From assembly GCA_977016875.1 (NCBI GenBank), contig CDRNST010000025.1:2604001-2668000 (forward strand): a stretch of DNA of 64,000 nucleotides. The letters are read 5' to 3'. Within the stretch, counting starts at the first letter, position 1; each line of letters starts with the position of its first letter. The DNA is from Pavona decussata. Taxonomy: Eukaryota. Shown here piece by piece: positions 1 through 64,000 of this stretch. Made by a program: the position numbers and the translations under genes. The notes beneath the pieces were generated by a model. The model saw only the letters and a program-made list of their open reading frames with translations. It did not search any database and had not been told where the DNA came from.

Positions 1-778
1 TAAATTATTTATCTTGGTGATACCGACGTCATACCACTTTTTTATTTTTTATTATTTTTTTTTTTTATAAAAAAACAGTTTTTTTTCCTACTAGAATTTT
101 CCTATTATTCCACAGTATTTCGTTTTTAGGATTAGTTTTGGAATCGATGCCCGTTGAGGGAAGCTTATCATCAAGGTTTAGTATATCTGTTGTAAAGTTG
201 CATTTTGTTAGAAAGACGAGACCACCATATTTGTGCAAGAGCTGGTTAGTTTGTATCGTTTCATATTTTGTGTAATGAAACAAAGAAGTGTTAGCTAAAT
301 TCAGTACTCTCTATTCACAACTTTCTTTTGAGACATTATGATCATGTCACAAACTCGGACTTCTTGCTTTATCAGGTGTTTCAAACACCTGGAAACAATA
401 AAAGCGCTTAGCCTGCGGCCTCATGCTTTCATCTGTTTCTCGGTTTCTGGAACCCCTGATTATGATAAAGCACCTGAAGTCGCTTTTGAAAGTACCTGAA
501 ATTCAGCTCGCGTCAGCCATTCATAATTTAGAAATTTTTCAGCGAGTAGTATAATATCTCTGAAACGGACCTAGATATAAATGAGATTGACGTATAAACT
601 CAACTTGCTGTGTAGCACATTACTAACAGGATGCACTGCGGGTGTGCATATTTCTCAGCGTATATTACTCATCAGTAAACATGCAAGAACGTTTCCTTGG
701 TGTTTTTAGATGTCAAAAAGGCCGCGAAAGAGCGTCTCAAAAGGACCTTCTTATTGATGTTGTTTTGATTTTTGACAG

Positions 779-1562
779 GAATCTAGACATTCCAAGTTGT
801 GGAAAGACATGGAAGAAACAGGCGTCCTTAGTATGCAACTTGTTGAACACGTATTTTCGAAGTATTCTCAGCAAGGCGTACCCAAGGAGGACATTTTGAA
901 TATGATGGAGCATTTCGGATTGATAGTCAAGTTTGCGAGGTCTCCAAGTGATATACTCTACTTTGTACCAGCGCAACTGAAGACGCCACCTAAAGCCCTT
1001 CGAAAAATGGAACCTTCGTTGTCCGACCCATGTCCACTGTATCTTCACTTTTTGGAGGGTTTTGTTCCTCATGGCCTCTTCTTTCAGCTGGGGTCAAGGT
1101 GTTCTCGACGGTGCCCCGCTAATAGATTCACGCAGCCTCCGAAATTTTATGAGGGAGCTGCGACGTTCTTTCTCGAAAAAAAGTTCAGGTACCAACTGAC
1201 TCTTTTGTGCAAGAAAAGGTTCATCAAGGTTGTCCTGAAAAACCAGACAAAGCAAGACGATCAACTCTCTCGGACTGAAAAAAAAGAGGTAGCAAGTTTG
1301 GTGCGATCGTTTCTAGAAGGTGAATTAGAAAATATGAAACAAGAGCTGCCGTGGTTGAACAATTTAAAGTATGAATTGTGTGTAGAGTGTCCTTGCTGTC
1401 CGGAGGAAGAAACCAAATGTGGAAACCACAGTCAAGTCTTTTGTGCACATGAAGACTGCATAAGCCTTGTCAAAGTTATGCCTAGAGGGAGTTTAAGCTG
1501 TTGCTCAATTTGTTGTCAAACACCGAGCCTCCCCAGACTGGAAAAGTGGTTCTCGGCAAAAG
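779..1562 (+). CDS. Copy A exon: C-terminal part of COR domain plus Cys/His-rich segment
   Basis: ORF 797-1585 with ILNMMEHFGLI, YFVPAQL and VPHGLFFQL motifs typical of COR. Acceptor ttgacag, donor aaag|gtgaag. The paralogous exon follows the Roc exons in copies B and C. Confidence 0.85.
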
Positions 1563-4500
1563 GTGAAGGCGATGTGTCCTATTAATGCTTAAAATAAGAT
1601 GAGCTCTAGGTCAGGTATTGAAATGATTAAATGACAGGTTACTGCCAATCAGTTGAAAGGTACCAGGAAAAGAGCTATCTTCCCAGTGCTCCTACTTGTT
1701 ATAATTAATAACAAGAACCGTTATCAACGAAACTGACAGGTTCATGCGTACGTCCGCTGTGAGTCGTATATTTGCGAGAACAAGCAATACATTTAATCTT
1801 GATTGTGATGAATTAGGTATCCCTAAGTCTTATGAAGTTCCCAAAGTGCACTACTCTTTGACATTGTCCGGCGCATGAATACTGATAATTAAGAAATCAG
1901 AGCTTAACGCAAGGTTGATGGCCATAGCAACCAATTTGACAGGGAGCAGGGTACAACGGTGAGGTTTCAGATTCAACAATGATTTCTTTCCCTCCTGGGC
2001 AAACCAGCAAAGGCTTGTTATCCTATTCTCATCATCTCACTTCGTCCTACCTCAATTTACCTTACCTTATCTCTTAACATCTAATCATATACCATCTTAC
2101 CTCAACTCATCTTATCTTATCTTTTATTGTCATCTTATTTCTTCTATCCTCACCACGCACACATCATCTCATCTCTTAACCATTCGTCACAACTCGCCTC
2201 TTTTCATCTCATGACAAGCCATGTCGTAAAACATGTTATGTCATGTCATGTTATCTCATTTCGCCCTTTCTGTAGCTGTCCATCCTGAGAATCGCCCTGG
2301 AGCTGAGGATTTATGCAACGCGAAAGCCCGAGGAACTGATAGACTGTCAGCTAGCTGCGGATCGGATCAGTTTGCTAGAGAGGAAGGGTGTTCACCGAGA
2401 ACAACTCAGGTAGAGTGAGATGGCCAACATTTTTGACAAAGAAACAAAACATACTTCGAGTTAAATGTATAAGCAATGAACGATACTACACAGACTTTCA
2501 CTTGACCTCCGAAATTATGTGCATTCACCTAAATTAGAAAAGTTTGTCATAAGACTAACGCTCTTAACTAGTATTCTGGAGAATTTAATTGTGGAACAAC
2601 TTATGTTTAGTTTGAACTGTTAAAAATTTAAGCTACATCATTATTTTCCCTTGTCAAACACGATGGTACGGAAAGAACCATTACGACTTTAATATGTAAA
2701 CTCTTAGAGTACAATTTTGAAGAGCTGAATATAAATATTTGAGAGTATGCGCAATTTTTCAAGTATAGAAATTTAAGCATTTCACACGCACAAATAGAAA
2801 ATGCCAGGTAGATCTTTACATAATTCTATAAGGTAGCATCATTTATGGCTTCTACTTTGCACCCCACAGCGTTTTCTCAATCGGAATGTGTATCTTTCAT
2901 GTCATGAACTCCTTCATCTTTATGTAAAACGTATCTCAATCGTGTTAAATTTAAATTGTGACGGAGATTAAGCTATGCAGTTTGTAAATGACAGTTAAAA
3001 TAGGAAATGTGGACAGATCACTTCTCAACCGTTTGACGACTGTTCATTTAAGAAACCAGATTCCAACTTTGTGATAAAAGTGTGTGAAAATCTAGATGAA
3101 GTTCTGTTCACTTATCATCGGCCGCCAAAAGGTTAGAGATTTTGTTTTCTTTTTGTTTTTTTAGATTAAACTATGTCTCATTCAAAATAATAGATCTTCA
3201 AAAGAAGTCAACCATGATTCTCTTTCAGGAGGTACATCCTGCTTCTGCTGGTAAATTACACAGTGAACCTGGGCAATCTTGTGCCTCTCTTAAAGTTTCT
3301 CTTTTGGCTAGTGAATGGAGGTCGTCCAAGGGTGGCGTGTCTACCATTAACAGAAAGCTTGCTATACACTTGGCAGAACAATCAACAGTAGAAGTCACTC
3401 TCCTAGTTCCTCAAAACGTCTGCAGTAAAGAAGACATGAAAAAGGCTGAAAGTTGCAAAGTTGATATCGTTGAAGTACAGTGTCGCACAGGCTTTAATCC
3501 CCTCGATTGTTTGATATCCCCACCAAAGGATCTTGCCATTGATGTTTTAGTGGGTCATGGGGTTACACTGGGTAAGCAAGCCCAATTCATTAAGGAATCT
3601 CATGGTTGTAAATGGGTGCAGGTAGTGCATACTGAACCTGAAGAACTTGGACCGTACAAGAAATACAGTGGAGCCATTGCCAGAGCTGAAGAGAAGAACA
3701 AAGATGAAGTAGACCTGTGCAAAAAGGCTGATCTTGTAGTTACAGTTGGGCCGAAGCTGCAGGCAGCCTTTTCATCCCAGCTGCGCTCGACTGAGAAGCA
3801 CCACTCTATTTTTCAGCTGACCCCAGGAACGTTCCGTGAATTTTCAGATATTAAACAAGTGGAGAATGAGATCAGCAGATTTAAGGTGTTGACCTTTGGC
3901 CGCAGTGATCCTGAAGACTTCGAGCTTAAGGGATACGATATTGCTGCCAAGGCAATAGCTCATTTGGCAGATAGCTCTTATCGTCTGATCTTTGTAGGTG
4001 CATCTGATGGCAAGCAAGACAAAGTCACTGCAAAACTACTGCAGTACGGAATTTCGAAAACTCAGCTGATCGTGAGGAGGTATGCACAGAGTGTAGAAGA
4101 ATTGAAAGAGGTCTTGCGTGAAGCCGATCTTGCGATCATGCCATCCAGAACAGAGGGTTTTGGTCTAACTGCTCTGGAAGCCCTGTCTGCTGGTCTTCCC
4201 ATTCTCGTGAGTTCCAACTCGGGTTTAGGAGAGACGTTGCTTAGTCTGCCACTTGGCAAGTCGTTTGTGGTAGCATCAGAGGATCCAAAGGAATGGGCGA
4301 ACAAAATTGCTGTTGCTCGTCGGAAGCAAAGGAAACAGCGGCTTAAAGAAATGCAAGCTCTGCGGACAAGCTATGAAGAGAAATTCAGCTGGGAGGAGCA
4401 GTGTAAAGTACTGTTGGATAGGATGCGGAAGATAGCTCATGGTGAGAATGATTTAAGACATAAGTACATTGAAATAAAGATCTCATGCTAAGGCGACAAT

Positions 4501-7500
4501 AGAGATAATAAATAATTAGACCGTTACAAAACGTCAAGTGCTTGTTTGATACAAATTGAAGCCACGAATGATAAGGTATTTGTATCAGACAGTCCCAGCA
4601 CCTCATAATGGAATCGGTATCAGTCAGTACTTGGCATTTTATAACGGTTATCTTGTTATCTGACTTGAGATCAGTATATTAATACATTTTATCTTAAAAA
4701 GTCACCTGTATATATGGGAATTATTTAAAGTTTCAATCGGTGAATGGGATTTCGAAATTTTGTAGAGATGTATTAAGAAGTGTAGGAACTTGTTCCCGCA
4801 CGAACATCGATGCCTTGTCTTCATTTCACAGCTTCTTTCTTTTTTTATAGCAAGGTCTACTATCCTTTCAGATTAATTAATAGTATCCTTCCCTTAATAG
4901 AAGATGCCTTATATACCACGAATCTCTAGGGATAAAGTTATCAGGCTGGACAACAAACCATTTACTCAAATAGGAAAAGATCCTCGCAGTTAGTACCCAA
5001 CTTAAGCAGTTGCGAAAAGAAAGCCTGAAAAAAAAAATAGTATATTACAGACTCATAATATGGACTCACAATATGACCACCTCCCAGTTGGCTTGATAGT
5101 TCAGTTGGTAGAGCACTGCACTGGCAGCGCAGAGGTCATGGGTTCGAATCCTGTTCAAGCCTAAACTTTTTTTCAGGCTTTCTTTTCGCAACTGCTTAAG
5201 TTGCGTACTAGCTGCGAGGATCTTTGTTCTATTTGATCTTTCATCCGCAGTTGAAAATATATGTTTCATATATTTACTTTCGTTGAACCATTTACTGACG
5301 TGCTCTCAGAACCCGTTCACTGTGAATCAAGCCAGCATATCTGTTGGATTCCCGGGGGAGGGGGTATAGTTATTTATTTATTTATTTGTTTATTTATTTG
5401 GTCGTTGTTCTCGACTAACGTGGAGATAGCGCTACCAATTCATCGCTGAAAGACCCTTTTCTGTTAGAAATCTAGATCTGGGTACTCAATGTTAAGAAGG
5501 CTTACTGATATCATACTTGCCATATTTGTTCTGAAAATCTTCGCGATATAGATATCCACCTTATAATTTGTATAGGTTTGATTTACACTGCATTGATAGT
5601 GACGGAGAGACTCTAGAGAAATCGTAAAAATATTGATTTTTGAATTGTTGCCCAGTAACGGCCTCTTTTGGTTTACCGCAGAAATCCCGCGTTAAAAAAA
5701 ATCGAGTCTCTCCTGGCGACCAACCGCTGGTCAAAAACCTTTAGCCTAATCATAAGTCCTATGAGTCTCGAACCTTCTCTGTCTGCTCTCGAACTTTGGA
5801 ACAGTTTGCCAGATAGCATTCGTTCATACGCTAATCTAAATACTTTTAAATCTTATTTTTTTAAAAAAGCCTCAAATTTTTGAGGATTTATGTTTGTTTA
5901 AATGTTAATTTAGTTAACTCTTGCGTTTTGTTAAGCGCCTAGAGCAGGATTGGATAGGTGCTATTTAAATTATTATACAGTGTAAAATGCGAGAATACTA
6001 ACCATGAACTACATAGGGCGCACAACGTAGACTATGTGGCCTTTAGATGAACTAAACTGCTCTGTTAAAACTATTTCATACTTAAAAATACTTAAATAAC
6101 TTTGTGACAAAATGATGACGGTGATGTAAAACAGCCACCATTTTGCTTCTTCGTACAAAAGCAGTTAGCACTTGTTTCCATGTCTGTTTTAAGAAGTAGT
6201 TGTTAGGGTATTCCTGCGCACCATCCTGTGGTGAAGTAATAAATAATGTACCTTTCCAACATCTGGGCACTTAGCACGGTCTACTCGTTCTAGTTATACC
6301 AGTCTGCAATTGGCGACTTATTACCAATTTTGCTAATTATGTGAATTCCTGGAAAATACCTGACCGTCTCTATCGAGGACAATGTCATGTTTACATGTCA
6401 ATTTGTTCGTGCTTTCGACAGCCGCAGCTACGGCCTTGCTAAATTTGAGTGAAGAAAATGCGGTCAGACAAAAGCGAAATTACATATGCACTCAAATCGT
6501 TATTTAGGACAAGCAATATAGTAATTTTGTGGATCAGGGCCAAGATTCAGAACTTATGAGATCGTACACACGCTCCCGACCCGTGAAACATGCCAGTCCG
6601 ATTAACTTCTAGAAAATTGATGAAACATTTAAGAAACCGTGAACGTTCTAGAGTTTATATTAATAGAATTCTTAAGGCATTTCCAAGGAGAAATTTGAAA
6701 CAAAAAGTGAAGAAAATTTTGATAAATTCCGTTCCTTCATCATCTAACTTTTCCCAAATGAACATGACAACCTCGTGTTTTTCTTGAATGAATTTTTATA
6801 CGACACTAAATGATATATCGAAATTTGGACAATATTTTTCGTCAGTCAGTTTTGAAATATTCTCATGGATTCACTATTAAAATGGATTTCTTGGTAATTC
6901 ATTGGAAACGAACAGACGTCCATAATACGCCCACTTTTTTTGTCAGTGTAATTTTTTGTACACCTCTAAGCCATTGCACTGTCACGTTGTGGTATTGCAA
7001 GAACAATCACTAATATTTCATTGATAACAATAGTTTTGTAGAAGTATTGGGTGACTAATCTCTCACAGCTACAATTTTTAATACTGATGTCACACACTCC
7101 ACAGACCTAAAGTATCAACACAAGTTGCCAAAAAATATTGATTTATCATGCTGCTAAGGGGTCGACAGACTAAATACGCATGTTTCAGTTTTAATTAAGA
7201 GAAAACGTTATTTATTGTTTAATACAGGTACTTCAGATGATGATTTGAATGAAGATAGCAGGGCTCCTACTAAATCCAAGGAGGGTTTGTCACACAAAGG
7301 GAAAAGGCACACAGAAGATACAGGTAAGAGCGTCTGAATCTTTGTTGCTTTTGTGAGATGATACTCATTATTAAAACTGTTTACGTGGTTTGATGGTGCA
7401 ATATCACGCACTTAAAACAGAAAATGTTACTTAAGAATATCTTACTTTCACGTGCACTTAATTGTTAGAAGTTCGTTATTAGAAGACTAATTTTCCGGAC

Positions 7501-10500
7501 TACATCTCTAACAAAGAATTATGGACTTTGCTTGCGGAAAAGTAGGTACCTCAAAAGAACTGCTGATTGGTAAGATTACAGGACAAAGGTTTGAGAACTC
7601 CCGTAATGTACCATCACACGTGTACATCCCCAATGTCCATCTAGAATAAATTAAAATGAGAGCTTTTGTTTGAGAACCTTATGCTGGCTTGTACTGTAAA
7701 AAACCATTACATAAGATAAACAGCTAAATATCAAGCAGTGAAAGCGAAAAACAAGTAAAATATCGAGCGATGAAACATACACTACATTTGATGATGCGAC
7801 CGAGAATGTTCACTTCCTGCGTCCAGATCCAAGTTGATCAAATATTCATTACGAAACTACAAAGCTATTTTTACTACCTTATTAAATATTCTATTTCAAT
7901 GCAAAGCTATTGAAGCGCGCTTGTAAAGACTGGTTCTTAAATATAATTTCCAAAGTGAAAAGCGAAAGCTCTCGGAACAAAAACTGTCGTCTGAAAAATG
8001 CACTTTTTTATCGGCGACATTTCCATCCGTCTATCCAAATGATCCCATAATCCATCACTCGTTCCAGTCTTCCCGTAGTTTCAGGAGTGGGAAATTATTA
8101 GTTCTTTTCTGTTAAAAGAAGATGTTGACTTCCTAGTTCTATTTCATATATTTTAAGAAAATAGGACTATTGGTGATATATTCAATTTTCAAGAATTTGT
8201 GTCTTTTTGGAAATATTCTCATAGGTTTAATTTTAAAATGTGTTTTTTGGCGCTTTAGTTGAAGGGTACACTTTGAAACTGCCATATTTTGGGCGCCTTT
8301 AAGGCATTTTGCTGTCACGTTATTGCGTTATTACAAGAATAATAAGTCGTATTTCATTGACAGGATTAGCTTTTTGAAAATAGTGGGTGATGTCACAAAT
8401 TAGCAAAAGTATTACTTTATACAGCCTTGTTGACGTTACAGTAAGCACGCCCTTCCTTACTTTCTTTTCTTAAAATGCCACATGCAATAACGAATTGTGC
8501 AAAGTTTCTGAAAAAATTTCATTACAGCTTCTTTTTTGGCTGGAATTACCTTAGTATCACCTATAATCGATTTACTCTATTGATAAAGGGATTGACAGAT
8601 TTAAACGCGTGTTTAACGCTCAAACATTCGTTTAACGGGCTTATTTTTTTTTGTAGTTTAGTTCAATGAAAAATCAAAAGTTCAATAACCACACAATCAG
8701 TTCAAAAAAGACACTTCATTTCAGTGACAGTAGACCTGAATTGTAAGAATAACTATAGGTTTTTTTATTATTATTATTTCATTTGGACAGGTAGGAGGAG
8801 AGGGGAGAGGGTTTTACGGGGTCAATGAAAAATCAAAAGTTTAATAGCCACACTACCAGTTCAAAAACCACACGTCAGTTCACTGACAGTCGACCTCAAT
8901 TGTAAGAATAACTATAGGAGAAGTGTTTTTTATTCCATTTGGACAGGAAGGAAGAGAGGATAGAGGATTTTACGGGGGCAAGGTCCATATTTAGAGCAGG
9001 CAGAAAGTACGAATAAAAAAAATAGTACCTATACATTCACAAATAATGGTAACGGGCTTACACTGACGTATTTAAAAATCTATTGTCCATTTATCCATTG
9101 TTTTTCATTGTAATCATATTTAGCATCAGCTGTCAAATAATGTAGCTTTCTCTTGTACTTAGCTCCTCTTTATGTTCTTTCGTCTTGCTTGTGCGTCAGA
9201 TCAATGGACCGAGAAAAACAAGTCTTCCTCTGTAGCATGACAGCCATAGGTATTAGAACATGAAGAAACTTCTTCGTGCTGTTTTAATACAGATTTTATT
9301 GTTTATAACATGTTTATGCCCATGGATAGCAAGAAGAACTGGGCAAACGGAGCTGAGGAACAACTGAAACAACCAGAACCGCAAACAAACGAACAAGCGG
9401 GTGAGCGAAGGGACAGCCGAATGACCGAGTTAATGATCAAACTTTCCACGGGGCGTTCACCGACGAAATCAAACGAACGAAAAACCGAGTCAGGAACGAA
9501 CTCGCGAAACTAGATGAACGACCGAGTGGACAACCCTTTTGTTTGCAGTCATAAGCGCTTTTAACGTTGCATTAAAATATTAGAAAATCGATCCTTATAA
9601 GCGCTTATGACTGCAAACAAAAGATAATACTTTATTGAACACTCCCCAGAGGGGCTTTTCGGTGATCAATACATCATGTTTAAAATGATGTGTTATAACC
9701 ACGTGAAGCTTCAGAACATTTAGAAGGACTAATACGGTTTTTTCTTACTCTTCAGCGAAGCAAAGTTTACGTGATGTCGAGCAACTGCAATGTTATCCTA
9801 GAAACGCCACCAGGATGACTGACGTATCAAGGAGGTTGGACGAGATTGCTTCAGACAAAGGCTTCACAGTTTCTGACAATGAGGGATTAGGAAATTGCAT
9901 GTTCTACGCATTGTCAGAACAACTTAGCCTTGTGAAAGGAATTCAAATCTCTCATAACGTTTTGAGGCAGCACACAGTCCAGTATCTCGAAAGGAACCCT
10001 ACACTAGTAAGTAGCTGAGAGTGAAGGAGCTTGGAACACGACGACTTTCTAACCCTCACTTTCAGGAAACTGACTGTCAATTCATGTCCAAAATGTAACA
10101 TAAATGAAATATAGATTATAAAACAAAGTCATCGAAAGTAGGATTCCAGCTCAATTCATCGTTTATTTTGCAGGAATAATGAATTGGACAGCATATTTTA
10201 TTCCAAACACTAGACATTAATAGAGCCTCTGAGAGTACTTACTGTTCATTAAATTGGTGCACTGAGGTCTGACGAAGGGTTATTGGAGCTAAACTGAAAT
10301 TTTGTCAGAATATATATTCAGAGCATCTCACCTTCATTCTTACAGAAATTAGTGAGATTGAACTTCTGATCATCTTCGGAAGGAAGTTTTCACGATCAAC
10401 CTTAAGAAATGGTCAAAAAGTAGAAACAAATTCCTTGCTAAACATTGCCTTCCTCCTTATGAGCTAACATGCGCTCCAGCCGAATATCATGCCAGCCTCA

Positions 10501-13500
10501 TTCCCATGGTCTCTCCTCTTTCCGTCCAGGAGAGACCCTGGGAACGAGGTTGAAATCATGCTTATTCTTATTATTTTCATCTGTTCAGTCAGATGGGACG
10601 AAATTGTTCAATTTTGTTCACGGGTGTCAGTCTTGGTCTGATTATCTAACAAAGATGTCAGCAGATGGGACGTGGGGTGATCACGTGATTCTCCATGCTG
10701 TAGCAAACTGCTATGAAATATGCATTCATGTGATTAGCAGTCTGTCACCCAGTCATGACGTAATCATCAGCCCAGAACAAAGTCGTGATGTTGAAAGCAG
10801 CAACTGGCTTGTGCTGGGGCACTTACACGAGCACCACTATGTCAGTCTTCAACCCAAACGAGGTGAATAAGCTGTCACAGTTTAACTTTGAAAAATAGGT
10901 ATTGGCAGATAAAAGCTAGTCGGTTTGACCTACGAGAAGATAACCAGAGCCAAACTGAACGATAAATTGAGTAAAGTTAATGCGAGCCAATTCATATCTA
11001 GTTTTTGTTACTTGTATCATCCGCATAGAATTTCGATTAGTTTACACTGTAAAATATTTCGAGGGTTCTTTTAATTTTAGGCATTTCTACAAAAATTTAT
11101 GGATGCCAACTTTTAAAATGGTTATACAAGCAGTCAACTCCTGCTAAAACAGAGGCTTTCAGGACCACGATTTAGTGCGGTGCGTAATATTACCAATTCA
11201 TCCTCGCAGGGTCTTCATTCCTATCCACAATAACAGGATGTCTGTAATGCAAAGGTGTTCGTAAGAGAGAACTTAACTGTATTTTATTACAGTTGAATGG
11301 TTTGATACGTGGTTAAAAGGGGTGTGAGTGATAGTTTGCTAAAAAAATTCGACGCGCTCTAAATAAGCTTTTTCTTTTACAGTTTGTTATTTTCATGTTT
11401 AATCTAAATGTCTAAATAAGTAAACTAAGGCTATCACTTAATATGCTACGTAGAACGTAGTATTAATTGGCAAAGACGACACCTTCTGGGGGTACTGAAA
11501 ATTAACCAAGGTCTCTGTCTTGCTTATGTAGGATGAACAGTATGTCGAACAGTATGAAATTCGCAGTTTGAGTGTTGTAGCGAAGGTTGTGAGAAGAGTA
11601 TGGAAGTATGAATGACGTCATTGAGAGTTGTTACCTGCGCACGTGATCAGAGTCTTGAGTTCACTCGGAGTGACTGGTCAATAAAGTTTAGCAAACTGTT
11701 TTGGCGAGTAGCGGACAAACACAGGGAAACTTTTGCAGCAAAGCAAAATTTGTCCGATGAAAAAATTCCTTCGCCGACCGTTGCAAGTGACCTCAACCAG
11801 GTTAAAAAAGCTAGATCTTTGTTGTGATGTGAAAAGGAAGAAACTATTAGTCCAAACGTGTTGTCCATAGAAATCCTGTAATGGTAAGTAATCGACTACA
11901 ACTAGCAGTGAAGCGACAGACATCCTTTCACATTTTGAGATCAGAAAATTCCATCGTCTTGTTATTCGTGAACGGCTCGTAGCGTAGCGTACTCTCTTCT
12001 CTTCTTTCTTTCTCGCAGGATAGCATGGAAGGACGAAGATGTTAAGGAATTTTTCATACAACTCTTTTTCTGTGAACGCTGTCTCCATTATCTCAAACCA
12101 CTGACCACTTCGTGTCAGTGTCGAAAACCGTAGTTCAACAGAAGTACAAGCGAGAACTGATGCAATAAATAACAACCTGTACCTCCGCCTTTTCTATTCT
12201 TCTGTAAAGCAGACGAGAGAAAGGTCGATTTCAGAACTTCCTGCTGAAACACAAGCGCTCTTCTTATGAGAAGAAATTCTGAGAACTTTTCGTCCGCGAT
12301 GTTTTTACAGAGGAAGCAGCATGCGCACTAGGCAAGAATCGAGTACGGATCAGTACGCTGGCCGAGATGTTGAGCCGTTTACACGTACCAAATCATAATT
12401 GCGCATCGTTTGGCACGGTAGAAAAAAGGATGCGTAAATTAATAATCAGTAATATGTTTTTGGTACGCGTACCACATTCACCCGAGCCGTGCCAAACATT
12501 TTCTGTCGTGTAAATGGGACTTTAACTCCTACCGTGCAATCTATCAGAGGGAAGCTTCTAAGCAGTGCTTTGCGGTGCTAGGTTTCTTATCCTTTGCAAG
12601 GCGCATAGGCATAGCGGTTTGGTATTTGGCTGAAATCCTGTTCATACTCAAATGAAAGATATAGGGTGGTACTTCAGTGGATGTTTTTTGTTTGTTTGTT
12701 TGTTTGTTTGTTTTTTTATGTAATGGCTCCAATGAAAAGTCTTGCATGAAGTACCAAGATTGGGACCATATTAGAACTATAAAACTGCTGAGCGCTACTT
12801 TCCCTTTCAACTGAGAGGTTCTAAAATTAAAGATTAGTAAAACCTTCCTTAAAAGGGGCATCTAGAAGTTCATGCATATCAGAACGATGGAATGGTAATA
12901 TTTGAATCAAACACTTACAGGTAGTTCTGGAGATGAAGATATGCCAACGCCAACATCCAAAAGAGGGTCATCATGTCCCAGTCCTGGTCAGTGCTCCAAG
13001 CGAATCAGACTTCTGGGCAACACAGGTAATAAGTTCAGAAGCTTTATGCAGATGTAGAACGTCACTGTCAGACGAAATTGAATGTTTGGGTTTTAAATTG
13101 CATTTTATTGACATGACCACCACATATACAACTATCACATTCTAAATTTTGTATATCAAGTTTTTGAAAGTTTGTATTAGTTGTATATATGTTACCAAAT
13201 CTATTGATGATTTTCAACGTCCACTCCGCCATTAATGCCTTTCTGTCTTCCAACAAATCTCCAAATATACAGATTTCTCTGCAAATCAACGATACGAAAA
13301 GGAATAAAAATAGACTGACGAGCCTTTTGCCTTCGTAGGTTTAGCGAAAGAAGGATGTCCGTCTGATGATGAACTAGAACGTCTATCAATGAATGTAGAG
13401 GAATGGAGGCCGCTTGGGCGTCGACTGGATTTTAACAATGCACAGCTGACTGGGTTTGATAAAGACACTGAATTATGGCGTGAGAAAGCCTTTGCCATGC

Positions 13501-13622
13501 TAATGGCGTGGAAGCGTAGAGAAGGCAAATCTGCCACATACAGAGTCTTATTTGAAGCATTGCGTCATGAATTTGTAAATCGTAAAGATTTAGCGGAGAA
13601 AATTTGCTGCCACTCAGACTGA
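779..13622 (+). CDS. Copy A, 5'-partial multi-exon gene: (Roc outside window)-COR-Cys-rich-GT4 glycosyltransferase-OTU-Death
   Basis: Exons 779-1562, 2276-2409, 3229-4441, 7228-7323, 9756-10006, 10589-10862, 12921-13025 and 13339-13622 all have AG/GT boundaries and compatible phases. They total 3141 nt (1046 aa + stop) with no internal stop. Confidence 0.85.
2276..2409 (+). CDS. Copy A linker exon preceding the glycosyltransferase (phase 1-0)
   Basis: ctgtag|ctgtcc ... actcag|gtagag. Conserved as a 134-nt exon in copy B (24098-24231). Confidence 0.75.
3229..4441 (+). CDS. Copy A exon: GT-B fold glycosyltransferase, CAZy GT4 / Glycos_transf_1-like
   Basis: ORF 3142-4491 has N-terminal EWRSSKGGVS, VVHT, FGR..LKG and the EX7E motif PSRTEGFGLTALEALSAG. 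Splice sites tttcag|gag and catg|gtgaga. Confidence 0.9.
4976..5281 (+). mobile_element. tRNA-derived repeat (tRNA-like core 5090-5162) bracketed by approximately 60-bp inverted repeats
   Basis: Acceptor stem GGCTTGA/TCAAGCC, A box TAGTTCAGTTGG, B box GGTTCGAATCC. Arms 4976-5038 and 5166-5226 are reverse complements. Absent from copy B. Confidence 0.7.
7228..7323 (+). CDS. Copy A 96-nt linker exon (GTSDDDLNEDSRAPTKSKEGLSHKGKRHTEDT), phase 1-1
   Basis: atacag|gtactt ... acag|gtaaga. Same length and open in B (27833-27928) and C (51317-51412). Confidence 0.75.
8661..8977. repeat. Intronic tandem duplication, 2 x about 160 bp
   Basis: tcaatgaaaaatcaaaagtt ... ttttacgggg occurs at 8663 and 8822. 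Confidence 0.8.
9756..10862 (+). CDS. Copy A OTU-like cysteine protease domain, two exons (9756-10006 and 10589-10862)
   Basis: Cys box DNEGLGNCMFYALSEQL, central YLTKMSADGTWGDHVILHAVA, His box LGHLHEHHYVSL. The two exons are joined by a phase-0 intron. Confidence 0.88.
10493..10552. mobile_element. About 60-bp hairpin MITE (also at about 30064-30123; absent in copy C)
   Basis: cagcctcattcccatggtctctcc ... ggagagaccctgggaacgaggttg inverted ends, with an atcatgc-like direct repeat on the flanks. Confidence 0.65.
12921..13025 (+). CDS. Copy A 105-nt linker exon (GSSGDEDMPTPTSKRGSS...), phase 1-1
   Basis: ttacag|gtagtt ... acag|gtaata. Copy B (31455-31553) carries an in-frame 6-nt deletion. 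Confidence 0.72.
13339..13622 (+). CDS. Copy A terminal exon: Death domain
   Basis: WRPLGRRLDF, EKAFAMLMAWKRREG, ATYRVLFEAL and NRKDLAEKI match the death-fold consensus. Acceptor cttcgtag, stop TGA. Confidence 0.88.
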
Positions 13623-15706
13623 GAAGCTGTCTTATATTTCTTTTTGACAGTTTTCAACTCCACAGCATTGACTCTCCTCAATTTTGGAGAAAAATTTGAT
13701 GTCATTTAATCTGTTTATTCCATGTATATTTTCCATAGCCAAACTGTCCAGATATGAATCGCATAACTTCTATTATTACAAATAATTAATGTACAATTTG
13801 TCTAATAACAGCAATTTAACAAGTTTGAGTTCTCCTTTGATACTCTTCTCCTGTTTCTCTTTTCATTTATGTACTTATCTATTTTATTTAATGCTTGTGT
13901 GTGTATTATCAATGTATTTGTTCGTTTATTCATGTCGTGCAAATTAATATTTTAGTCAATTTCAGCATTAAGCCACTTTTCTGTCTTTGTATTTTTTCAA
14001 CTGATAAATGATAATCACCCAACTAGTTTAGCTTTGTAGTTATTTTGGGTGTCCAGATACTGTGTGTATTTAAACATTTTACATTATATGTATTTATTCA
14101 TTGATGTTACTGTATAAAGACTAGTTTTTTTACAGCGACACTACAATCCGAAAAATTTAAGAGTATATATTCTATTTATGTACCACCAGATCAAAGGATT
14201 GTTATAAAGCATTTTATATATTGAACTTTTGTTATCGAAGAACAGTTGGTGCTTATGTTTTCCATGTGTACTTGAAGCGGCCATTGAATACTAAACTGAT
14301 AAGTTTTGGCGCGAAATGTAAAATGGCGGCCTGTTTGAGTAGCCTATCATGGTCGGTGTTTAAATACAGTCACTCAATACAGGACTTTTTTTTCACCAAT
14401 GATTATTGAAAATGCGACCGCATTTTTAGAATAAATTGGAAATGATGTTTTTCCCCCTCAGCTTTCCCTCCTTTTTCCTTTGGTTTATTTGCATATTATC
14501 CGTCGTTGGGTATATTGCCAATTTCGAGATATTAAAAATCAGCCTGAAACTGAATAAACATCACTGCGAGGCTCCAGGGAATAAACCCATATAAACTCTA
14601 AAATTTGTTCCCCAGAGCCTCACAGTGATGTTATTGTTTCAGACTGAATTTCAATATATCGAAGCTGTGTTATTAACCTTCTAATTTGCCCCTGGCGGGG
14701 GTGGGGGTGGGGGCAGGCACATTCCTGGGGGATGATTTTCAGGATGTTTTTCTGTCCTGGACAGAATCTCATTTGTTCAAGTGTTTTAATCCCATGCAGG
14801 TTTGAAAGGACGGAAGGAAGGGGGAAGGGGCGGGGGGGGGGGGGGTGTTGTTTGGAGGGGGGGGGGGGAGAGGGTCAATGACTTGTAATGTGCCCACGAA
14901 TGCTCTGAAAATCTCACTACCCCAATCTAAATACGGTTAAGTAAGCAGAATATATCGAGTTTTCCCACCAATCTGTGAATGTGTGACCCAGCTTTCGATG
15001 CCAGGCAAACGCAGTTCAAATCTTTATCTACTTAATAAACAACGAGTACAGCATCATCTGCTACGATCTTGGACAGGGACCCAAAGTAAATCAGAGGTGG
15101 CTGTATTACAGTAATGGAACCCCGATATAACGATGTACCAAGGTAGAATTGCATCGTTACATCGAAGATCGTTGTATCTGGTTTCCACTGTTTAAACAGG
15201 TCAGTGTTATGAGTCAGCCACACTCACCCCACCCCCCAGATTTTTTAATAGCTCATCTTTTGTTTGACCCGCATCAACGTTTCCGAACTTTGTTAAAAGC
15301 CAAGCAGGAAAGAAAAAAGAAGAAAGAAAGAAAGAAGGAAAGGAACTTATTGCATTCGACGTAGTAAGAGCGCACTCCTAATACAAATTGGAGTCGAGAT
15401 GGTATGGGACAACGTTAACTCAGTGAATGAATGGATCTAAGGACGAAGTATCTGGCAGCCACGCAGATTTTGCAGGGGCGGATGACATCATCACCAACTG
15501 GTCAAAGAGCCTGGGATAGAACAAACGCACTCCCTAATCTTTGATTGTTACTAATTGTATTAATATACATGCCAGAAAATATGCAACAGTTGACTGGGTT
15601 TTTAAAAAAAGTCACAATGCCTCCTGAAAAGAAGATGGAGTGGATTTTATATTCATGTACAGATATGTTATCGTATCATGCGTGAGGCGATACAAATTTC
15701 GCGTGA

Positions 15707-15806
15707 CATTACTCTCGACTCCAGAGCTCTTCCCTTTCGCGCATGATTATATGACGTAGTCAAAGCCGAGCGGTATCAAAGCCGAGCGGCCCTGGGGTCA
15801 AGAATG
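15707..15806. mobile_element. 100-bp MITE with 6-bp target-site duplication GCGTGA
   Basis: Ends catt..ctcgactccagagc / gccctggggtcaagaatg. gcgtga at 15701 and 15807; empty site at about 63281. Confidence 0.75.
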
Positions 15807-17694
15807 GCGTGACACAGAACAGAACATGACTGCACAATAATTTCCTTCAAATGCAAATTACAGAAAAATGTTTTCATGAATCATCAGACTCAGTGGATGC
15901 TAAAGAAGCCAAACAAGGGGAAGATATATTCGGAGACGTGGACGGGCTCTCAAACGATAGTTCAGATAATATTACAGTATTAAATTGCAGAAAATTCATA
16001 GTCCAAATCACAGGATTTTCTTCTCTGTTTTTGAGTGGGGAGAAGCTTTTATTTGGTAGGGCTTTCTGGGGGCTGAGGGTTTTAATGTTGGAAGATATTT
16101 ACGTCCCACGTTTGAGCTAACTGAAAAACATTTTGGTCGTCAAAAACTACAAGCATAAAACTTAGTTGTTTGGTCGTCTTATAATATAACTGAGAAGTAT
16201 AAACTGAGTTTTCTACCAACAGAAGCTACGAACACCCGCATAGTGTGTTTTTGTGAAGAGATTATTGATACTCTTTAAATGAGCATTGGCCAAAAGCAAA
16301 GCTTCGTGCGCTTGCACACTTGTTTTGAGAACACCAAACATGGTTGCCAATAGTTTTTAATTGATGATGAGTACCACCATCCCGTCAATTGAGACTGGAG
16401 CCCATAATAAAGAGCCTCTATCTGTATTAACTCCTTGGGTCAAACCTTTCCCGAGTAAATTTATTTTATTGAAATGCTTTTTCCGCAAAAAGGTTTGGAG
16501 TATAACTTTTGATCTATAATTATTTAATTATTATTGCTATTCTTTGACTGGGTATTCAAAATGTGGGCTTCACCTGAGAGCCGTTCTGAGAATAAATATA
16601 GCCGGGAAAGGGTTGATTTCACTGAGATTTAAAGTAACCTACATAACTACACTCTGAATTGTAGTTTCTACTTAAACAATAGAGCGTTTTTGTCGAGGCA
16701 CCATCGGCTGACAGTTGCCCGTGGAAATTTGACATTAGCCTGAGATGATAAACTTCGAGGACTTATACTTGAATATTGTACTATTTTAAAAACATCATAT
16801 TGATAAGGACAACTATCAAACCGACAGACACGAGACAGAAATACTCTATTTTTATTGTTCAGCACTAAGATAATTTTTTCGGCATGATTTAAAATTCACT
16901 GAGACCGGTATTTCCCATCCTACTGCTTTCCAATTTAACCTCAGTTTAATTTAAGGTGAAAAGTTGAAACAAGAAAAGACGAATATCATAAGTAATATAC
17001 TAAGTAATGAATTGGATGAATAAATGGAAGGTTTTTTCGGGGACGAGTACAATCCATCCAGGCATTTTCACCTGATGGACACTTTGCCCTGATAGCACAG
17101 CGCTGATAGTGTCTCTCAGCGGATGGGTTGTATCACATCACGTGATCAATTTAATGCGATCGGGCTTGGAGAACATTTTGCAGTGAACTATACTGGGTGT
17201 TACTGTCGATCGATCTGTGTAATGACAATCACAATCAGCAAAATTTCCCATGTCTCCGATGTGTATTAGATACTGCGATGTTCGTCTGCGAAGGAAAGCT
17301 TTCAAGGAAAGTAAGCGCTCGTTACCACCAACACTTCTTGTCAGGTGAAAAACCCGTTATATACAACTAACAATTTCTACTAACAAAATTATCAGATTAT
17401 CTTTTGACGTTTTTAAATGGGAGAGGATAAGTCTCTCTGCTCAGAAAGTGTGTTCCCTCTGTCAGACGTCCAGTCAATAGACACAGTAGAGTGTTCAAGA
17501 AACGTGACATGCACGAAAGAGACTAACTTGTACGTCAGGGAGAAATTCTAAATTTTACTCAGGTTGAAATGAGAGGATGAAACTCTCCAATCACACATTT
17601 CAAACTGTGGTTAAATAGTTACAACTATTTTTAAAGCATCTACTAAACCATGTGTGTATTATGTATTTTTTTTATAACATATTTCTTCCATAAG

Positions 17695-18080
17695 TACCAA
17701 GTGAGATTAAAGCACGAGGACCAAGAGCGCAGCTTGCCTATGTAAATGCGTTAAAGACTGGAAAAGTAAACGTGTACCGTGCTAGAATCATGCTGATAGG
17801 CCAAGATCGAGCGGGAAAGACGAGTTTGAAGAAATCATTCTTAGGTCTGCCATTCGACCCTAATGAGCAGAGCACTGATGGAATAGAGGTTGACCCATCA
17901 AAGTTCGAAATTGACGTTGATCAAGTGAAGAACTGGCAGCGAACTGACGAGAAGTTAAGTGTGTCTCAGTTTGCAAACGACCTTGCAAAGATGGTGGCTG
18001 CTCAGATTGGAGAAGATGAAACAAGTGTAAACCCAGGAGTTCAAAATGAATCAAAGGAGATGACATATCAAAAGAATGAA
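17695..18080 (+). pseudogene. Copy B Roc GTPase exon 1 (P-loop)
   Basis: IMLIGQDRAGKTSL (G1) and QSTDGIEV (G2). 386 nt, as in copy C. Confidence 0.85.
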
Positions 18081-18720
18081 GTGGGTATCCTGACATACAT
18101 AGATTAGAAGGGGAATTTTTAGACTGAAGTATGTAACTGTACGATGTAACAACTGCACAATACAACACAATGTAATGAATACGTTACCGCCGACACAGTG
18201 CAGTACTGTACATTAATAGTTTATAAGTTTTGTTTTATTATTCTTAAAACCCAACTTGTCAAAGCCTAGTTTAGCAGCCAGCATTTTTTCCTTTATGGAT
18301 GTCACCACTGAACCATTGAACGTAAGTTCCTATGGTAACGTTGGAAACTAAACTGAGGTTTTGTTTTTCTGATTGAACGGTCTTGGAAGAAGAGTCTATG
18401 GAGAAAAAAATCTCCAGTGAATCAAGTTGGTAAAAAAAAAAATATTTGAAATTCAAATTGCATTACACAAAACCAATACGTGAGTTAACAAGCTACTTTC
18501 AGGACAGTCACCATAGCGTTGATTACAAACGAAGCACTTCCAAAAGGATGACTTGTATTGCGAGGGTCTCAAGTTAAAATCTTCTTGATGGGTTGCTAAC
18601 ACATGAGACCCTGCTTCAAATCCTAGGCGACCCTTTGGCAAAAAAACAAACAAACAAATAAACAAAGTAAAGTGGTCAAACTTCGGTCTTTATTGATTGA
18701 ATGAATAATTAAATGAGTAC

Positions 18721-18758
<38 letters not shown>

Positions 18759-19316
18759 CATCTCCCCTCAATTGAAAAGCGAATGGCGAAAGTAATTCGC
18801 GTTCGTTTTGATTTCAATCCATCTTGCCTTATTATAACTGAGCTAGGAGACTAACTTACAAAACTCGCATTACTTTTATTAGAAGAAAAATCAACCCTGA
18901 CTTCTTCACACTCGTTTTCTCACGCTTCTAAAATATTAGATGCATGTTTCGGCTTCTGGTTCGGATGGGATTATTGTCTCGCTTGCCTTATGGTTGATCA
19001 CAATGATGACTTTGGCTTAGCTTTAAAAAGTCCTTTTCAAATCGCTGTATTAGACGTAGCAATGTCTTCTTATGCGAATATCGGGGCATTAGGATTGACT
19101 AACAAGATTGACTAGCGAGATTGACTAACAGATATACAGACAATATTTTCTAGAAGCCAGTGTTTACATATTCCTAACAAGTGTCCTTTTCTTTTGCTTG
19201 TACGGATAAAAACGCAAAACGGTGTTTTAAAACATATTAAAGAGTAGTTTTACCTTTTAAGTCATGTAACAGACCAACAGCTACGATATCGTAACCATTC
19301 TAAAAATTGCTTTCAG

Positions 19317-20048
19317 GATCCTATCAGGGATGGAGCCACACCTAAATTTGCGAAAGTCCATGAAGCTCAAACTGGGCGCCACAGCGAGAAAGCAGCTAAA
19401 GAATCTGCATTGAATTTCGACCCTACCTTGCCTCCGGAGGAATTCACAGATCTTCTCGTTCAACATTTAAAAGGTTTAAACCTGCCAAGTGATTCAACAT
19501 CAGTAAAAAACCACAAGACTCTAGACCTTTGGGAGTTTGCGGGACAGCATCTTTATTACGCTTCCTATCCAGTGTTCTTGTCATCACGAGCAGTTTATAT
19601 GCTGGTGTACAATCTCAGCAAAGGATTAAAGAACATTGCTGAGCCCTCTGTCAGACAAGGTGTTAATAACATTCTTTTAAGAAACCCAAATGGCGAAACA
19701 AATTTGGAGAACTTGTTGTCGTGGCTTGTTTCAGTCAGAACTATGTGTTCAGCAAAACCAAATTTAGTGAATGACAGAGAGGAGGCTGGCAAAGAGCCAT
19801 CTTACCTACGTCCCCCTGTATTTGTTGTAGGAACACATGCTGAAAAACCTTTCCAGGACATTAAGATAATGGAACAGCTGATCCAGACGGTGCTTTCTCG
19901 AAAAGACTTTGATGGTCACGTGATCCGGCCATTTTTTTTCAATTGATAATACGCGAGGGTCATCAGGGGCTGGCGTTCGTGCGCTTCAGGAAAAAATGAT
20001 TGAAGTGTTACAGGAAGAGCCATACATGGGGGAGGAGGTTCCACTTCG
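19317..20048 (+). pseudogene. Copy B Roc exon 2 with a +1 frameshift in a T-run
   Basis: LDLWEFAGQHLYY and PVFVVGTHAEK. One extra T versus copy C gives a stop at 19944-19946. Confidence 0.82.
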
Positions 20049-20430
20049 GTAAGTTACAAAATAAGAACCAGTTGCAACGTCACGCACTCGGCTTTTGAGT
20101 GCATTAAAAGCGCACATAGTTGATCGTTGTTTTCCTTGATTATCCAGTAACTAGATATCAAGGTCAAAGTTGAGATATCTAGAAGCTCTCTTCAAATTAC
20201 AATGTAATAGTAATAAGGAATGGACGTCAAAACCTTGAAAAGTTGCATGTGGTAGGAGAATGGAAAGGGTAATTTTTCACAGACTTTGTAGTTTCTATAG
20301 ACAGAAAGCGTACCATATGGGCAAAAACATCCCTCTACTTTACATGCTAAGACAGCTGAAAAGTCAAAGCTACTAATATAATATTTATATGTTGCATGTA
20401 TTTGGACTATCTCCCTTCTTCTTCCTTCAG

Positions 20431-23390
20431 GTGGTTTAACTTTGAGAAGGTCATTAAGGCTTTGATTGCAAAGAAGACGTATTACCTGAACCTGGAACAA
20501 CTCCAAACCATTATCCAGGAAGTGTGCTTTATCAGGAATGAGAACGAAATTGCTACCATGTTGGATTTCTATCACGACCTCGGAATTATCGTAAAACACC
20601 ACAACACTGTTGTACTACAGGCCCAGTGGTTGATTGACGTGTTTAAACAACTCATAACCATCCGTCCGTACAACGACATGGTAAGAACCTGACAGAATAA
20701 AAAGTGTAAAAAGTGAGCAACCGCGTGCCTTATTCTTGGCTGCCTTTTACCGTTGGGTGCCAAGGTGTGTTATCTAGGGGGAAACCTAGCAGGTTAATAG
20801 TTTTCTCAGTGGATTCGGAAAAAATTGTTTTGGTTAGAGACGTTTCAATATTTTTTCCCATTTTTATTTTTTTAGAACAATTCCTATTTCAAAATTCTCG
20901 CATGATGATTTACAAAGTTAATTTTTAAAAATTAAAAACTGAAATCTTCCTATTTCTTAAAACCAGGTCTGGCAAAAATAGATTGCTATTGTAACATCAA
21001 ATTCAGTGAACTTTGATATACCATGCCAAATTGTTCCCAGATAAATTTCTCAAAAAGTCACAAGGTTTCGTGGCATTTGTGCAAAAATTTAAAAAAAGGA
21101 GTTTTTTTGCTTAAAGTGCATACTTAACGTGTCGCAATCATTTTCTCGTTTTTTACCGTCCACCTTTGTACTAGATAAAGGCAAATTTATACACTGAGAT
21201 CCTTTCCAATGAAAGAAAACCTTCTGTACTTTTTGCCCGAGTTTTATGGCCTTAATGAAGTGTTCACATTCTCTGCTTCTCATAACCAGGCTTTGCTACA
21301 GTTGCTTGATTGCTAAAATGGGCCGTCTTCTGAAACAAATTGCCATCGATCATTTTCCCCAAAATTTTTGCCCGAAGTTCCCATGAAGTAAGCCAGGTGG
21401 TTGTCTATCATGATGTGTCTTGCCTTCAGCTAAGTTCTTGAGTTTTGTATGGAAAGGTTACCACAGAAACTGCGACTTTGACTTATAGGTACTTCTAATT
21501 AAGTTCTTAAACTCATAAAAAATACATAAAGTGAGCAGTGATTAAATGACATTTCGTTCAGGTAGATAAATTTTGGTACCCAATGAAACGCCAGGTCAAG
21601 ATCTTAATGATTTTGATGTGAGTTCAAAACCTTTCTGATCTGAGGTCAAAACCTTGCATTTTATCACAAAACAAAATAACACAGGTAAGATTATTTATCC
21701 AATATAGGAAAATCTTTAACGCAAACAAGTTGGAGTATCCTCTTTATTCTGACTACTTGCGTATTAAGTGCATCTGTGAATGTTCCTGAAGGAATGCTTA
21801 CTAATGTTTTAAAAAACAAATGAAAATCAAACATTTCACGCTCAAACCTGCCGTCAGTTTCACTGACGTTTTACTTTTCCCCGTCAGTCATTCATGATCC
21901 AGAAATATTAAACGGTTTACCTTAAAACGAAAACCCATATAAAGCAGTCGCTCGAACGGAACTCGAATTAAAGCCTAACGTAAATGAGATTCGTTTGCCG
22001 CACCCTGTAGGGAAGTAGTGTATGCAATGTGGAATTTGCTTCATCCAAACGTGTGATGGCAACAGCGGCTTGTCGTTGGTATTGTTTCATATTTTGTGTA
22101 ATGAAACAAAGAAGTGTTTGCTAAATTCAGTGCTCTCAATTCACAACTTTCTTTTGAGACATTAGGATCATGTCTCAAACTCGGACTTCGTGCTTTATCA
22201 GGTGTTTCAAACACCTCGAAACAATAAAAGCGCTTATCCTGCGGCCTCATGCTTTCATCTGTTTCTCGGTTTCTGGAACCCCTGATCATGATAAAGCAAC
22301 TGACCTCGCTTTTGAAAGTACCCGAAATATAGCTCGCGTCAGGCAATCATAATTCAGAAATTTATCAGCGAGTAGTATGATATTTCTGAAAAAGACCTAA
22401 AAAATAAGATTGACGTGTAAACACAATTTGCTGTGTAACACATTACTAACAGGATGCACTGCGGGTGTGCTTTATATAGGGTGTAAAGCATTTTTCTCTA
22501 CGTTTATTTATCATTAGTAAACATGCAATAACGTTTCCTTGGTGTTTTTAGATGTTAAAAAGGCCGTGGAAAAGCGTCTCAAAAGGACCTTGTTTCGATT
22601 TTTTGACAGGAATCCAGACATTCCAAATTGTGGAGGGACATGGAAAAAACAGGCGTCCTTAGTATTCAACTTGTTGAACACGTATTCACCAAGTATTGTC
22701 AGAAAGGCGTACCCAAGGAGGACATTTTGAATATGATGGAGCATTTCGGATTGCTAGTCAAGTTTGCAAGGTCTCCAAGTGATATACAGTACTTTGTACC
22801 AGCACAACTGAAGACTCCACCTAAAGTCCTTCGAGAAATGGAAACCTCGTTGTCCGACCCATGCCCCCTGTATCTTCACTTTTTGGAGGGTTTTGTTCCT
22901 CACGGCCTCTTCTTTCAGCTGGGGTCAAGGTGTTCTCGACGGTGCCCTGCTAATGGATTCACGCGGCCTCCGAAATTTTATGAGGAAGCGGCGACGTTCT
23001 TTCTCGAAAAAGAGTTCAGGTACCAACTGACCCTTTTGTGCATGAAAAGGTTCATCAAGGTTGTCCTGAAAAACCAGACAAAGGAAGACGATCAACTCTC
23101 TCAGACTGAAAAAGAAGAGGTAGCAAGTCTGGTGCGAACGTTTCTGGAAGATGAATTGGAAAATATGAAACAAGAGCTGCCCTGGTTGAACAATTTAAAG
23201 TATGAATTGTATGTAGAGTGTTCTTGCTGTCCGGAGGAAGAAACCAAATGTGGAAACCACGGTCATGTCTCTTATGCACATGAGGACTGCATGAGCCTTG
23301 TCAAAGTTATGCCTAGAGGGTGTTTAGGCTGCTCAATTTGTTGTCAAACACCGAGCCTCCCCAGACTGGAAAAGTGGTTCTCGGTAAAAG
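20431..23390 (+). pseudogene. Copy B COR exons (20431-20680 and 22610-23390), both still open
   Basis: RWFNFEK, MLDFYHDLGII and QAQWLIDVFKQLIT; the second exon is paralogous to 779-1562. Confidence 0.82.
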
Positions 23391-25021
23391 GTGATAGCGA
23401 TGTGTCCTATTAATGTTTAAAATACGATGAGCTCTAGATCAGGTATTGTAATGATTAGATGACAGGCTACCATCAATCAGTTGAAAGGTACCTGGAAAAC
23501 AGCTATCTTCCCAGTGCTCCTACTTGTTATAATTAATAACAAGAACCATTGTAAACGAAGCTGACAGGTTCATGCTTACGTCCCCTGTGAGTTGTATATT
23601 TGCAAGAACGAGAGATACAGTCAGTGTTGGTCCTGTTAATTAGGTGTGCCTTAGTCTTATGAAGATCACAAAGTGCACTACTCTTTGACATCGTCCGGCG
23701 CATAAACACTGATCATTAAGAAATCAAGGTTGATGGCTATAGTAACCAATTTGACAGGGAGCAGGGTACAACGGTGAGGTTTCAGATCCAACAAGGATTT
23801 CTTTCTCTCTTGGGCAAAGCAGCAAAGGCTTATTATCCCATTCTCATCATCTCACTTCGTCCTACCTCATTTTATCTTACCTCATCTTATCTCTTAACAT
23901 CTAATCATATGCCATATCTCACCTCAACTCATCTTATCTTATCTTTTATTGTTATCTTATTCCTTCTATCCTCGCCACGCACACATCAGCTAATCTCTTA
24001 ACCATTCGTCACACCTCGCCTCTTTTCATCTCATGACAAGCCATATAACATGTTATGTCATGTCATGTCATCTTATCTCATTTCGCCCTTTCTGCAGCTA
24101 TCCATCCTGAGAATCGCCTTGAAGCGGAGAATGTATGCAACGCGAAAGCCCCAGGAATTGATAGACTGTCAGCTAGCTGCGGATCGGACCAGGTTGCTAG
24201 AGACGAAGGGCGTTCACCGAGAACAACTCAGGTAGAGTGAGATGGTCAACATTTTTAATAAAGAAAAAAAATATATACTTCGGGTTAAATGTATAAGCCA
24301 TGAACGATACTACACAGACTTACATTTGACCTCCGACATTATGTGCATTCACATCAATTAGAAAGGTTTGCCATGAGACTAATTGTGGAACAACTTATTT
24401 TTAGTTTGAACCGTTGACGATTCAAGCCACATCATTATTTTCACCTGTCAAACACGATTCTACGGAAAGAACCATTATATTACGACTTTAACATGTAAAT
24501 TGTTAAGTACAATTTTGAATAGCTGAATATAAAGATTTGAGAGTATGTGCAGTTTTTCAAGTACAGAAAATTAAGTATTTCACAGGTACAAAGAGAAAAT
24601 GCCAGATAGATCTTTACATAATTCTATAAGGTCGCATCATTTATGGTTTCTACTTTGCACCCGACAGCGTTTTTCTCAATCGGAATGTCTATTTTTAATC
24701 TCATGAACTCCTTCATCGTGTTAAATTGAAAGTGTGACGGAGATTAAGCTATGCAGTTTGTAAATGACAGTTGAAATAGGAAATGTGGACAGACCACTTG
24801 TCAACCGTTTGACGACTGTTCATTTAAGAAACCAGATTCCAACTTTGTGATAAAAGTGTGTGAAAATTTAGATGAAGTACTGTTCACTTATCACCGGCTG
24901 CCAAAAGGCTAGAGATTTCTTGTTTTGCTTTTGTTTGTTTGTTTGTTTTTTTTTTCGATTAAACTTTGTCTCATTCAAAACGATACATCTTTAAAAGGAG
25001 TGAACTATGATTCTCTTTCAG

Positions 25022-26232
25022 GAGGTACATCCTGCTTCAGCTGGTAAATCACACAGTGAACCTGGGCAATCTTGTGCCTCTCTGAAAGTTTCTCTTTTGG
25101 CTAGCGAATGGAGGTCGTCCAAGGGTGGCGTGTCCACCATTAACAGAAAGCTTGCTGTACACTTGGCAGAACAATCAACGGCAGAAATCACGCTCTTAGT
25201 TCCTCAAAACGTCTGTAGTGAAGACGACAAGAAAAATGCTGAAAGTTGCAAAGTTAATATCGTTGAAGTACAGCTTCATACAGGCTTCAATCCCCTAGAT
25301 TGTTTGATATCCCCACCAAAGGATCTAGCCATTGATGTTTTAGTGGGTCATGGGGTTACACTGGGTAAACAATCCCAATTTATTAAGGGATCCCATGGTT
25401 GTAAATGGGTGCAGGTAGTGCATACTGAACCTGAAGAACTTGGACCGCACAAGAAATACAGTGGAGCCATCGCCAGAGCTGAAGAAAAGAACAAAGATGA
25501 AGTAGACCTGTGCAAAAAGGCTGATCTTGTAGTTACAGTTGGGCCAAAGCTGCAGGCAGCCTTTTCGTCCCAGCTGCGATCGACTGAGAAGCACTACTCT
25601 ATTTTTCATCTGCCCAGGAACGTTCCGTCAATTTTCAGCTATTAAACAAGTCGAGAATGAAATCAGCAGATTTAAGGTGTTGACCTTTGGCCGCAGTGAT
25701 CCCGAAGACTTCGAGCTTAAGGGATACGATATTGCTGCCAAGGCAATAGCTCATTTGGCAGATTGCTCTTATCGTCTGATCTTTGTAGTTGCATCTGATG
25801 GCAAGCAAGACGAAGTCGCTGCAAAACTACTCCAGTACGGAATTTCTAAAACTCAGCTGATCGTGAGGAGGTATGCACTGAGTGTAGAAGAATTAAAAGA
25901 GGTTTTACGTGAAGCCGATCTTGCCATCATGCCATTCAGAACAGAGGGCTTTGGCCTTACTGCTCTGGAAGCCCTGTCTGCTGACCTTCCCATTGTCGTG
26001 AGTTCCAACTCGGGTTTAGGAGAGACACTGCTTAGTCTGCCACTTGGCAAGTCGTTTGTGGTAGCATCCGAGGATCCAAAGGAATGGGCGAACAAAATTG
26101 CTGTTGCTCGTCGGAAACAAAGAAAACAGCGGCTCAAAGAAATGCAAGCACTGCGGACAAGCTATGAAGAGAAGTTCGGCTGAGAGGAGCAGTGTAAAGC
26201 ACTAGTCGATAGGATGCGGAAGATAGCTCATG
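25022..26232 (+). pseudogene. Copy B GT4 exon, frameshifted with a premature stop
   Basis: Split into ORFs 25007-25645 and 25539-26183. The exon is 1211 nt versus 1213 nt in A, and TGG>TGA occurs at 26181. Confidence 0.88.
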
Positions 26233-28967
26233 GTGAGAATGATTTAAGACATAAAGATCACACGCTAGGGCGACAATAGAGATAATAAATAACAAAACCG
26301 TTGCAAAACGTCAAGTGCTTTTTTGATACAAATTGATGCCACGAACGCTAAGGTATTTGTATCAGACAGTCCCAACATCTCATAATGGAATCGGTATCAG
26401 TCAGTACTTGGCATTTTATAACGGTTATCTTGTTATCTGACATGGGATCAGTATATTAATACATTTTATCTTTGTAAGTCAACTGTATATATGAGAATTA
26501 TTAAAGGTTTTAATCGGTGAATAGGATTTAGAAATTTGGTAGAGATGTATTAAGAAGTGAAGGAACTTGTTCCCACACGAACATCGATGCCTCGTCTTCA
26601 TTTCACAGCTTCTTTCTTTTTTTTCTTTTTCTATGGCAAGGTCTACTAACCCTGACGTCTACAAAGGCTTTCTCAATGTCCCTTTAAAGACCGATTATCT
26701 TCTCTCGGAACTGAAGGAGAAAAAAAAATTGAATATTGGGGTTAAGGCTGGCCAGGAATAAAGGCCGTCATTTTGGCTTGGGCTATCCTTTGTAGTCTTT
26801 TAAGAAGCAGTTGTTAGGGTATTCCTGGGCACCATCCTGTTATAAAGTAAATAATGTACCCTTTCAACATCTGGGCACTTAGCACGGTCTACGTGCTCTA
26901 GTCATACCAGTCTGCAACTGGCGACTTAATTTGCTTATTCGGTGAATTCCTGGAAAATACCTGACCGTCTCTATCGAGGAAAAATTTCGTGCTTTCGACA
27001 GCCGCAGCTACGGCCTTGCTATGCTTGAGTGAAGAAAATGCGGTCAGACAAAAGCAAAATTACATATGCACTCAAAACGTTAATGAGGACAATCAATATT
27101 GTAATTTTGTGGATCAGGGCCGAGATTCAGAACTTATGAGATCGTACACACACTCCCGAGAAACATTGATCAGAATGCCAGTCCGATTGACTTCTAGAAA
27201 ATTGATGAAACATTTAAGAAACCGTGAACCTTCTAGAGTATATATTAATAGAATTCTTAAGACATTTCTAAGGAGAAATTTGAGACAGAAAGGGAAGAAA
27301 ATTTTGAGAAATTCTGTTCTTGATCGTCTAACTTTTCGTAAAAGAACATGACAACCTCGTGTTTTTCTTGAATGCATTTTTTATACGATACTAAATGATA
27401 TATCCAAATTTGGAGAATATTTCTCGTCAGTCCGTTTTAAATGATTCTCAAGGATTCACTATTAAAATGGATTTCTTAGTAATTCATTGGAAACAAACAG
27501 ATGTCCATAATACGCCCATTTTTTCCCGTCAATTTAATTTTTTGTACACTTCTAAGCCATTTCACTGTCACGTTGTGCTATTGCAATAACAATAACTAAT
27601 ATTTCCTTCATAAGAATAGCTTTGTGGAAGTATTAGGTGACTAATCTCTCAAAGCCAAGTGTTTTAATACTGATGTCACACACTCCACAGACCTAAAGTA
27701 TCAACGCAAGTTTACAAAAAATATTGATTACAGGTTCTCTTTAATTCATTTATCATGTTGTTAAGGGGTCGACAGACTAAATACGCATGTTGCAGCTTAG
27801 TTAAGAGAAACGTTATTAATTGTTTAATACAGGTCCTTCAAATGATGATTTGGCTGAAGATAGCAGGGCTCCTACTAAATCCAAGGAGAGATTGTCACAC
27901 AAAAGGAAAAGGAACATAGAAGATACAGGTAGAAGTGTCTGAATATTTGTTGCTTTCGTGAAATAATACTCATTATTGACAACTTTTTACATGGTTTGAT
28001 GGTGCAATATCACGCACATAAAACAGAAAATGTTACTTAAGAATATCTTACTTTCACTTGCACTTAATTGTTGGAAGTTTCTTATTAGGAGGTTAATTTT
28101 CCGGACTACATCTCTAACAAAGAATTATGGACTTTGCTTGCGGAAAAGTAGGTACACCAAAGAACTGCTGAGTCGTAAGATTACAGGACAAAGGTTAAGG
28201 ACTCGCGTGGTCAACAAAGTACAATGTACCAAAGTACCAATGTCTAACTAGAATAAATTAAAATGAAAACCTTTGTTTGGAAATCTAATGCTGGTTTGTA
28301 ATGTAACGAACGATTAGTCCTTTGCTGTTAAAAGAAGATATTGAATTCCTAGTTTTATTAAATACATTTTAAGAAAATACGACTTGGTGATATATTCAAA
28401 TTTCAAGAATGTTTCGTCGTTTTGGAAATATTCTCATGGATTTAATTTTAAAATGTTTTTTTTTTACGCCTTAGTGGATGGGTACACTCTGAAACTGAAG
28501 AAAAAAATGAAGAAACTTTTTCGTAATGTTTTAATAGTTTTTATTGTTCATAACATGTTCATGCCCATGGATGGCAAGAAGAACTGGGCAAACGGAGCTG
28601 AGGAACAACTGAACAAACCAGAACCGCAAACGAACGAACAAGCGGAAGTTCGAGCGAACGAACAAGCGGGTGAGCGAACGGACAGCCGAATTACCGAGTT
28701 AATGATCAAACGGACCACGGGGCGTTCACCGGCGAAAAGGAACGAACGAAAGACCGAGTCAGGAACGAACTCACAAACTAGATAAACAGCTGAACGACGG
28801 AGTGGACAACCCTTTTGTTTGCAGTCATAAGCGCTTTGAGGTTGCATTAAAATATTAGAAAATCGATCCTCATAAGCGCTTATGACTACAAACAAAAGGA
28901 TGCGTTATAATCAAGTGGAGCTTCAGAACATTTAGAAGGACTAATACGGTTTTTTGTTACTCTTCAG

Positions 28968-30433
28968 CGAAGCAAAGTTTACGTGATGTCGAGCAACTGC
29001 AATGTTATCCTAGAAACGCCACCAGGATGACTGACGTATCAAGGAGGTTGGACGAGATTGCTTCAGACAAAGGCTACATAGTTTCTGACAATGAGGGATT
29101 AGGAAATTGCATGTTCTACGCATTGTCAGAACAAATTTTCCTTGTGAAAGGAATTCAAATCTCTCATAACGTTTTGAGGCAGCACGCAGTCCAGTATCTC
29201 GAAAGGAACCCTACACTAGTAAGTAGCTGAGAGTGAAGGAGCTTAAAGAGGCACTGTTATGGCGATTTTGCTGTATTTTTGTCAAAACTGCTCAAATATT
29301 TGACAAAGAACCTGTTTTATAACATGACATTGCTCTTACAACACCGGGAAGAAAATATCAAGGCTTTTCTCCTAGAAAGAACAAAACACAATTAATTTTA
29401 AGCGACTTTCCTAAAATACAGTGGAAGAACTTGAAAAAATTGGCCAATTTTTCTCAAGTTGCAATCCACTTCCATCCTAGCCATCCGCAGGCAAACATAA
29501 CTGAAGGTGGCTTCTGTGCTCTAGTTGCTTTATCGTTATCAAAACTGAACCATTATTCTAACGATTCCATTGAAGAAAAATACGTTTTTTGGCTATTCAT
29601 AGCCACTGCCCCTTTTAAAAATGTGGACTTTCTGACTGTATCCCCACTTTCAGGAAACTGACTGTCAATTCATGACCAAAAGGCAACATAAATGAAATAT
29701 AGATTATAAAACAGTCATCGAAAGTAGGATTCCAGCTCAATTCATCGTTTATTTTGCAGGAATAATGAATTGGACAGCATATTTTATTCCAAACACTAGA
29801 CATTAATAGAGACTCTGAGAGTAGTTACTGTTCATTAAATTGGTGCACTGGTGTCTGACGAAGGGTTATTGGAGCTAAACTAAAATATTGTCAGATATTT
29901 AGGGCATCTCACCTTCATTCTTACAGAAATGAGTGAGATTGACCTTCTGATCATCTTCGAAAGGACGTTTTCACGATCAAACTTAAGAAATGGGCAAAAA
30001 ATAGAAACAAATTCCTTGCTAGATATTGCCTTTCTCCTTACGAGCTCCAACCGAATATGATGCCAACCTCATTCCCATGGTATCTCCTCTTCCTGTCCTG
30101 GAGAGACCCTGGGAACGAGGTTGAAATGATGCTTATTCTTATTATTTTCTTGTCTTCATTCAGATGGGACACAACTGTTCAATTTTGTTCACGGGTATCA
30201 GTCTTGGTCTGATTACCTAACAAAGATGTCTGCAGATGGCACGTGGGGTGATCACATAGTTCTTCATGCTGTAGCAAACTGCTATGAAACATGCATTCAT
30301 GTGATTAGCAGTCTGTCACCCAATCATGACGTTACCATCAGCCCAGAACAAAAACGTGATGTTGAAAGCAGTAACCGGCTTGTGCTGGGGCACTTACACG
30401 AGCACCACTATGTCAGTCTTCGACCCAAACCAG
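28968..30433 (+). pseudogene. Copy B OTU exons (28968-29218 and 30160-30433)
   Basis: GNCMFYALSEQ and HHYVSL are retained. The second-exon acceptor reads cttcat|tca instead of ttcag|tca. Confidence 0.82.
29247..29614. mobile_element. Non-autonomous DNA element flanked by TTAA, copy B specific
   Basis: ttaa|agaggcactg ... cactgcccctt|ttaa; not present in the A intron at about 10030. Confidence 0.65.
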
Positions 30434-31874
30434 GTAAATGGGCTTCACAGTTAAACTTCCAAATATAGGTATTGGCAAATACAAGCTAGTCGGTTTGACC
30501 TACGAGAAGATAACCAAGGCCAAACTAAACGATAAATTGGGTAAATTTTAATGCGAGCTAAACGCATATCTAGTTATTGTTACTTGTGTCATCTGCATAG
30601 AATGTGGATTAGTTACACTGTAAAATATCTCGAGGGTTATTATTTTTTTTGGAGCCATTTCTACAAACATTTATGAATGTCAACTTTCAAAATGCTTATA
30701 CAGTCAACTCCTGCTAAAACAGGGGCCTTTAGTACAAGTGAGAACTGATGCAATAAATAACAACCTGTACCTCCGCGTCTTCTATTCTTCTATAAACAGA
30801 CGAGAGAAAGGTTGATTTCAGAACTTCCTGCTGAAACACAAGCGGTCTTCTTATGAGAAGAAATTCTAAGAACTTTTCGTCCGCCATGTTTTTACAGAGG
30901 AAGCAACATGCGCACTAGGCCAAGAATCGAGTACGTTGGCCGAGATGTTAAGCCTTTTACACGTACCATATCATAATTTCACATCGTTTAACACGGTAGA
31001 AAAAAGGACGCGTAAATTAATAATCAGTACTATTTTTTTGGAACGCGTACCACATTCATCCGAGTCGTGCCAAAAATGTTCTGTCGTGTAAATGGGGCTT
31101 TAACTCCTACTGTGCAATCTATCAGAGGGAAGCTTCTAAGCAATGCTTTGCGGTGCTAGGTGTCTTATCCTTTGCAAGGTGCACAGGTCTAGCCGTTTGG
31201 TCTGAAATCCTGTTCATACTCAAGTGAAAGCTATAGGGTGGTACTTCAGTGGATTCTTTTTGTTTGTTTGTTGAGTTTTTTTTAAGTAATAGCTCCAATG
31301 AAACGTCTTGCATGAAATACCAAGATTGAGACCACATTAGAACAATAAAACTGCCGAGCGCTACTTTCCCTTTGAACTGAGAGGTTCTAAAGCGTCTAGA
31401 AGTTCATGCATATCAGAACGATGGAATGGTAATATTTGAATCAAACACTTACAGGTAGTTCTAGAGATGAAGATATGCCAACGCCAACATCCAAAAGAGG
31501 GTCATCATTTCCCAGTCCTGGTCAGTGCTCCAAGCGACTTCTGGACAACACAGGTAATAAGTTCTGGAGTTTTTTACAGATGTACAACGCGACTGTCAGA
31601 CGAAATTGAATGTTTCGGTTTTAATTTACATTTTATTGACATGACCACCACATATACAACTATCACATTCTAGATTTTGTATTAAATTCATAAATTGTGT
31701 ATCAATTTTTAGTAATTTTGTATTCGTTGTATATATGTTACCAAATCTATTGATAATTTTCAACGTCCACTTCGCCATTAATGCCTTTCTGTCTTCCAAC
31801 AAATCCCCAAATACACAGATTTTTCTGCAAATCAACAATATGAAAATAGACTCACGAGCCTTTTGCCTTCGTAG

Positions 31875-32158
31875 GTTTAGCGAAAGAAGGATGTCCGTCT
31901 GATGATGAACTAGAACGTCTATCAATGAATCTAGAGGAATGGAGGCCGCTTGGGCGTCGACTGAATTTTAACAATGCACAGCTGACTGGGTTTGATAAAG
32001 ACACTGAATTATGGCGTGAGAAAGCCTTTGCCATGCTAATGGCGTGGAAGCGAAGAGAAGGCAAATCTGCGACATACAGAGTCTTATATGAAGCATTGCG
32101 TCATGAATTTGTAAATCGTAAAGATTTAGCGGAGAAAATTTGCTGCCACTCTGACTGA
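31875..32158 (+). pseudogene. Copy B Death domain exon (open, about 6 nt differences from A)
   Basis: ORF 31925-32158 is nearly identical to 13389-13622. Confidence 0.85.
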
Positions 32159-33871
32159 GAAGCTGTCTTATATTTCTTTTTGACAATTTTTTTGACTCCA
32201 CAGCATTAACTCTCCTAAATTTTGGAGAGCAATTTGGTGTCATTTAATCTGTGTATTCTATGTATATTTTCCATAGCCAAACTGTACTGATATGAATCGC
32301 ATAACTTCTATTATTACAAATAATTAATATACAATTTGTTTAATAAGAGCAATTGAACAAGTTTGAGTTCTCCTTTGATACTCTTCTCCTGTTTCTCTAT
32401 TTATTTATGTGCTTATTTATTTTATTCTATACTTGTGTGTGTATTATCAATGTATTTGTTCCGAAAATTCATAGCATGCAAATTAATATTGTAGTCAATT
32501 TCAGTTTTAAGCCTCTTTTCTGGCTTTGTATTTTTCAACTGATAAATGATACCCCGGGATGATAGTCACCCAACTAGTTTAGCTTTGTAGTTATTTTGAG
32601 TGTCCAGCGACTGTGTGTTTTTATAAATTTGATATTATAGGTATTTATTCATTGAAGTTACAGTACAAATAAACGTTTTTATTGTTGCTGTTGGCCTGTT
32701 TTGACCAGCTGTGAAAGTCAAAGAATGTTTTCTTACATGAGGTACCTCTGGGTAATTTACTCATTTTTTGTATGTGAAGAGCCAGCGAACACAGCATAAC
32801 TCGTAAAAATATACAGCGACAGTACAATCCGAAATATTTAAGAGGATATATCTAATTTATGTACGACCAGAGCTAAGCATTGGGAACAGCCTTGATGAAA
32901 TAAATACAAAGGACGAAGACTCAAGAAAAACGAGCGGAAAGGACGAGTGACTGACCTAGAATGACCCAAATCTCCCGCCAAAAACCCTAAATACCTCAAG
33001 AACACCCCACAAGCACCCTCGAACCTCGAATTTCGTGCCGCCAGAATATTAATTTCTGACTAATTCATTTACGCTATTTAAGAAAAACGTGGTAGATGGG
33101 GCGTACCCACGTCCACTTTTGCGATTTTATTACGGTGGGAAAAAAACAGTTCCCATCGTTGGGTTAATTTGTCCGCACACTCTGTTCTAATACACTCAGT
33201 CGAACTTTATTTGACGAGTCAGTTTTCCTTTTTCTTGTAGTGTTAGTTGGAATCAGTTTATTTCCCTTAAAACGAGGGTTAATATTCTCCAGCATATCTT
33301 GTCAAAAAGAGGGTCATGAATTTATCACAGATTTTATTCGGAAATACATTGTTGAACATTTTTTCTGATATTGTGACCTCTATTTTAAAACCTGTTTCTT
33401 TCTTAGATAGCGACATAAAAAGCAGGGAACACAGAAAAGGTGAGGACACTTACAGGAGGAGGCGACGAGGCTAATATGTTTATTAATCCTTAATAAGCTT
33501 TCGAACAAAAAAAACCCTCCCCACCCCTCCCCTCCAAAAAAAATTATCGATTCGCTAAAGTGCTTATGTTTTGCATATGCACTTGAAACGGCCATAGAAT
33601 ACTAAACTGGCGCGAAATGTGAAATTGCGGCCTGATTGAGTAGCCTATCAGGGTCCATGTTTAAATACACTCAATACAGGACATGTTTCAGCAATGATTA
33701 TTGAAAATGCGGCCGCATTTTCAGAATAAATTGGAAATGGTGCCCCCCTCCTCCCCGACAGTTTTCCCTCCATTTTCCTTTGGCTTATTGCATATTATCC
33801 GTCGTCGGGTATATTATGAAACATTTATCACAGCCTTGCACTATACGCGTTTTTGTTGATTTAAGATCACA

Positions 33872-34009
33872 TAGCCCAATTTCGATATATTAAAATTCAG
33901 CCTGAAATTGAATAAACATCACCCATATAAACTCTACAATTTGTTCCCCAGAGCCCCGTAGTGATGTTATTGTTTCCGGCTGAATTTTAATATATCGAAA
34001 TTGGGCTAT
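33872..34009. mobile_element. Palindromic MITE (paralog at about 14517-14672)
   Basis: tagcccaatttcgatatattaaaattcagcc ... ggctgaattttaatatatcgaaattgggcta. Confidence 0.7.
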
Positions 34010-35565
34010 AAACCTTCTAATTTGCACCTGGCGGGGGTGGTGGCAGGGGCAGGCAAATTTCTGGGGGATGATTTTTAGGATGTTTTTCTGTCCTGGACAG
34101 CATATCATTTAGCTATTGCCTTTCTTAATCGGTAAGTGGTTCAAGTGTTTTGACCCCATGCGCGTTATGGAAGGATAGGAAGGGGGGAAGGGGGATGGTT
34201 TGGGGGGTGGGAAGAGAGAGAGGGTCGATGACTTTGAGCATTACTAACTTCTGCTAGAATGTATCAGGTAGCTTTTGGGTAACACATTTTAACAGTTCAT
34301 TACTCACTTCACGTACAATTGACAATGACTACACTTGATATTTCCACGGAAACAAGTTTTTTCAAATGTGAGTTTCTTTACTTTATTTTAAACAGTTTAA
34401 TTTATTGGTGTTTTTCATTAGTTAAGATTTTTTGAGTCAATTTGGATGGTATCTTGAGGTTTTCAGTGTAGGGCCGGGATTAAGAAATCCAAGATGGCGG
34501 CAGACCAGAACGAAATAATGACCTGTTTCCTATGACGTAATCGCCTTATTTTTGTTGACCTCTAAGGAAAGAGCGTTCGGCCTACTAGATAACAAGCAAT
34601 TGGCGTGTTTTTAATGCTCTTGAAGTTGCGAAGCGGAGTTAAGGGCACAATGTACCCACGAATGCTCTGAAAATCTCACAACCCCTTTGTCAGTAAGCAG
34701 CCTCGAAATATATCGAGTTCTTCCACCAATCTGTGAATGTGTGACCCAACCTTAGATCCCAGGCAAACGCAGTTCAAATCTCTTTACCAACTTAGAATAA
34801 ACAACGAGTACAGCATCATCTGCTACGATCTTGGACAGGGTCCCAAAGTAAATCAGAGATGGCTGCATTACAGTAATAGAATCCCGATAAAACGATGTAC
34901 CATGGTAGAATTGAATCATTACATCGAAGATCGTTGTATTTGGGTTCCACTGTTTAATCAGGTCAGTTTTATGAGACAGCCACACCCGCCCCACCCCGCG
35001 GAGTTTTTAATAACTCATCTTTTGTTCGACCTGGATCAACGTTTCTGAACTTTGTTAAAAGCCAAGTACAAAAGAAAAAAAAATAAGGAAAGAAATTTAT
35101 TGCGTTCGACGTAGTAGGAGCTCACTCCTAATACAGATTGGAGTCGAGATTATGTGGGACAATGAACGGATCTTGGGATGTCTGGCATCTCTCGCAGATT
35201 TTGCAGGAGCTGATGACATCATCAACTTTGTTTCAAAGGAGAGGAGCCTGGGATCGAGATCATCGAAAGCATATTCTGCCATTATCACTAGTTGTATAAA
35301 TATATATACCAGAAAATATACAACAGCTGACTAGGTTTTGAAATAATAACAGCAATAAAAAAGCCACAATGCCCGGCCTCCTGAAAAAAAGATCGAGTGG
35401 ATATTATATACGATAAAAATTACGTGTGAGACAGAACATGCATGACTGCAAAGGAATTTCCGTGTTCATTGAGGCGTAGAGATTTCAGCGAATTGTAAAA
35501 GGAAGTGCTTACCTCGCAGTTGGATTATTCGATTGCCACGTTTTATATTGAGTTTCGCTTTTTAG

Positions 35566-35603
35566 TGGTTACAGCACCCGTTCAGCGACGTCTGAAGAAA
35601 TTG
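35566..35603 (+). other. Candidate 5'-UTR exon of copy C
   Basis: tttttag|tggttacag ... aattg|gtaagt, conserved at 63430-63468. No transcript evidence. Confidence 0.4.
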
Positions 35604-38600
35604 GTAAGTACACGGGTAATCTTCAGCACTTTTCGTTGGGCAACATGTTTGCATGAATCCGATCGACTTGAATGGCGCTTATTATGTTGGTGGACTGGCT
35701 TCTCCTAGTTGTAACACAGGAAAATTTACCTTCTCTCACGCAGAAATGACTAAAAGATTGTGTTTGCAGCGTTTGTCTTTTCAGTTGCTCTCTCATTCCA
35801 GGAAGTTTTACTTGTCGGTCGAGTCTCAAAGTATCAAATGCCTCAGCAATGTTATTAGCGTGAACTTGAAATTTCGAAGAATTGCTTCGACAATTGGCTT
35901 TTTGTTCGCTGGATTGTCAACATTTGAGCCCTTATGCGCTTGTTACCATTTTATAACTGTCAGGCACTTTATTTTTTAGGAATCAAAATGGGAAATGAGA
36001 AAAGCAGTCAGACAGTCGTAAATCTTGGCTGATTTCACATGCAATGCAAATTGATTTGTCTCATACGATTGTTTTGACTGATTGTGTTCTTAGTTGTAGC
36101 GTTCTAAAATTTTTACACTGTCAAAGTTTTATTGAAATGTTTCATTTTTAACGTGATTAAACGGTTTGTTAAGGATGGATTTCAAGTCTCAGTGTGCAAG
36201 TCATGAAAGTGGCGAATTTTTCTGTCTGTCAGTCACAGATCACCCAAGTATAACATTACTTTCGGCAAATACAAAAGTTGTTTGTTTGGTATTACTAAAA
36301 CTCACAATTTGGGCAAGACATTAAAGTCAAGTTACTGGTGAGTATAAAATAAAGCATCACATGGTGTTGTCTACCATTACAATGGGTTTAAATGCGTTTC
36401 TGAACAGTTTTTGGAGCCAGCAATTAAAAAAAGTCTCTATGTTGTAGAAGTGGATTAATGTATTAATAAGCAAGGACTTAATTTTATATGCAAGAGCGAA
36501 TTTGACAGACGTCTTGTTTACAAACTGCCTCGAACTCATTCTCCCATGAAATTATTTTATTTTATCATTCCTACTTAACGACCTACTTGACGCGCAGAGA
36601 AAAGCATAACATACAAATATTTTTCTGAAAAGCATTCGCACATATCTTGTCATTCTTGAGAATGCCCACAAAAACACCAAAGCGCATCAAAAATGCTGGT
36701 GTGGAGTTCGTGAGTCACATTGAGTGTCACAGTCAACCCAGGTCACGCGTGAACGGTATTTTCGAAATTTGAACGCAGTTTTGAAATTTATATGTTAGTT
36801 TTGAAAATCGCCAACGGGATTTCAGAGTTCCCGTATAAATTTCCCTAGCTTATTGACAGTATAAAGCTATGTATTTTTCTTTACTTTGCAAAATTAAATA
36901 TTTTAAGAATTACAATTGTTTCCCAAGTATTTTGAATCTTTTTTTTTCAGTTAATGCGTCTTTTTCGGAACGATTTTTGGAGAAATGTCCAACATTCCAT
37001 TCACACGTCGGACAGAACAAAGAATGTTTATTTCATTCTTGGAAATACTGTTCACGCGTGACCTGGATTGGCTGTAAGCACTGCATGGGAACCAGAGTGA
37101 AATTGAGCCCCAGGGAGGGAGGAGCGAGATAGTTTTTGATCTCTCCTCGTTGGAAGGTGGTGAGGTAATGCTACCTCGGCTTGAACCCAACAAGACAACT
37201 GCAAGAAAAAATGGAAGTGTTCCGCATCCGTATGGCCCTTTTATGCTTCTTGTCGAGCTTGGTAAGGCTTCATTAGTTGAGTCTAGGAAAAGGATATTTG
37301 ATATTAACTGAGTTTCATGTGTGTGAGCTAGGCGGCTGAAGAATACCCCGTCAACTTACGGCATTTTCAGACAAAGCAAATTAAATTAATCTTGTTAATT
37401 TTTGTTCTTTGAAGGAAAGGCAGCGGTGTGGCAATATTGTCGTTACCGGCTTGTTCTTGTCAGAAATCGTAAAAATCGTAAATATTATGCTTGGGTAACA
37501 AGTGTCTGTTACCACTGCAAGTTATAGGCAACAGACAGAACTTTTAACTCAGGAAATTAGGCAAAGTAAGGTTTTTTAAACTGATGTGTCATGTGCATGA
37601 AGTACATACAAAAGAGTACGGTTATTGGGGAGACCAAAATCTGATATAAGTAAAACAAATAAGAACATAAGAAATCTTACTCACATGATCATATACAATG
37701 TATTTGAAAACTAAAAAAAAAATAATCAATTACAATAATAACGAATTATTACAGAGGAAACAGTCCGCACTTTTCGTTAACGAGATTAGCAAGACCAACA
37801 GATTTATTCCACCTCTTGAAAGTAGGTAACGTACCAGAAGATCTTACGAAATCATTTAATTTGGACCAGATCACTATGTAGTTATGTTTACCATATGCAT
37901 GGAAAGTGGTGAAATGCCCGGAGTATTCCACCGTGTTGGGAGAAGGGGGTGTTAATTAAAGATTTGAATTGATCGGCGCATGATCTCGCCAAAGAAGACT
38001 TTCCAGTTGTAATTTCAGTTCAAACTGAATTGAAATTGAGGGGGGGAGGGGGGGGGAAGCTAAAGATAAAAAAGACATTAAGCTACCTCAAGCGTCACGT
38101 CCTCTCATCATGCAGGATTCTTAATGTCACGTAAAATGTATTAAGTCACGCAGGATCCATCTCGTCATTTAGTCCAACGCAAATCACGAAGCGCGTTCCT
38201 CGGGCCCCAACGCGCGCGATCCGTGCGGAAGGGAGGAAAACCGAATACCAGCAGCTGTAGCAGGGCGGCCTTAGTTCCAGTCCTCTTTCTCCTGTTTCCA
38301 ACTTAACAACTATACCTATTATGACGACTAGAAAAATGCTCAAAAATGTTTTATTGCCGGTTTTCATTGTCGATTTTTGTCACGCCATTGAAAAAAAAAA
38401 AAATGGAAACCATTCCATGAATGAAGTAAAGAAATTGACAAGTTTTGGATGATGAATAAATAAGGAATCTGTCCAAGTGTTAAGGTCTGTGCGGTATTCT
38501 GTACTCGAGTTACTTGACAAAATGTTTCACACCGAATATTTAGAGCTTATGGCGGCCGAAAATAGGAAAAAAACATCTGGAGTTCACTTTTCCAGAGAAG

Positions 38601-39033
38601 GGGTTTGTTTTCCCTTGTGAATTTTCGAATGTTAGGATAAATATTTCTCCTCAAACTTAAATTTTTGAGAATGCTAAAAATCACTCGAAGATACGACCGT
38701 CGTCCTTTATGGCACGCACGATGAAAACTCGGAAATTGAAACTGTTCTATTTTCAAAAAGGAAGTACGACATCGAGCTAAGAAATTGTGAAAACACATAT
38801 TTTTAGGTAATCTTGCCCTGAATGAAGACCTCCCGGTTTTGAATTTTACAATTTGGTGTCGTCACGTGAAAACCAAGGATTGCTTTTTGTCCGCGTGGAA
38901 GCAGCCACCCTTCATAAAGAGTATACCAGGGTGGCTCCTATTATTACTTTAAAAATACTGATATCGATTATTTGAATTTCCATTTGAATTTCAGTCTTCC
39001 TATGTAACGGAGTGAGACAGTGTTTCCAAGGCT

Positions 39034-40462
39034 ATGGAAGAAAATTCAGAGTACCAACAAAGCATTGAATTCCGCAAACAGCGTCTAAATCTTTTTAATG
39101 AACTTGGAGATAGACGAGCAGAGGGAGAGGAATACATACTTCTAGCCGAGACGTATTACAATCTTAAAGACCACCAACAAAGTATTAAACATGGTAAAGA
39201 AAGCTTAAGTATTGCTAAGGAAATTGGAAATAGACAAGGAGAGGAAAACGCGTACAGAGTTCTAGCGAAGTCGTATTACAATCTTAAAGGCTACGAGCTT
39301 AGTATTAAACATGGTAAAGAAAGTTTAAGTATTGCTAAGGAAATTGGAAAAAGACAAGCAGAGGAAGTAGCGTATAGACTTCTAGCCGTTTCGTATTACA
39401 AGCTGAAAGACTACCAACAAAGTATTAAACATGGTAAAGAAAGCCTAATTATTGCTAAGGAAATTGGAAATAGGCAGGCAGAGGAACAGGCGTATAAACT
39501 TCTAGCCGTTTCGTATTTCTATCTTAAAGACTACCAACTAAGTATTAAACATGGTAAAGAAAGCCTAAGTATTTCTAAGGAAATTGGAAAAAGACAAGCA
39601 GAGGGAGAGGCGTGTAATGTTCTAGCCAATTCGTATTACTTTCTTAAAGACTACCAACAAAGTATTAATCATGGTAAAAAAAGCTTAAGTATTCCTTATG
39701 AAGGTGGAGAGAGACTAGCAGAGGAACAGGGGTATAGACTTCTAGCCTTTTCGTATTACAATCTTAAAGACTACCAACAAAGTATTAAACATGGTAAAGA
39801 AAGCCTAAGTATTGCTAAGGAAATTGGAAGAAGACAAGCAGAGGAAGGAGTGAATAGAGTTCTAACCTGGTCGTATTACAATCTTAAAGACTACCAACAA
39901 AGTATTGAACATGGTAAAGAAAGCTTAAGTATTGCTAAGGAAATTGGAGAAAGACAAGGAGAGGAACACGCGTATAGAGTTCTAGCCTGGTCGTATTACA
40001 ATCTTAAAGACTACCAACAAAGTATTAAACATGGTAAAGAAAGCCTAAGTATTGCTAAGGAAATTGGAAATAGACAAGCAGAGGAAGAAGCGAATAGAGT
40101 TCTAGCCTGCTCGTATTACAAACTTAAAGACTACCAACTAAGTACTGAACACGGTAAAGAAAGCCTCCGTATTTCTAAGGAAACTGGATATAAAACTGGA
40201 GAGGTGAATGTTTACCAGATATCTTCAGACTCCTATAAAAGTCTTGGAGACCAGAAACAAGCAATGGAATGGGTTAACCAAATAAGAGAAGCAGAGTCGT
40301 CGTGCAGTCTTGGAGAAAACGAAGAAGCCAGTGAAAGCAACCTTGAAATGCAAATTACAGAAAATGGTTTTGATGAATCATCAAGCTCAGTGGATCCTAA
40401 AGAAGCCAAACAAAGGGAGGATAAATTCAAAGACGGAGACGGACTTTCGAACGATAGTTCAG
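39034..40462 (+). CDS. Copy C exon: TPR repeat region plus acidic linker
   Basis: ORF 39034-40485 with 40-aa units of the type AYRVLAxSYYNLKDYQQSIKHGKESLSIAKEIGNRQAEE (TPR_12/TTC28-like). Donor ttcag|gtaata. Confidence 0.92.
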
Positions 40463-43400
40463 GTAATATTACAGTTTTAAATTGAAGAAAATTCGTAGTC
40501 TAAATCAGAGGATTTTCCTGTCTGTTTTTGGGTTGGGAGAAGCTACTATTTGGCAGGCGTATCTGGGGGCTGAGGGTTATAATGATGGAAGAGATTTACG
40601 TTCCACGTTTGAGCTAAATGAAAAGGATTTTGGTCGTGATAAACTACAAGAGTAAAACTTAGTTGTTTAGTCGTCCGATAAATATTAAAATTATCCGAAC
40701 GTGACGATAGACAGGACAAAAGAACTTTAATGCAATAGATACAACCTAACTGAGAAGTACAAACTAAGTTTTCTACTAAAGAGCGCTAGGAATACCCACA
40801 TAGTGTGTTTTAATTTTTCTGGCGCGATTTTTGATGCTTTTAAAATGAACATTGGCCAAGAGCAAAGCTCTGTGGGCTTATACACTTGATTTGAGAACAC
40901 CAAACATGATTACTGATAGTTTTAATTGATGATAAGTACCATTATCCCGTCAGTTAAGTCTGGAGCCTCTATCTGTATTAACCCCCTGGGTCAAACCTTT
41001 CCCAAGTAGATTTATTTTCTACTCGGAATGCCCGCAGGGCAGGCCGTGTCTAAGTTTGGGTCGGGTATCTTTTTTTTTCTCTTCGTCGTAGTCACAAATC
41101 GCCAAATTAATTTATGCATTAAAATATGTCCTCCCCTAGTAGGGATGTATTGTTCTGATTGTCTTCAACAAAATTAGACCAATCAAAATCTATTATTCGG
41201 GCACATATCACGAGAGAGGGGACTTACTTATCCCTTCCTGTGTGACGTCAAATCATTATTTGATTTATTCATTAAACCTTGATTAAATTCCTCCCTCTTC
41301 CAGAAGAGATTTATTGTTCTGATTGTCTTGAACAAAAACAGCCCAATCAAAATCTATTATCGGCGCATATATCACGAGGGAGGGGACCCACTTATCTCTA
41401 CTTGTGTGACGTCAAAGCAAGTCATCATTTCGAAAAGTTGTTTTTGTTCAATGGCGGCCACATGTATGAATTTAAGACTCTGATCTGCCGTTTTCAGAGA
41501 TAAAACAAACCTTTTTCAAGCGGTAAATCGAAATAATAACTTCTAGGTAGTACTCGGCAGTTGAAACGGTGGAAATTGGGAGAGTTCACACCGAAGAAAT
41601 TCGGCTTTCATAAACAGATCGAATAATCAACGCGAAGGATTAGAGCTAGAGGAGGCCAGGTCAGTTCAGCGGGGTCATGACGTTATTGCAGTTATTTCTG
41701 GTATGATTCCTAGTAACACAACGATAAGTGTCACGCAATATATCTGAATAAAACCATTAAGACAATTATTTCAATTGCCAAGGGAGGATAGTTTTTAAAT
41801 ATCTGCGAAACATACAATGGGGGATAATTGAGGCTACATTAAGCATTCCGTGTTAATGCCATTAGCAGGGCATCTTGTTTGATCTGCTTTTCCCCCAGTA
41901 GGGATTGGTGATGAATTTTGATCTATGACAATTTAATTGTTATTGCTATTCTTTTATTGGGTATTTAAACTGTGGGCTTTCCAAATTCCCTGAGACCCGT
42001 TATAAAAATAAATATACTCGGGAAATTAAGGGTTGATTTCACTGAGATTTAAAGTAACCTTTATAAGTTAACTACACTCTGAATTGTAGTTTCTACTTAA
42101 ACAATAGAGCGTTTTTGTCGAGGCACTATCGGCTGATAGCTGCCCTGCGGAAATTTGATGTTCTTTCAATTTTATTTAAAAAAACAAAATTAATGTTAGC
42201 CTGAGAATTAAACTTCGAGGCTTATACTTGAATATTGTTCTACAACTATCAAACCCGATACGATAGACGTGAGACGAAATTCTATTGTTTTTATTGTTCA
42301 GCACTAAAACAATTTTCCGCATAAATTAAAAGTCACTAGGACTGGTATTCCCATTTTACTGCTTTCCAATTTAGCCTCAGTTTAATTTAAGGTGAAAAGT
42401 TGAAATAAGAAAAGACGAATATGCAACTTACAAGGGTAAAAAAATATACAACGAAAATCACCTTTTTGTTACTAAGTAATGAATTGGATGAATAAATGAA
42501 AGATCTTTTTCGGGAACAAATACAATCCATCCGGGCATTTTCGCCCGATGGACACTTTGCTCTGATAGCACAGCGCTGATAGTGTCTCTCCGTGTATGGC
42601 TTGTATCACATCACGTGATCAATTTAAACGATCGGGCTTGGAGAAAATTTTGTAGTGAACTATACTGGGTGTTATTGTCGATAGATAAGTGTAATGACAA
42701 TCACAATCAGCAAAATTTTCCATGTCTCCGATGTTGTTAGGTTGTGTTTATTAGATTCTGCGAAGTTGTCTGCGAGGGTAAGCTTTCAGAGGAAAGAAAG
42801 CGTTCGTTACCACCAACACTCCTTGTCACGTGAAAGCTCCGTTATATACAACTAACAATTTCTACTAAAAAAATTATCAGATTCTCCTTTGACGTTTGTA
42901 AATGGGAGAGAATAAGTCTTTCTGCTCAGATGGTGTGAATTCCTGTCAGGAGTCCAGTCAATAGACACGGTAGAGTGTTCAAGAAACGCGAAATGCACGA
43001 CAGAGACCAACTTGTACGTCCGGGAGAAAATTCTTAATTTTACTCAGGATGAAATGAGAGGATGAAACTTTTCAGCCACACGTTTCAAACTGTGGTTTAG
43101 TAGTTACAACTAGTTTTAAAGTATCTACTAAACCATGTGTGTATTGTGTTTTTTCTTGTAACATATTTCTGCAATAAGTACCAAGTGAGATTAAAGCACG
43201 AGGACCAAGAGCGCAGCTTGCCTATGCAAATGCTTTGAAGACTGGAAAAGTAAAGGTGCACCGTGCTAGAATCATGCTGATAGGCCAAGATCGAGCGGGA
43301 AAGACAAGTTTGAAGAAATCCTTCTTAGGTCAGCCATTCGATCCTTATGAGCAGAGCACGAATGGAATAGAGGTTGATCCATCAAAGTTCGAAATTGATG

Positions 43401-46400
43401 TTGATCAAGTGAAGAACTGGCAGCGAACCGACGAGAAGTTAAGTGTGTCTGAGTTTGCAAACGACCTTGCAAAGATGGTGGCTGCTCAGATTGGAGAAGA
43501 TGAAACAAGTGTAAACCCAGGAGCTCAAGATGAACCAAAGGAGATGACATATCAAAAGAATGAGGTTGGTATCCTGATGTACATAGATTAGATAGAGAAC
43601 TTTTAGACTGAAGTAAGTAACTGTACGATGCAGCAACAGCACAATACAACACAATGTAATGAATACGTTACCGCCGACCGGCAGTGTAATACAGTACGTT
43701 AATAGTTTATCAGTTTTTGTTTCATTATTCTTACCCACCTTGTCAAAGAGTGGTTTAGCAGCCAACATTTTTGCCTTTATGATTTTTACCACCGAAGGTT
43801 TTTTTCGTTATGTTGATCAAAGTAAGTATCTATGGTAACGTTGGAAACTAAACTGAGGTCTTGTTTTTCTGATTGAATAGTCTGGTTTTACCGCCGCTAA
43901 GGAAGATGAGTCTATGGAGAAAAAATCTCAAGTAAATCAGGTTGGTTACATTATTTTTAAAAGAAAAAAAGGTAAGCACATCAAAACAGAAACTATTGTT
44001 AGACTATATCGAACGCATTTTTTCGGTTTCAGTCAAGCTCGATGACCTGAACACGAACAATGTTTGCTATGGAAGTACAATGAACATAAAGGGGCCATAA
44101 CGGTAAAAACAAACAAAAAATAAAAAAAAGTAAAACAAAACAAAACAGAAAAATTTATTATTCTTACAAAGCTTGTCAAAGAGTAGTTTAGCAGCCAACA
44201 TTTTTGCCTTTATGAATGTTACCACTGAAGGTTTGTTTCGTTATGTTGATCAAAGTAAGTCTATGGTAACGTTAGAAACTAAACTGAGGTCTTGTTTTTC
44301 TGATTGAATAGTCTGGTTTTACCGCCGCTAAGGAAGATGAGTCTATGGAGAAAAAATCTCAAGTGAATCAGGTTGGTTACATTATTTGCAAAAGAAAAAA
44401 AGTAAGCGCATTAAAACAGAAACTATTGTTAGACTATATCGAACGCATTTTTTCGGTTTCAGTCAAGCTCGATGACCTGCACACGAACAATTTTTGCTAT
44501 AGAAGTACAATGAAACTAAAGGGGCCATAACGGTAAAAACAAAAAAACAAAACAAAACAGAGAATGCTTTGCATCAGCGTTTGTTTGAAATTCATATTGC
44601 ACCCTACTAAACTAATACATGAATTAACTTTATCAAGCTACTTTCAGGAATGTCATCATAGCGTCGATTACAAACGAAGCACTTCTAAAAGGATGACTTG
44701 TATTGCGAGGGTCTCAAGTTAAAATCTTCCTGATGGATTGCTAACACATGAGACCCTGCCTCAAATCCTAGGCGACCCTTTGGAAAAAAAAAGCAAAGTA
44801 AAGTGGTCAAATTGCGGTCTTGATTGATTGATTTATTGATATCTCCCCTCAACTGAAAAGCGTGTGGCGAACGGTAGTCGTGTTCGCTTTGGTTTCATTC
44901 CATCGTGCGTCATCACTAACTAAGACCAACTAATAAAACCCTGACTTCTTCACACTCGTTTTCTCGCACTTCTAAAATATTATATGCATTTTCCGGCTTC
45001 TAGTTCTGATTGCATTATTGTCTCGCTTGCCTTTGTTATGATTGATCACAATGACGACTTTGGCTTTGCTTTAAAAAGTCCTTTTCAAATCGCTGTATTA
45101 GACGTAGGAACATGTCTTCTTATGCGAATATCGGTACATTAGGATTAAGTATTGCAAGCGGGATTGACTAACAGATATACAGACAGCATTCTCTAGAAGC
45201 TAGTGTTTACATATTCCTAACGGGTGTCCTTTTTTTAGTTCAACTGATAAAAACGTAAAACGGTGTTAAGGAGAAGTTTTGCCTTTTGAGCCACTTATCA
45301 GACCAACAGCTACGATATCGTAACCATTCAAAAAACTCCTTTCAGGATCCTATCAGGGAAGGAACCACATTTGCGAAAGTCCATGAAGCTCAAAATGGGC
45401 GCCACAACGAGAAAGCAGCTAAAGAATCTGCATTGAATTTCGACCCTACTTTGCCTCCGGAGGAATTCACAGATCTTCTCGTTCAACATTTAAAAGGTTT
45501 AAACCTGCCAAGTGATTCAACATCAGCGAAAAACCACATGACTCTAGACCTTTGGGACTTTGCCGGACAGCATCTTTATTACGCTTCCTATCCAGTGTTC
45601 TTGTCATCACGAGCAGTTTATATGTTGGTGTACAATCTCAGCAAAGGATTAAAGAACATTGCTGAGCCTTGTGTCAGACAAGGTGTTAATGACATTCTTT
45701 TAAGAAACCCAAATGGCGAAACAAATTTGGAGAACTTGTTGTCGTGGCTTGTTTCAGTCAGAACTATGTGTTCAGCAAAACCAAATTTAGTGAATAACAG
45801 GAAAGAGACTGACAAAGAGCCATCTTACCTACGTCCCCCTGTGTTTATTGTAGGAACACATGCTGACAAACCTCTCCAGGACATTAAGATAATGGAACAC
45901 CTGATCCAGACAGTGCTTTCTCGAAAAGACTTTGATGGTCACGTAATCCGGCCTTTTTTTTCAATTGATAATACGCAAGGGTCATCAGGGGCTGGCGTTC
46001 GTGCAATTCAGGAAAAAATGATTGAAGTGTTGCAAGAAGAGCCATACATGGGGGAGGAGGTACCAGTTCGGTAAGTTTACAAAATAAGAACCAGTTGCAA
46101 CATCACGCACTCGGCTTTTGAGTTCGTTCAAAGCGCACATAGTTGACCGTTGTTTTCCTTGATTATTCAGTAACTGAATATCAAGGTCAAAGTTGAGATA
46201 TGTGTAATAGTAATAGGGAATGGACGTCAAAACTTGAAAAGTTGCGTTTGGTAGGGGAACGGAAAAGGTAGCTTTTCACAGACTTTGTAGTTTCTATAGA
46301 AAGAGCGTACCATACGGGCAAAAACATCCCTCTACTTTACAACGTAATACAGCTAAAAAAACAAAGCTACCAATATAATATTTACATGTTGCATTTATTT

Positions 46401-48341
46401 GGATTATCTCCCTTCTTTGCCCTTCAGGTGGTTTAACTTTGAGAAGGTCATTAAGGCTTTGATTGCCAAGAAAACGTATTACCTAAACCTGCAACAACTC
46501 CAAACTATTATCCAGGAAGTGTGCTTTGTCAGGAATGAGGACGAAATTGCCACCATGTTGGATTTCTATCACGATCTCGGAATTATCGTAAGACACCACA
46601 ACACTGTTGTACTACAGGCCCAGTGGTTGATTGACGTGTTTAAACAACTCATAACAATCCGTCCGTACAACGAAATGGTAAGAACCTGACAGAATAAAAA
46701 GTCCAAAAAGTGAGCAGCCGCGTACCTTATTCTTGGCTGCCTTTTACCGTTGGGTGCCATGGTGGGTTATCTCGGGGGGGGGGGGAAACCCAGCAGGTTA
46801 AAAGTTTTCCCAGTAGATTCTGAAAGAATATTTTTTTTGCTGGAGAGGTTTCAATATATTTTTTCCATGTTAAACTTTTTGTAAAACAATTCGTATTTCA
46901 AATTTCTCGCATGACGATTTAAAAGTCTTGTGATAATTTGCCTTACACATTTTTATTACGATTTTTTTTTTGCATTTTGCACCAACCTTTTTTTGTTACT
47001 TTTCTTTATAAGTACGTAAATTATGATCATCCGGGTGAGTGAAGTCCTGAGAAGGAGTGTTTGGGGGTTGCTTTGACTGACGTCAAGTGAATCGTGGAAC
47101 GTCAGTAGGTGGCATATATGTCTCTGGTTGTTATCCTGACTGGTCAACGACGTCGAGATGTTATTGGCTGTGAAGACTAAAAAAAAAGGGATTGGTGCGT
47201 TTCGATCCGTCTTTTGTTAGTCAAAGACAAAAGGTCCGTGGGTCTATTGTTTGCTTGTTACGTTGATGCCTGGCATCTGACCATTTACAGGTTTATCTGT
47301 GTATGTTACACGACGAGTATTCGCAAACAAACTTTTCGTTCAAGTTCTTCTTAACCCTATCTAGCCCGGGCTTTTTTGTCTTCATAGCTTCTCAAGTATA
47401 AAACTTATAACAGTGAGAGTTAAAGGATAGATGTAAGTCTGAAGATGTTTCCTTTGAGGTCCGTAGTAAGAATTGATGACGTCACATGAAGCAGGAATTA
47501 CACCACGATTTCAAAGAAATGGTAATCTAGGAACCGCCACCTTGGATGTCTTGATTTCTCCCAAAACCTCAGAGTTAAAAAAATGTTAGATGACTTTGTC
47601 TGCAAGAAAGTCAATTTTGAATCATTAAAAACCGAAATCTTCCTGTTTCTTAAAAAGAGGCCTGGCAAAAATAGATTGCTATTGTAACATCAAATTCAGT
47701 GAGCCTGATTTACCATGCAAAATCGTTCCCGGATAAATTTCTTGAAAAGTCACGAACTTTCGTGGCATTTGTGCAAAAATTAAAAAATGTTGTGTGCTTA
47801 AAGTCCATTATTAACCTGTCGCGATCATTTTCTCGTTTTTTTATCTTCCACCTTTGCACCAGAGAAAGGCTAATTTATACAGATACTTACCAACGAAAGA
47901 AGATCTGTCTGCACTTTTTCCCCAAGAGTGCTATAGCCTTAATAAAGTGTTCACATCCTCTGCTTCTCATAACCAGGCTTTCCTATAGTTGCCTGAATGC
48001 TACAATGGGCTATTTTCTGAAACAAATTGCTGTCATTCTTCCCGAATTTGGGCCGACGTTCCCATGAAGTAAGTCAGGTGCTTGTCTATGTGTCTTGCTT
48101 TCAGCTAAGTTCTTGAGTATGCATGGAAAGATTACTATGGAACTGCGACTTTGAAGTAAAGTATTTATTATTGAGTTCTCAAACTCATTAATAATACATA
48201 AAGTGAGCAGCGAATAGCTGACATTTGGTTCAGCTGGATGAATCTTGATACCCAATGAAACGCCAGATCAAGATGTTAATGGTCTCTATGGGAGTTAAAA
48301 ACCTTTTTTGATCTGAGGTCAAACACTTGCAGTTTAATAAG

Positions 48342-48372
<31 letters not shown>

Positions 48373-51300
48373 CTTTAATAGTAACATCCTCGTGAGGTTT
48401 TTCAGGAACTATTTACAAACTATTTCCAATTTATAAAAGCAAAAATGACAATAAAAACTCGAAATCACAATTTATGCTGGTGTTTTACTAAAATTCAAAG
48501 CTTATGAAGGAAATGTCTGCCTCAATAACATGGTAGGATTATTTATGCAAATGTTCCAGCAGGAAATGTTTAACACAAGCAAGTAGACGTTTCCTCTTTA
48601 TTCTGACTCCTTGCACCTTAATTACATCTGAGAATGTTCGTGAACGAACGCTTACTGATGTTTTAAAAGCTAAATGAAAAACAAACATTTCACACTCAAG
48701 CCTGTCGTCAGTTTTACTGACGTTTTACTTTTCCCCGACCGTCACTCATGATCCAGGATTGTTATAATGTTAAAATGAAAACCCGTGCAAAGCAGCCCCT
48801 TGAACTTAACTCCCCAAAAGGGAAGTAGTAAATGCACGGTTAAATGTGCCCTACCCATAATGTGTGATGACATCAGCCGCTCGTCGTTGGTATCGTTTCA
48901 CATTTTGTGTGAAGAAACAAAGAAGCGTTTGCTAAATTTAGTGCTCTCTATTCAAAACTTTCTTTTCAGACATTATGATCATGTCACAAACTCGGATTTT
49001 GTGCTTTATCAGGTGTTTCAAACAACTGTTTCTCGGTTTCCCTGATTATGTAAATAACCTAATCTCGTTTTTGATGGTGTCTTCAATATAGCTCGCCTCA
49101 GCGGATCATAATTCAGAAATTAATCAGCGAGTAGTATGATATCGCTAAAACAGACCTAAAAATAAGATTGACGTGTAAACCCAACTTGCTGTGTTTCACA
49201 TTACTAACAGGATACACTGCGGGTGTACTTTATATAGGGGTGTTATGCATTTTTTTTCTTCGTATATTTCTCATAAGTAAACATGCAAGAATGTTTCCTT
49301 GGTGTGTTTAGATGGTTAAACGACCTTGATATAGTGTCTCAAAAAATCCTCCTTATTGATGTTGTTTTAATTTTTTGACAGGAATCTAGACATTCCAAGT
49401 TGTGGAGAGACATGGAAGAAACAGGCGTTCTTAGTATGCAACTTGTTGAACACGTATTTTCCAAGTATTGTCAGCAAGGCGTACCCAACGAGGACATTTT
49501 GAATATGATGGAGCATTTCGGATTGCTAGTGAAGTTTGCGAGGTCTCCAAGTGATATACATTACTTTGTGCCAGCGCAACTGAAGACGCCACCTAAAGCC
49601 CTTCGAAAAATGGAACCCTCGTTGTCCGACCCATGCCCCCTGTATCTTCACTTTTTAGAGGGTTTTGTTCCTCTTGGCCTCTTCTTTCAGCTGGTGTCAA
49701 GGTGTTCTCGACGGTGCCCTGCTAATGGATTCACGCAGCCTCCCAGATTTTATGAGGGGGCGTCGACCTTCTTCCTTGAGAAAACTTTCCGCTACCAACT
49801 GACCCTTTTGTGCAAGAAAAGGTTCATCAAGATTGTATTGAAACACCAAAGAACACGAGACGAGCAATTGCCTCCGACCGAAGAAGAAGAAGTAGCAAGT
49901 CATGTGCGAATGTTTCTGGAAGATGAATTGAGCAATATGAGACAAGAGCTGCCCTGGTTGAACAATTTAAAGTATGAATTGTGTGTTGAATGTCCTTGCT
50001 GTCCGGAGGAGGATATCAAGTGCGCAAACCACGGTCAAGTCTCTTGTGCACATGAGGACTGCATGAGCCTTGTCAAGGTTATATCTGGAGGGTGTTTAAG
50101 CTGCTGCTTCCAATGTTGTCAAACAGCGAATCTCCCCAGACTGGAAAAGTGGTTCTCGGTCAAAGGTGAGGACAATGTGTCGTATATGGTTAAATTAAGA
50201 TGATCGATATAAGTCAGTTTTGAAAATGGTTTAATGACTGGTTGCCTTCATGAGCTGTAAGTTATACAATCAAGACCTAAACGATTGGTTAAAGATACTA
50301 GTAAAAGAGTTATCTCTTCAGAACCCTAGCCAGAACAATTAAACCCAAAAATGGACGGGTAAATGCGCACGTCCACCGTTAGTTGTCTATTTACGATAAC
50401 AATCGCTATCGGTCTTCTTATTTTGTGAATAAGGTGAAAAATCCTTTAAAAAAATGCTGATAGCTATTAGATCCAAGACAGGGTATTCAAACCCCACTCA
50501 ACAACCTTATAGGAAAAAAAAACACTAAACATACAGGTAAAATTGAATGTTGATATTGTGGAATAATGCTAATTTACTAACTGTATTTTTACTGTGTCCT
50601 AATATCAACAAAATAATTTTAGAAGATTCGGTTGAATTGCAGTGGGTATCTGTACTGCCCAAAATGTCTTGCGTCGTCAGCTCGCGCACACATAAAAAAC
50701 ATTTCGATTTGTATTTTTTTGAGGCTAAGAAAATTAAATTATTGGTCGTCTTCTTCTTAACGTGCATGGTGGCTTATTATTTCATATTATATTAGCTATT
50801 TCTAGACCGGGGGAGTGGAGGGGATTGGTTGATCCTGCCCGCACCGACTTTGAGTATTTTTTATATGTGAGGAAGCGCCCCAAAACTTCGTCACTTTTTG
50901 TTTAGATAGTTATCTGGAATCAATTTTTTGTGCGTGCAGATGCCCAAATGGCCCCATATCCTCGGTACTGTCATTTGTTTCGGCACCTTTAAAGCATTTT
51001 ACTGTCACTTTGGTGCGCTCTTTAAAGAAAAATACTGTCTAGTGTTTCATTGATAGGGAGTAATGGCTTAGTATTTTAATGCTGTTGTCACAAACTTTAG
51101 TTTTTTAATGCTGTTGTCACAAACTAGCAAAATTGTTATACACTGCATGCAGCCCTAATAACGTGAAAAGAGTCTGATGAAATTTCTAATGTAATCCTGG
51201 GCTGGATGTAGTTAGCTACCGTGCAAATTTTCCAAAGAAAATTAATTACAACTTCTTGTCATCTACGCGTGTATCAGTGTAGTGGAAGGGAAAACTTTAT

Positions 51301-54300
51301 TAATTGTTTAATACAGGTACTTCAACTGATGGTTTGTTTAAAGAAAGCCAGGCACATACTATTTTGAAGAGAGGATTGTTACACAAAAGGAAAAGAGACG
51401 CAGAAGACACAGGTAAAACATCTGAATCTCTGTTGTTTTTGTGGAAAAACACTCACTAAGGCGTTGATATCAGTAAATACAGTACGCAAAAACCTCGGAA
51501 AGCAGGCATTATTAATTTCGTCGTAAGACGTGCAAGAGATTAACTTGAATACATGTTTCAGTTAAGCATACATGAGAAGTTCTTATTAGTTATTGATTTA
51601 CAGGTACGTCAAGTGATGATTCGCCTGAACAGACGCCAATATCTTGTAAATCCAAGAGAGTGTTGTCGCACCGCACTTATAAAAGTTCCAAACGGAAAAA
51701 GTGTGTGGAAGTCTCAGGTAAAAACGCCTAAATCTGTATTACTTTTGTAAGATAAAGTAATTGATTTTTCTGTGGCCTAATGAAGACAATCATTCAAGGA
51801 GATTCCATTAAATTGCACTACACATCCATACTACGGTACTTTCTTGCGTTGCAAACGCGTGGGAGAGAATGGGGCAATTATTAGTCCTTTTCTGGTAAAA
51901 AAAAAACATAGTGACTTCCTATTTTTTTTTTTTTTTTGCACGTATTTTAAGAAAATACGACTCTTAGCGATATCTTCAAATTTCAAAAATTTTCTTGTCT
52001 CAGTTTTGAAATATTCTCAGGATCAGCTATTACAATTTGTTATTTAAGTGCTTCATTGGATGGGTGCAGTAACCCAATACAACCCTATGTTTTCGTTAGT
52101 GTCATACTTTAGCAGTTTTAAGGCATTCTACTATCACGCTGTTACGTCGTTACGTTCTTACAAGAACAATAAGTAATATTTTATTGACAGGAATAGCTTT
52201 TTGGAAGTAGTGGGTGACTCATCTCTCAAGGCTTGGTTTTTTAGTAATGATGTCATAAACTAGCAAAGTTATTATATACTTCATGCATCCCTACAGCGGA
52301 AAACAAGCAGTAACCCCCATTTTTTTCTCTTCAATCTTGATATACTAGATATAATAAGCAACTGTGCAAATTTCTCACGAAATTCATTAAGTTTGTTTTT
52401 CGGTGGAAATGCTTTAACATCACCTTTAGCTTGTAAACATGCTTGCCTNNNNNNNNNNNNNNNNNNNNNNNNNNNNNNNNNNNNNNNNNNNNNNNNNNNN
52501 NNNNNNNNNNNNNNNNNNNNNNNNNNNNNNNNNNNNNNNNNNNNNNNNNNNNNNNNNNNNNNNNNNNNNNNNNNNNNNNNNNNNNNNNNNNNNNNNNNNN
52601 NNNNNNNNNNNNNNNNNNNNNNNNNNNNNNNNNNNNNNNNNNNNNNNNNNNNNNTTCATTTGTTCCGTCCTTCTTTCTTCCTCCCTTATTCCCTGTCTCC
52701 CTTCCTTTCTTTCCTTCTTTCTTCCTTCTTCACTTCTTTCTACCTTCTTTCCTTTTTGCCTTCCTTTGTTTGTTTCTTCCTGGTATTCTTTTCTTTCTTC
52801 ATTGACACTTTAATAAAGTGATTGATTTATTTTGTTTCATTAACAAGATGCTGCGCGCATTGAAAGGGAATTCAATTGGCCTTAAGTAACTATCAACACA
52901 TGCATCATTCTTTCTTCGATCAGTACGTCCAAACATTGTAATAAAGGGAGCGAAATTAGATAGACTGTAACACCGACTTATGGTACAGTTGAGCTGCATC
53001 CATCGTATCTTTTATGTATGCAGAGATTGCAGAGACAGACGTGCATGAAACACCGGGAAGAATGATGTCATTATTAATCTATTCCCCCCCCCCCCCCCTT
53101 CCCAACCCCTTACTAGGACTACTGAGTGCCTGCATAGTTGAGCTCGAACTTTTTGGTTACCAATTCCTGACATTAAGCCTTGCTTTGTATGGTCTGATTA
53201 ATATTTTAAGGATGCCTCAGTTAGTAATGGCAACTATAGTAAGTTATATATGAAAGTTCGTCTACCTGATGTGTTATAATCACTTGGAGCTTCAAAACAT
53301 TTAGAAAGTCTAATAAGGTTTTTGCTTACTCTTCAGCGAAGCAAAATTTACGTGATGTCGAGCAACTGCAACATTATCTCAGGAACACCACCAGGATGAC
53401 TGACGTATCAAAGAGGTTGGAAGAAATTGCTTCAGACAAAGGCTTCACAGTTTCTGATAATGAAGGATCAGGAAATTGCATGTTTTACTCATTGTCAGAA
53501 CAACTGGACCTTGTGAAGGGAATTCGGATATCTCAAAACGCGTTGAGGCAGCACATTGTCCAGTATCTCGAGAAGAACCCTACTCTGGTGAGTCGCTTAG
53601 GGTGAAGAATCTTGGAAGATGTCGATGTCAATTGATGACCATGATGTAACTGTAAGGGAATATAAATTTTAAAAAAAGTCATCGCATGTGAGATGCCAAC
53701 TCAATTCATCAAGTATATTGTGGAAATGATGAATTGGGAAGAATATTTTTTTCCGAATACTAGACAACATTTCATCTTTTTGATGGTAGCTACTGTTAAT
53801 TAAATTGGTGCACTGAGGTACACGGAAAAATTGGGCAAAACCGAAAGATTGTCGAAACTTCACTAATATTGAGGACATTTAATGTTCATTCTTACAGAAA
53901 GCAGTGAGATTGAGCTTGTGACCATCTTAGGAAGGTTTTGGAAAATCTTAAAAAAGACAGTGTACAATGAAACTTCCAGCAACTTCAAAAAACTGGAAGA
54001 AAAGAAAACCAAATGCTTTGCTAGGCATTGCCTTCCTCCTTTTGAGCTAACATCCGCCTTAACCAAATATGATGCTTATTCTTATTATTTTCTTCTTTTT
54101 AGTCAGATGGCACAAAACTGTTCAATTTTGTTCACGGGTATCAGTCTTGGTCTGATTACCTAACAAAGATGTCTGCAGATGGGACGTGGGGTGATCACGT
54201 GATTCTCCATGCTGTATCAAACTGCTATGAAACATGCATTCATGTGATTAGCAGTCTCTCAGCCAATCATGACGTAACCATCAGCCCAGAACAAAATCGT

Positions 54301-54573
54301 GATGTTGACAGCAGCAACCGGCTTGTGCTGGGGCACTTACACGAGCACCACTATGTCAGTCTTCTACCCAAACCAGGTGAATAAGCTGTCACAGTTAAAC
54401 TTTGAAAAATAGGTATTGGCAGATACAAGCTAGTCGGTTTGACCTACGAGCAGATAATCAGGGCCAAACTGAACGATAAAATGGGTAAAGTTAATGCGAG
54501 CCAAAAGCATATCTGGTTATTGCTACTTGTATCATTTGCATAGAATTTCGATTAGTTGACACTGTATAATATC

Positions 54574-54654
<81 letters not shown>

Positions 54655-57216
54655 GCGGCAGATATCGCAGATGAGAGTTTATTATACGGGCCCATTGATT
54701 ACATTCCTCCTGGCGTTTTTGACCTGATCGACGAGAAAATGATCTTTGATGCTGCATCCAAAACAAAGGGCTCAGCCGGGCCGTCGGGGATGGATGCCGA
54801 GCTATATCGAAGAATCCTTTGCTCCAAGAATTTCAAGGCTGAAGGCAAGGTTTTGAGAGAGGAGATTGCCTTTTTCACAAGAAATCTGTTAAAGATCGCT
54901 TACCACCCGTCTTTGCTAGAAGGCTACACCTCTTGCAGACTCATCCCCTTGGATAAAAACCCTGGAATACGACCTATTGGCGTTGGCGAGGTCCTGAGGC
55001 GAATAGTTGGAAAAACTATCGCTGGATTTTTGAAGGAAGAGATCAAAGACGCAGCGGGCCCCCTTCAGGTTTGTGCAGGCCATAGTGCAGGCTCAGAGGC
55101 CGCGATACATGCTATGAGTCAAGTGTTTGCAGAAGAAGGAACGGATGGTATTTTACTGATAGATGCAAGCAATGCCTTTAACCAAATGAACAGATCCGTC
55201 GCCTTAGATAACATCCAGATAACCTGCAAGGAAATGTCACTTTACATCATTAACACCTACAGAAGCCCGTCGAAGCTCTTTATTTGCGGCGGAGGTGAGA
55301 TACTATCACAGGAGGGTACAACGCAGGGGGATCCCTTAGCCATGCCCTGGTACTCGGTCAGTACATCTATCATGATCCAGAGCTTAAGGATAAGCACACC
55401 AGGTGTTAAGCAAGTATGGCTAGCCGACGACTCTGCGGGGGGTGGACTAATCGTGCCCTTGTATAATTGGTACAATCACCTGAGTCAGGAAGGAAAGAAG
55501 TATGGTTATCTAGTGAATGGACCAAAGAGCTGGCTGATTGTCAAGTCGGACGTACTTGCAGTTGAGGCAAAAAAGGTGTTTGGAGACGAGGTTAATATTA
55601 CAACTGAAGGTCAGTGCCACTTAGGGGCCGTCATCGGATCTCAAGAGTTCAAAGATCAATATTGTCGGGAAAAGGTCCTTGGATGGAAAGGAGAACTCGA
55701 AGCCCTATCTGAGATAGCAAGGAGCCAGCCTCATGCAGCCTACACTGTTTTCACGAAGGGTTACAAATCCAAGTTTACCTATTTCATGCGCACAATAGAG
55801 TCGTTTGAAGATTACGTTGACCCTATTCAAGAGGCGATTGACGACTTACTCCTCCCAACACTATTCGGTCAAACGGAGCCCCTCCCTAGCAATCTGCGTC
55901 AGCTTTTTACTTTGACACCCGCTCAAGGAGGGCTTGGCGTACCTGACTTACGGTTTGAAGCTCCATAGCAGTTTGCTGCTTCTACGACAATAACAGCATC
56001 GCACGCAGATTCCATCACCAAACAGAGCACTTTCATGGTGGCAGGCGAGAGGTCCACGGAGGAGTTAAAAAGACAACATCAAGCTTCAAAAATTGCGTTG
56101 GTGAAATCGAGAATGGAAAGTATTGATTCCACTCTACCCTCGGATCTGCTGCGGTCAGTTAACCAATCGAGAGACAAGGGTGCGAGCTCGTGGCTTACCG
56201 CAGTACCTCTTGTCGATCAAGGCTTAGTGCTGAATAAACAAGAATTCAGAGACTCTCTGCGTTTAAGGTATAATTTTCCCCTGACTGATTTACCAAGCAA
56301 GTGTGTTTGTGGGGAGAAGTATACCGTCTGCCATGCCCTGTCATGCAAAAAGGGAGGGTTCGTGGCGCAGAGACATGATGGCGTCCGCAACTTACTTACC
56401 TCTTTTCTTGGTAAGGTTTGCACCAACGTTGAAGTCGAGCCACAACTACAACCTCTCGACAATGAGCAATTCAACCTCAGAAGCGCGGTGACAAGTCCGG
56501 ATGCAAGACTGGACATGAAGACAGGGGGCTTTTGGTCTCGAGGAGTTACAGCATTTTTCGATGTCAGAGTAACGCATGTTAACTCCAAGTGTAACCAGAG
56601 AAAAGCAACATCGACAATCTTTAAAGAGCAGGAAGAGGAGAAAAAGCGGAAGTACCAACAGAGGGTGCTGGACGTTGAAATGGGATCTGTCACTCCCCTA
56701 GTTTTTGGAACCAACGGTGGGATGGGAGCCGACTGCAATTGCTTTCTCAAACGCCTAGCCGAGAAGCTCTCAGAAAAGAATGAGGAACCTTATCACATTA
56801 CTATCACTTGGATTAGAACATTGCTTTCTTTTGAGATTTTAAGGTCGGTACACACATGCGTAAGAGGCTCCAGGACACCTTTTCACAAAATTCCATTTGA
56901 GGATTTCATTGATGACTGCCGCTTAAACGCTAGCCAAGCGTGTCTCCGCTAATTTTAGAAAGTGAATGATGGCGTGACGTTGTAAATTAGTATTTTAGGA
57001 TCTTTTTAACAACTTTTTTTATTTCATCAAAATTTTAGTCTTACTATTGTTAAAAAATTGTGCTTGAAAATAGCTCTGTTGTGCTTGGAAATAGTCGCTT
57101 TTTTTTTAATCGAAATGAATTTTAAATATTGAATTGTAAATAGGTTTTAATAGCTCTTTTTTCTACTTTTAACTTGTAAATATCAATTTTGCTTGGAATA
57201 TTATAATAAAGAAAGA

Positions 57217-57298
<82 letters not shown>

Positions 57299-58977
57299 TC
57301 TAGGCATTTCTACAAACATTTGTGGATGCCAACTTTCAAAATATTTAATGTCAACTCCTGCTAAAATAGAGGCCTTTAGGACCACGATCTAGTGCGGTGC
57401 GTAATGTTACCAATTCATCCTCGCTGGGTCTTCATTCCTATCCACAATAACAAGATGTCTGTAATGGAAAGGTGTTCGCAAGACTGAACTTAACTGTATT
57501 TGATTACAGTTGAAGGGTTTGGTACGTGGTGAAAAGGGGTGTGAGTGATAGTTTGCCACAAAAATTCGACGCGCTCCACATAAGCTTTTTCCTTTACAGA
57601 TTGTTATTTACATTTTTATTGTTAATATCTTGATAAGTAAACCAGGGCTATCACTTAATGTGCTACGTAGAAGCTGTTGGTATATTTTGGAACAGCGTAG
57701 TATTAATTGGCAAAGAGGACACCTTCTGAGGATACTAAAAATTAACCAAGGTCTCTGTCTTGCTAGTTGCGACTAAAGAACAGTTTGAAAGCAGCTCGTA
57801 TGGCGCTATCCCCAACCTCTCTGAACGCTCTAGCAATCACTCTTCCCAAAAAACACATGCACTGCCAAAGGATGGGGAACAACAAGTCATTGAACATCTA
57901 AACATTCAGTGATTTTCTACGTTCGTTATATGTACAATGAACAGTATGAACAGTGTGAAATTCGCATTTTGATCGTTGTAGCGGAGTTAGAAGAGTTTGC
58001 ACGTACAAATGACGTCATTAAGAGGTGTAACTGGCGCACGTGATGAGAGTCTAGAGTCCAGTCAGATTGACTGGTCAATAAATTTTTTCAAACTGTTTTG
58101 GCGAGTAGCGGAAAACACAGGAAAATTTTTTGCGGGAAAGTAAAACTTGTCCAATGAAAATCTGTCGACGCCCGTTGCAAGTGACTTCAACCAGGTTAGA
58201 AAAAGCTAGAATTTTGTTGTGGTGTGAAAAGAAAGGAGGTATTTGTCGAAAAGTGATGTCCATAGAAATCCTGTAATGGCGAGTAATCGATTACAAATCG
58301 CAGTGAAGCGGCTGGCGTGCTGTAATATTTTGGGGTCAGAAATTCTCATCGTGACATTTGTCACGCTACTCGAAACGGCTCGTAGCGCACTTCTTAGTTC
58401 TTGCCGCAGTTTGACGTAATCTGTTTGTTATCAGACAACAGACGCACTTTTTACATAACTAACGCCTTGAAGACGGTGGTTTGCTGTATTTATTGGCCGA
58501 TATTTTCAGGGATTTTGATACATAGCAAATTACATGTGCTTGCACTGTTTTGTTCTTGTTAGGTTTTTCAGGGAGTCATTACTTCGAAGGGATTTTAGTG
58601 ACAGACTTTAATTTTGCTGCTTGCTTCTTTCAAACAATGGCAACCATCGGTACTTTACGTTATTCTTATTTAAATGCTCAAGCACTCTGTTCTTTGTAGT
58701 TGCAGTTAAAGATGGCAGTCCATCTCCTGATGAATTGGAGGAAGTATCAGTGAGCATTGGCAAATCTTGGCACGCGCTAGGACGTCGGCTAAAATTTGAC
58801 AAAGCAAAGCTGGATGGGTTTGACCATTGTAAATGGGAGTTAAGCGAGAAAGCATATGAAATGCTGATGAAGTGGAAACAAAAGGAAGACTCAGCTGCAA
58901 CGTACCAAGTTTTACATGAAGCATTGTGTCACAAATTCGTAAATCGTACAGATTTAGCGGACAAAATTTGTCGTTAA
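39034..58977 (+). CDS. Copy C, apparently complete gene: TPR x10 - Roc - COR - Cys-rich - OTU - Death (about 1568 aa ROCO protein)
   Basis: Exons 39034-40462, 43179-43564, 43881-43940, 44312-44371, 45346-46070, 46428-46677, 49382-50165, 51317-51412, 51604-51717, 53337-53587, 54103-54376 and 58700-58977 total 4707 nt, in frame with canonical sites. An in-frame TGA at 39013 precedes the ATG. The gap at 52449-52654 could hide an exon. Confidence 0.85.
39052..40260 (+). repeat. Coding tandem repeat, about 10 x 120 bp
   Basis: agtattaaacatggtaaagaaagc or a close variant recurs at 39181, 39301, 39421 ... 40141 with an exact 120-nt period. Confidence 0.95.
41021..41880. mobile_element. Copy C specific insertion of about 860 bp with an internal direct repeat
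   Basis: Absent at the homologous B site (about 16470). cggaatgc/gcattccg sub-terminal inverted repeat; about 110-bp direct repeat at about 41148 and 41311. Confidence 0.55.
43179..43564 (+). CDS. Copy C Roc GTPase exon 1
   Basis: VPSEIKARG...RARIMLIGQDRAGKTSL (G1) and QSTNGIEV (G2). Confidence 0.9.
43881..44371 (+). CDS. Two duplicated 60-nt phase 0-0 microexons (43881-43940 and 44312-44371), SGFTAAKEDESMEKKSQVNQ
   Basis: gaatag|tctggt ... aatcag|gttggt occurs in both units of an approximately 431-bp tandem duplication. Confidence 0.6.
45346..46070 (+). CDS. Copy C Roc exon 2
   Basis: LDLWDFAGQHLYYASYPVFLS (G3), PVFIVGTHADK (G4), FFSIDN (G5 region) and PYMGEEVP. Confidence 0.92.
46428..46677 (+). 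CDS. Copy C COR exon 1
   Basis: RWFNFEK, MLDFYHDLGII and QWLIDVFKQLIT. Confidence 0.88.
49382..50165 (+). CDS. Copy C COR exon 2 plus Cys/His-rich segment
   Basis: ORF 49400-50203; 784-nt exon, the same length as in copy A. Confidence 0.88.
51317..51717 (+). CDS. Copy C linker exons (51317-51412 and 51604-51717), both phase 1-1 with basic clusters
   Basis: acag|gtac ... cag|gtaaaa boundaries; 96 and 114 nt, both open. Confidence 0.68.
52449..52654. other. Assembly gap (206 N)
   Basis: Run of N followed by CT-rich low-complexity sequence. Confidence 0.99.
53337..54376 (+). CDS. Copy C OTU exons (53337-53587 and 54103-54376)
   Basis: DNEGSGNCMFYSLSEQL, GTWGDH and LGHLHEHHYVSL. Confidence 0.88.
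54574..54652. repeat. (TTA)n microsatellite at the 5' flank of the retroelement
   Basis: About 26 TTA units. Confidence 0.95.
57218..57297. repeat. (TTA)n microsatellite / 3' tail of the retroelement
   Basis: About 26 TTA units with one interruption. Confidence 0.95.
58700..58977 (+). CDS. Copy C terminal Death domain exon (divergent type)
   Basis: WHALGRRLKF, EKAYEMLMKWKQKE, ATYQVLHEAL and NRTDLADKI. Acceptor tttgtag, phase 1. Confidence 0.85.
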
Positions 58978-60371
58978 GCTCAAGTTCAAGTTCTTGGAAA
59001 AGTTGCTGAAAAGTAATTATGGTCTGCCACCCCTTGGATAATTTGTGCCCCACCGTTATTGCAAGAGGTTAGTCAGTGTTGTCAACCATAGTAATAGTAA
59101 TAATTTCGTGAGATACCATAGGGGTTAATAATCACTGAGCAAATAATCACTGAACTACCTGTTCCTTACTAAAGACTTGTTGAAAACATGAATACAACAG
59201 TTTAAAACTGTAAATGCTTTAAACCCAAGAGTCACGCCAAGATTAGGTAAATTATTATCATCCGAGTAGGTGTAATTATGAGAAGGTATGTTTGAGATGA
59301 CATTGACTGTCTGGACAACCTGAGTTGAAATCATCACCAAGGTTAATTTTCTGATGATCACCGGTTTGTCATCTCTCAAACTGTCCCTCTCACGACTACC
59401 CGCACCCAGCGGTGATCATAACTTACCTAATTATAAGTTCAATCATACTTTGAAGTGAGACATGAGTATAAATAGACATGAATGAAAAATAAATATGAAT
59501 AAACGGAACAGAAACAGAGGAAAAATTCCTAACATCACCCTATGGTTACTTTCACGTAGACGGCTATGCCACATAATTAATCCACTTTTCTTACAGTTCT
59601 AATTTAGTAAGATAGAGGGCCACAGATACCATTTAGTGCTGTTTAAATAAGGGACCTACTTACTAATTCCATACTAAGATTCAGTTTGAAATCATTTACA
59701 GTACTTAGCAAATGACCTGGAGGAGTCTCCTGGTAAGAAGACACACTGTTGTTGCCTTATCTAATTATTCACAAAGAAAGACTTCTATCATTCGAGTTTT
59801 TCATACGGGACAAATTTAAAACAAACCGTCGGTTTCAGACATGTACAACATTGTAAACATGCCAAGTCCCCGTTAAAATGTTACTTTAATACCTTTTAAT
59901 TACTAGCTGCAAACTATTAACCTTTTCTTTATTTTTTCCTCAACAGGAAACTAGCAAAGGTGTGTTTTCTCGACTGGTCACATCTCAGTTTCAATTGAGA
60001 AGTCTTCTACTGCATGCTTTCAATTTAAATATGTCTAGGTAAACGGTTTCTTTCGCCGTTTCTTGATCTTTTCTTGGAATAACTTTCAACTGTAAAGCAA
60101 AGAATGACGAATGAGTAATCAATGAAGTTTTCCCCTTGTTCATTGAGTTTAAACGTTCAGTATTTTAATGTTCAAGGAAATGGTTCGAAAGTATTCGACT
60201 GCAATTAGCCGTCACGGTGATGTTATTGGCTGTGAAGATTGTAAGAAATGATTTGTAGATCTCGATCCGTTCTTTTTTGGTCAAATGACCGTCGGCCTTT
60301 TGTTAGTAATATTAACTGGTCTGTCTACTTTTTATCTGTCTTGTTGATGTCGTAATAAAGTTGCTTGTGAT

Positions 60372-62714
60372 GTACACGAATGACCACAAGTGACCACGAG
60401 TGTGAACATGAAAATATTCTACTGACTCATAATGACGTCATTTTTATCAAAAAGCCACTATTTAACCGCAAATAGACCGTTTTCGGACACCTAGATAGGT
60501 AAATTTGATACTAAAGACATTTCCGACGGACAGGGGAGAGAGCGGATGGTAAGAAGATGGGGGGGGGGGGGGGGAATGTCTAAATTTACCGCATTTCATT
60601 ACCCTTACGAAAAGGCTTTTGTTAGTGAAACACCGGTTGTCACGAAGAGATATGCGTCGAGTATAAATAGAAAGTGTTGAGGCGTGCACCAAATTCATAT
60701 TAAGCCAACTTAAATGGCCGCGTGGGAATTTTTAACGGGGTCATTATACCGAGACTCAGAAGATTGTAAGTTTTTTTTTTATCACCAGCCAGATGTTCCC
60801 TTCCGTTGACGCTCTTATGGCGGGAATGTTTATCTATGACACAGAGGATATTACATGGCCGCGCGTAGATACGAAATTTCTCTTCGAGTGTTGAAAAATA
60901 TTTCACGAGTGAGCGCAGCGAACGAGTGAAATATTTTTCAACACTCAAAGAGAAATTTCGTATCTCCAAGCGGCCATGTAATGTTCTGTTTATTATATAA
61001 CGCCAATGAAATAGCAAACCGATTGCAAAAGGCGCGATTTATCATGTAATCATAGCAGCGGTGATATCCACGCTTGAAGATAACATGTTATTTTCACGTG
61101 TGAAGATATCATGTTTTCGCGCGAAAGCTCACCTGGTATTTCATTGGTGTTTACACTGAATAAACAAAGTTATTTTATACCTAATTTTCGAGAAGACTTA
61201 AGCCCCATTTTATACACGGATAAAAATGGTACACGTATCAAAAACTATAGCACTGATGTCCTGTTTACATGTCTTTTTTCTGCCGTGCTAAGCGGTGTGA
61301 GAAAATGTTTTGGTACGGGTAAAAGACTCAACATCTTGGGTAGCGTACATGATTATTCCTTAGGGCGCATGCGGCCAATGGCTTATTTATTTACAGTCAA
61401 TCGTTTACACTACACATTTCGTCCGAGCCGGGCCGAGTTTTTGGAAACGCGTACCAATTTCACCCGTGCTCGGACTACCTTTTAAGAAGGGCCGAGCACG
61501 GGTGAGATTTTAGGTCGGCGGGAATAAAATTTGGTAGGGCAAAATCATTTACACTAAAAAATTTACCCGAGCCGAACCCTTTTTTTGGGTACGCGTGCCA
61601 TTTTTATCGGAGCCGTGCCAAAGATTTTCTGTAGTGTAAATGGGGCTTTAGTCTCAAGAAATCGAGAGACTAGTATTTGCAAGGCTTTATTTTCGCCTTT
61701 AAAAAATGCAAATGCCACAGACGTTGCATTTTTATAATTATAGTTATTTTTAATGCGATTTTCTATTTTTCACTAGTAGTTATTGCAGAGGAACAAATCT
61801 AAGCAAATGACTGAACCTAAATTTGAATGAAATTTGAAGAGGTTTTAAGAAGGGCTAGAAGAAAGAAAATGATTTTTAGAACAACAACAGACAGTGGATA
61901 CCCACGCAAGAGCACCCCAGGTTGCCAGTGGACTAACTTGGTGTCCGTCTATTAATTATTAACTGCAAATTCTAATTTTAAAATTTCACTAAATCTTCAA
62001 TATTTCTTACTTCTCTTAATTTTACCAATCCTTCTAGAAAAACTATCTCCTCCCAAATATACCAAAAAATCACCCAAAAATTCACAAAAGACCCCACAAC
62101 ATAGATTCACGGGATGAGCATAGAGTTTTTGGATTGCTTGCAACGTGAACGAGATATTTCCATTAAAGCCATGTCAAGTGCTGAAAAATGGCGTTTAGGT
62201 TAAGTCCCCCCTTAATTTGATACTGAAGACGTTTCAGAGAGACGACAGGGGAGCGGATGGGGGGAAGGGTGTGATAGGTGGGGTGGGGTGGTCTAAGCTT
62301 ACCTCCTCCCGTTACCATTAATCCCACCCTCTACTCCCTCCTTTTTTGTTGACTTTGCCTTTTGAGAATTTTGGGACTGCAAAATGTAATTAATTACATT
62401 TTCTCAAAAGGCAAAGTCAACAAAAAAAAGGGGGGGGGGGGCTGGGATTTAAGGTAATGGGAGGAGGTAGATTTAGACCACTCCAGCCCCCATATCACAC
62501 CCCTCTCCCCATCCGCTCCCCCCTCGTCTCTCTGAAACGTCTTCAGTATCAAATTAACCTATATTGGTATGCAAAAACGGTCCATTTGAGGTTAAGTAGT
62601 GACTATTTGATAAAAATGACGTCAGTATAATATTTTCATGCTGTTCTCACTCGTGGTCACTCGTAGTCACTCGTGGTCATTCGTGGTCACTCGTGTGTAC
62701 TTTTAGACACGATC
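60372..62714. mobile_element. Foldback-type element with long TIRs and nested MITEs
   Basis: 60372-60550 is the reverse complement of about 62510-62700, including 10-bp cactcgtggt tandem units. Internal palindromes at about 60845-60990, 61200-61650 and 62214-62555. Confidence 0.65.
61200..61650. mobile_element. MITE with aagccccattt / aaatggggctt TIRs
   Basis: Terminal inverted repeats flanked by TA/TTA. Related fragments at about 12370-12523 and 30950-31101. Confidence 0.6.
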
Positions 62715-64000
62715 CGTTGTATCAGGGTCCCTTGTTTAAACAGGTCAGTGTTATGAGTCAGCCGCACCTGCCCCAACCCCCCGGATTTTTTAAATAACTC
62801 CTCTTTTGTTTGACCTGAATCAACGTTTCTGAATTTTGTTAAAAGCCAAGTACAAAAGACAAAAATAAAAATAAAATAAATCAATTCATTGCGTTCGACG
62901 TAGTAAGAGCGCACTCCTAATACAGATTGATTGTGTGGGACAACGTTGACTCAGTGAATGATGCGTATGTGACATAGATAGACAGAGCCTGGGATCGAAA
63001 TCATCGAACGCATATTCTTCCATTATTACTAGTTGTATAACTGATAGATATCAAATGTGAATAAGGGAGAAACGAAGACACACACACATTTGATATCTTG
63101 TTGTTGTTGTTTGTTCGTTAATAAATATAGATACCGGAAAATATATAGCAACTGACTGGGTTTTGAAATAATAATAGTAATAAAAAAGCCGCAATGGCTC
63201 CTGAAAAGAAGATAAAGTAGATTTTATATTCGGGTAAGATAGATATCTGTACCACACGTGCGTGATGGGATAAAAATTTCGCGTGACACAGAACATGCAT
63301 GACTGCACAAGAATTTCGGTTTTCATTGAGGCGTAGACATTTCAGCGAATTGTAAACGGAAGAAGGAAGTGCTTACCTTGCAGTTTGATTATTCGATCGC
63401 CAAGTCTTAAATTGAGTTTCGCTTTTTAGTGGCAACAGCACCCGTTCAGCGACGTCTAAAGAAATTTGGTAAGTACACGGGTAATCCTCAGCACATTTGA
63501 TAGCTGTTTGCGTAGGACAACATGTTTGCATGAATCCGATCGACTTGAATGGCGCCGATTATGTTGTTGGACTGGCTTCGCCTAGTTGTAACACGGGAAA
63601 ATTTACCTTCTCTCACGCAGAAATGACTACAAGATTGTGTTTGCAGCGTTTGCCTTTTCAGTTGCTCTATCATTCGAGAAAGTTTTTATTGTCGGTCGAG
63701 TCTCAAAGTATCAAATGTCTCAGCAATTTTTAAGTAGCGTGAACTAGAAATTCCAAGGGATTGCGTCGCCAATTTAGTCGTCGGATTGTCAAGACATTTG
63801 AGCCCTTATTGCGCTTGTTATCATTTTATTACTATCGGGGGGGGGGGGGGGGGGGAGGGGGGGAATGAGAAAAGCAGTCAGATAGTCGGAAATCTTGGCT
63901 GATTTCCACACGCAATGCAAATTGATTTCTGTCTTACGCAAGAGGTCAAGTTATTTAATATGCTGCACGATTGTTTTGACTGATTGTGTTCTTGGTTGTA
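62714..64000 (+). other. Upstream/5' region of a fourth tandem copy (D)
   Basis: Collinear with 34930-36100 (upstream of C) and with 15170-15845 (upstream of B). Includes a candidate 5' exon at 63430-63468. Confidence 0.75.

Follow-up and report, generated by a model that had tools for sequence, protein, structure and literature searches.

In the study by Kaur, Iyer, Burroughs, and Aravind (2021; PMC8195603), which also treats GT4 expansions in metazoans, GT4 is listed among the effectors of Roc-COR conflict systems in bacteria, and its supplement contains the amphioxus entries 'ImmLRR+LRR+sGTP+OTU+GT4', 'CARD+sGTP+DEATH+GT4', and 'DED+DED+OTU+GT4+DEATH'. The bacterial LRR-AP-GTPase(Roc)-COR-effector systems described there resemble the gene array analyzed here in pairing a sensor made of repeats with a Roc-COR switch and a C-terminal effector that varies and can be GT4. 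They differ in that the listed proteins are prokaryotic or from amphioxus, and the study was computational only. Roc-COR-Death-TIR genes of sea anemones were called 'novel immune genes' (van der Burg et al. 2016, PMC5094078), and the brown-algal LRR-ROCO genes, an expanded family with a diversifying repeat sensor, were proposed to be immune receptors (Teng et al. 2024, PMC11378527). The latter belong to an unrelated lineage, their LRR sensors are encoded with a single repeat in each exon, and GT4, OTU, and Death outputs are missing (PMC11378527).

Roc-COR followed by a Death domain, as in the array, is also the arrangement of DAPK1 and of cnidarian kinase-Roc-COR-Death(-TIR) proteins, which carry an N-terminal kinase instead of TPR repeats and have neither GT4 nor OTU. 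DAPK1 has ankyrin repeats. Roc-COR-Death members from Nematostella and Montipora align with the array genes across Roc, COR, and Death at 36-62%.

The closest relatives are annotated in corals. LOC144666872 of Oculina patagonica (XP_078384406, 2176 aa; isoform X3 1776 aa, uncharacterized), a RefSeq prediction, features TPR-Roc-COR-A/B-GT4-OTU in the same order as copy A of the array and is collinear with it exon by exon (50-69% identity, about 42% for the TPR part); it lacks a Death domain, and its TPR repeats number as many as about 17. Like copy C, LOC111336388 of Stylophora pistillata (XP_022798204; also deposited as 'Tetratricopeptide repeat protein 28') combines TPR-Roc-COR, OTU, and Death without GT4, but two Death domains precede the OTU (TPR-Roc-COR-Death-Death-OTU), whereas a single one follows it in the array. 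The same backbone (42-65% identity to copy A), with an LRR instead of a TPR sensor and no Death domain, recurs in Stylophora, Pocillopora, Porites, and Oculina as LRR-Roc-COR-GT4-OTU proteins that go by the names 'OTU domain-containing protein' or 'pats1-like'. Coral NACHT-LRR NLRs equipped with GT4, or with GT4 plus OTU, share the effector pair and the repeat/NTPase/effector layout, but their switch is a STAND ATPase (NACHT) rather than a Roc-COR GTPase.

The novelty of the architecture, as implied by the earlier note on this DNA, is not supported: the annotations of Oculina, Stylophora, Pocillopora, Porites, Acropora, and Montipora already include closely similar domain orders. The same applies to the combination of Roc-COR with GT4: the conflict-system logic and the amphioxus combinations sGTP+OTU+GT4 and DED+DED+OTU+GT4+DEATH already appear in PMC8195603. 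The full six-module order was not present in any annotated protein among about 240 best relatives, and TPR-Roc-COR-GT4-OTU-Death was not found in the portion of the supplementary table of PMC8195603 that was covered. No new category is opened: RefSeq and one comparative-genomics paper already contain the architecture class.

In the window, i.e., the whole stretch of DNA analyzed (64,000 nt), three tandem copies were delimited by self-comparison, namely A (249-14129), B (about 14250-32680), and C (about 33560-58977), with DNA identities between copies of 70-96%, introns included. One of them is intact (C), one is seen with an intact 3' half (A), and one is dead (B). All array domains are located on the plus strand at the places where they had been reported before, position 779 being the first base of the copy A COR-B exon and 58977 the last base of the copy C stop codon. 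On the contig, the array comprises 12 same-strand copies over about 365 kb and is larger than first described. These copies combine the modules differently, GT4 and OTU each being present in some and absent from others and the Death type varying. Across the genome, more than 60 related Roc-COR loci occur. Of the at least three copies plus the start of a fourth claimed earlier, A, B, and C were recovered, B being a pseudogene, while copy D contributes only upstream non-coding sequence to the window, its first coding exon starting past the window end. Feature coordinates are compiled in Table 1; exon limits were set from more distant paralogues, the indels between copies A and B being too few to delimit exons.

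Table 1. Features of the tandem ROCO gene array in the window (positions in nt; phases refer to splice sites).
Feature	Position	Strand	Basis or remark
Copy A COR-B exon	779..1562	+	Phase 0 in; strongest donor 1562/1563 is phase 1
Copy A GT4 exon, intact, 404 codons	3229..4441	+	PF20706 299 bits; stop-free; SSKGGVST and Ex7E (EGFGLTALE)
Copy A OTU exon 1, Cys motif GNCMFY	9756..10006	+	Pfam OTU profile positions 4-39
Copy A OTU exon 2, His motif HHYVSL	10589..10862	+	Pfam OTU 25.8 bits; homology to paralogues starts at acceptor
Copy A Death exon with stop (type 1)	13339..13622	+	PF00531 43.7 bits; phase-1 acceptor
Copy B TPR exon remnant	15845..15965	+	Repeat array deleted, 40-codon tail remains; donor GT changed to AT
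Copy B Roc N-terminal exon (P-loop)	17695..18080	+	
Copy B Roc C-terminal exon	19317..20048	+	Frameshift near 19930, then stops
Copy B COR-A exon	20431..20680	+	
Copy B COR-B exon	22610..23390	+	
Copy B GT4 exon, broken	25022..26232	+	2-bp deletion at 25612/25613 vs copy A; 13 stops downstream
Copy B OTU exon 1	28968..29218	+	
Copy B OTU exon 2	30160..30433	+	Acceptor AT in place of AG
Copy B Death exon (type 1)	31875..32158	+	
Copy C first coding exon	39034..40462	+	ATG, about ten 40-residue TPR-like repeats, linker, phase-1 donor; Pfam TPR_12 E 7e-48
Copy C Roc exon 1 (P-loop GQDRAGKT)	43179..43564	+	Pfam Roc, motif
Copy C Roc exon 2 (DFAGQ, THAD)	45346..46070	+	Pfam Roc, phase-2 donor
Copy C COR-A exon	46428..46677	+	Pfam COR-A
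Copy C COR-B exon	49382..50165	+	Phase-1 donor AAAG/GTGAGG
Assembly gap	52449..52654	.	Inside copy C COR-B to OTU-N intron
Copy C OTU exon 1	53337..53587	+	Stop-free translation, splice phase
Copy C OTU exon 2	54103..54376	+	Stop-free translation, splice phase
Retroelement-like insertion, copy C OTU to Death intron	54572..57294	+	Open frames 470 and 305 aa, weak RVT_1 match
Copy C Death exon with stop (type 2)	58700..58977	+	Pfam Death; 54% identical to copy A Death
Copy D upstream region, probably non-coding	62603..63938	+	Homologous to copy C 34737-36067; D ATG 1242 nt beyond window end

Domains were assigned by running Pfam profiles on plus-strand open frames and by searching the exons singly. 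Within the window, matches span 3142-4491 (GT4-conflict, PF20706), 9707-10015 and 10463-10867 (OTU), 13314-13619 and 58621-58977 (Death), seven stretches at 39034-40485 (TPR_12), 43235-43591 and 45259-46071 (Roc), and 46399-46689 (COR-A). Both Roc exons matched the Roc profile, the motifs GQDRAGKT, DFAGQ, and THAD (G1, G3, and G4) are present in copies A and C, and the GTPase carries an insert of roughly 100 residues. The COR-A exon alone (E 5e-7, 30.1 bits) stays under the cut-off of 35.3, and can be aligned residue for residue to the COR-A of annotated ROCO proteins that lie above it. No Pfam match was obtained for the COR-B exon; an AlphaFold model of the copy A exon, computed from a 40-row alignment (pLDDT 85.6), retrieved exclusively Roco, LRRK1, or LRRK2 structures among the top 20 PDB matches, the best being the Roco COR of C. 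tepidum (3dpu/3dpt), followed by LRRK1 and LRRK2 (Foldseek E 3e-5, TM 0.4-0.5).

The GT4 exon covers profile positions 2-384 of 385 at a score far above the cut-off of 26 bits and features the Ex7E motif of retaining GT-B enzymes; its nearest solved structures are distant (GlgA, MshA-like, WaaG; E 6e-7). The two OTU exons cover positions 4-39 (20.7 bits) and 55-102 of PF02338 (cut-off 23.3), and exon 2 had no sequence match in the PDB. The catalytic Cys and His motifs are kept, and the OTU domain is a putative cysteine protease. The Death exon of copy C reaches 51.3 bits and, like that of copy A, exceeds the PF00531 cut-off of 22.6; among solved structures, the RIPK1 death domain is the closest relative. 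No Pfam match to NACHT or NB-ARC was obtained on any exon scanned. The array genes have Roc-COR as their NTPase and are not NLRs, though they may work in an NLR-like manner.

Copy C (39034-58977) is an intact gene of eight exons and 1458 codons encoding TPR-Roc-COR-OTU-Death without GT4. Its exons are stop-free, no stop codon arises at the junctions, and the summed length is 4377 nt (3 x 1459). The ATG is preceded, 18 nt upstream, by an in-frame stop, which is located behind a likely 5'UTR acceptor. From the TPR exon through the two Roc exons, COR-A, COR-B, and the two OTU exons to the Death exon with its stop, the junctions are of phase 1, 0, 2, 0, 1, 0, and 1, phase 1 not being common to all introns. 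A GT4 exon hidden in the assembly gap was ruled out by collinearity and by the COR-B to OTU spacing of 4688 nt, as in the GT4-less copies 3 and 5; the junction marking the absence of GT4 (50243-51264) is located upstream of the gap in unbroken sequence. The nine exons of copy A, including GT4, are all intact, its TPR, Roc, and COR-A exons lying upstream of the window. The proposal that the exons splice in consistent phase into a TPR/Roc-COR/GT/OTU/Death protein was borne out by domains, phases, and collinear coral proteins. Copy B is a pseudogene with five disabling lesions (Table 1).

The junction between COR-B and GT4 is ambiguous, as the best COR-B donor is phase 1 and the obvious GT4 acceptor (3228/3229) is phase 0. 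A phase-0 donor is found 7 nt from the phase-1 donor, reading GTAAAA in copies 1, 2, 7, and B and GCAAAA in copy A; the phase-0 alternatives of copy A are 1555/1556 (GC) and 1573/1574. The GT4 exon is phase 0 in and 1 out, and would be a symmetric 1-1 cassette only with use of the internal acceptor 3295/3296. For a small phase-converting linker exon, only weak candidates were found (best 2276-2409, donor score 3/6), and such an exon was rejected because the homologues have space for no more than about 10-28 residues at this place. A Logan contig with a 93% identical GT4 (L002) was considered as mRNA and rejected, being collinear with genomic DNA with its introns kept. A homologue search for transcript-derived proteins of the same species found none.

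Splice phases, collinear homologues, and selection lead us to the reading that each intact gene encodes one protein consisting of TPR, Roc, COR-A, COR-B, GT4 (in some copies), OTU, and a C-terminal Death domain, as predicted from the sequence. The exons are collinear, with contiguous residue numbers, with annotated cnidarian proteins (Oculina XP_078384407-10, Montipora XP_068753960, and Nematostella XP_032219879), and also align to single-exon Roc-COR proteins; the copy A GT4 corresponds collinearly to residues 1183-1585 of Oculina XP_078384407-10 (63%). Together with the view that the ROCO-family genes form a lineage-specific tandem set in the genome of a coral-like cnidarian, and that these genes look, by analogy, like immune or cell-death receptors, this reading is given a probability of about 0.7.

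Alternatively, the proposed protein could be a chimera of neighbors, with GT4 as an independent intronless gene nested in a TPR-Roc-COR-OTU gene intron, with the Death exon as a short gene of its own, or with both. The GT4 open frame indeed has its own upstream ATG and was called as a stand-alone protein of 425 aa in an ORF collection, many coral GT4 proteins are stand-alone, the COR-B/GT4 phases are mismatched at the strongest sites, and the closest Oculina protein stops after OTU without a Death domain. However, a polypyrimidine-AG acceptor precedes GT4 and a GT donor in phase with OTU exon 1 follows it, annotated proteins from at least five coral genera carry GT4 fused between COR-B and OTU with matching linker lengths, and this genome has three ROCO clusters, unrelated to one another, in which GT4 comes after Roc-COR. 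Moreover, the Death exon has a phase-1 acceptor, no start ahead of the domain, and is present behind 12 of 12 copies, and Roc-COR-Death is a conserved cnidarian arrangement, so that a chimera appears unlikely. Less credible still is an array composed mostly of decaying pseudogenes from a recent segmental duplication without present function. Besides the lesions of copy B, the split COR-B match of copy 5, the partial Death match of copy 2, and the retroelement and assembly gap in copy C would be in line with decay, but the lesions of copy C are intronic, and in copies A and C all exons are open, the catalytic motifs intact, and the splice sites canonical, save the copy A COR-B to GT4 donor. Copies A and C are under purifying selection (887 codons; pN 0.057, pS 0.177, pN/pS 0.32, Fisher p 4e-17), which argues against a functionless array; for the GT4 exon, copy A versus locus L001 yielded a pN/pS of 0.25.

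Real genes might also serve purposes other than pathogen or non-self sensing, as DAPK-like regulators of stress, autophagy, or developmental cell death, with the expansion reflecting dosage or neutral duplication. The core Roc-COR-Death is the one found in DAPK1-type proteins, the enzymatic exons are under purifying selection, and brown-algal ROCO genes respond to many stresses besides infection (PMC11378527). Copy number, pseudogenes, and module swapping are, by contrast, typical of conflict genes, GT4 is a member of a 'conflict' Pfam family, and NACHT NLRs carry the GT4-OTU pair as well. Furthermore, the N-terminal array is made up of 6-10 TPR-type repeats of 40 residues that are nearly identical, differing only at positions 4, 27, 28, 33, 36, and 40, and pN/pS amounts to 0.6 for the TPR part versus about 0.3 elsewhere. 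Such a regulatory role is considered improbable, though less so than a chimera. Birth-and-death evolution, as suggested earlier, is supported by one pseudogene, the presence or absence of GT4, two Death types, and 6-10 TPR repeats.

For the receptor reading, a mode of action can be proposed from the domain logic common to NLRs, bacterial Roc-COR (AP-GTPase) conflict systems, and DAPK1. The TPR array would bind a ligand or guard a host protein, and sensing would release the Roc-COR nucleotide switch, resulting in a change in conformation or oligomeric state that exposes the outputs. GT4 might then glycosylate a target molecule, OTU might remove ubiquitin or a ubiquitin-like tag, and the Death domain might recruit death-fold adaptors, leading to apoptosis or NF-kB-type signaling. 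In GT4-bearing copies, the two donors of phase 0 and phase 1 could decide on GT4 inclusion. Placing Roc-COR in the switch position of an NLR-like layout, as put forward in the earlier note, fits the occurrence of the same GT4-OTU pair on NACHT-LRR NLRs of other corals, and this NLR-like reading is a reasonable one, of a kind already published. More tentatively, and at somewhat less than even odds, the genes may represent a distinct class of animal intracellular receptors beside the NLRs, in which a Roc-COR GTPase couples a hypervariable TPR sensor to interchangeable outputs, both enzymatic and death-fold, and loci toggle the glycosyltransferase via 5' splice sites 7 nt apart.

The putative immune gene repertoires of corals are very large and poorly understood. 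The array offers a compact natural experiment, since near-identical genes within 365 kb vary in GT4, OTU, Death type, and TPR number. It is convenient for asking whether animals use Roc-COR GTPases as receptor switches, which molecules are glycosylated by conflict-type GT4 enzymes, and how ROCO and NACHT receptors exchange effector cassettes.

Pfam scans of the + strand open frames in the window (G000:C25:2604001-2668000, taken from a 602-Mb assembly; G+C ~39%) recovered every domain named in the earlier note. Gene copies were delimited by self-comparison of the window at the protein and DNA level and lie in tandem on the same strand. Of the proposed three or more repeats and the start of a fourth, the three tandem copies (A, B, and C) were confirmed, whereas copy D is represented inside the window by its upstream region only. 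The introns of the window copies were likewise 70-90% identical, which points to recent duplications. Copies C and D are separated by a spacer with two palindromic stretches, 60830-61000 (~170 bp) and 62212-62557 (~350 bp), with ~80% identity each.

Positions of gene copies, Pfam matches, copy C exons, and copy B lesions in the window
Feature	Position	Strand	Remarks
Copy A	249-14129	+	self-comparison; 5' part upstream of window
Copy B	~14250-32680	+	self-comparison
Copy C	~33560-58977	+	self-comparison
Copy D	62603-63938	+	self-comparison; upstream region only
GT4-conflict PF20706, intact	3142-4491	+	Pfam, E 6e-89
GT4-conflict PF20706, second match	25007-26183	+	Pfam; broken across two frames
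OTU	9707-10015	+	Pfam, profile positions 4-39
OTU	10463-10867	+	Pfam, profile positions 55-102
Death, first	13314-13619	+	Pfam
Death, second	58621-58977	+	Pfam
TPR_12 array	39034-40485	+	Pfam, strong
Roc, piece 1	43235-43591	+	Pfam
Roc, piece 2	45259-46071	+	Pfam
COR-A	46399-46689	+	Pfam
C, TPR exon	39034-40462	+	opens with ATG; phase out 1
C, Roc exon 1	43179-43564	+	phase out 0
C, Roc exon 2	45346-46070	+	phase out 2
C, COR-A exon	46428-46677	+	phase out 0
C, COR-B exon	49382-50165	+	phase out 1
C, OTU exon 1	53337-53587	+	phase out 0
C, OTU exon 2	54103-54376	+	phase out 1
C, Death exon	58700-58977	+	with stop; end of chain
B, lesion 1	15845-15965		TPR array deleted; last 40 codons remain
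B, lesion 2			donor of TPR remnant exon AT, not GT
B, lesion 3	near 19930		frameshift, Roc exon 2
B, lesion 4	25612|25613		GT4 disrupted by 2-bp deletion
B, lesion 5			OTU exon 2 acceptor AT, not AG

Because the introns of copies A, B, and C were too similar for exon delimitation, exon limits were taken from distant paralogues, namely copy D and the clusters on contigs C114, C144, C49, and C73 of the same assembly, with which similarity persists in exons only. This comparison yielded eight exons in copy C and nine where GT4 is present, and all conserved-block boundaries carry canonical splice sites. The exons of copy C were searched singly, and their joins were checked by phases and lengths. 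Each exon was free of stops in its own phase, the junction-split codons read GTA, CGG, GCG, and GTT, and the exon lengths total 4377 (3 x 1459). The phases out (1, 0, 2, 0, 1, 0, 1) contradict the former statement that all introns are phase 1. An in-frame stop, located directly 3' of a good acceptor, precedes the ATG of copy C by 18 nt; therefore, the conserved region further upstream most likely represents the 5'UTR and promoter, the protein starting at the TPR array. Copies A and D show the same layout.

An exhaustive search with the COR-B exon returned ~60 proteins collinear with Roc exon 1, Roc exon 2, COR-A, and COR-B, their residue numbers being contiguous across the exon junctions. Among them were annotated multi-exon proteins from Montipora, Nematostella, Exaiptasia, Branchiostoma, and Glandiceps, as well as proteins of ~700-800 aa encoding Roc-COR in a single open frame. 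In the Montipora and Nematostella proteins, COR-B leads directly into a Death domain alignable to the window Death exon. An Oculina patagonica protein (XP_078384407-10, 1776 aa) is alignable to the TPR, Roc, COR-A, COR-B, GT4, and both OTU exons of copy A in the same order, with identities of 50-69% for the Roc-to-OTU exons and ~42% for the TPR array; LRR-Roc-COR-GT4-OTU proteins of Stylophora and Pocillopora are likewise collinear with copy A from Roc onward. All close relatives are scleractinian. The COR-B exon had no Pfam match; it was modelled by AlphaFold from a 40-sequence alignment (pLDDT 85.6, pTM 0.85), and the 20 best PDB matches of this predicted structure were COR domains of C. tepidum Roco, LRRK1, and LRRK2.

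The junction between COR-B and GT4 allows two in-frame solutions. In copy A, the GT4 acceptor 3228|3229 is clear, in phase 0, and homologous to that of the paralogue on C49, where COR-B and GT4 are joined in phase 0. It mismatches the strongest COR-B donor of copy A (AAAG|GTGAAG, 1562|1563), which is in phase 1. One solution employs a phase-0 donor 7 nt upstream of the phase-1 donor (window 1555-1563 and homologous sites), which reads TCG|GTAAAA in the GT4-bearing copies 1, 2, 7, and B and GCAAAA in copy A, as compared with GTCAAA in all four GT4-less copies compared; this difference may stem from the use of alternative donors or from nothing more than common ancestry. The other solution combines the phase-1 donor with an internal phase-1 acceptor (3295|3296), which is kept in all GT4 copies, and yields a symmetric GT4 exon of 1146 nt. 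In homologues, 10-28 residues separate the EKWF motif from the first GT4 strand, which is compatible with both solutions and rules out a longer linker exon. Copy A is in frame throughout with either solution (1786 or 1766 codons). The GT4 donor 4441|4442 is in phase 1 and matches OTU exon 1; thus, GT4 at 3229-4441 is not the 1-1 cassette formerly described, its acceptor being in phase 0. Judging from these phases, in-frame inclusion or skipping of GT4 could still occur.

The single N run of the window (52449-52654) is located in the intron between the COR-B exon and OTU exon 1 of copy C, where a GT4 domain might have been concealed. Collinear matches place this gap opposite the copy A intron segment 8390-9686, well downstream of the GT4 position in A, and the GT4-holding stretch A 1640-7175 is replaced by C 50243-51264, which is uninterrupted sequence. 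The COR-B to OTU spacing of copy C (4688 nt) resembles that of the GT4-less copies 3 and 5 (5256 and 4795 nt) as opposed to 6.6-9.7 kb in GT4-bearing copies, and tblastn with the copy A GT4 gave no match in this intron, which together argues against a concealed GT4. The exons on either side are phase-compatible regardless of the gap content. The intron between OTU and Death of copy C harbors a retroelement-like insertion (54572-57294) in host-gene orientation and without counterpart in A and B. Of its open frames, one (470 aa) matches RVT_1 weakly (E 4e-4); the other (305 aa) has no match in Pfam. In the intron between the two Roc exons of copy C, the segment 43721-44130 is repeated directly in tandem at 44154-44560 (410 bp, 93% identity).

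All nine exons of copy A are open with intact motifs, and all eight of copy C are open, its insertion and gap both being intronic. Copy B is dead, carrying five lesions. Copies A and C feature the Roc motifs GQDRAGKT, DFAGQ, and THAD and the OTU motifs GNCMFY and HHYVSL; the GT4 motifs are SSKGGVST and EGFGLTALE (Ex7E). The comparison of A and C covered 887 codons of Roc, COR, and OTU and gave a pN of 0.057 and a pS of 0.177 (ratio 0.32, Fisher p 4e-17), with dN/dS values of 0.25-0.47 per exon; the copy A GT4 gave a ratio of 0.25 against a 93% identical GT4 locus (L001) from another assembly. The TPR exon is under weaker constraint (0.59). Across the 21 TPR repeats from A, C, and D, the 40-residue unit is near-identical apart from positions 4, 27, 28, 33, 36, and 40. 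The number of repeats varies among the copies (~7, ~10, and ~7). The end of the copy A TPR exon, upstream of the window (L003, G000:C25:2591800-2592000), encodes ~50 consecutive Glu residues, which are absent in C and very few in D; hence, the acidic TPR-Roc linker is variable in length.

Searching the assembly exon by exon revealed 12 same-strand copies at C25:2.325-2.689 Mb, of which five (1, 2, 7, A, and B) contain GT4 and ten contain OTU; in copies 4 and 6, a divergent COR-B is followed directly by Death. The Death exons are of two types, 54% identical to each other (type 1: copies 4, 6, 7, A, and B; type 2: copies 1, 3, 5, 8, and C), and three of the four combinations of GT4 presence and Death type occur, which indicates exchange between array copies. 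In the mosaic copies 4, 6, and D, COR-B is only ~50% identical to the rest, as against 84-92% for Roc exon 1, and their TPR and Roc exon 1 regions, introns included, share 80-92% identity with the main subfamily. The 5' half has thus been homogenised across subfamilies, which suggests gene conversion or unequal crossing-over limited to that half. Further ROCO clusters were located on C49, C144, C73, C114, and C24, together with many single-exon Roc-COR genes, several having GT4 ~1.2 kb downstream (C289, C106). The rest of the genome contains more than 60 OTU exon copies (70-76% identity), in many cases with a GT4 exon ~2 kb upstream (C64, C162, C144, C204). Based on this arrangement, the GT4-OTU pair looks like a mobile cassette common to several receptor families.

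Homologue searches and Pfam scans uncovered several related architectures. Oculina has both TPR-Roc-COR-GT4-OTU and LRR-Roc-COR-GT4-OTU proteins, the latter type being present also in Stylophora, Pocillopora, and Porites. Stylophora additionally has TPR-Roc-COR-Death-Death-OTU, and proteins of Acropora and Montipora combine Roc-COR with both GT4 and Death. All of these proteins are "uncharacterized" or auto-named. None of the ~240 best relatives combined all six modules in window order. Kaur et al. 2021 (PMC8195603) described a GT4 expansion in Acropora, bacterial LRR-AP-GTPase-COR systems using GT4 as effector, and amphioxus architectures with small GTPase, OTU, GT4, and Death. Sea-anemone Roc-COR-Death-TIR proteins were marked as novel immune genes (van der Burg et al. 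2016, PMC5094078), and an immune-receptor role was proposed for brown-algal ROCO proteins (Teng et al. 2024, PMC11378527); our literature search found no ROCO protein with GT4 or OTU that had been studied functionally.

The proposed NLR-like nature of the window gene holds for its layout and even its effector cassette, both common with coral NLRs: NACHT-LRR proteins of Oculina, Porites, and Pocillopora, likewise "uncharacterized" or auto-named, carry the same GT4-OTU pair. However, lacking a STAND NTPase, the gene falls outside the NLR class. The Death exon has RIPK1 as its nearest solved Death domain. In the most likely working of the gene, the TPR array would bind a ligand or guard a host protein, thereby releasing the Roc-COR nucleotide switch, which would expose the outputs: GT4 may transfer sugar, OTU may remove a ubiquitin or ubiquitin-like tag, and Death may act in homotypic Death-domain recruitment.

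What the first reader, a model, noticed from the sequence alone, without database searches (positions are those of the whole stretch)
1850..6900. Glycosyltransferase is an optional phase 1-1 cassette: present in A and B, absent in C
Seen: the linker exon plus GT4 exon enter in phase 1 and exit in phase 1 (1347 nt in total). In C the COR exon (ends 50165) is followed within 1.15 kb by the 96-nt linker exon. Intron homology to A stops near 50400 and resumes near 50960, so about 5 kb including GT4 is missing. The OTU pair (525 nt) and the linker exons are also 1-1, and the Death exon is entered in phase 1. Inference: effectors are exchangeable by exon shuffling or skippable by splicing without frameshift.
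Basis: partly seen in the sequence, partly recalled or inferred. Interest (0 to 1): 0.8.

Follow-up and report, generated by a model that had tools for sequence, protein, structure and literature searches.

The report
Optional glycosyltransferase exon cassette in ROCO genes
In a tandem array of coral-type TPR-Roc-COR "switch" genes, a two-exon glycosyltransferase cassette that keeps the reading frame is intact and transcribed in one copy, decayed in a second and missing from a whole sub-lineage of copies. This is a clear but not unexpected example of effector domains being added, lost and swapped at phase-1 introns.

Summary

**Copy A.** The COR-B exon ends at 1562 in phase 1. A 134-nt linker exon (L1, 2276-2409) and a 1213-nt GT4 exon (3229-4441) together make 1347 nt and run from phase 1 to phase 1. 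A 96-nt linker (L2, 7228-7323) follows. RNA-like contigs cover only these exons. They show the L1-GT4, GT4-L2 and direct COR-L2 junctions at exactly these sites.

**Copy C.** C goes from COR (ends 50165) to L2 (51317) across a 1151-nt intron with no L1 or GT4. The same short intron is conserved in three other paralogs, so it is inherited and not a gap artefact. The N gap lies downstream of L2.

**Copy B (the correction).** B's GT4 exon is dead: it has a 2-bp deletion and a TGA. B also has two mutated splice sites and a truncated TPR exon, so B is a pseudogene.

**Module swapping.** A ≥1.7-kb tract carrying linker L3 and the Death exon in A and B is 84-87% identical to genes whose COR is only 52% identical. 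Its boundary lies in a phase-1 intron.

**Not shown.**
- Alternative splicing within one gene is not demonstrated.
- Whether GT4 was lost or gained is unresolved; I favour loss.

The scan had already noted GT4 exon cassettes and ROCO-GT4 genes elsewhere in this genome.

The parts
779..1562 (+). Copy A, COR-B exon (last exon of the Roc-COR core). Donor G|GTGAAG, leaves in phase 1.
   Evidence: Sequence. RNA-like contig depth at 1400-1599 and joints starting at 1562. No Pfam hit of its own. Called COR-B from its position after the COR-A exon.
2276..2409 (+). Copy A, linker/adapter exon L1, 134 nt. Enters in phase 1 and leaves in phase 0. First half of the cassette.
   Evidence: Splice sites. Open frame. 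RNA depth only on the exon, and a contig joining it to the GT4 exon (X6 record 17). Present in all four intact GT4-bearing paralogs.
3229..4441 (+). Copy A, GT4 glycosyltransferase exon, 1213 nt. Phase 0 in, phase 1 out. Intact, with an E-x7-E motif.
   Evidence: PF20706 GT4-conflict, E 5.9e-89. Motif. GT-B relatives in the PDB. RNA depth and the 4441|7228 joint.
4866..6186 (+). Repeat-rich insertion in A's GT4-L2 intron, absent from B.
   Evidence: A/B alignment breaks here. Very high depth at 4800-5400 and 5600-5800 in the DNA run X15.
7228..7323 (+). Copy A, linker exon L2, 96 nt, phase 1-1.
   Evidence: Sequence. RNA joints from 4441 and from 1562 land here.
9756..10006 (+). Copy A, OTU exon 1, 251 nt, phase 1 to 0. 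Carries the catalytic Cys motif.
10589..10862 (+). Copy A, OTU exon 2, 274 nt, phase 0 to 1.
12011..12524 (.). High-copy ~510-bp repeat in the OTU2-L3 intron. Marks the left edge of the swapped L3+Death tract.
   Evidence: Many 88-89% copies on other contigs. Homology to genes 4 and 6 begins exactly at 12524.
12921..13025 (+). Copy A, linker exon L3, 105 nt, phase 1-1. No counterpart found in C.
13339..13622 (+). Copy A, Death-domain exon (type D1), entered in phase 1. Ends with TGA.
   Evidence: PF00531, E 3e-11..
15844..15965 (+). Remnant of copy B's TPR exon. The rest of the array is missing and the donor reads AT instead of GT.
24098..24231 (+). Copy B, L1 exon (open frame).
25022..26232 (+). 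Copy B, GT4 pseudo-exon. 2-bp deletion at 25612/25613 and TGA at 26181-26183.
30160..30433 (+). Copy B, OTU exon 2, whose acceptor reads AT instead of AG.
49382..50165 (+). Copy C, COR-B exon, leaves in phase 1.
50166..51316 (+). Copy C, 1151-nt intron that replaces A's 5665-nt COR-L2 interval. No L1 or GT4.
   Evidence: Conserved over its full length (79-83%) in three other paralogs.
51317..51412 (+). Copy C, linker exon L2, 96 nt, phase 1-1.
51604..51717 (+). Copy C, candidate second linker exon L2b, 114 nt. Open, phase 1-1, with good splice sites. A tandem duplicate of L2, specific to the GT4-less lineage.
   Evidence: No RNA evidence.
52449..52654 (.). Assembly gap (206 N), downstream of L2 and L2b and upstream of OTU exon 1.
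53337..53587 (+). Copy C, OTU exon 1.
54103..54376 (+). Copy C, OTU exon 2.
58700..58977 (+). Copy C, Death exon (type D2), entered in phase 1. Ends with TAA.
   Evidence: PF00531, E 1.4e-13..

Best explanation
The window holds three members of a 12-gene tandem array on one contig. The genes encode TPR - Roc - COR-A - COR-B followed by a string of C-terminal effector modules.

Each module comes with its own short, charged linker exon, and each is bounded by phase-1 introns: [L1+GT4 glycosyltransferase], [L2+OTU deubiquitinase-like protease], [L3+Death].

- The [L1+GT4] unit is 1347 nt and phase 1-1, so its presence or absence leaves the frame intact.
- Copy A has it intact, and transcripts splice it in.
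- Copy B is a pseudogene in which it has decayed.
- Copy C belongs to a sub-lineage of four paralogs that inherited a short COR-L2 intron without it. C still has an open COR-L2-OTU-Death frame.

The difference is therefore a fixed structural difference between paralog lineages, arising from one event. I think it was most likely a deletion of the cassette in the C-type ancestor (about 60:40 over an insertion in the A-type ancestor). It was generated by recombination or indel inside introns and tolerated because of the phase symmetry.

The same array shows a true module swap by intronic recombination at the Death slot.

The functional reading is inferred, not shown. The TPR array senses, Roc-COR switches, and the C-terminal modules act: GT4 by glycosylating a target, OTU by cleaving ubiquitin-like modifiers, Death by recruiting cell-death adaptors. 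On this reading paralogs differ in output.
For: - Domains: GT4-conflict E 5.9e-89 and OTU. Roc, COR-A, Death and TPR.
- Exon coordinates and phases come from the sequence.
- The A chain from COR-B to Death is open. Skipping L1+GT4 stays open. Skipping GT4 alone hits a stop. The C chain is open to its stop.
- RNA-like contigs in three runs from three studies cover COR, L1, GT4 and L2 but not the unique intron sequence. They give the joints 4441|7228, L1|GT4 and 1562|7228. The DNA run covers everything and has none of these joints.
- B lesions.
- The C-type short intron is conserved at 79-83% in three other paralogs.
- GT4 presence tracks the COR clade. COR identity to A is 88-92% in the GT4-bearing copies and 82-84% in those without it.
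- For loss: no GT4 outside the A-type is more than 64% identical. The A-type GT4s sit on a long stem (0.62) with a shallow crown. A possible L1-like mini-exon lies upstream of GT4 in the related C49 ROCO-GT4 family.
- Module swap: the L3+Death tract of A, B and gene 7 is 84-87% (nt) and 92-97% (aa) identical to genes whose COR is 52% identical. The GT4-bearing genes 1 and 2 carry the other Death type.
- 29 of 30 GT4 exons share the phase-1 donor.
Against: - The polarity is not settled. ROCO relatives that share OTU-Death (contig C144, and the gene at C25:2678997) have no GT4 among the scored hits. Simple parsimony could therefore favour a gain in the A-type lineage.
- Only 103 of 211 GT4 candidates were scored.
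- Gene conversion is active: a 99% identical stretch links C and gene 8. Identity-based dating is therefore weak.
- Paralog sequences outside the window could not be fetched. Their architectures rest on match coordinates only.
- The RNA runs are contigs from other individuals, mostly 90-99% alike. They cannot be assigned to single paralogs.
- B's lesions were not checked against reads.
- No function of any domain has been tested.
Confidence: 0.78

Rival explanations
1. The cassette is a true alternatively spliced (skippable) unit. Single A-type genes make both GT4-containing and GT4-less proteins by skipping L1+GT4.
For: Phase 1-1 symmetry makes skipping frame-neutral. One RNA-like contig (run X1, depth 51) joins 1562 directly to 7228, and the DNA run lacks this joint.
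Against: Four paralogs have this junction natively. Contigs were laid at 80% likeness or more, where C-type COR and L2 sequences can also map. The joint was seen in one of three RNA runs and in one contig. The informative variant positions do not separate the paralogs.
Confidence: 0.15
2. The cassette was gained. A segment carrying L1+GT4 was inserted into the COR-L2 intron of a TPR-Roc-COR-OTU-Death ancestor, giving the A-type. The C-type keeps the ancestral state.
For: The other ROCO genes that share OTU-Death (C144 family, C25:2678997) show no GT4 among scored hits. GT4 exons are plainly mobile between gene families and keep one conserved phase-1 donor. The middle of the C-type intron and A's roughly 5 kb are mutually unalignable, so the breakpoints do not point either way.
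Against: No candidate donor exists; the nearest GT4 outside the A-type is 64% identical and lies across a 0.62 stem. Within the A-type, GT4 evolves more slowly than COR (94-96% against 88-92%). A gain after the 84% A/C split should therefore have left a donor about 90% identical. A-to-C49 divergence is similar for COR and GT4, as expected for co-descent.
Confidence: 0.35
3. The absence in C is an assembly artefact: GT4 is hidden in the N gap or collapsed.
For: There is a 206-N gap in C's effector region.
Against: The gap lies after L2 and L2b, between L2 and OTU1, where A and B have no GT4. The COR-L2 intron of C is gap-free. It is conserved end to end in three other paralogs. The L2-to-gap region is also conserved in them. 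A spliced COR-L2 junction is transcribed.
Confidence: 0.02

Closest known systems
Bacterial AP-GTPase (Roc-COR) conflict proteins with variable C-terminal effectors, GT4 among them (Kaur, Iyer, Burroughs, Aravind, eLife 2021, PMC8195603)
   Same: A repeat sensor at the N-terminus, a Roc-COR switch, and a variable effector position after COR that can hold a GT4 domain of the same Pfam family (PF20706). Paralogs within one genome differ in effector.
   Different: Here the protein is an intron-rich animal gene. The sensor is TPR rather than LRR. Three effectors are strung together (GT4, OTU, Death). The variation is realised through exon cassettes at phase-1 introns rather than gene-level fusions.
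Coral GT4 / Glycos_transf_1 lineage-specific expansion and NLR effector shuffling (Hamada et al. 2013 as summarised in PMC4083563; PMC8195603; PMC12314368)
   Same: Hundreds of GT4 domains fused to NTPase and repeat modules in tandem clusters. Shuffling of effector domains has already been inferred, and GT4+TPR genes have been reported as clustered.
   Different: In the passages I searched by keyword in these three papers, none gave the exon and phase anatomy, the L1 adapter exon, a ROCO-GT4-OTU-Death layout, or paralog-level presence/absence with mapped breakpoints. I did not read the papers in full.
Class 1-1 module exon shuffling in metazoan multidomain proteins (Patthy; from my own knowledge, not re-read here)
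   Same: Modules bounded by phase-1 introns on both sides are inserted, deleted and duplicated without a frameshift. Recombination occurs in introns.
   Different: The classical cases are extracellular modules. Here the modules are cytoplasmic enzymes and a Death domain in an immune-type switch protein. One module needs a 134-nt adapter exon to convert phase 1 to the phase-0 acceptor of the GT4 exon.
DAPK1 (ankyrin repeats - Roc - COR - Death domain)
   Same: A repeat - Roc - COR - Death order in an animal cell-death regulator.
   Different: There is no kinase here. The repeats are TPR rather than ankyrin, and GT4 and OTU lie between COR and Death.

Membership tests
GT4-conflict glycosyltransferase (Pfam PF20706; GT-B fold, retaining GT4) | Full-length match to the family profile above the gathering score | tested here: met
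   A exon 3229-4441: 299 bits against a cut-off of 26, profile positions 2-384 of 385.
GT4-conflict glycosyltransferase (Pfam PF20706; GT-B fold, retaining GT4) | E-x7-E motif of the C-terminal Rossmann half | tested here: met
   An E-x7-E match at residue 309 of the exon translation. Weak but consistent PDB relatives: GlgA, MshA-like, WaaG.
GT4-conflict glycosyltransferase (Pfam PF20706; GT-B fold, retaining GT4) | Glycosyl-transfer activity | not testable with these tools
   Needs an enzyme assay.
ROCO proteins (Roc GTPase + COR) | Roc domain with P-loop | tested here: met
   PF08477: 29.9 bits (cut-off 27) for 17694-18104 and 32.3 bits for 45259-46071.
ROCO proteins (Roc GTPase + COR) | COR domain directly after Roc | tested here: inconclusive
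   COR-A scores 28.7 bits, below the cut-off of 35.3. The exon called COR-B has no Pfam hit. It does match COR-adjacent exons of about 90 other loci in this genome.
OTU cysteine protease | Profile match plus catalytic Cys and His motifs | tested here: met
   PF02338 scores 21.7 and 25.8 bits on the two exons (cut-off 23.3). The translation shows the usual Cys-containing and His-containing motifs. Activity was not tested.
Death domain | Profile match above the gathering score | tested here: met
   PF00531: 43.7 bits (A) and 51.2 bits (C), against a cut-off of 22.6.
Exon-shuffling module of class 1-1 | Unit bounded by introns of the same phase (phase 1) | tested here: met
   L1+GT4 is 1347 nt, phase 1 to 1. 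L2, the OTU pair and L3 are also 1-1. Splice sites are confirmed by RNA-like contigs for COR, L1, GT4 and L2.
Exon-shuffling module of class 1-1 | The same module occurs in different protein contexts | tested here: met
   At least 103 intact GT4 exons. Some lie next to ROCO-type exons and some next to OTU exons of another family. Some appear to start with their own ATG.
Exon-shuffling module of class 1-1 | Recombination breakpoints lie in the flanking introns | tested here: inconclusive
   Met for the L3+Death cassette. For GT4, the indel lies within the COR-L2 intron, but neither the direction nor the exact breakpoints could be fixed.
Alternatively spliced cassette exon | Inclusion and skipping junctions from the same gene | tested here: inconclusive
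   Both junction types are seen. The skipping type cannot be separated from the native junction of the GT4-less paralogs.

The most novel reading that the evidence does not exclude
The array acts as a combinatorial effector library. Ongoing recombination in phase-1 introns, perhaps together with regulated skipping of the L1+GT4 unit, mixes GT4, OTU, linker and Death cassettes behind a hypervariable TPR-Roc-COR sensor. Individual corals would then carry and express different sensor-output pairings, an innate-immune diversification mechanism working at the exon level.
Probability: 0.2. Interest if true: 0.7.

Novelty: new member of a known kind. Interest (0 to 1): 0.42.

Why it matters
It gives a concrete exon-level account of how the large GT4- and Death-containing receptor-like families of corals acquire different outputs. 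It has splice sites supported by RNA, an inherited presence/absence state, a pseudogene intermediate and a mapped module swap, all within about 350 kb.

It also offers natural near-isogenic pairs (A-type against C-type) for testing what a GT4 effector adds to a Roc-COR-OTU-Death protein. No conflict-type GT4 domain has a known substrate.

The general principles are already in the literature: 1-1 exon shuffling, effector shuffling in coral NLR-like genes, and Roc-COR-GT4 fusions in bacteria.

Tried and rejected
- **Fetching paralogs.** I reconstructed their architectures from match coordinates instead.
- **GT4 remnants in C.** I looked for L1 or GT4 remnants in C's intron with sensitive blastn and tblastx and found none.
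- **Assigning the COR-L2 contig.** The listed read variants are sites where A alone differs from B and C, so they could not assign the contig to a paralog.
- **L2-like segment in C.** I first read the segment at 51604-51717 as a dead copy. On checking it is open and phase 1-1.
- **COR-B exon.** Pfam gave nothing for it.
- **Literature.** I found no paper describing intron phases of coral ROCO or GT4 genes.
- **Not run.** The large protein searches, structure prediction and complex prediction were not needed for this question.
- **Spliced models.** Joined spliced models were translated only in local scripts to check frames.
- **Other.** The N gap was left as it is.


Full report
**What the window is.** The window is C25:2604001-2668000 of a 602-Mb eukaryotic genome. 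A self-comparison shows three tandem copies of one gene unit.
- Copy A's 3' part lies at about 249-15,000.
- Copy B runs from about 15,800 to 36,000.
- Copy C runs from about 39,000 to 59,000.

Pfam scans of single exons give the following:
- a 489-aa TPR array (39016-40482);
- Roc on two exons;
- COR-A;
- an exon without a Pfam hit that I call COR-B from its position;
- GT4-conflict glycosyltransferase (PF20706, E 5.9e-89);
- OTU on two exons;
- a terminal Death domain.

The layout is TPR - Roc - COR - [GT4] - OTU - Death. I did not identify the organism myself. The literature on a massive GT4 expansion in corals (PMC8195603; PMC12314368) and an earlier scan note both fit a stony coral.

**Checking the observation in copy A.**

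| Exon | Coordinates | Length | Phase in / out | Note |
|---|---|---|---|---|
| COR-B | 779-1562 | | out 1 | donor G\|GTGAAG |
| L1 | 2276-2409 | 134 nt | 1 / 0 | open frame |
| GT4 | 3229-4441 | 1213 nt | 0 / 1 | acceptor ...TTTCAG, donor G\|GTGAGA |
| L2 | 7228-7323 | 96 nt | 1 / 1 | |
| OTU 1 | 9756-10006 | 251 nt | 1 / 0 | pair totals 525 nt, phase 1-1 |
| OTU 2 | 10589-10862 | 274 nt | 0 / 1 | |
| L3 | 12921-13025 | 105 nt | 1 / 1 | |
| Death | 13339-13622 | | in 1 | carries the stop |

- A local frame check shows the chain from COR-B to the Death stop is open. It stays open if L1+GT4 are both removed. It runs into a stop if GT4 alone is removed. L1 therefore works as a phase adapter between the phase-1 COR donor and the phase-0 GT4 acceptor.
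- All five introns between modules are phase 1. The two introns inside modules are phase 0. At a background of roughly one third, five out of five has a chance of about 0.004. This is my estimate, and it assumes independence.

**RNA evidence.** I laid contigs of four public runs on 1400-7399.
- Three runs from three studies behave as RNA. Depth sits on COR (1400-1599), L1, the GT4 exon and L2, and is zero or near zero in unique intron sequence.
- The fourth run covers everything and behaves as DNA.
- Joints with GT..AG ends confirm 4441|7228 (GT4 to L2), with four contigs in two runs and a variant form in a third.
- One contig joins L1 to the GT4 exon.
- One contig (depth 51) joins 1562 directly to 7228.
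- None of these joints is in the DNA run.
- The COR-L1 junction was not among the rows printed.

The predicted splice sites and phases are thus real for the family. These are contigs from other individuals and mostly 90-99% alike, so they cannot be assigned to single paralogs.

**Copy C.**
- COR-B ends at 50165 and L2 is 51317-51412. The intron is 1151 nt, against 5665 nt in A, and contains no L1 or GT4 at DNA or protein level.
- Collinear similarity to A is 78% just after the donor and fades by about 50420-50465. It returns weakly near 50960, in a repeat that also flanks L2 in A, and clearly at 51264.
- The chain COR-L2-OTU1-OTU2-Death (58700-58977) is open to its stop.
- The N gap (52449-52654) lies after L2, where A and B have only intron.
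- The GT4-less intron is conserved over its whole length at 79-83% in three further paralogs: C25:2411331, C25:2467214, and C25:2565302 (which has a 4.1-kb insertion). The absence is inherited and not an assembly slip.
- The same four genes share a second, L2-like 114-nt exon candidate (51604-51717). It is open, phase 1-1 and has good splice sites, and A-type genes lack it.

**Copy B: the correction.** B has L1 and a GT4 exon at the expected places, but the exon is broken by two lesions.
- A 2-bp deletion sits at 25612/25613 relative to A.
- A TGG-to-TGA change sits at 26181-26183.

B carries further damage.
- The acceptor of its OTU exon 2 reads AT instead of AG.
- Only the last ~120 nt of its TPR exon remain, and the donor there reads AT instead of GT.

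B is a pseudogene, unless these are assembly errors, which I could not check against reads. 'Present in A and B' therefore overstates the case. Within this window only A has a working cassette.

**The wider array.** I combined searches with COR-B, GT4, OTU exon 2 and the Death exon. Twelve ROCO genes lie at C25:2.33-2.69 Mb.
- Five have COR 88-92% identical to A, and all of them carry GT4: genes 1, 2, 7, A, and B in broken form.
- Four have COR 82-84% identical to A and lack GT4: genes 3, 5, 8 and C.
- GT4 presence follows the COR clade, which means one event.
- Death type does not follow it. A, B and gene 7 carry type D1. Genes 1 and 2 (which have GT4) and all the C-type genes carry type D2, which is 55-59% identical to A's.
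- D1 is 92-96% identical at the protein level to the Death exon of genes 4 and 6, whose COR is only 52% identical to A's and which have neither GT4 nor OTU.
- At DNA level the shared tract runs from window 12524 through L3, Death and the 3' flank to about 14250, at 84-87% identity. Everything upstream (10863-11986) is shared with the D2 genes instead.
- The switch point lies in the phase-1 OTU2-L3 intron, at the edge of a high-copy ~510-bp repeat.

This is a genuine exchange of a [linker+effector] cassette by intronic recombination. It also suggests that the swapped Death domain is the one in A and B rather than the one in C.

**GT4 exons genome-wide.** At least 103 intact single-exon copies were scored, out of 211 candidates.
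- In 29 of the 30 best, from 12 contigs, the exon ends at the homologous codon with G|GT(A/G), which is phase 1.
- Most start at a phase-0 CAG acceptor. Some seem to start with their own ATG.
- GT4 followed by OTU also recurs in a large family on contigs C64 and C162.

**Loss or gain.**

For loss in the C-type:
- The nearest GT4 outside the A-type is 64% identical.
- In a tree, the A-type GT4s form a shallow crown on a 0.62 stem. They are sister (92/81 support) to the GT4s of other ROCO-type genes on C49, C106 and C289.
- Within the A-type, GT4 changes more slowly than COR. A gain after the A/C split should therefore have left a donor about 90% identical, and none is seen.
- A weak L1-like mini-exon precedes GT4 in the C49 family.

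For gain in the A-type:
- The ROCO relatives that share OTU-Death (C144, C25:2678997) show no GT4 among the scored hits.
- Gene conversion blurs identity-based timing.

I put loss at about 60%.

**Mechanism.**
- Shown: the frame-neutral cassette structure, its transcription and splicing, the inherited GT4-less state, the pseudogene, and the Death-cassette swap.
- Inferred: TPR acts as sensor, Roc-COR as switch, and GT4, OTU and Death as outputs. This is by analogy with bacterial Roc-COR conflict proteins that carry GT4 in the same position (PMC8195603) and with DAPK1.
- Not shown: skipping within one gene, or any enzymatic activity.

**Novelty.** All of the following are published:
- effector shuffling in coral NLR-like genes (PMC4083563);
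- the coral GT4 expansion and its variable architectures (PMC8195603);
- clustered GT4+TPR genes (PMC12314368);
- Roc-COR-GT4 fusions in bacteria.

Phase 1-1 exon shuffling is textbook knowledge. What is added here is the exon and phase anatomy, the adapter exon, and a documented presence/absence plus swap in one ROCO array. I rate it a new member of a known kind and of moderate interest.

Joined spliced models were used only for local frame checks and were not sent to search tools.

Noticed in passing
window 15844-36000 (copy B): Copy B carries at least five disabling changes. The TPR exon is truncated and its donor reads AT. The GT4 exon has a 2-bp deletion and a TGA. The OTU exon 2 acceptor reads AT. 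B is probably a pseudogene inside an otherwise active array.
   Followed up: yes
window 12524-14250, and C25:2437190-2438998 and C25:2490311-2491634: The L3+Death tract of A and B is 84-87% identical to two ROCO genes whose COR is only 52% identical. The boundary sits at a high-copy ~510-bp repeat (12011-12524). The Death-domain swap is therefore probably in the A/B lineage, not in C.
   Followed up: partly
window 51604-51717: A second L2-like linker exon candidate (114 nt, open, phase 1-1, good splice sites). It is conserved in all four GT4-less paralogs and absent from A and B. No RNA evidence.
   Followed up: partly
window 54556-56949: Two long ORFs (470 and 327 aa) lie in the intron after C's OTU exon 2. 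The first has a weak reverse-transcriptase match (PF00078, E 4e-4), and both are flanked by low-complexity runs. Probably a retroelement insertion specific to C.
   Followed up: no
window 39034-40485: A TPR array with a 120-nt period whose units are 82-85% identical to each other. It lies upstream of C's Roc exons. The equivalent array is missing from B.
   Followed up: no
C25:2561159-2565302 (outside the window): One GT4-less paralog has a 4.1-kb insertion of unknown content 46 nt into the short COR-L2 intron. Its COR exon end is 99% identical to C's, which suggests recent gene conversion. Its L2 region is duplicated.
   Followed up: no
contigs C64 and C162 (coordinates): More than ten loci have a GT4 exon 2-10 kb upstream of an OTU exon 2 on the same strand. 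That OTU exon is 75-80% identical to A's, while their GT4 is only 52-53% identical. The OTU module may have moved between families more recently than GT4.
   Followed up: no
window 43721-44130 and 44154-44560: A 410-bp tandem duplication (93% identical) in an intron of copy C's Roc region.
   Followed up: no

Follow-up and report, generated by a model that had tools for sequence, protein, structure and literature searches.

The window analysed here, a 64,000-nucleotide stretch of the Pavona decussata genome (GC content ~38%; assembly of 602 Mb), contains a TPR array that appears to be an evolving recognition surface of a signalling protein with GTPase and death domains. The array has a regular repeat anatomy, an LGN-like fold, a unit number that varies among its paralogs, and ω values above 1 at its variable codons. 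These codons coincide with the contact positions reported for LGN in papers citing the original structures, and the TPR exon is in frame with a downstream Roc GTPase exon. We estimate a probability of roughly 65% that this germline-encoded array senses ligands for a coral TPR-Roc(-COR)-...-Death protein and that its groove residues are under diversifying selection. The features of the array and of its gene are listed in Table 1.

Table 1. Features of the TPR array and of the gene copy to which it belongs (positions in the window).
Feature	Position	Strand	Basis or remark
Start codon and N-terminal capping half-repeat (29 aa, like helix B of the unit)	39034..39120	+	ATG 7 codons past an in-frame stop
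Nine 120-bp / 40-aa TPR units (u0-u8)	39121..40200	+	TRF, unit table, Pfam TPR_12 (7e-48)
Variable codon, position 3 (39127-39129 + 120n, n = 0-8)	39127..40089	+	Canonical TPR position 2; entropy 2.42 bit
Variable codon, position 10 (39148-39150 + 120n)	39148..40110	+	Canonical TPR position 9; entropy 2.73 bit
Variable codon, position 14 (39160-39162 + 120n)	39160..40122	+	Canonical TPR position 13
Unit 4, the most divergent; end of helix B degenerate (Pro, Tyr, Gly-Gly substitutions)	39601..39720	+	28/40 to consensus, the lowest
Tenth, degenerate C-terminal TPR / cap	40201..40302	+	AF2 helices 387-404 and 407-423; kept in paralogs
Acidic linker, predicted disordered; exon end in phase 1	40303..40462	+	pLDDT <50 from residue 425
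Intron GT...AG with a high-copy dispersed repeat (~40892-41995)	40463..43178	+	Sequence
Next exon, start of Roc GTPase (P-loop GQDRAGKTS), in frame with the TPR exon	43179..43564	+	Pfam Roc PF08477
ORF with the second half of Roc	45286..46074	+	Pfam Roc 1.2e-07, profile positions 50-94
Death-domain ORF, putative C-terminal adaptor of the same gene copy	58621..58977	+	Pfam Death PF00531, 1.3e-13

TRF detected a single tandem array at 39096-40192 (period 120, 9.1 copies, 85% matches, 0% indels) within an open frame spanning 39034-40485. Translation from 39121 in steps of 120 gave nine in-register 40-aa units without indels, and the same 40-aa register without indels is common to 10 arrays, namely this array and its paralogs. 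The initial annotation, made from the sequence alone, described the units as nearly identical in DNA with a few radically changing codons. The first part is overstated, as pairwise identity among the nine units averages 84% at the nucleotide level (72.5-94%) and 71% at the amino acid level (55-87.5%). The residue strings that it quoted are exact: across successive units they are E,N,V,Q,E,Q,G,H,E at position 3, E,K,V,V,N,F,W,W,C at position 10 (the quoted codons are also correct), and N,N,K,Y,F,N,N,N,K at position 14. Further variability had been placed near positions 5-6, and positions 5-7 indeed vary in the unit table. The neighbouring helix had been called steadier, and the B-helix stretch (unit positions 17-36) has an entropy of mostly 0.5 bit or less, with pN/pS at B-helix positions mostly at 0.1-0.8. 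The conserved unit positions are Y5, L8, A9, Y12, S21, and S28. In the 15 closest unit pairs, 3 of the 40 codons carry ~26% of all differences, and this clustering of changes in three codons is far beyond chance. In the 39121-40200 array, the Trp ladder at position 10 survives only in units 6 and 7. An assembly artefact can be dismissed because units 3-5, including their variable codons, are reproduced without mismatch in short contigs of two other sequencing samples.

The exon matches Pfam TPR_12 (7.2e-48) in seven stretches, and the canonical TPR packing pattern (equivalents of W4, L7, G8, Y11, A20, and A27) is present in tandem. The AF2 model, with a pLDDT of 87.8 overall and ~97 across the array, has two helices per 40 residues, in which helix A comprises unit positions 38'-14 and helix B comprises positions 18-35. 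The N-terminal cap, which is kept in the paralogs, is modelled as a helix at residues 2-24, and in unit 4 the helix is broken at residues 219-225, where pLDDT dips to 78. The best sequence matches in the PDB are TPR-ligand complexes of LGN/Pins (2e-29, 23-24% identity). A Foldseek search against the PDB also returned LGN/Pins, with E ~1e-13, TM scores of 0.76-0.82, and rmsd values of 3.2-4.2 over ~345 residues.

HMMER aligned the array to LGN without gaps, and the two share the 40-residue register. LGN numbering can be equated with the chain index because N203, R221, R236, D81, N100, K106, R136, and Y139 land on the right letters. We took the contact residues, which are inner-groove contacts of NuMA, Inscuteable, and Whirlin, from papers that cite the original structure reports; their placement on unit positions follows from our alignment. 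LGN N203, the Asn of the Leu-Gly-Asn triplet, mediates NuMA binding and falls on unit position 10, and the triplet Asn residues of TPR4-5 hydrogen-bond the Insc (Inscuteable) backbone. Unit position 3 corresponds to R236, involved in NuMA and Whirlin binding, and to the Whirlin contact R136. Unit position 28 likewise corresponds to R221 (NuMA and Whirlin binding) and to the Whirlin contact D81, and the Whirlin contacts Y139, N100, and K106 fall on positions 6, 7, and 13, respectively. This set of LGN contacts includes four of the five variable positions, an overlap for which a hand calculation gave a chance probability of ~8e-4. Canonical TPR numbering equals the unit position minus one, so that positions 3, 6, 7, 10, and 14 become 2, 5, 6, 9, and 13. 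These canonical positions are concave, ligand-contacting, and the most variable across TPRs generally, and canonical position 13 is a concave ligand contact in HOP TPRs.

In a helical-wheel projection, positions 3, 7, 10, and 14 fall inside a ±40-degree sector and position 6 at -60 degrees, with the conserved positions 5, 8, 9, and 12 on the opposite side. The wheel therefore places the variable sites together, on one stripe of helix A as originally proposed. The proposal that this stripe lines the ligand groove agrees with the LGN/Pins contacts as they are cited in the later papers. By homology to LGN/Pins, the variable positions are predicted to face the inner groove.

Site-wise dN/dS had been suggested as a check of the recognition-code idea, and it is above 1 at exactly positions 3, 10, and 14, paralog arrays included. 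Site-class codon models were compared (M2a vs M1a; our own implementation, on an ML tree of the units) and gave likelihood ratio statistics of 77.9 for all 62 units, 56.8 for the 53 paralog units with the 39121-40200 array left out, and 35.3 for the nine units of that array alone, values that are inflated by recombination among the repeats. Approximately 7.5% of sites fell in a class with ω of 4-15. Positions 3, 10, and 14 had a posterior of 1.0 in the 62-unit and 53-unit sets. In the nine-unit array alone, positions 3, 10, and 37 reached 1.0 and position 14 did not; position 3 thus had a posterior of 1.0 in all three data sets. Positions 6 and 7, at which the selection signal is weaker, joined the selected set when the variable codons were left out of the tree building. 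The second test, which needs no tree and used 31 disjoint nearest unit pairs with bootstrap confidence intervals, gave a pN of 0.387 at positions 3, 10, and 14 against a pS of 0.136 over all sites (ratio 2.85, CI 2.26-3.64). A per-site test with a free synonymous rate (α) beside the nonsynonymous rate (β) gave α = 0.89 and β = 4.38 for position 3 (p = 0.003), 1.08 and 5.47 for position 10 (p = 0.05), and 0.61 and 3.39 for position 14 (p = 0.051), single-site p values that are modest and would fail a Bonferroni correction over 40 sites. The weight of the result rests on the agreement of the three methods and on the recovery of the same three positions in paralog arrays that the initial annotation had not used.

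Could the exposed, non-packing positions 3, 6, 7, 10, and 14 simply drift neutrally under relaxed constraint while the scaffold is kept by purifying selection? We regard this as unlikely. M1a already allows ω = 1, and it is beaten by M2a with statistics of 35-78 and an ω2 of 4-15; the confidence interval of the tree-free ratio lies above 1; and per-site β values of 3.4-5.5 stand against α values of 0.6-1.1. Neutral drift does fit the observation that concave positions are generically the most variable across all TPRs, the overall ω of the array, which at 0.91 is near 1, and the NG86 pN/pS of only ~1.4 at the three codons taken alone. Most B-helix positions are nevertheless far more conserved, so the variation is confined to helix A and the preceding loop, and diversifying selection on the groove residues is the reading that we prefer.

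The synonymous rates also bear on a mosaic arising without selection, either from short tracts of paralogs by gene conversion or from codon-targeted mutation. The recurrence of the same residues at variable positions across paralogs would be expected of such a mosaic, and the cap and flanks resemble different paralogs, which suggests exchange. A mutational hotspot is nonetheless unsupported because α at positions 3, 10, and 14 is only 0.6-1.1 and thus not raised in the per-site test; by NG86 counting, synonymous differences are nominally higher at these codons, which have taken multiple hits (0.285 vs 0.13). Adjacent codons are not co-converted in the closest pairs, and no known mutational mechanism hits single codons 3-7 positions apart on one helix face. 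A mosaic of this kind is therefore very improbable, and selection at the groove positions remains the preferred explanation of the variable codons.

Paralog arrays are present at eight other places on the same contig within 350 kb, at 56-80% amino acid identity, and one further paralog array on another contig carries in-frame stops. The number of units per paralog ranges from 4 to 10, the cap, tail, and exon end are common to all, and the array is absent altogether from one gene copy. In the unit tree, the first units of different paralogs cluster together, as do the last units, and internal units are mixed, with some recent in-array duplications. A three-unit block is duplicated in paralog L020 (95% identity), and units u4 and u5 of paralog L027 are one nucleotide apart, in codon 3. 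Differences between near-identical unit pairs lie mainly at the variable codons. L027 is also the closest paralog of the copy at 39034: its flanks, cap, and tail are 89-95% identical, and no colinear counterparts exist for the internal units, whose best matches (81-97%) are for the most part two units close to the consensus.

Within arrays, internal units share 85.7% identity, against 83.8% between arrays, a difference that is small (permutation p = 0.0005). Between paralogs, identity is 83.5% for the non-repeat cap and 84.8% for the tail, which is approximately the same as the identity of units to each other. The array had been called homogenised; as worded this is not supported, since the within-array excess is weak, and we do not regard array-specific homogenisation as the main force. 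The arrays draw on a family-wide unit pool that turns over faster than the flanks, with no array homogenised on its own. The description of the array as recombination-diversified stands in part. In-register unit duplications, the unit number of 4-10, and the loss of colinearity with the closest paralog agree with it, but the changes at the variable codons themselves have the appearance of selected point substitutions. Since the whole TPR array is one exon, change in its make-up must come from in-register unequal exchange. Contigs of 57-350 nt from four sequencing runs differ from the array, for example at 39137, 39151, and 40168-40174, differences that may be allelic or paralogous. A search of the assembly with unique flanks returned no alternative haplotig, and the best other copies were paralogs at 83-95%.

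This turnover is difficult to reconcile with a housekeeping scaffold that binds one fixed endogenous partner, as in LGN or TTC28, and in which the repeat differences would be an old specialisation along the groove. A housekeeping role would explain why cell-polarity scaffolds are the closest relatives of known structure, why the nearest proteins in the databases are TTC28-like, and why first units resemble first units, and last units last units, across paralogs. The internal units, however, are not colinear even between the closest paralogs, despite their flank identity of 89-95%; unit number is not fixed; the Asn ladder of LGN is lost; and one copy has lost its array entirely. Furthermore, the gene lies in a tandem, fast-turnover cluster together with Death, OTU, and conflict-type GT4 domains. 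We consider a housekeeping role quite improbable and retain the reading of the array as a ligand-sensing domain.

The whole array is encoded by one exon, from the ATG at 39034 to the donor at 40463 (cag/gtaat, phase 1), and the same exon end is kept in eight paralogs. The acceptor at 43177-43178 opens an exon that carries the TPR frame on into the Roc P-loop. Matches to Roc PF08477 at 43235-43588 (1.5e-07) and 45286-46071 (1.2e-07) cover the two halves of the profile. The unaligned 5' part of an RNA-like contig that aligns from 43177 onwards corresponds to the last 19 bases of the family TPR exon, and RNA-like contigs also contain a GT..AG joint from 43562 to 43879. These 19 junction bases are exact in the exon ends of paralogs L003, L006, L008, and L020 and have one mismatch to the 39034-40462 copy, and the TPR-Roc splice is consequently demonstrated for the family and not strictly for the 39034 copy. 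The word depth over 40892-41995, within the intron, is in the thousands in all four sequencing runs.

Pfam matches across the tandem gene copies comprise Roc, Death, and, in the neighbouring copies, GT4-conflict PF20706 (6e-89) and OTU, and the architecture of the gene family is TPR-Roc-...-OTU/GT4-Death in ~10 tandem genes. As for COR, which directly follows Roc in ROCO proteins, an ORF at 49400-50200 that is kept in all three gene copies has no Pfam match at E<=0.001. The Pfam search found neither NACHT nor NB-ARC, and the downstream ORFs carry Roc instead. Between the downstream exons of the 39034 gene copy lie a retroelement-like insert and an assembly gap. Together with the overall ω of 0.91 and the degenerate unit 4, these suggest that this particular copy may be decaying.

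LGN-type TPRs are widespread in the same genome, with at least 1,389 candidate matches. In 19 sampled arrays of 10-32 units, unit identity is 67-93% at the nucleotide level; several are more conserved internally than the 39121-40200 array, and arrays with 83-86% amino acid identity come near the threshold for repeats of high internal conservation (HIC). The most variable positions in the sampled arrays are 13, 3, 10, 6, and 28, which is again the LGN contact set as taken from the citing papers, and ω exceeds 1 in two of the three sampled arrays tested. The sampled arrays keep Asn-Leu-Gly-Asn, whereas the Roc family has x-Leu-Ala-x instead, with Trp dominant at position 10 in the paralogs. The logic of a groove code may extend to many other internally conserved LGN-type TPR arrays in the genome. 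In protein databases, a word-indexed search (265-845 aa) and an exhaustive search of representatives found no relative above 40% identity, and the best matches were TTC28-like TPR-CHAT proteins. The lack of a close database relative does not imply that the family is absent from other species.

We propose a working scheme for the array based on its fold, its variable codons, and its gene cluster. Approximately 10.5 LGN/Pins-type 40-residue TPRs would form a right-handed superhelix with the A helices lining its inner groove. The groove-facing residues at positions 3, 10, and 14, and less strongly those at positions 6 and 7, would set the specificity and be subject to diversifying selection, with the packing residues and the entire B helix held nearly constant. 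New arrays would arise through point substitution at the variable codons, and also when entire units are duplicated, lost, or exchanged in register, both inside one array and among the ~10 tandem paralogs. A ligand bound in the groove would switch the Roc GTPase, with output through the Death, OTU, or GT4 modules and a presumed role in immunity, cell death, or non-self recognition. A more far-reaching version, which we put forward only tentatively, makes the family a coral ROCO counterpart of NLR/VLR-type receptors. In that version, a combinatorial groove code of 3-5 residues per repeat over 4-10 repeats would be renewed by in-register exchange, be polymorphic between colonies, and serve the recognition of pathogens, symbionts, or other colonies (allorecognition).

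Large expansions of TPR, NACHT, CHAT, and GT1 genes are known in coral genomes. For the questions of what their repeats recognise and whether they evolve in a receptor-like manner, the locus offers a testable case, with a short list of specificity codons and with LGN-peptide complexes as a structural template. A chassis composed of a Roc GTPase and a Death domain is not usually counted among animal immune receptors.

The closest structural comparison is with LGN/GPSM2 and Pins (3SF4, 3RO2, 4A1S, 5A7D, and 6HC2), which resemble the array in their 40-residue register and superhelix, with the TM scores of 0.76-0.82 given above. In the papers that cite these structures, the peptide ligands of LGN/Pins lie in the inner groove on the A helices, with contacts at unit positions 3, 6, 7, 10, 13, and 28. 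The Leu-Gly-Asn of LGN is replaced by Leu-Ala-x in the array, where x is hypervariable here and mostly Trp in the paralogs. The coral array lacks the GoLoco region and is predicted to be fused to a Roc GTPase; a search of the TPR exon gave no GoLoco match, and the frame of this exon continues in the Roc exon. Without the Asn ladder (L-A-x, with x = E,K,V,V,N,F,W,W,C) and without GoLoco, the array is not a member of the LGN/Pins/GPSM group. It is also multicopy and fast-evolving, whereas LGN is a conserved single-copy polarity gene.

With respect to mode of evolution, the array is comparable to the HIC TPR, ANK, and WD repeats of fungal NLRs (HET-E/D and Pa_2_10340), in which three positions per TPR, on the concave face, are under selection (Dyrka et al. 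2014, PMC4986451). Both have similar tandem repeats, a variable repeat number, and exchange within the family, and both are part of what is putatively a receptor for non-self or cell death. HIC repeats are positively selected at a small number of ligand-face positions, a feature present here at sites 3, 10, and 14, the face being assigned through the LGN contacts reported in citing papers. The analogy to fungal HIC repeats drawn in the initial annotation accordingly holds at the level of mechanism. In the strict sense the array is not a HIC repeat, since its units average 71% amino acid identity (55-87.5%) and HIC repeats exceed 85% over at least 100 aa. The coral array further differs in its weak array-specific concerted evolution, in being from an animal, and in having a Roc GTPase switch instead of NACHT or NB-ARC, which also excludes it from the NLR/STAND proteins. 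It lacks a RIP-like process, and its repeat-number variation (4-10) is known between paralogs.

Expansions of TPR, glycosyltransferase-1, CHAT, and NACHT genes in non-syntenic regions have been described in Acropora (PMC12314368), and GT4-conflict architectures have been described separately (PMC8195603). In the portions of these two articles that were available, the domain vocabulary (TPR_12, GT group 1/GT4, and Death), tandem expansion, and variable TPR length are the same as in the coral family, and we found neither a link to Roc nor site-specific selection on the TPR groove described there. Our literature search likewise found no report of site-specific selection on cnidarian TPR grooves or of a TPR-ROCO receptor family.

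The candidate immune receptors of the brown alga Ectocarpus, LRR-ROCO and NB-ARC-TPR proteins, have sensor repeats under diversifying selection on the concave face (Zambounis et al. 2012, PMC3341825; PMC11378527). The Ectocarpus and coral families both combine a ROCO GTPase with a repeat sensor and form clustered birth-and-death families with reshuffled repeats. The Ectocarpus ROCO proteins have an LRR sensor with one exon per repeat and exon shuffling, whereas the coral proteins have a TPR sensor with the array in one exon. These comparisons suggest that in fungi, brown algae, and cnidarians repeat sensors subject to diversifying selection evolved independently of one another, on NLR as well as ROCO chassis. 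By analogy, the family described here would be the animal, ROCO-based counterpart of the fungal NLR and brown-algal ROCO repeat sensors.

Among the nine 40-residue units encoded by the TPR exon, unit 4 (window 39601-39720) is the most divergent, and its helix B ends in the sequence S-I-P-Y-E-G-G-E-R-L. In the AF2 model, the helix is broken at residues 219-225, within this unit, where the pLDDT also drops. This region may form a hinge, or it may be decaying. Repetitive DNA is present on both sides of the exon: the 0.5 kb shortly before it (38350-38885) matches approximately 35 dispersed loci at 70-81% identity, and the 3' intron contains a very high-copy element at 40892-41995, over which the word depth reaches thousands in all four sequencing runs.

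The repeat array is absent from the middle gene copy, in which the Roc domain is located at 17772. A remnant of the TPR exon at 15845-15964 retains only the last ~40 codons, with 75% amino acid identity to the tail of the TPR exon, and the splice donor of the exon is changed from GT to AT in this copy. The GT4, OTU, and Death domain sequences listed in the table all lie within the tandem gene copies. In the third gene copy, which carries the nine-unit array, the retroelement-like ORFs separate the COR-like ORF from the Death ORF; one (TTA)n run lies inside the start of the first of these ORFs, and the other lies ~270 bp beyond the second.

Domains, insert, and gap in the tandem gene copies (window coordinates).
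Feature	Position	Remark
GT4 'conflict-system' glycosyltransferase, single ORF	3142-4488	PF20706, 6e-89
OTU protease fragment	10469-10867	
N gap, 206 N	52449-52654	just upstream of the retroelement-like ORFs
Two long ORFs, putative retroelement with reverse transcriptase	54556-56952	judged by eye
(TTA)n runs	54574-54654 and 57219-57298	near both ends of the ORF pair
Death domain	58621-58974	

Paralogous arrays of the Roc-linked family are found elsewhere in the assembly. L008 (G000:C25:2590843-2591685 plus tail), located upstream of the window, has a shorter N-terminal cap and an insertion of more than 50 consecutive glutamates in the acidic linker 3' of its array. L005 (G000:C114:1792440-1793447), the sole family member not on C25, the contig containing the window, is probably a pseudogene because its reading frame is interrupted by TAA stops and its tail is truncated. 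L002 (C25:2479635) and L003 (C25:2669257, just beyond the window end) have six units each and are separated by ~190 kb. They encode nearly the same protein, with one substitution within the array, and the pair reflects a segmental duplication of very recent origin or, alternatively, a duplication in the assembly.

The P. decussata genome is rich in LGN-type 40-residue TPR arrays with 10-32 units, which are distributed across many contigs (L009-L030). Their variable positions are 13, 3, 10, 6, and 28. The unit-to-unit nucleotide identity is 91-93% in some of them (L011, L013, L023, and L026), and L013 and L018 show a signal of positive selection.
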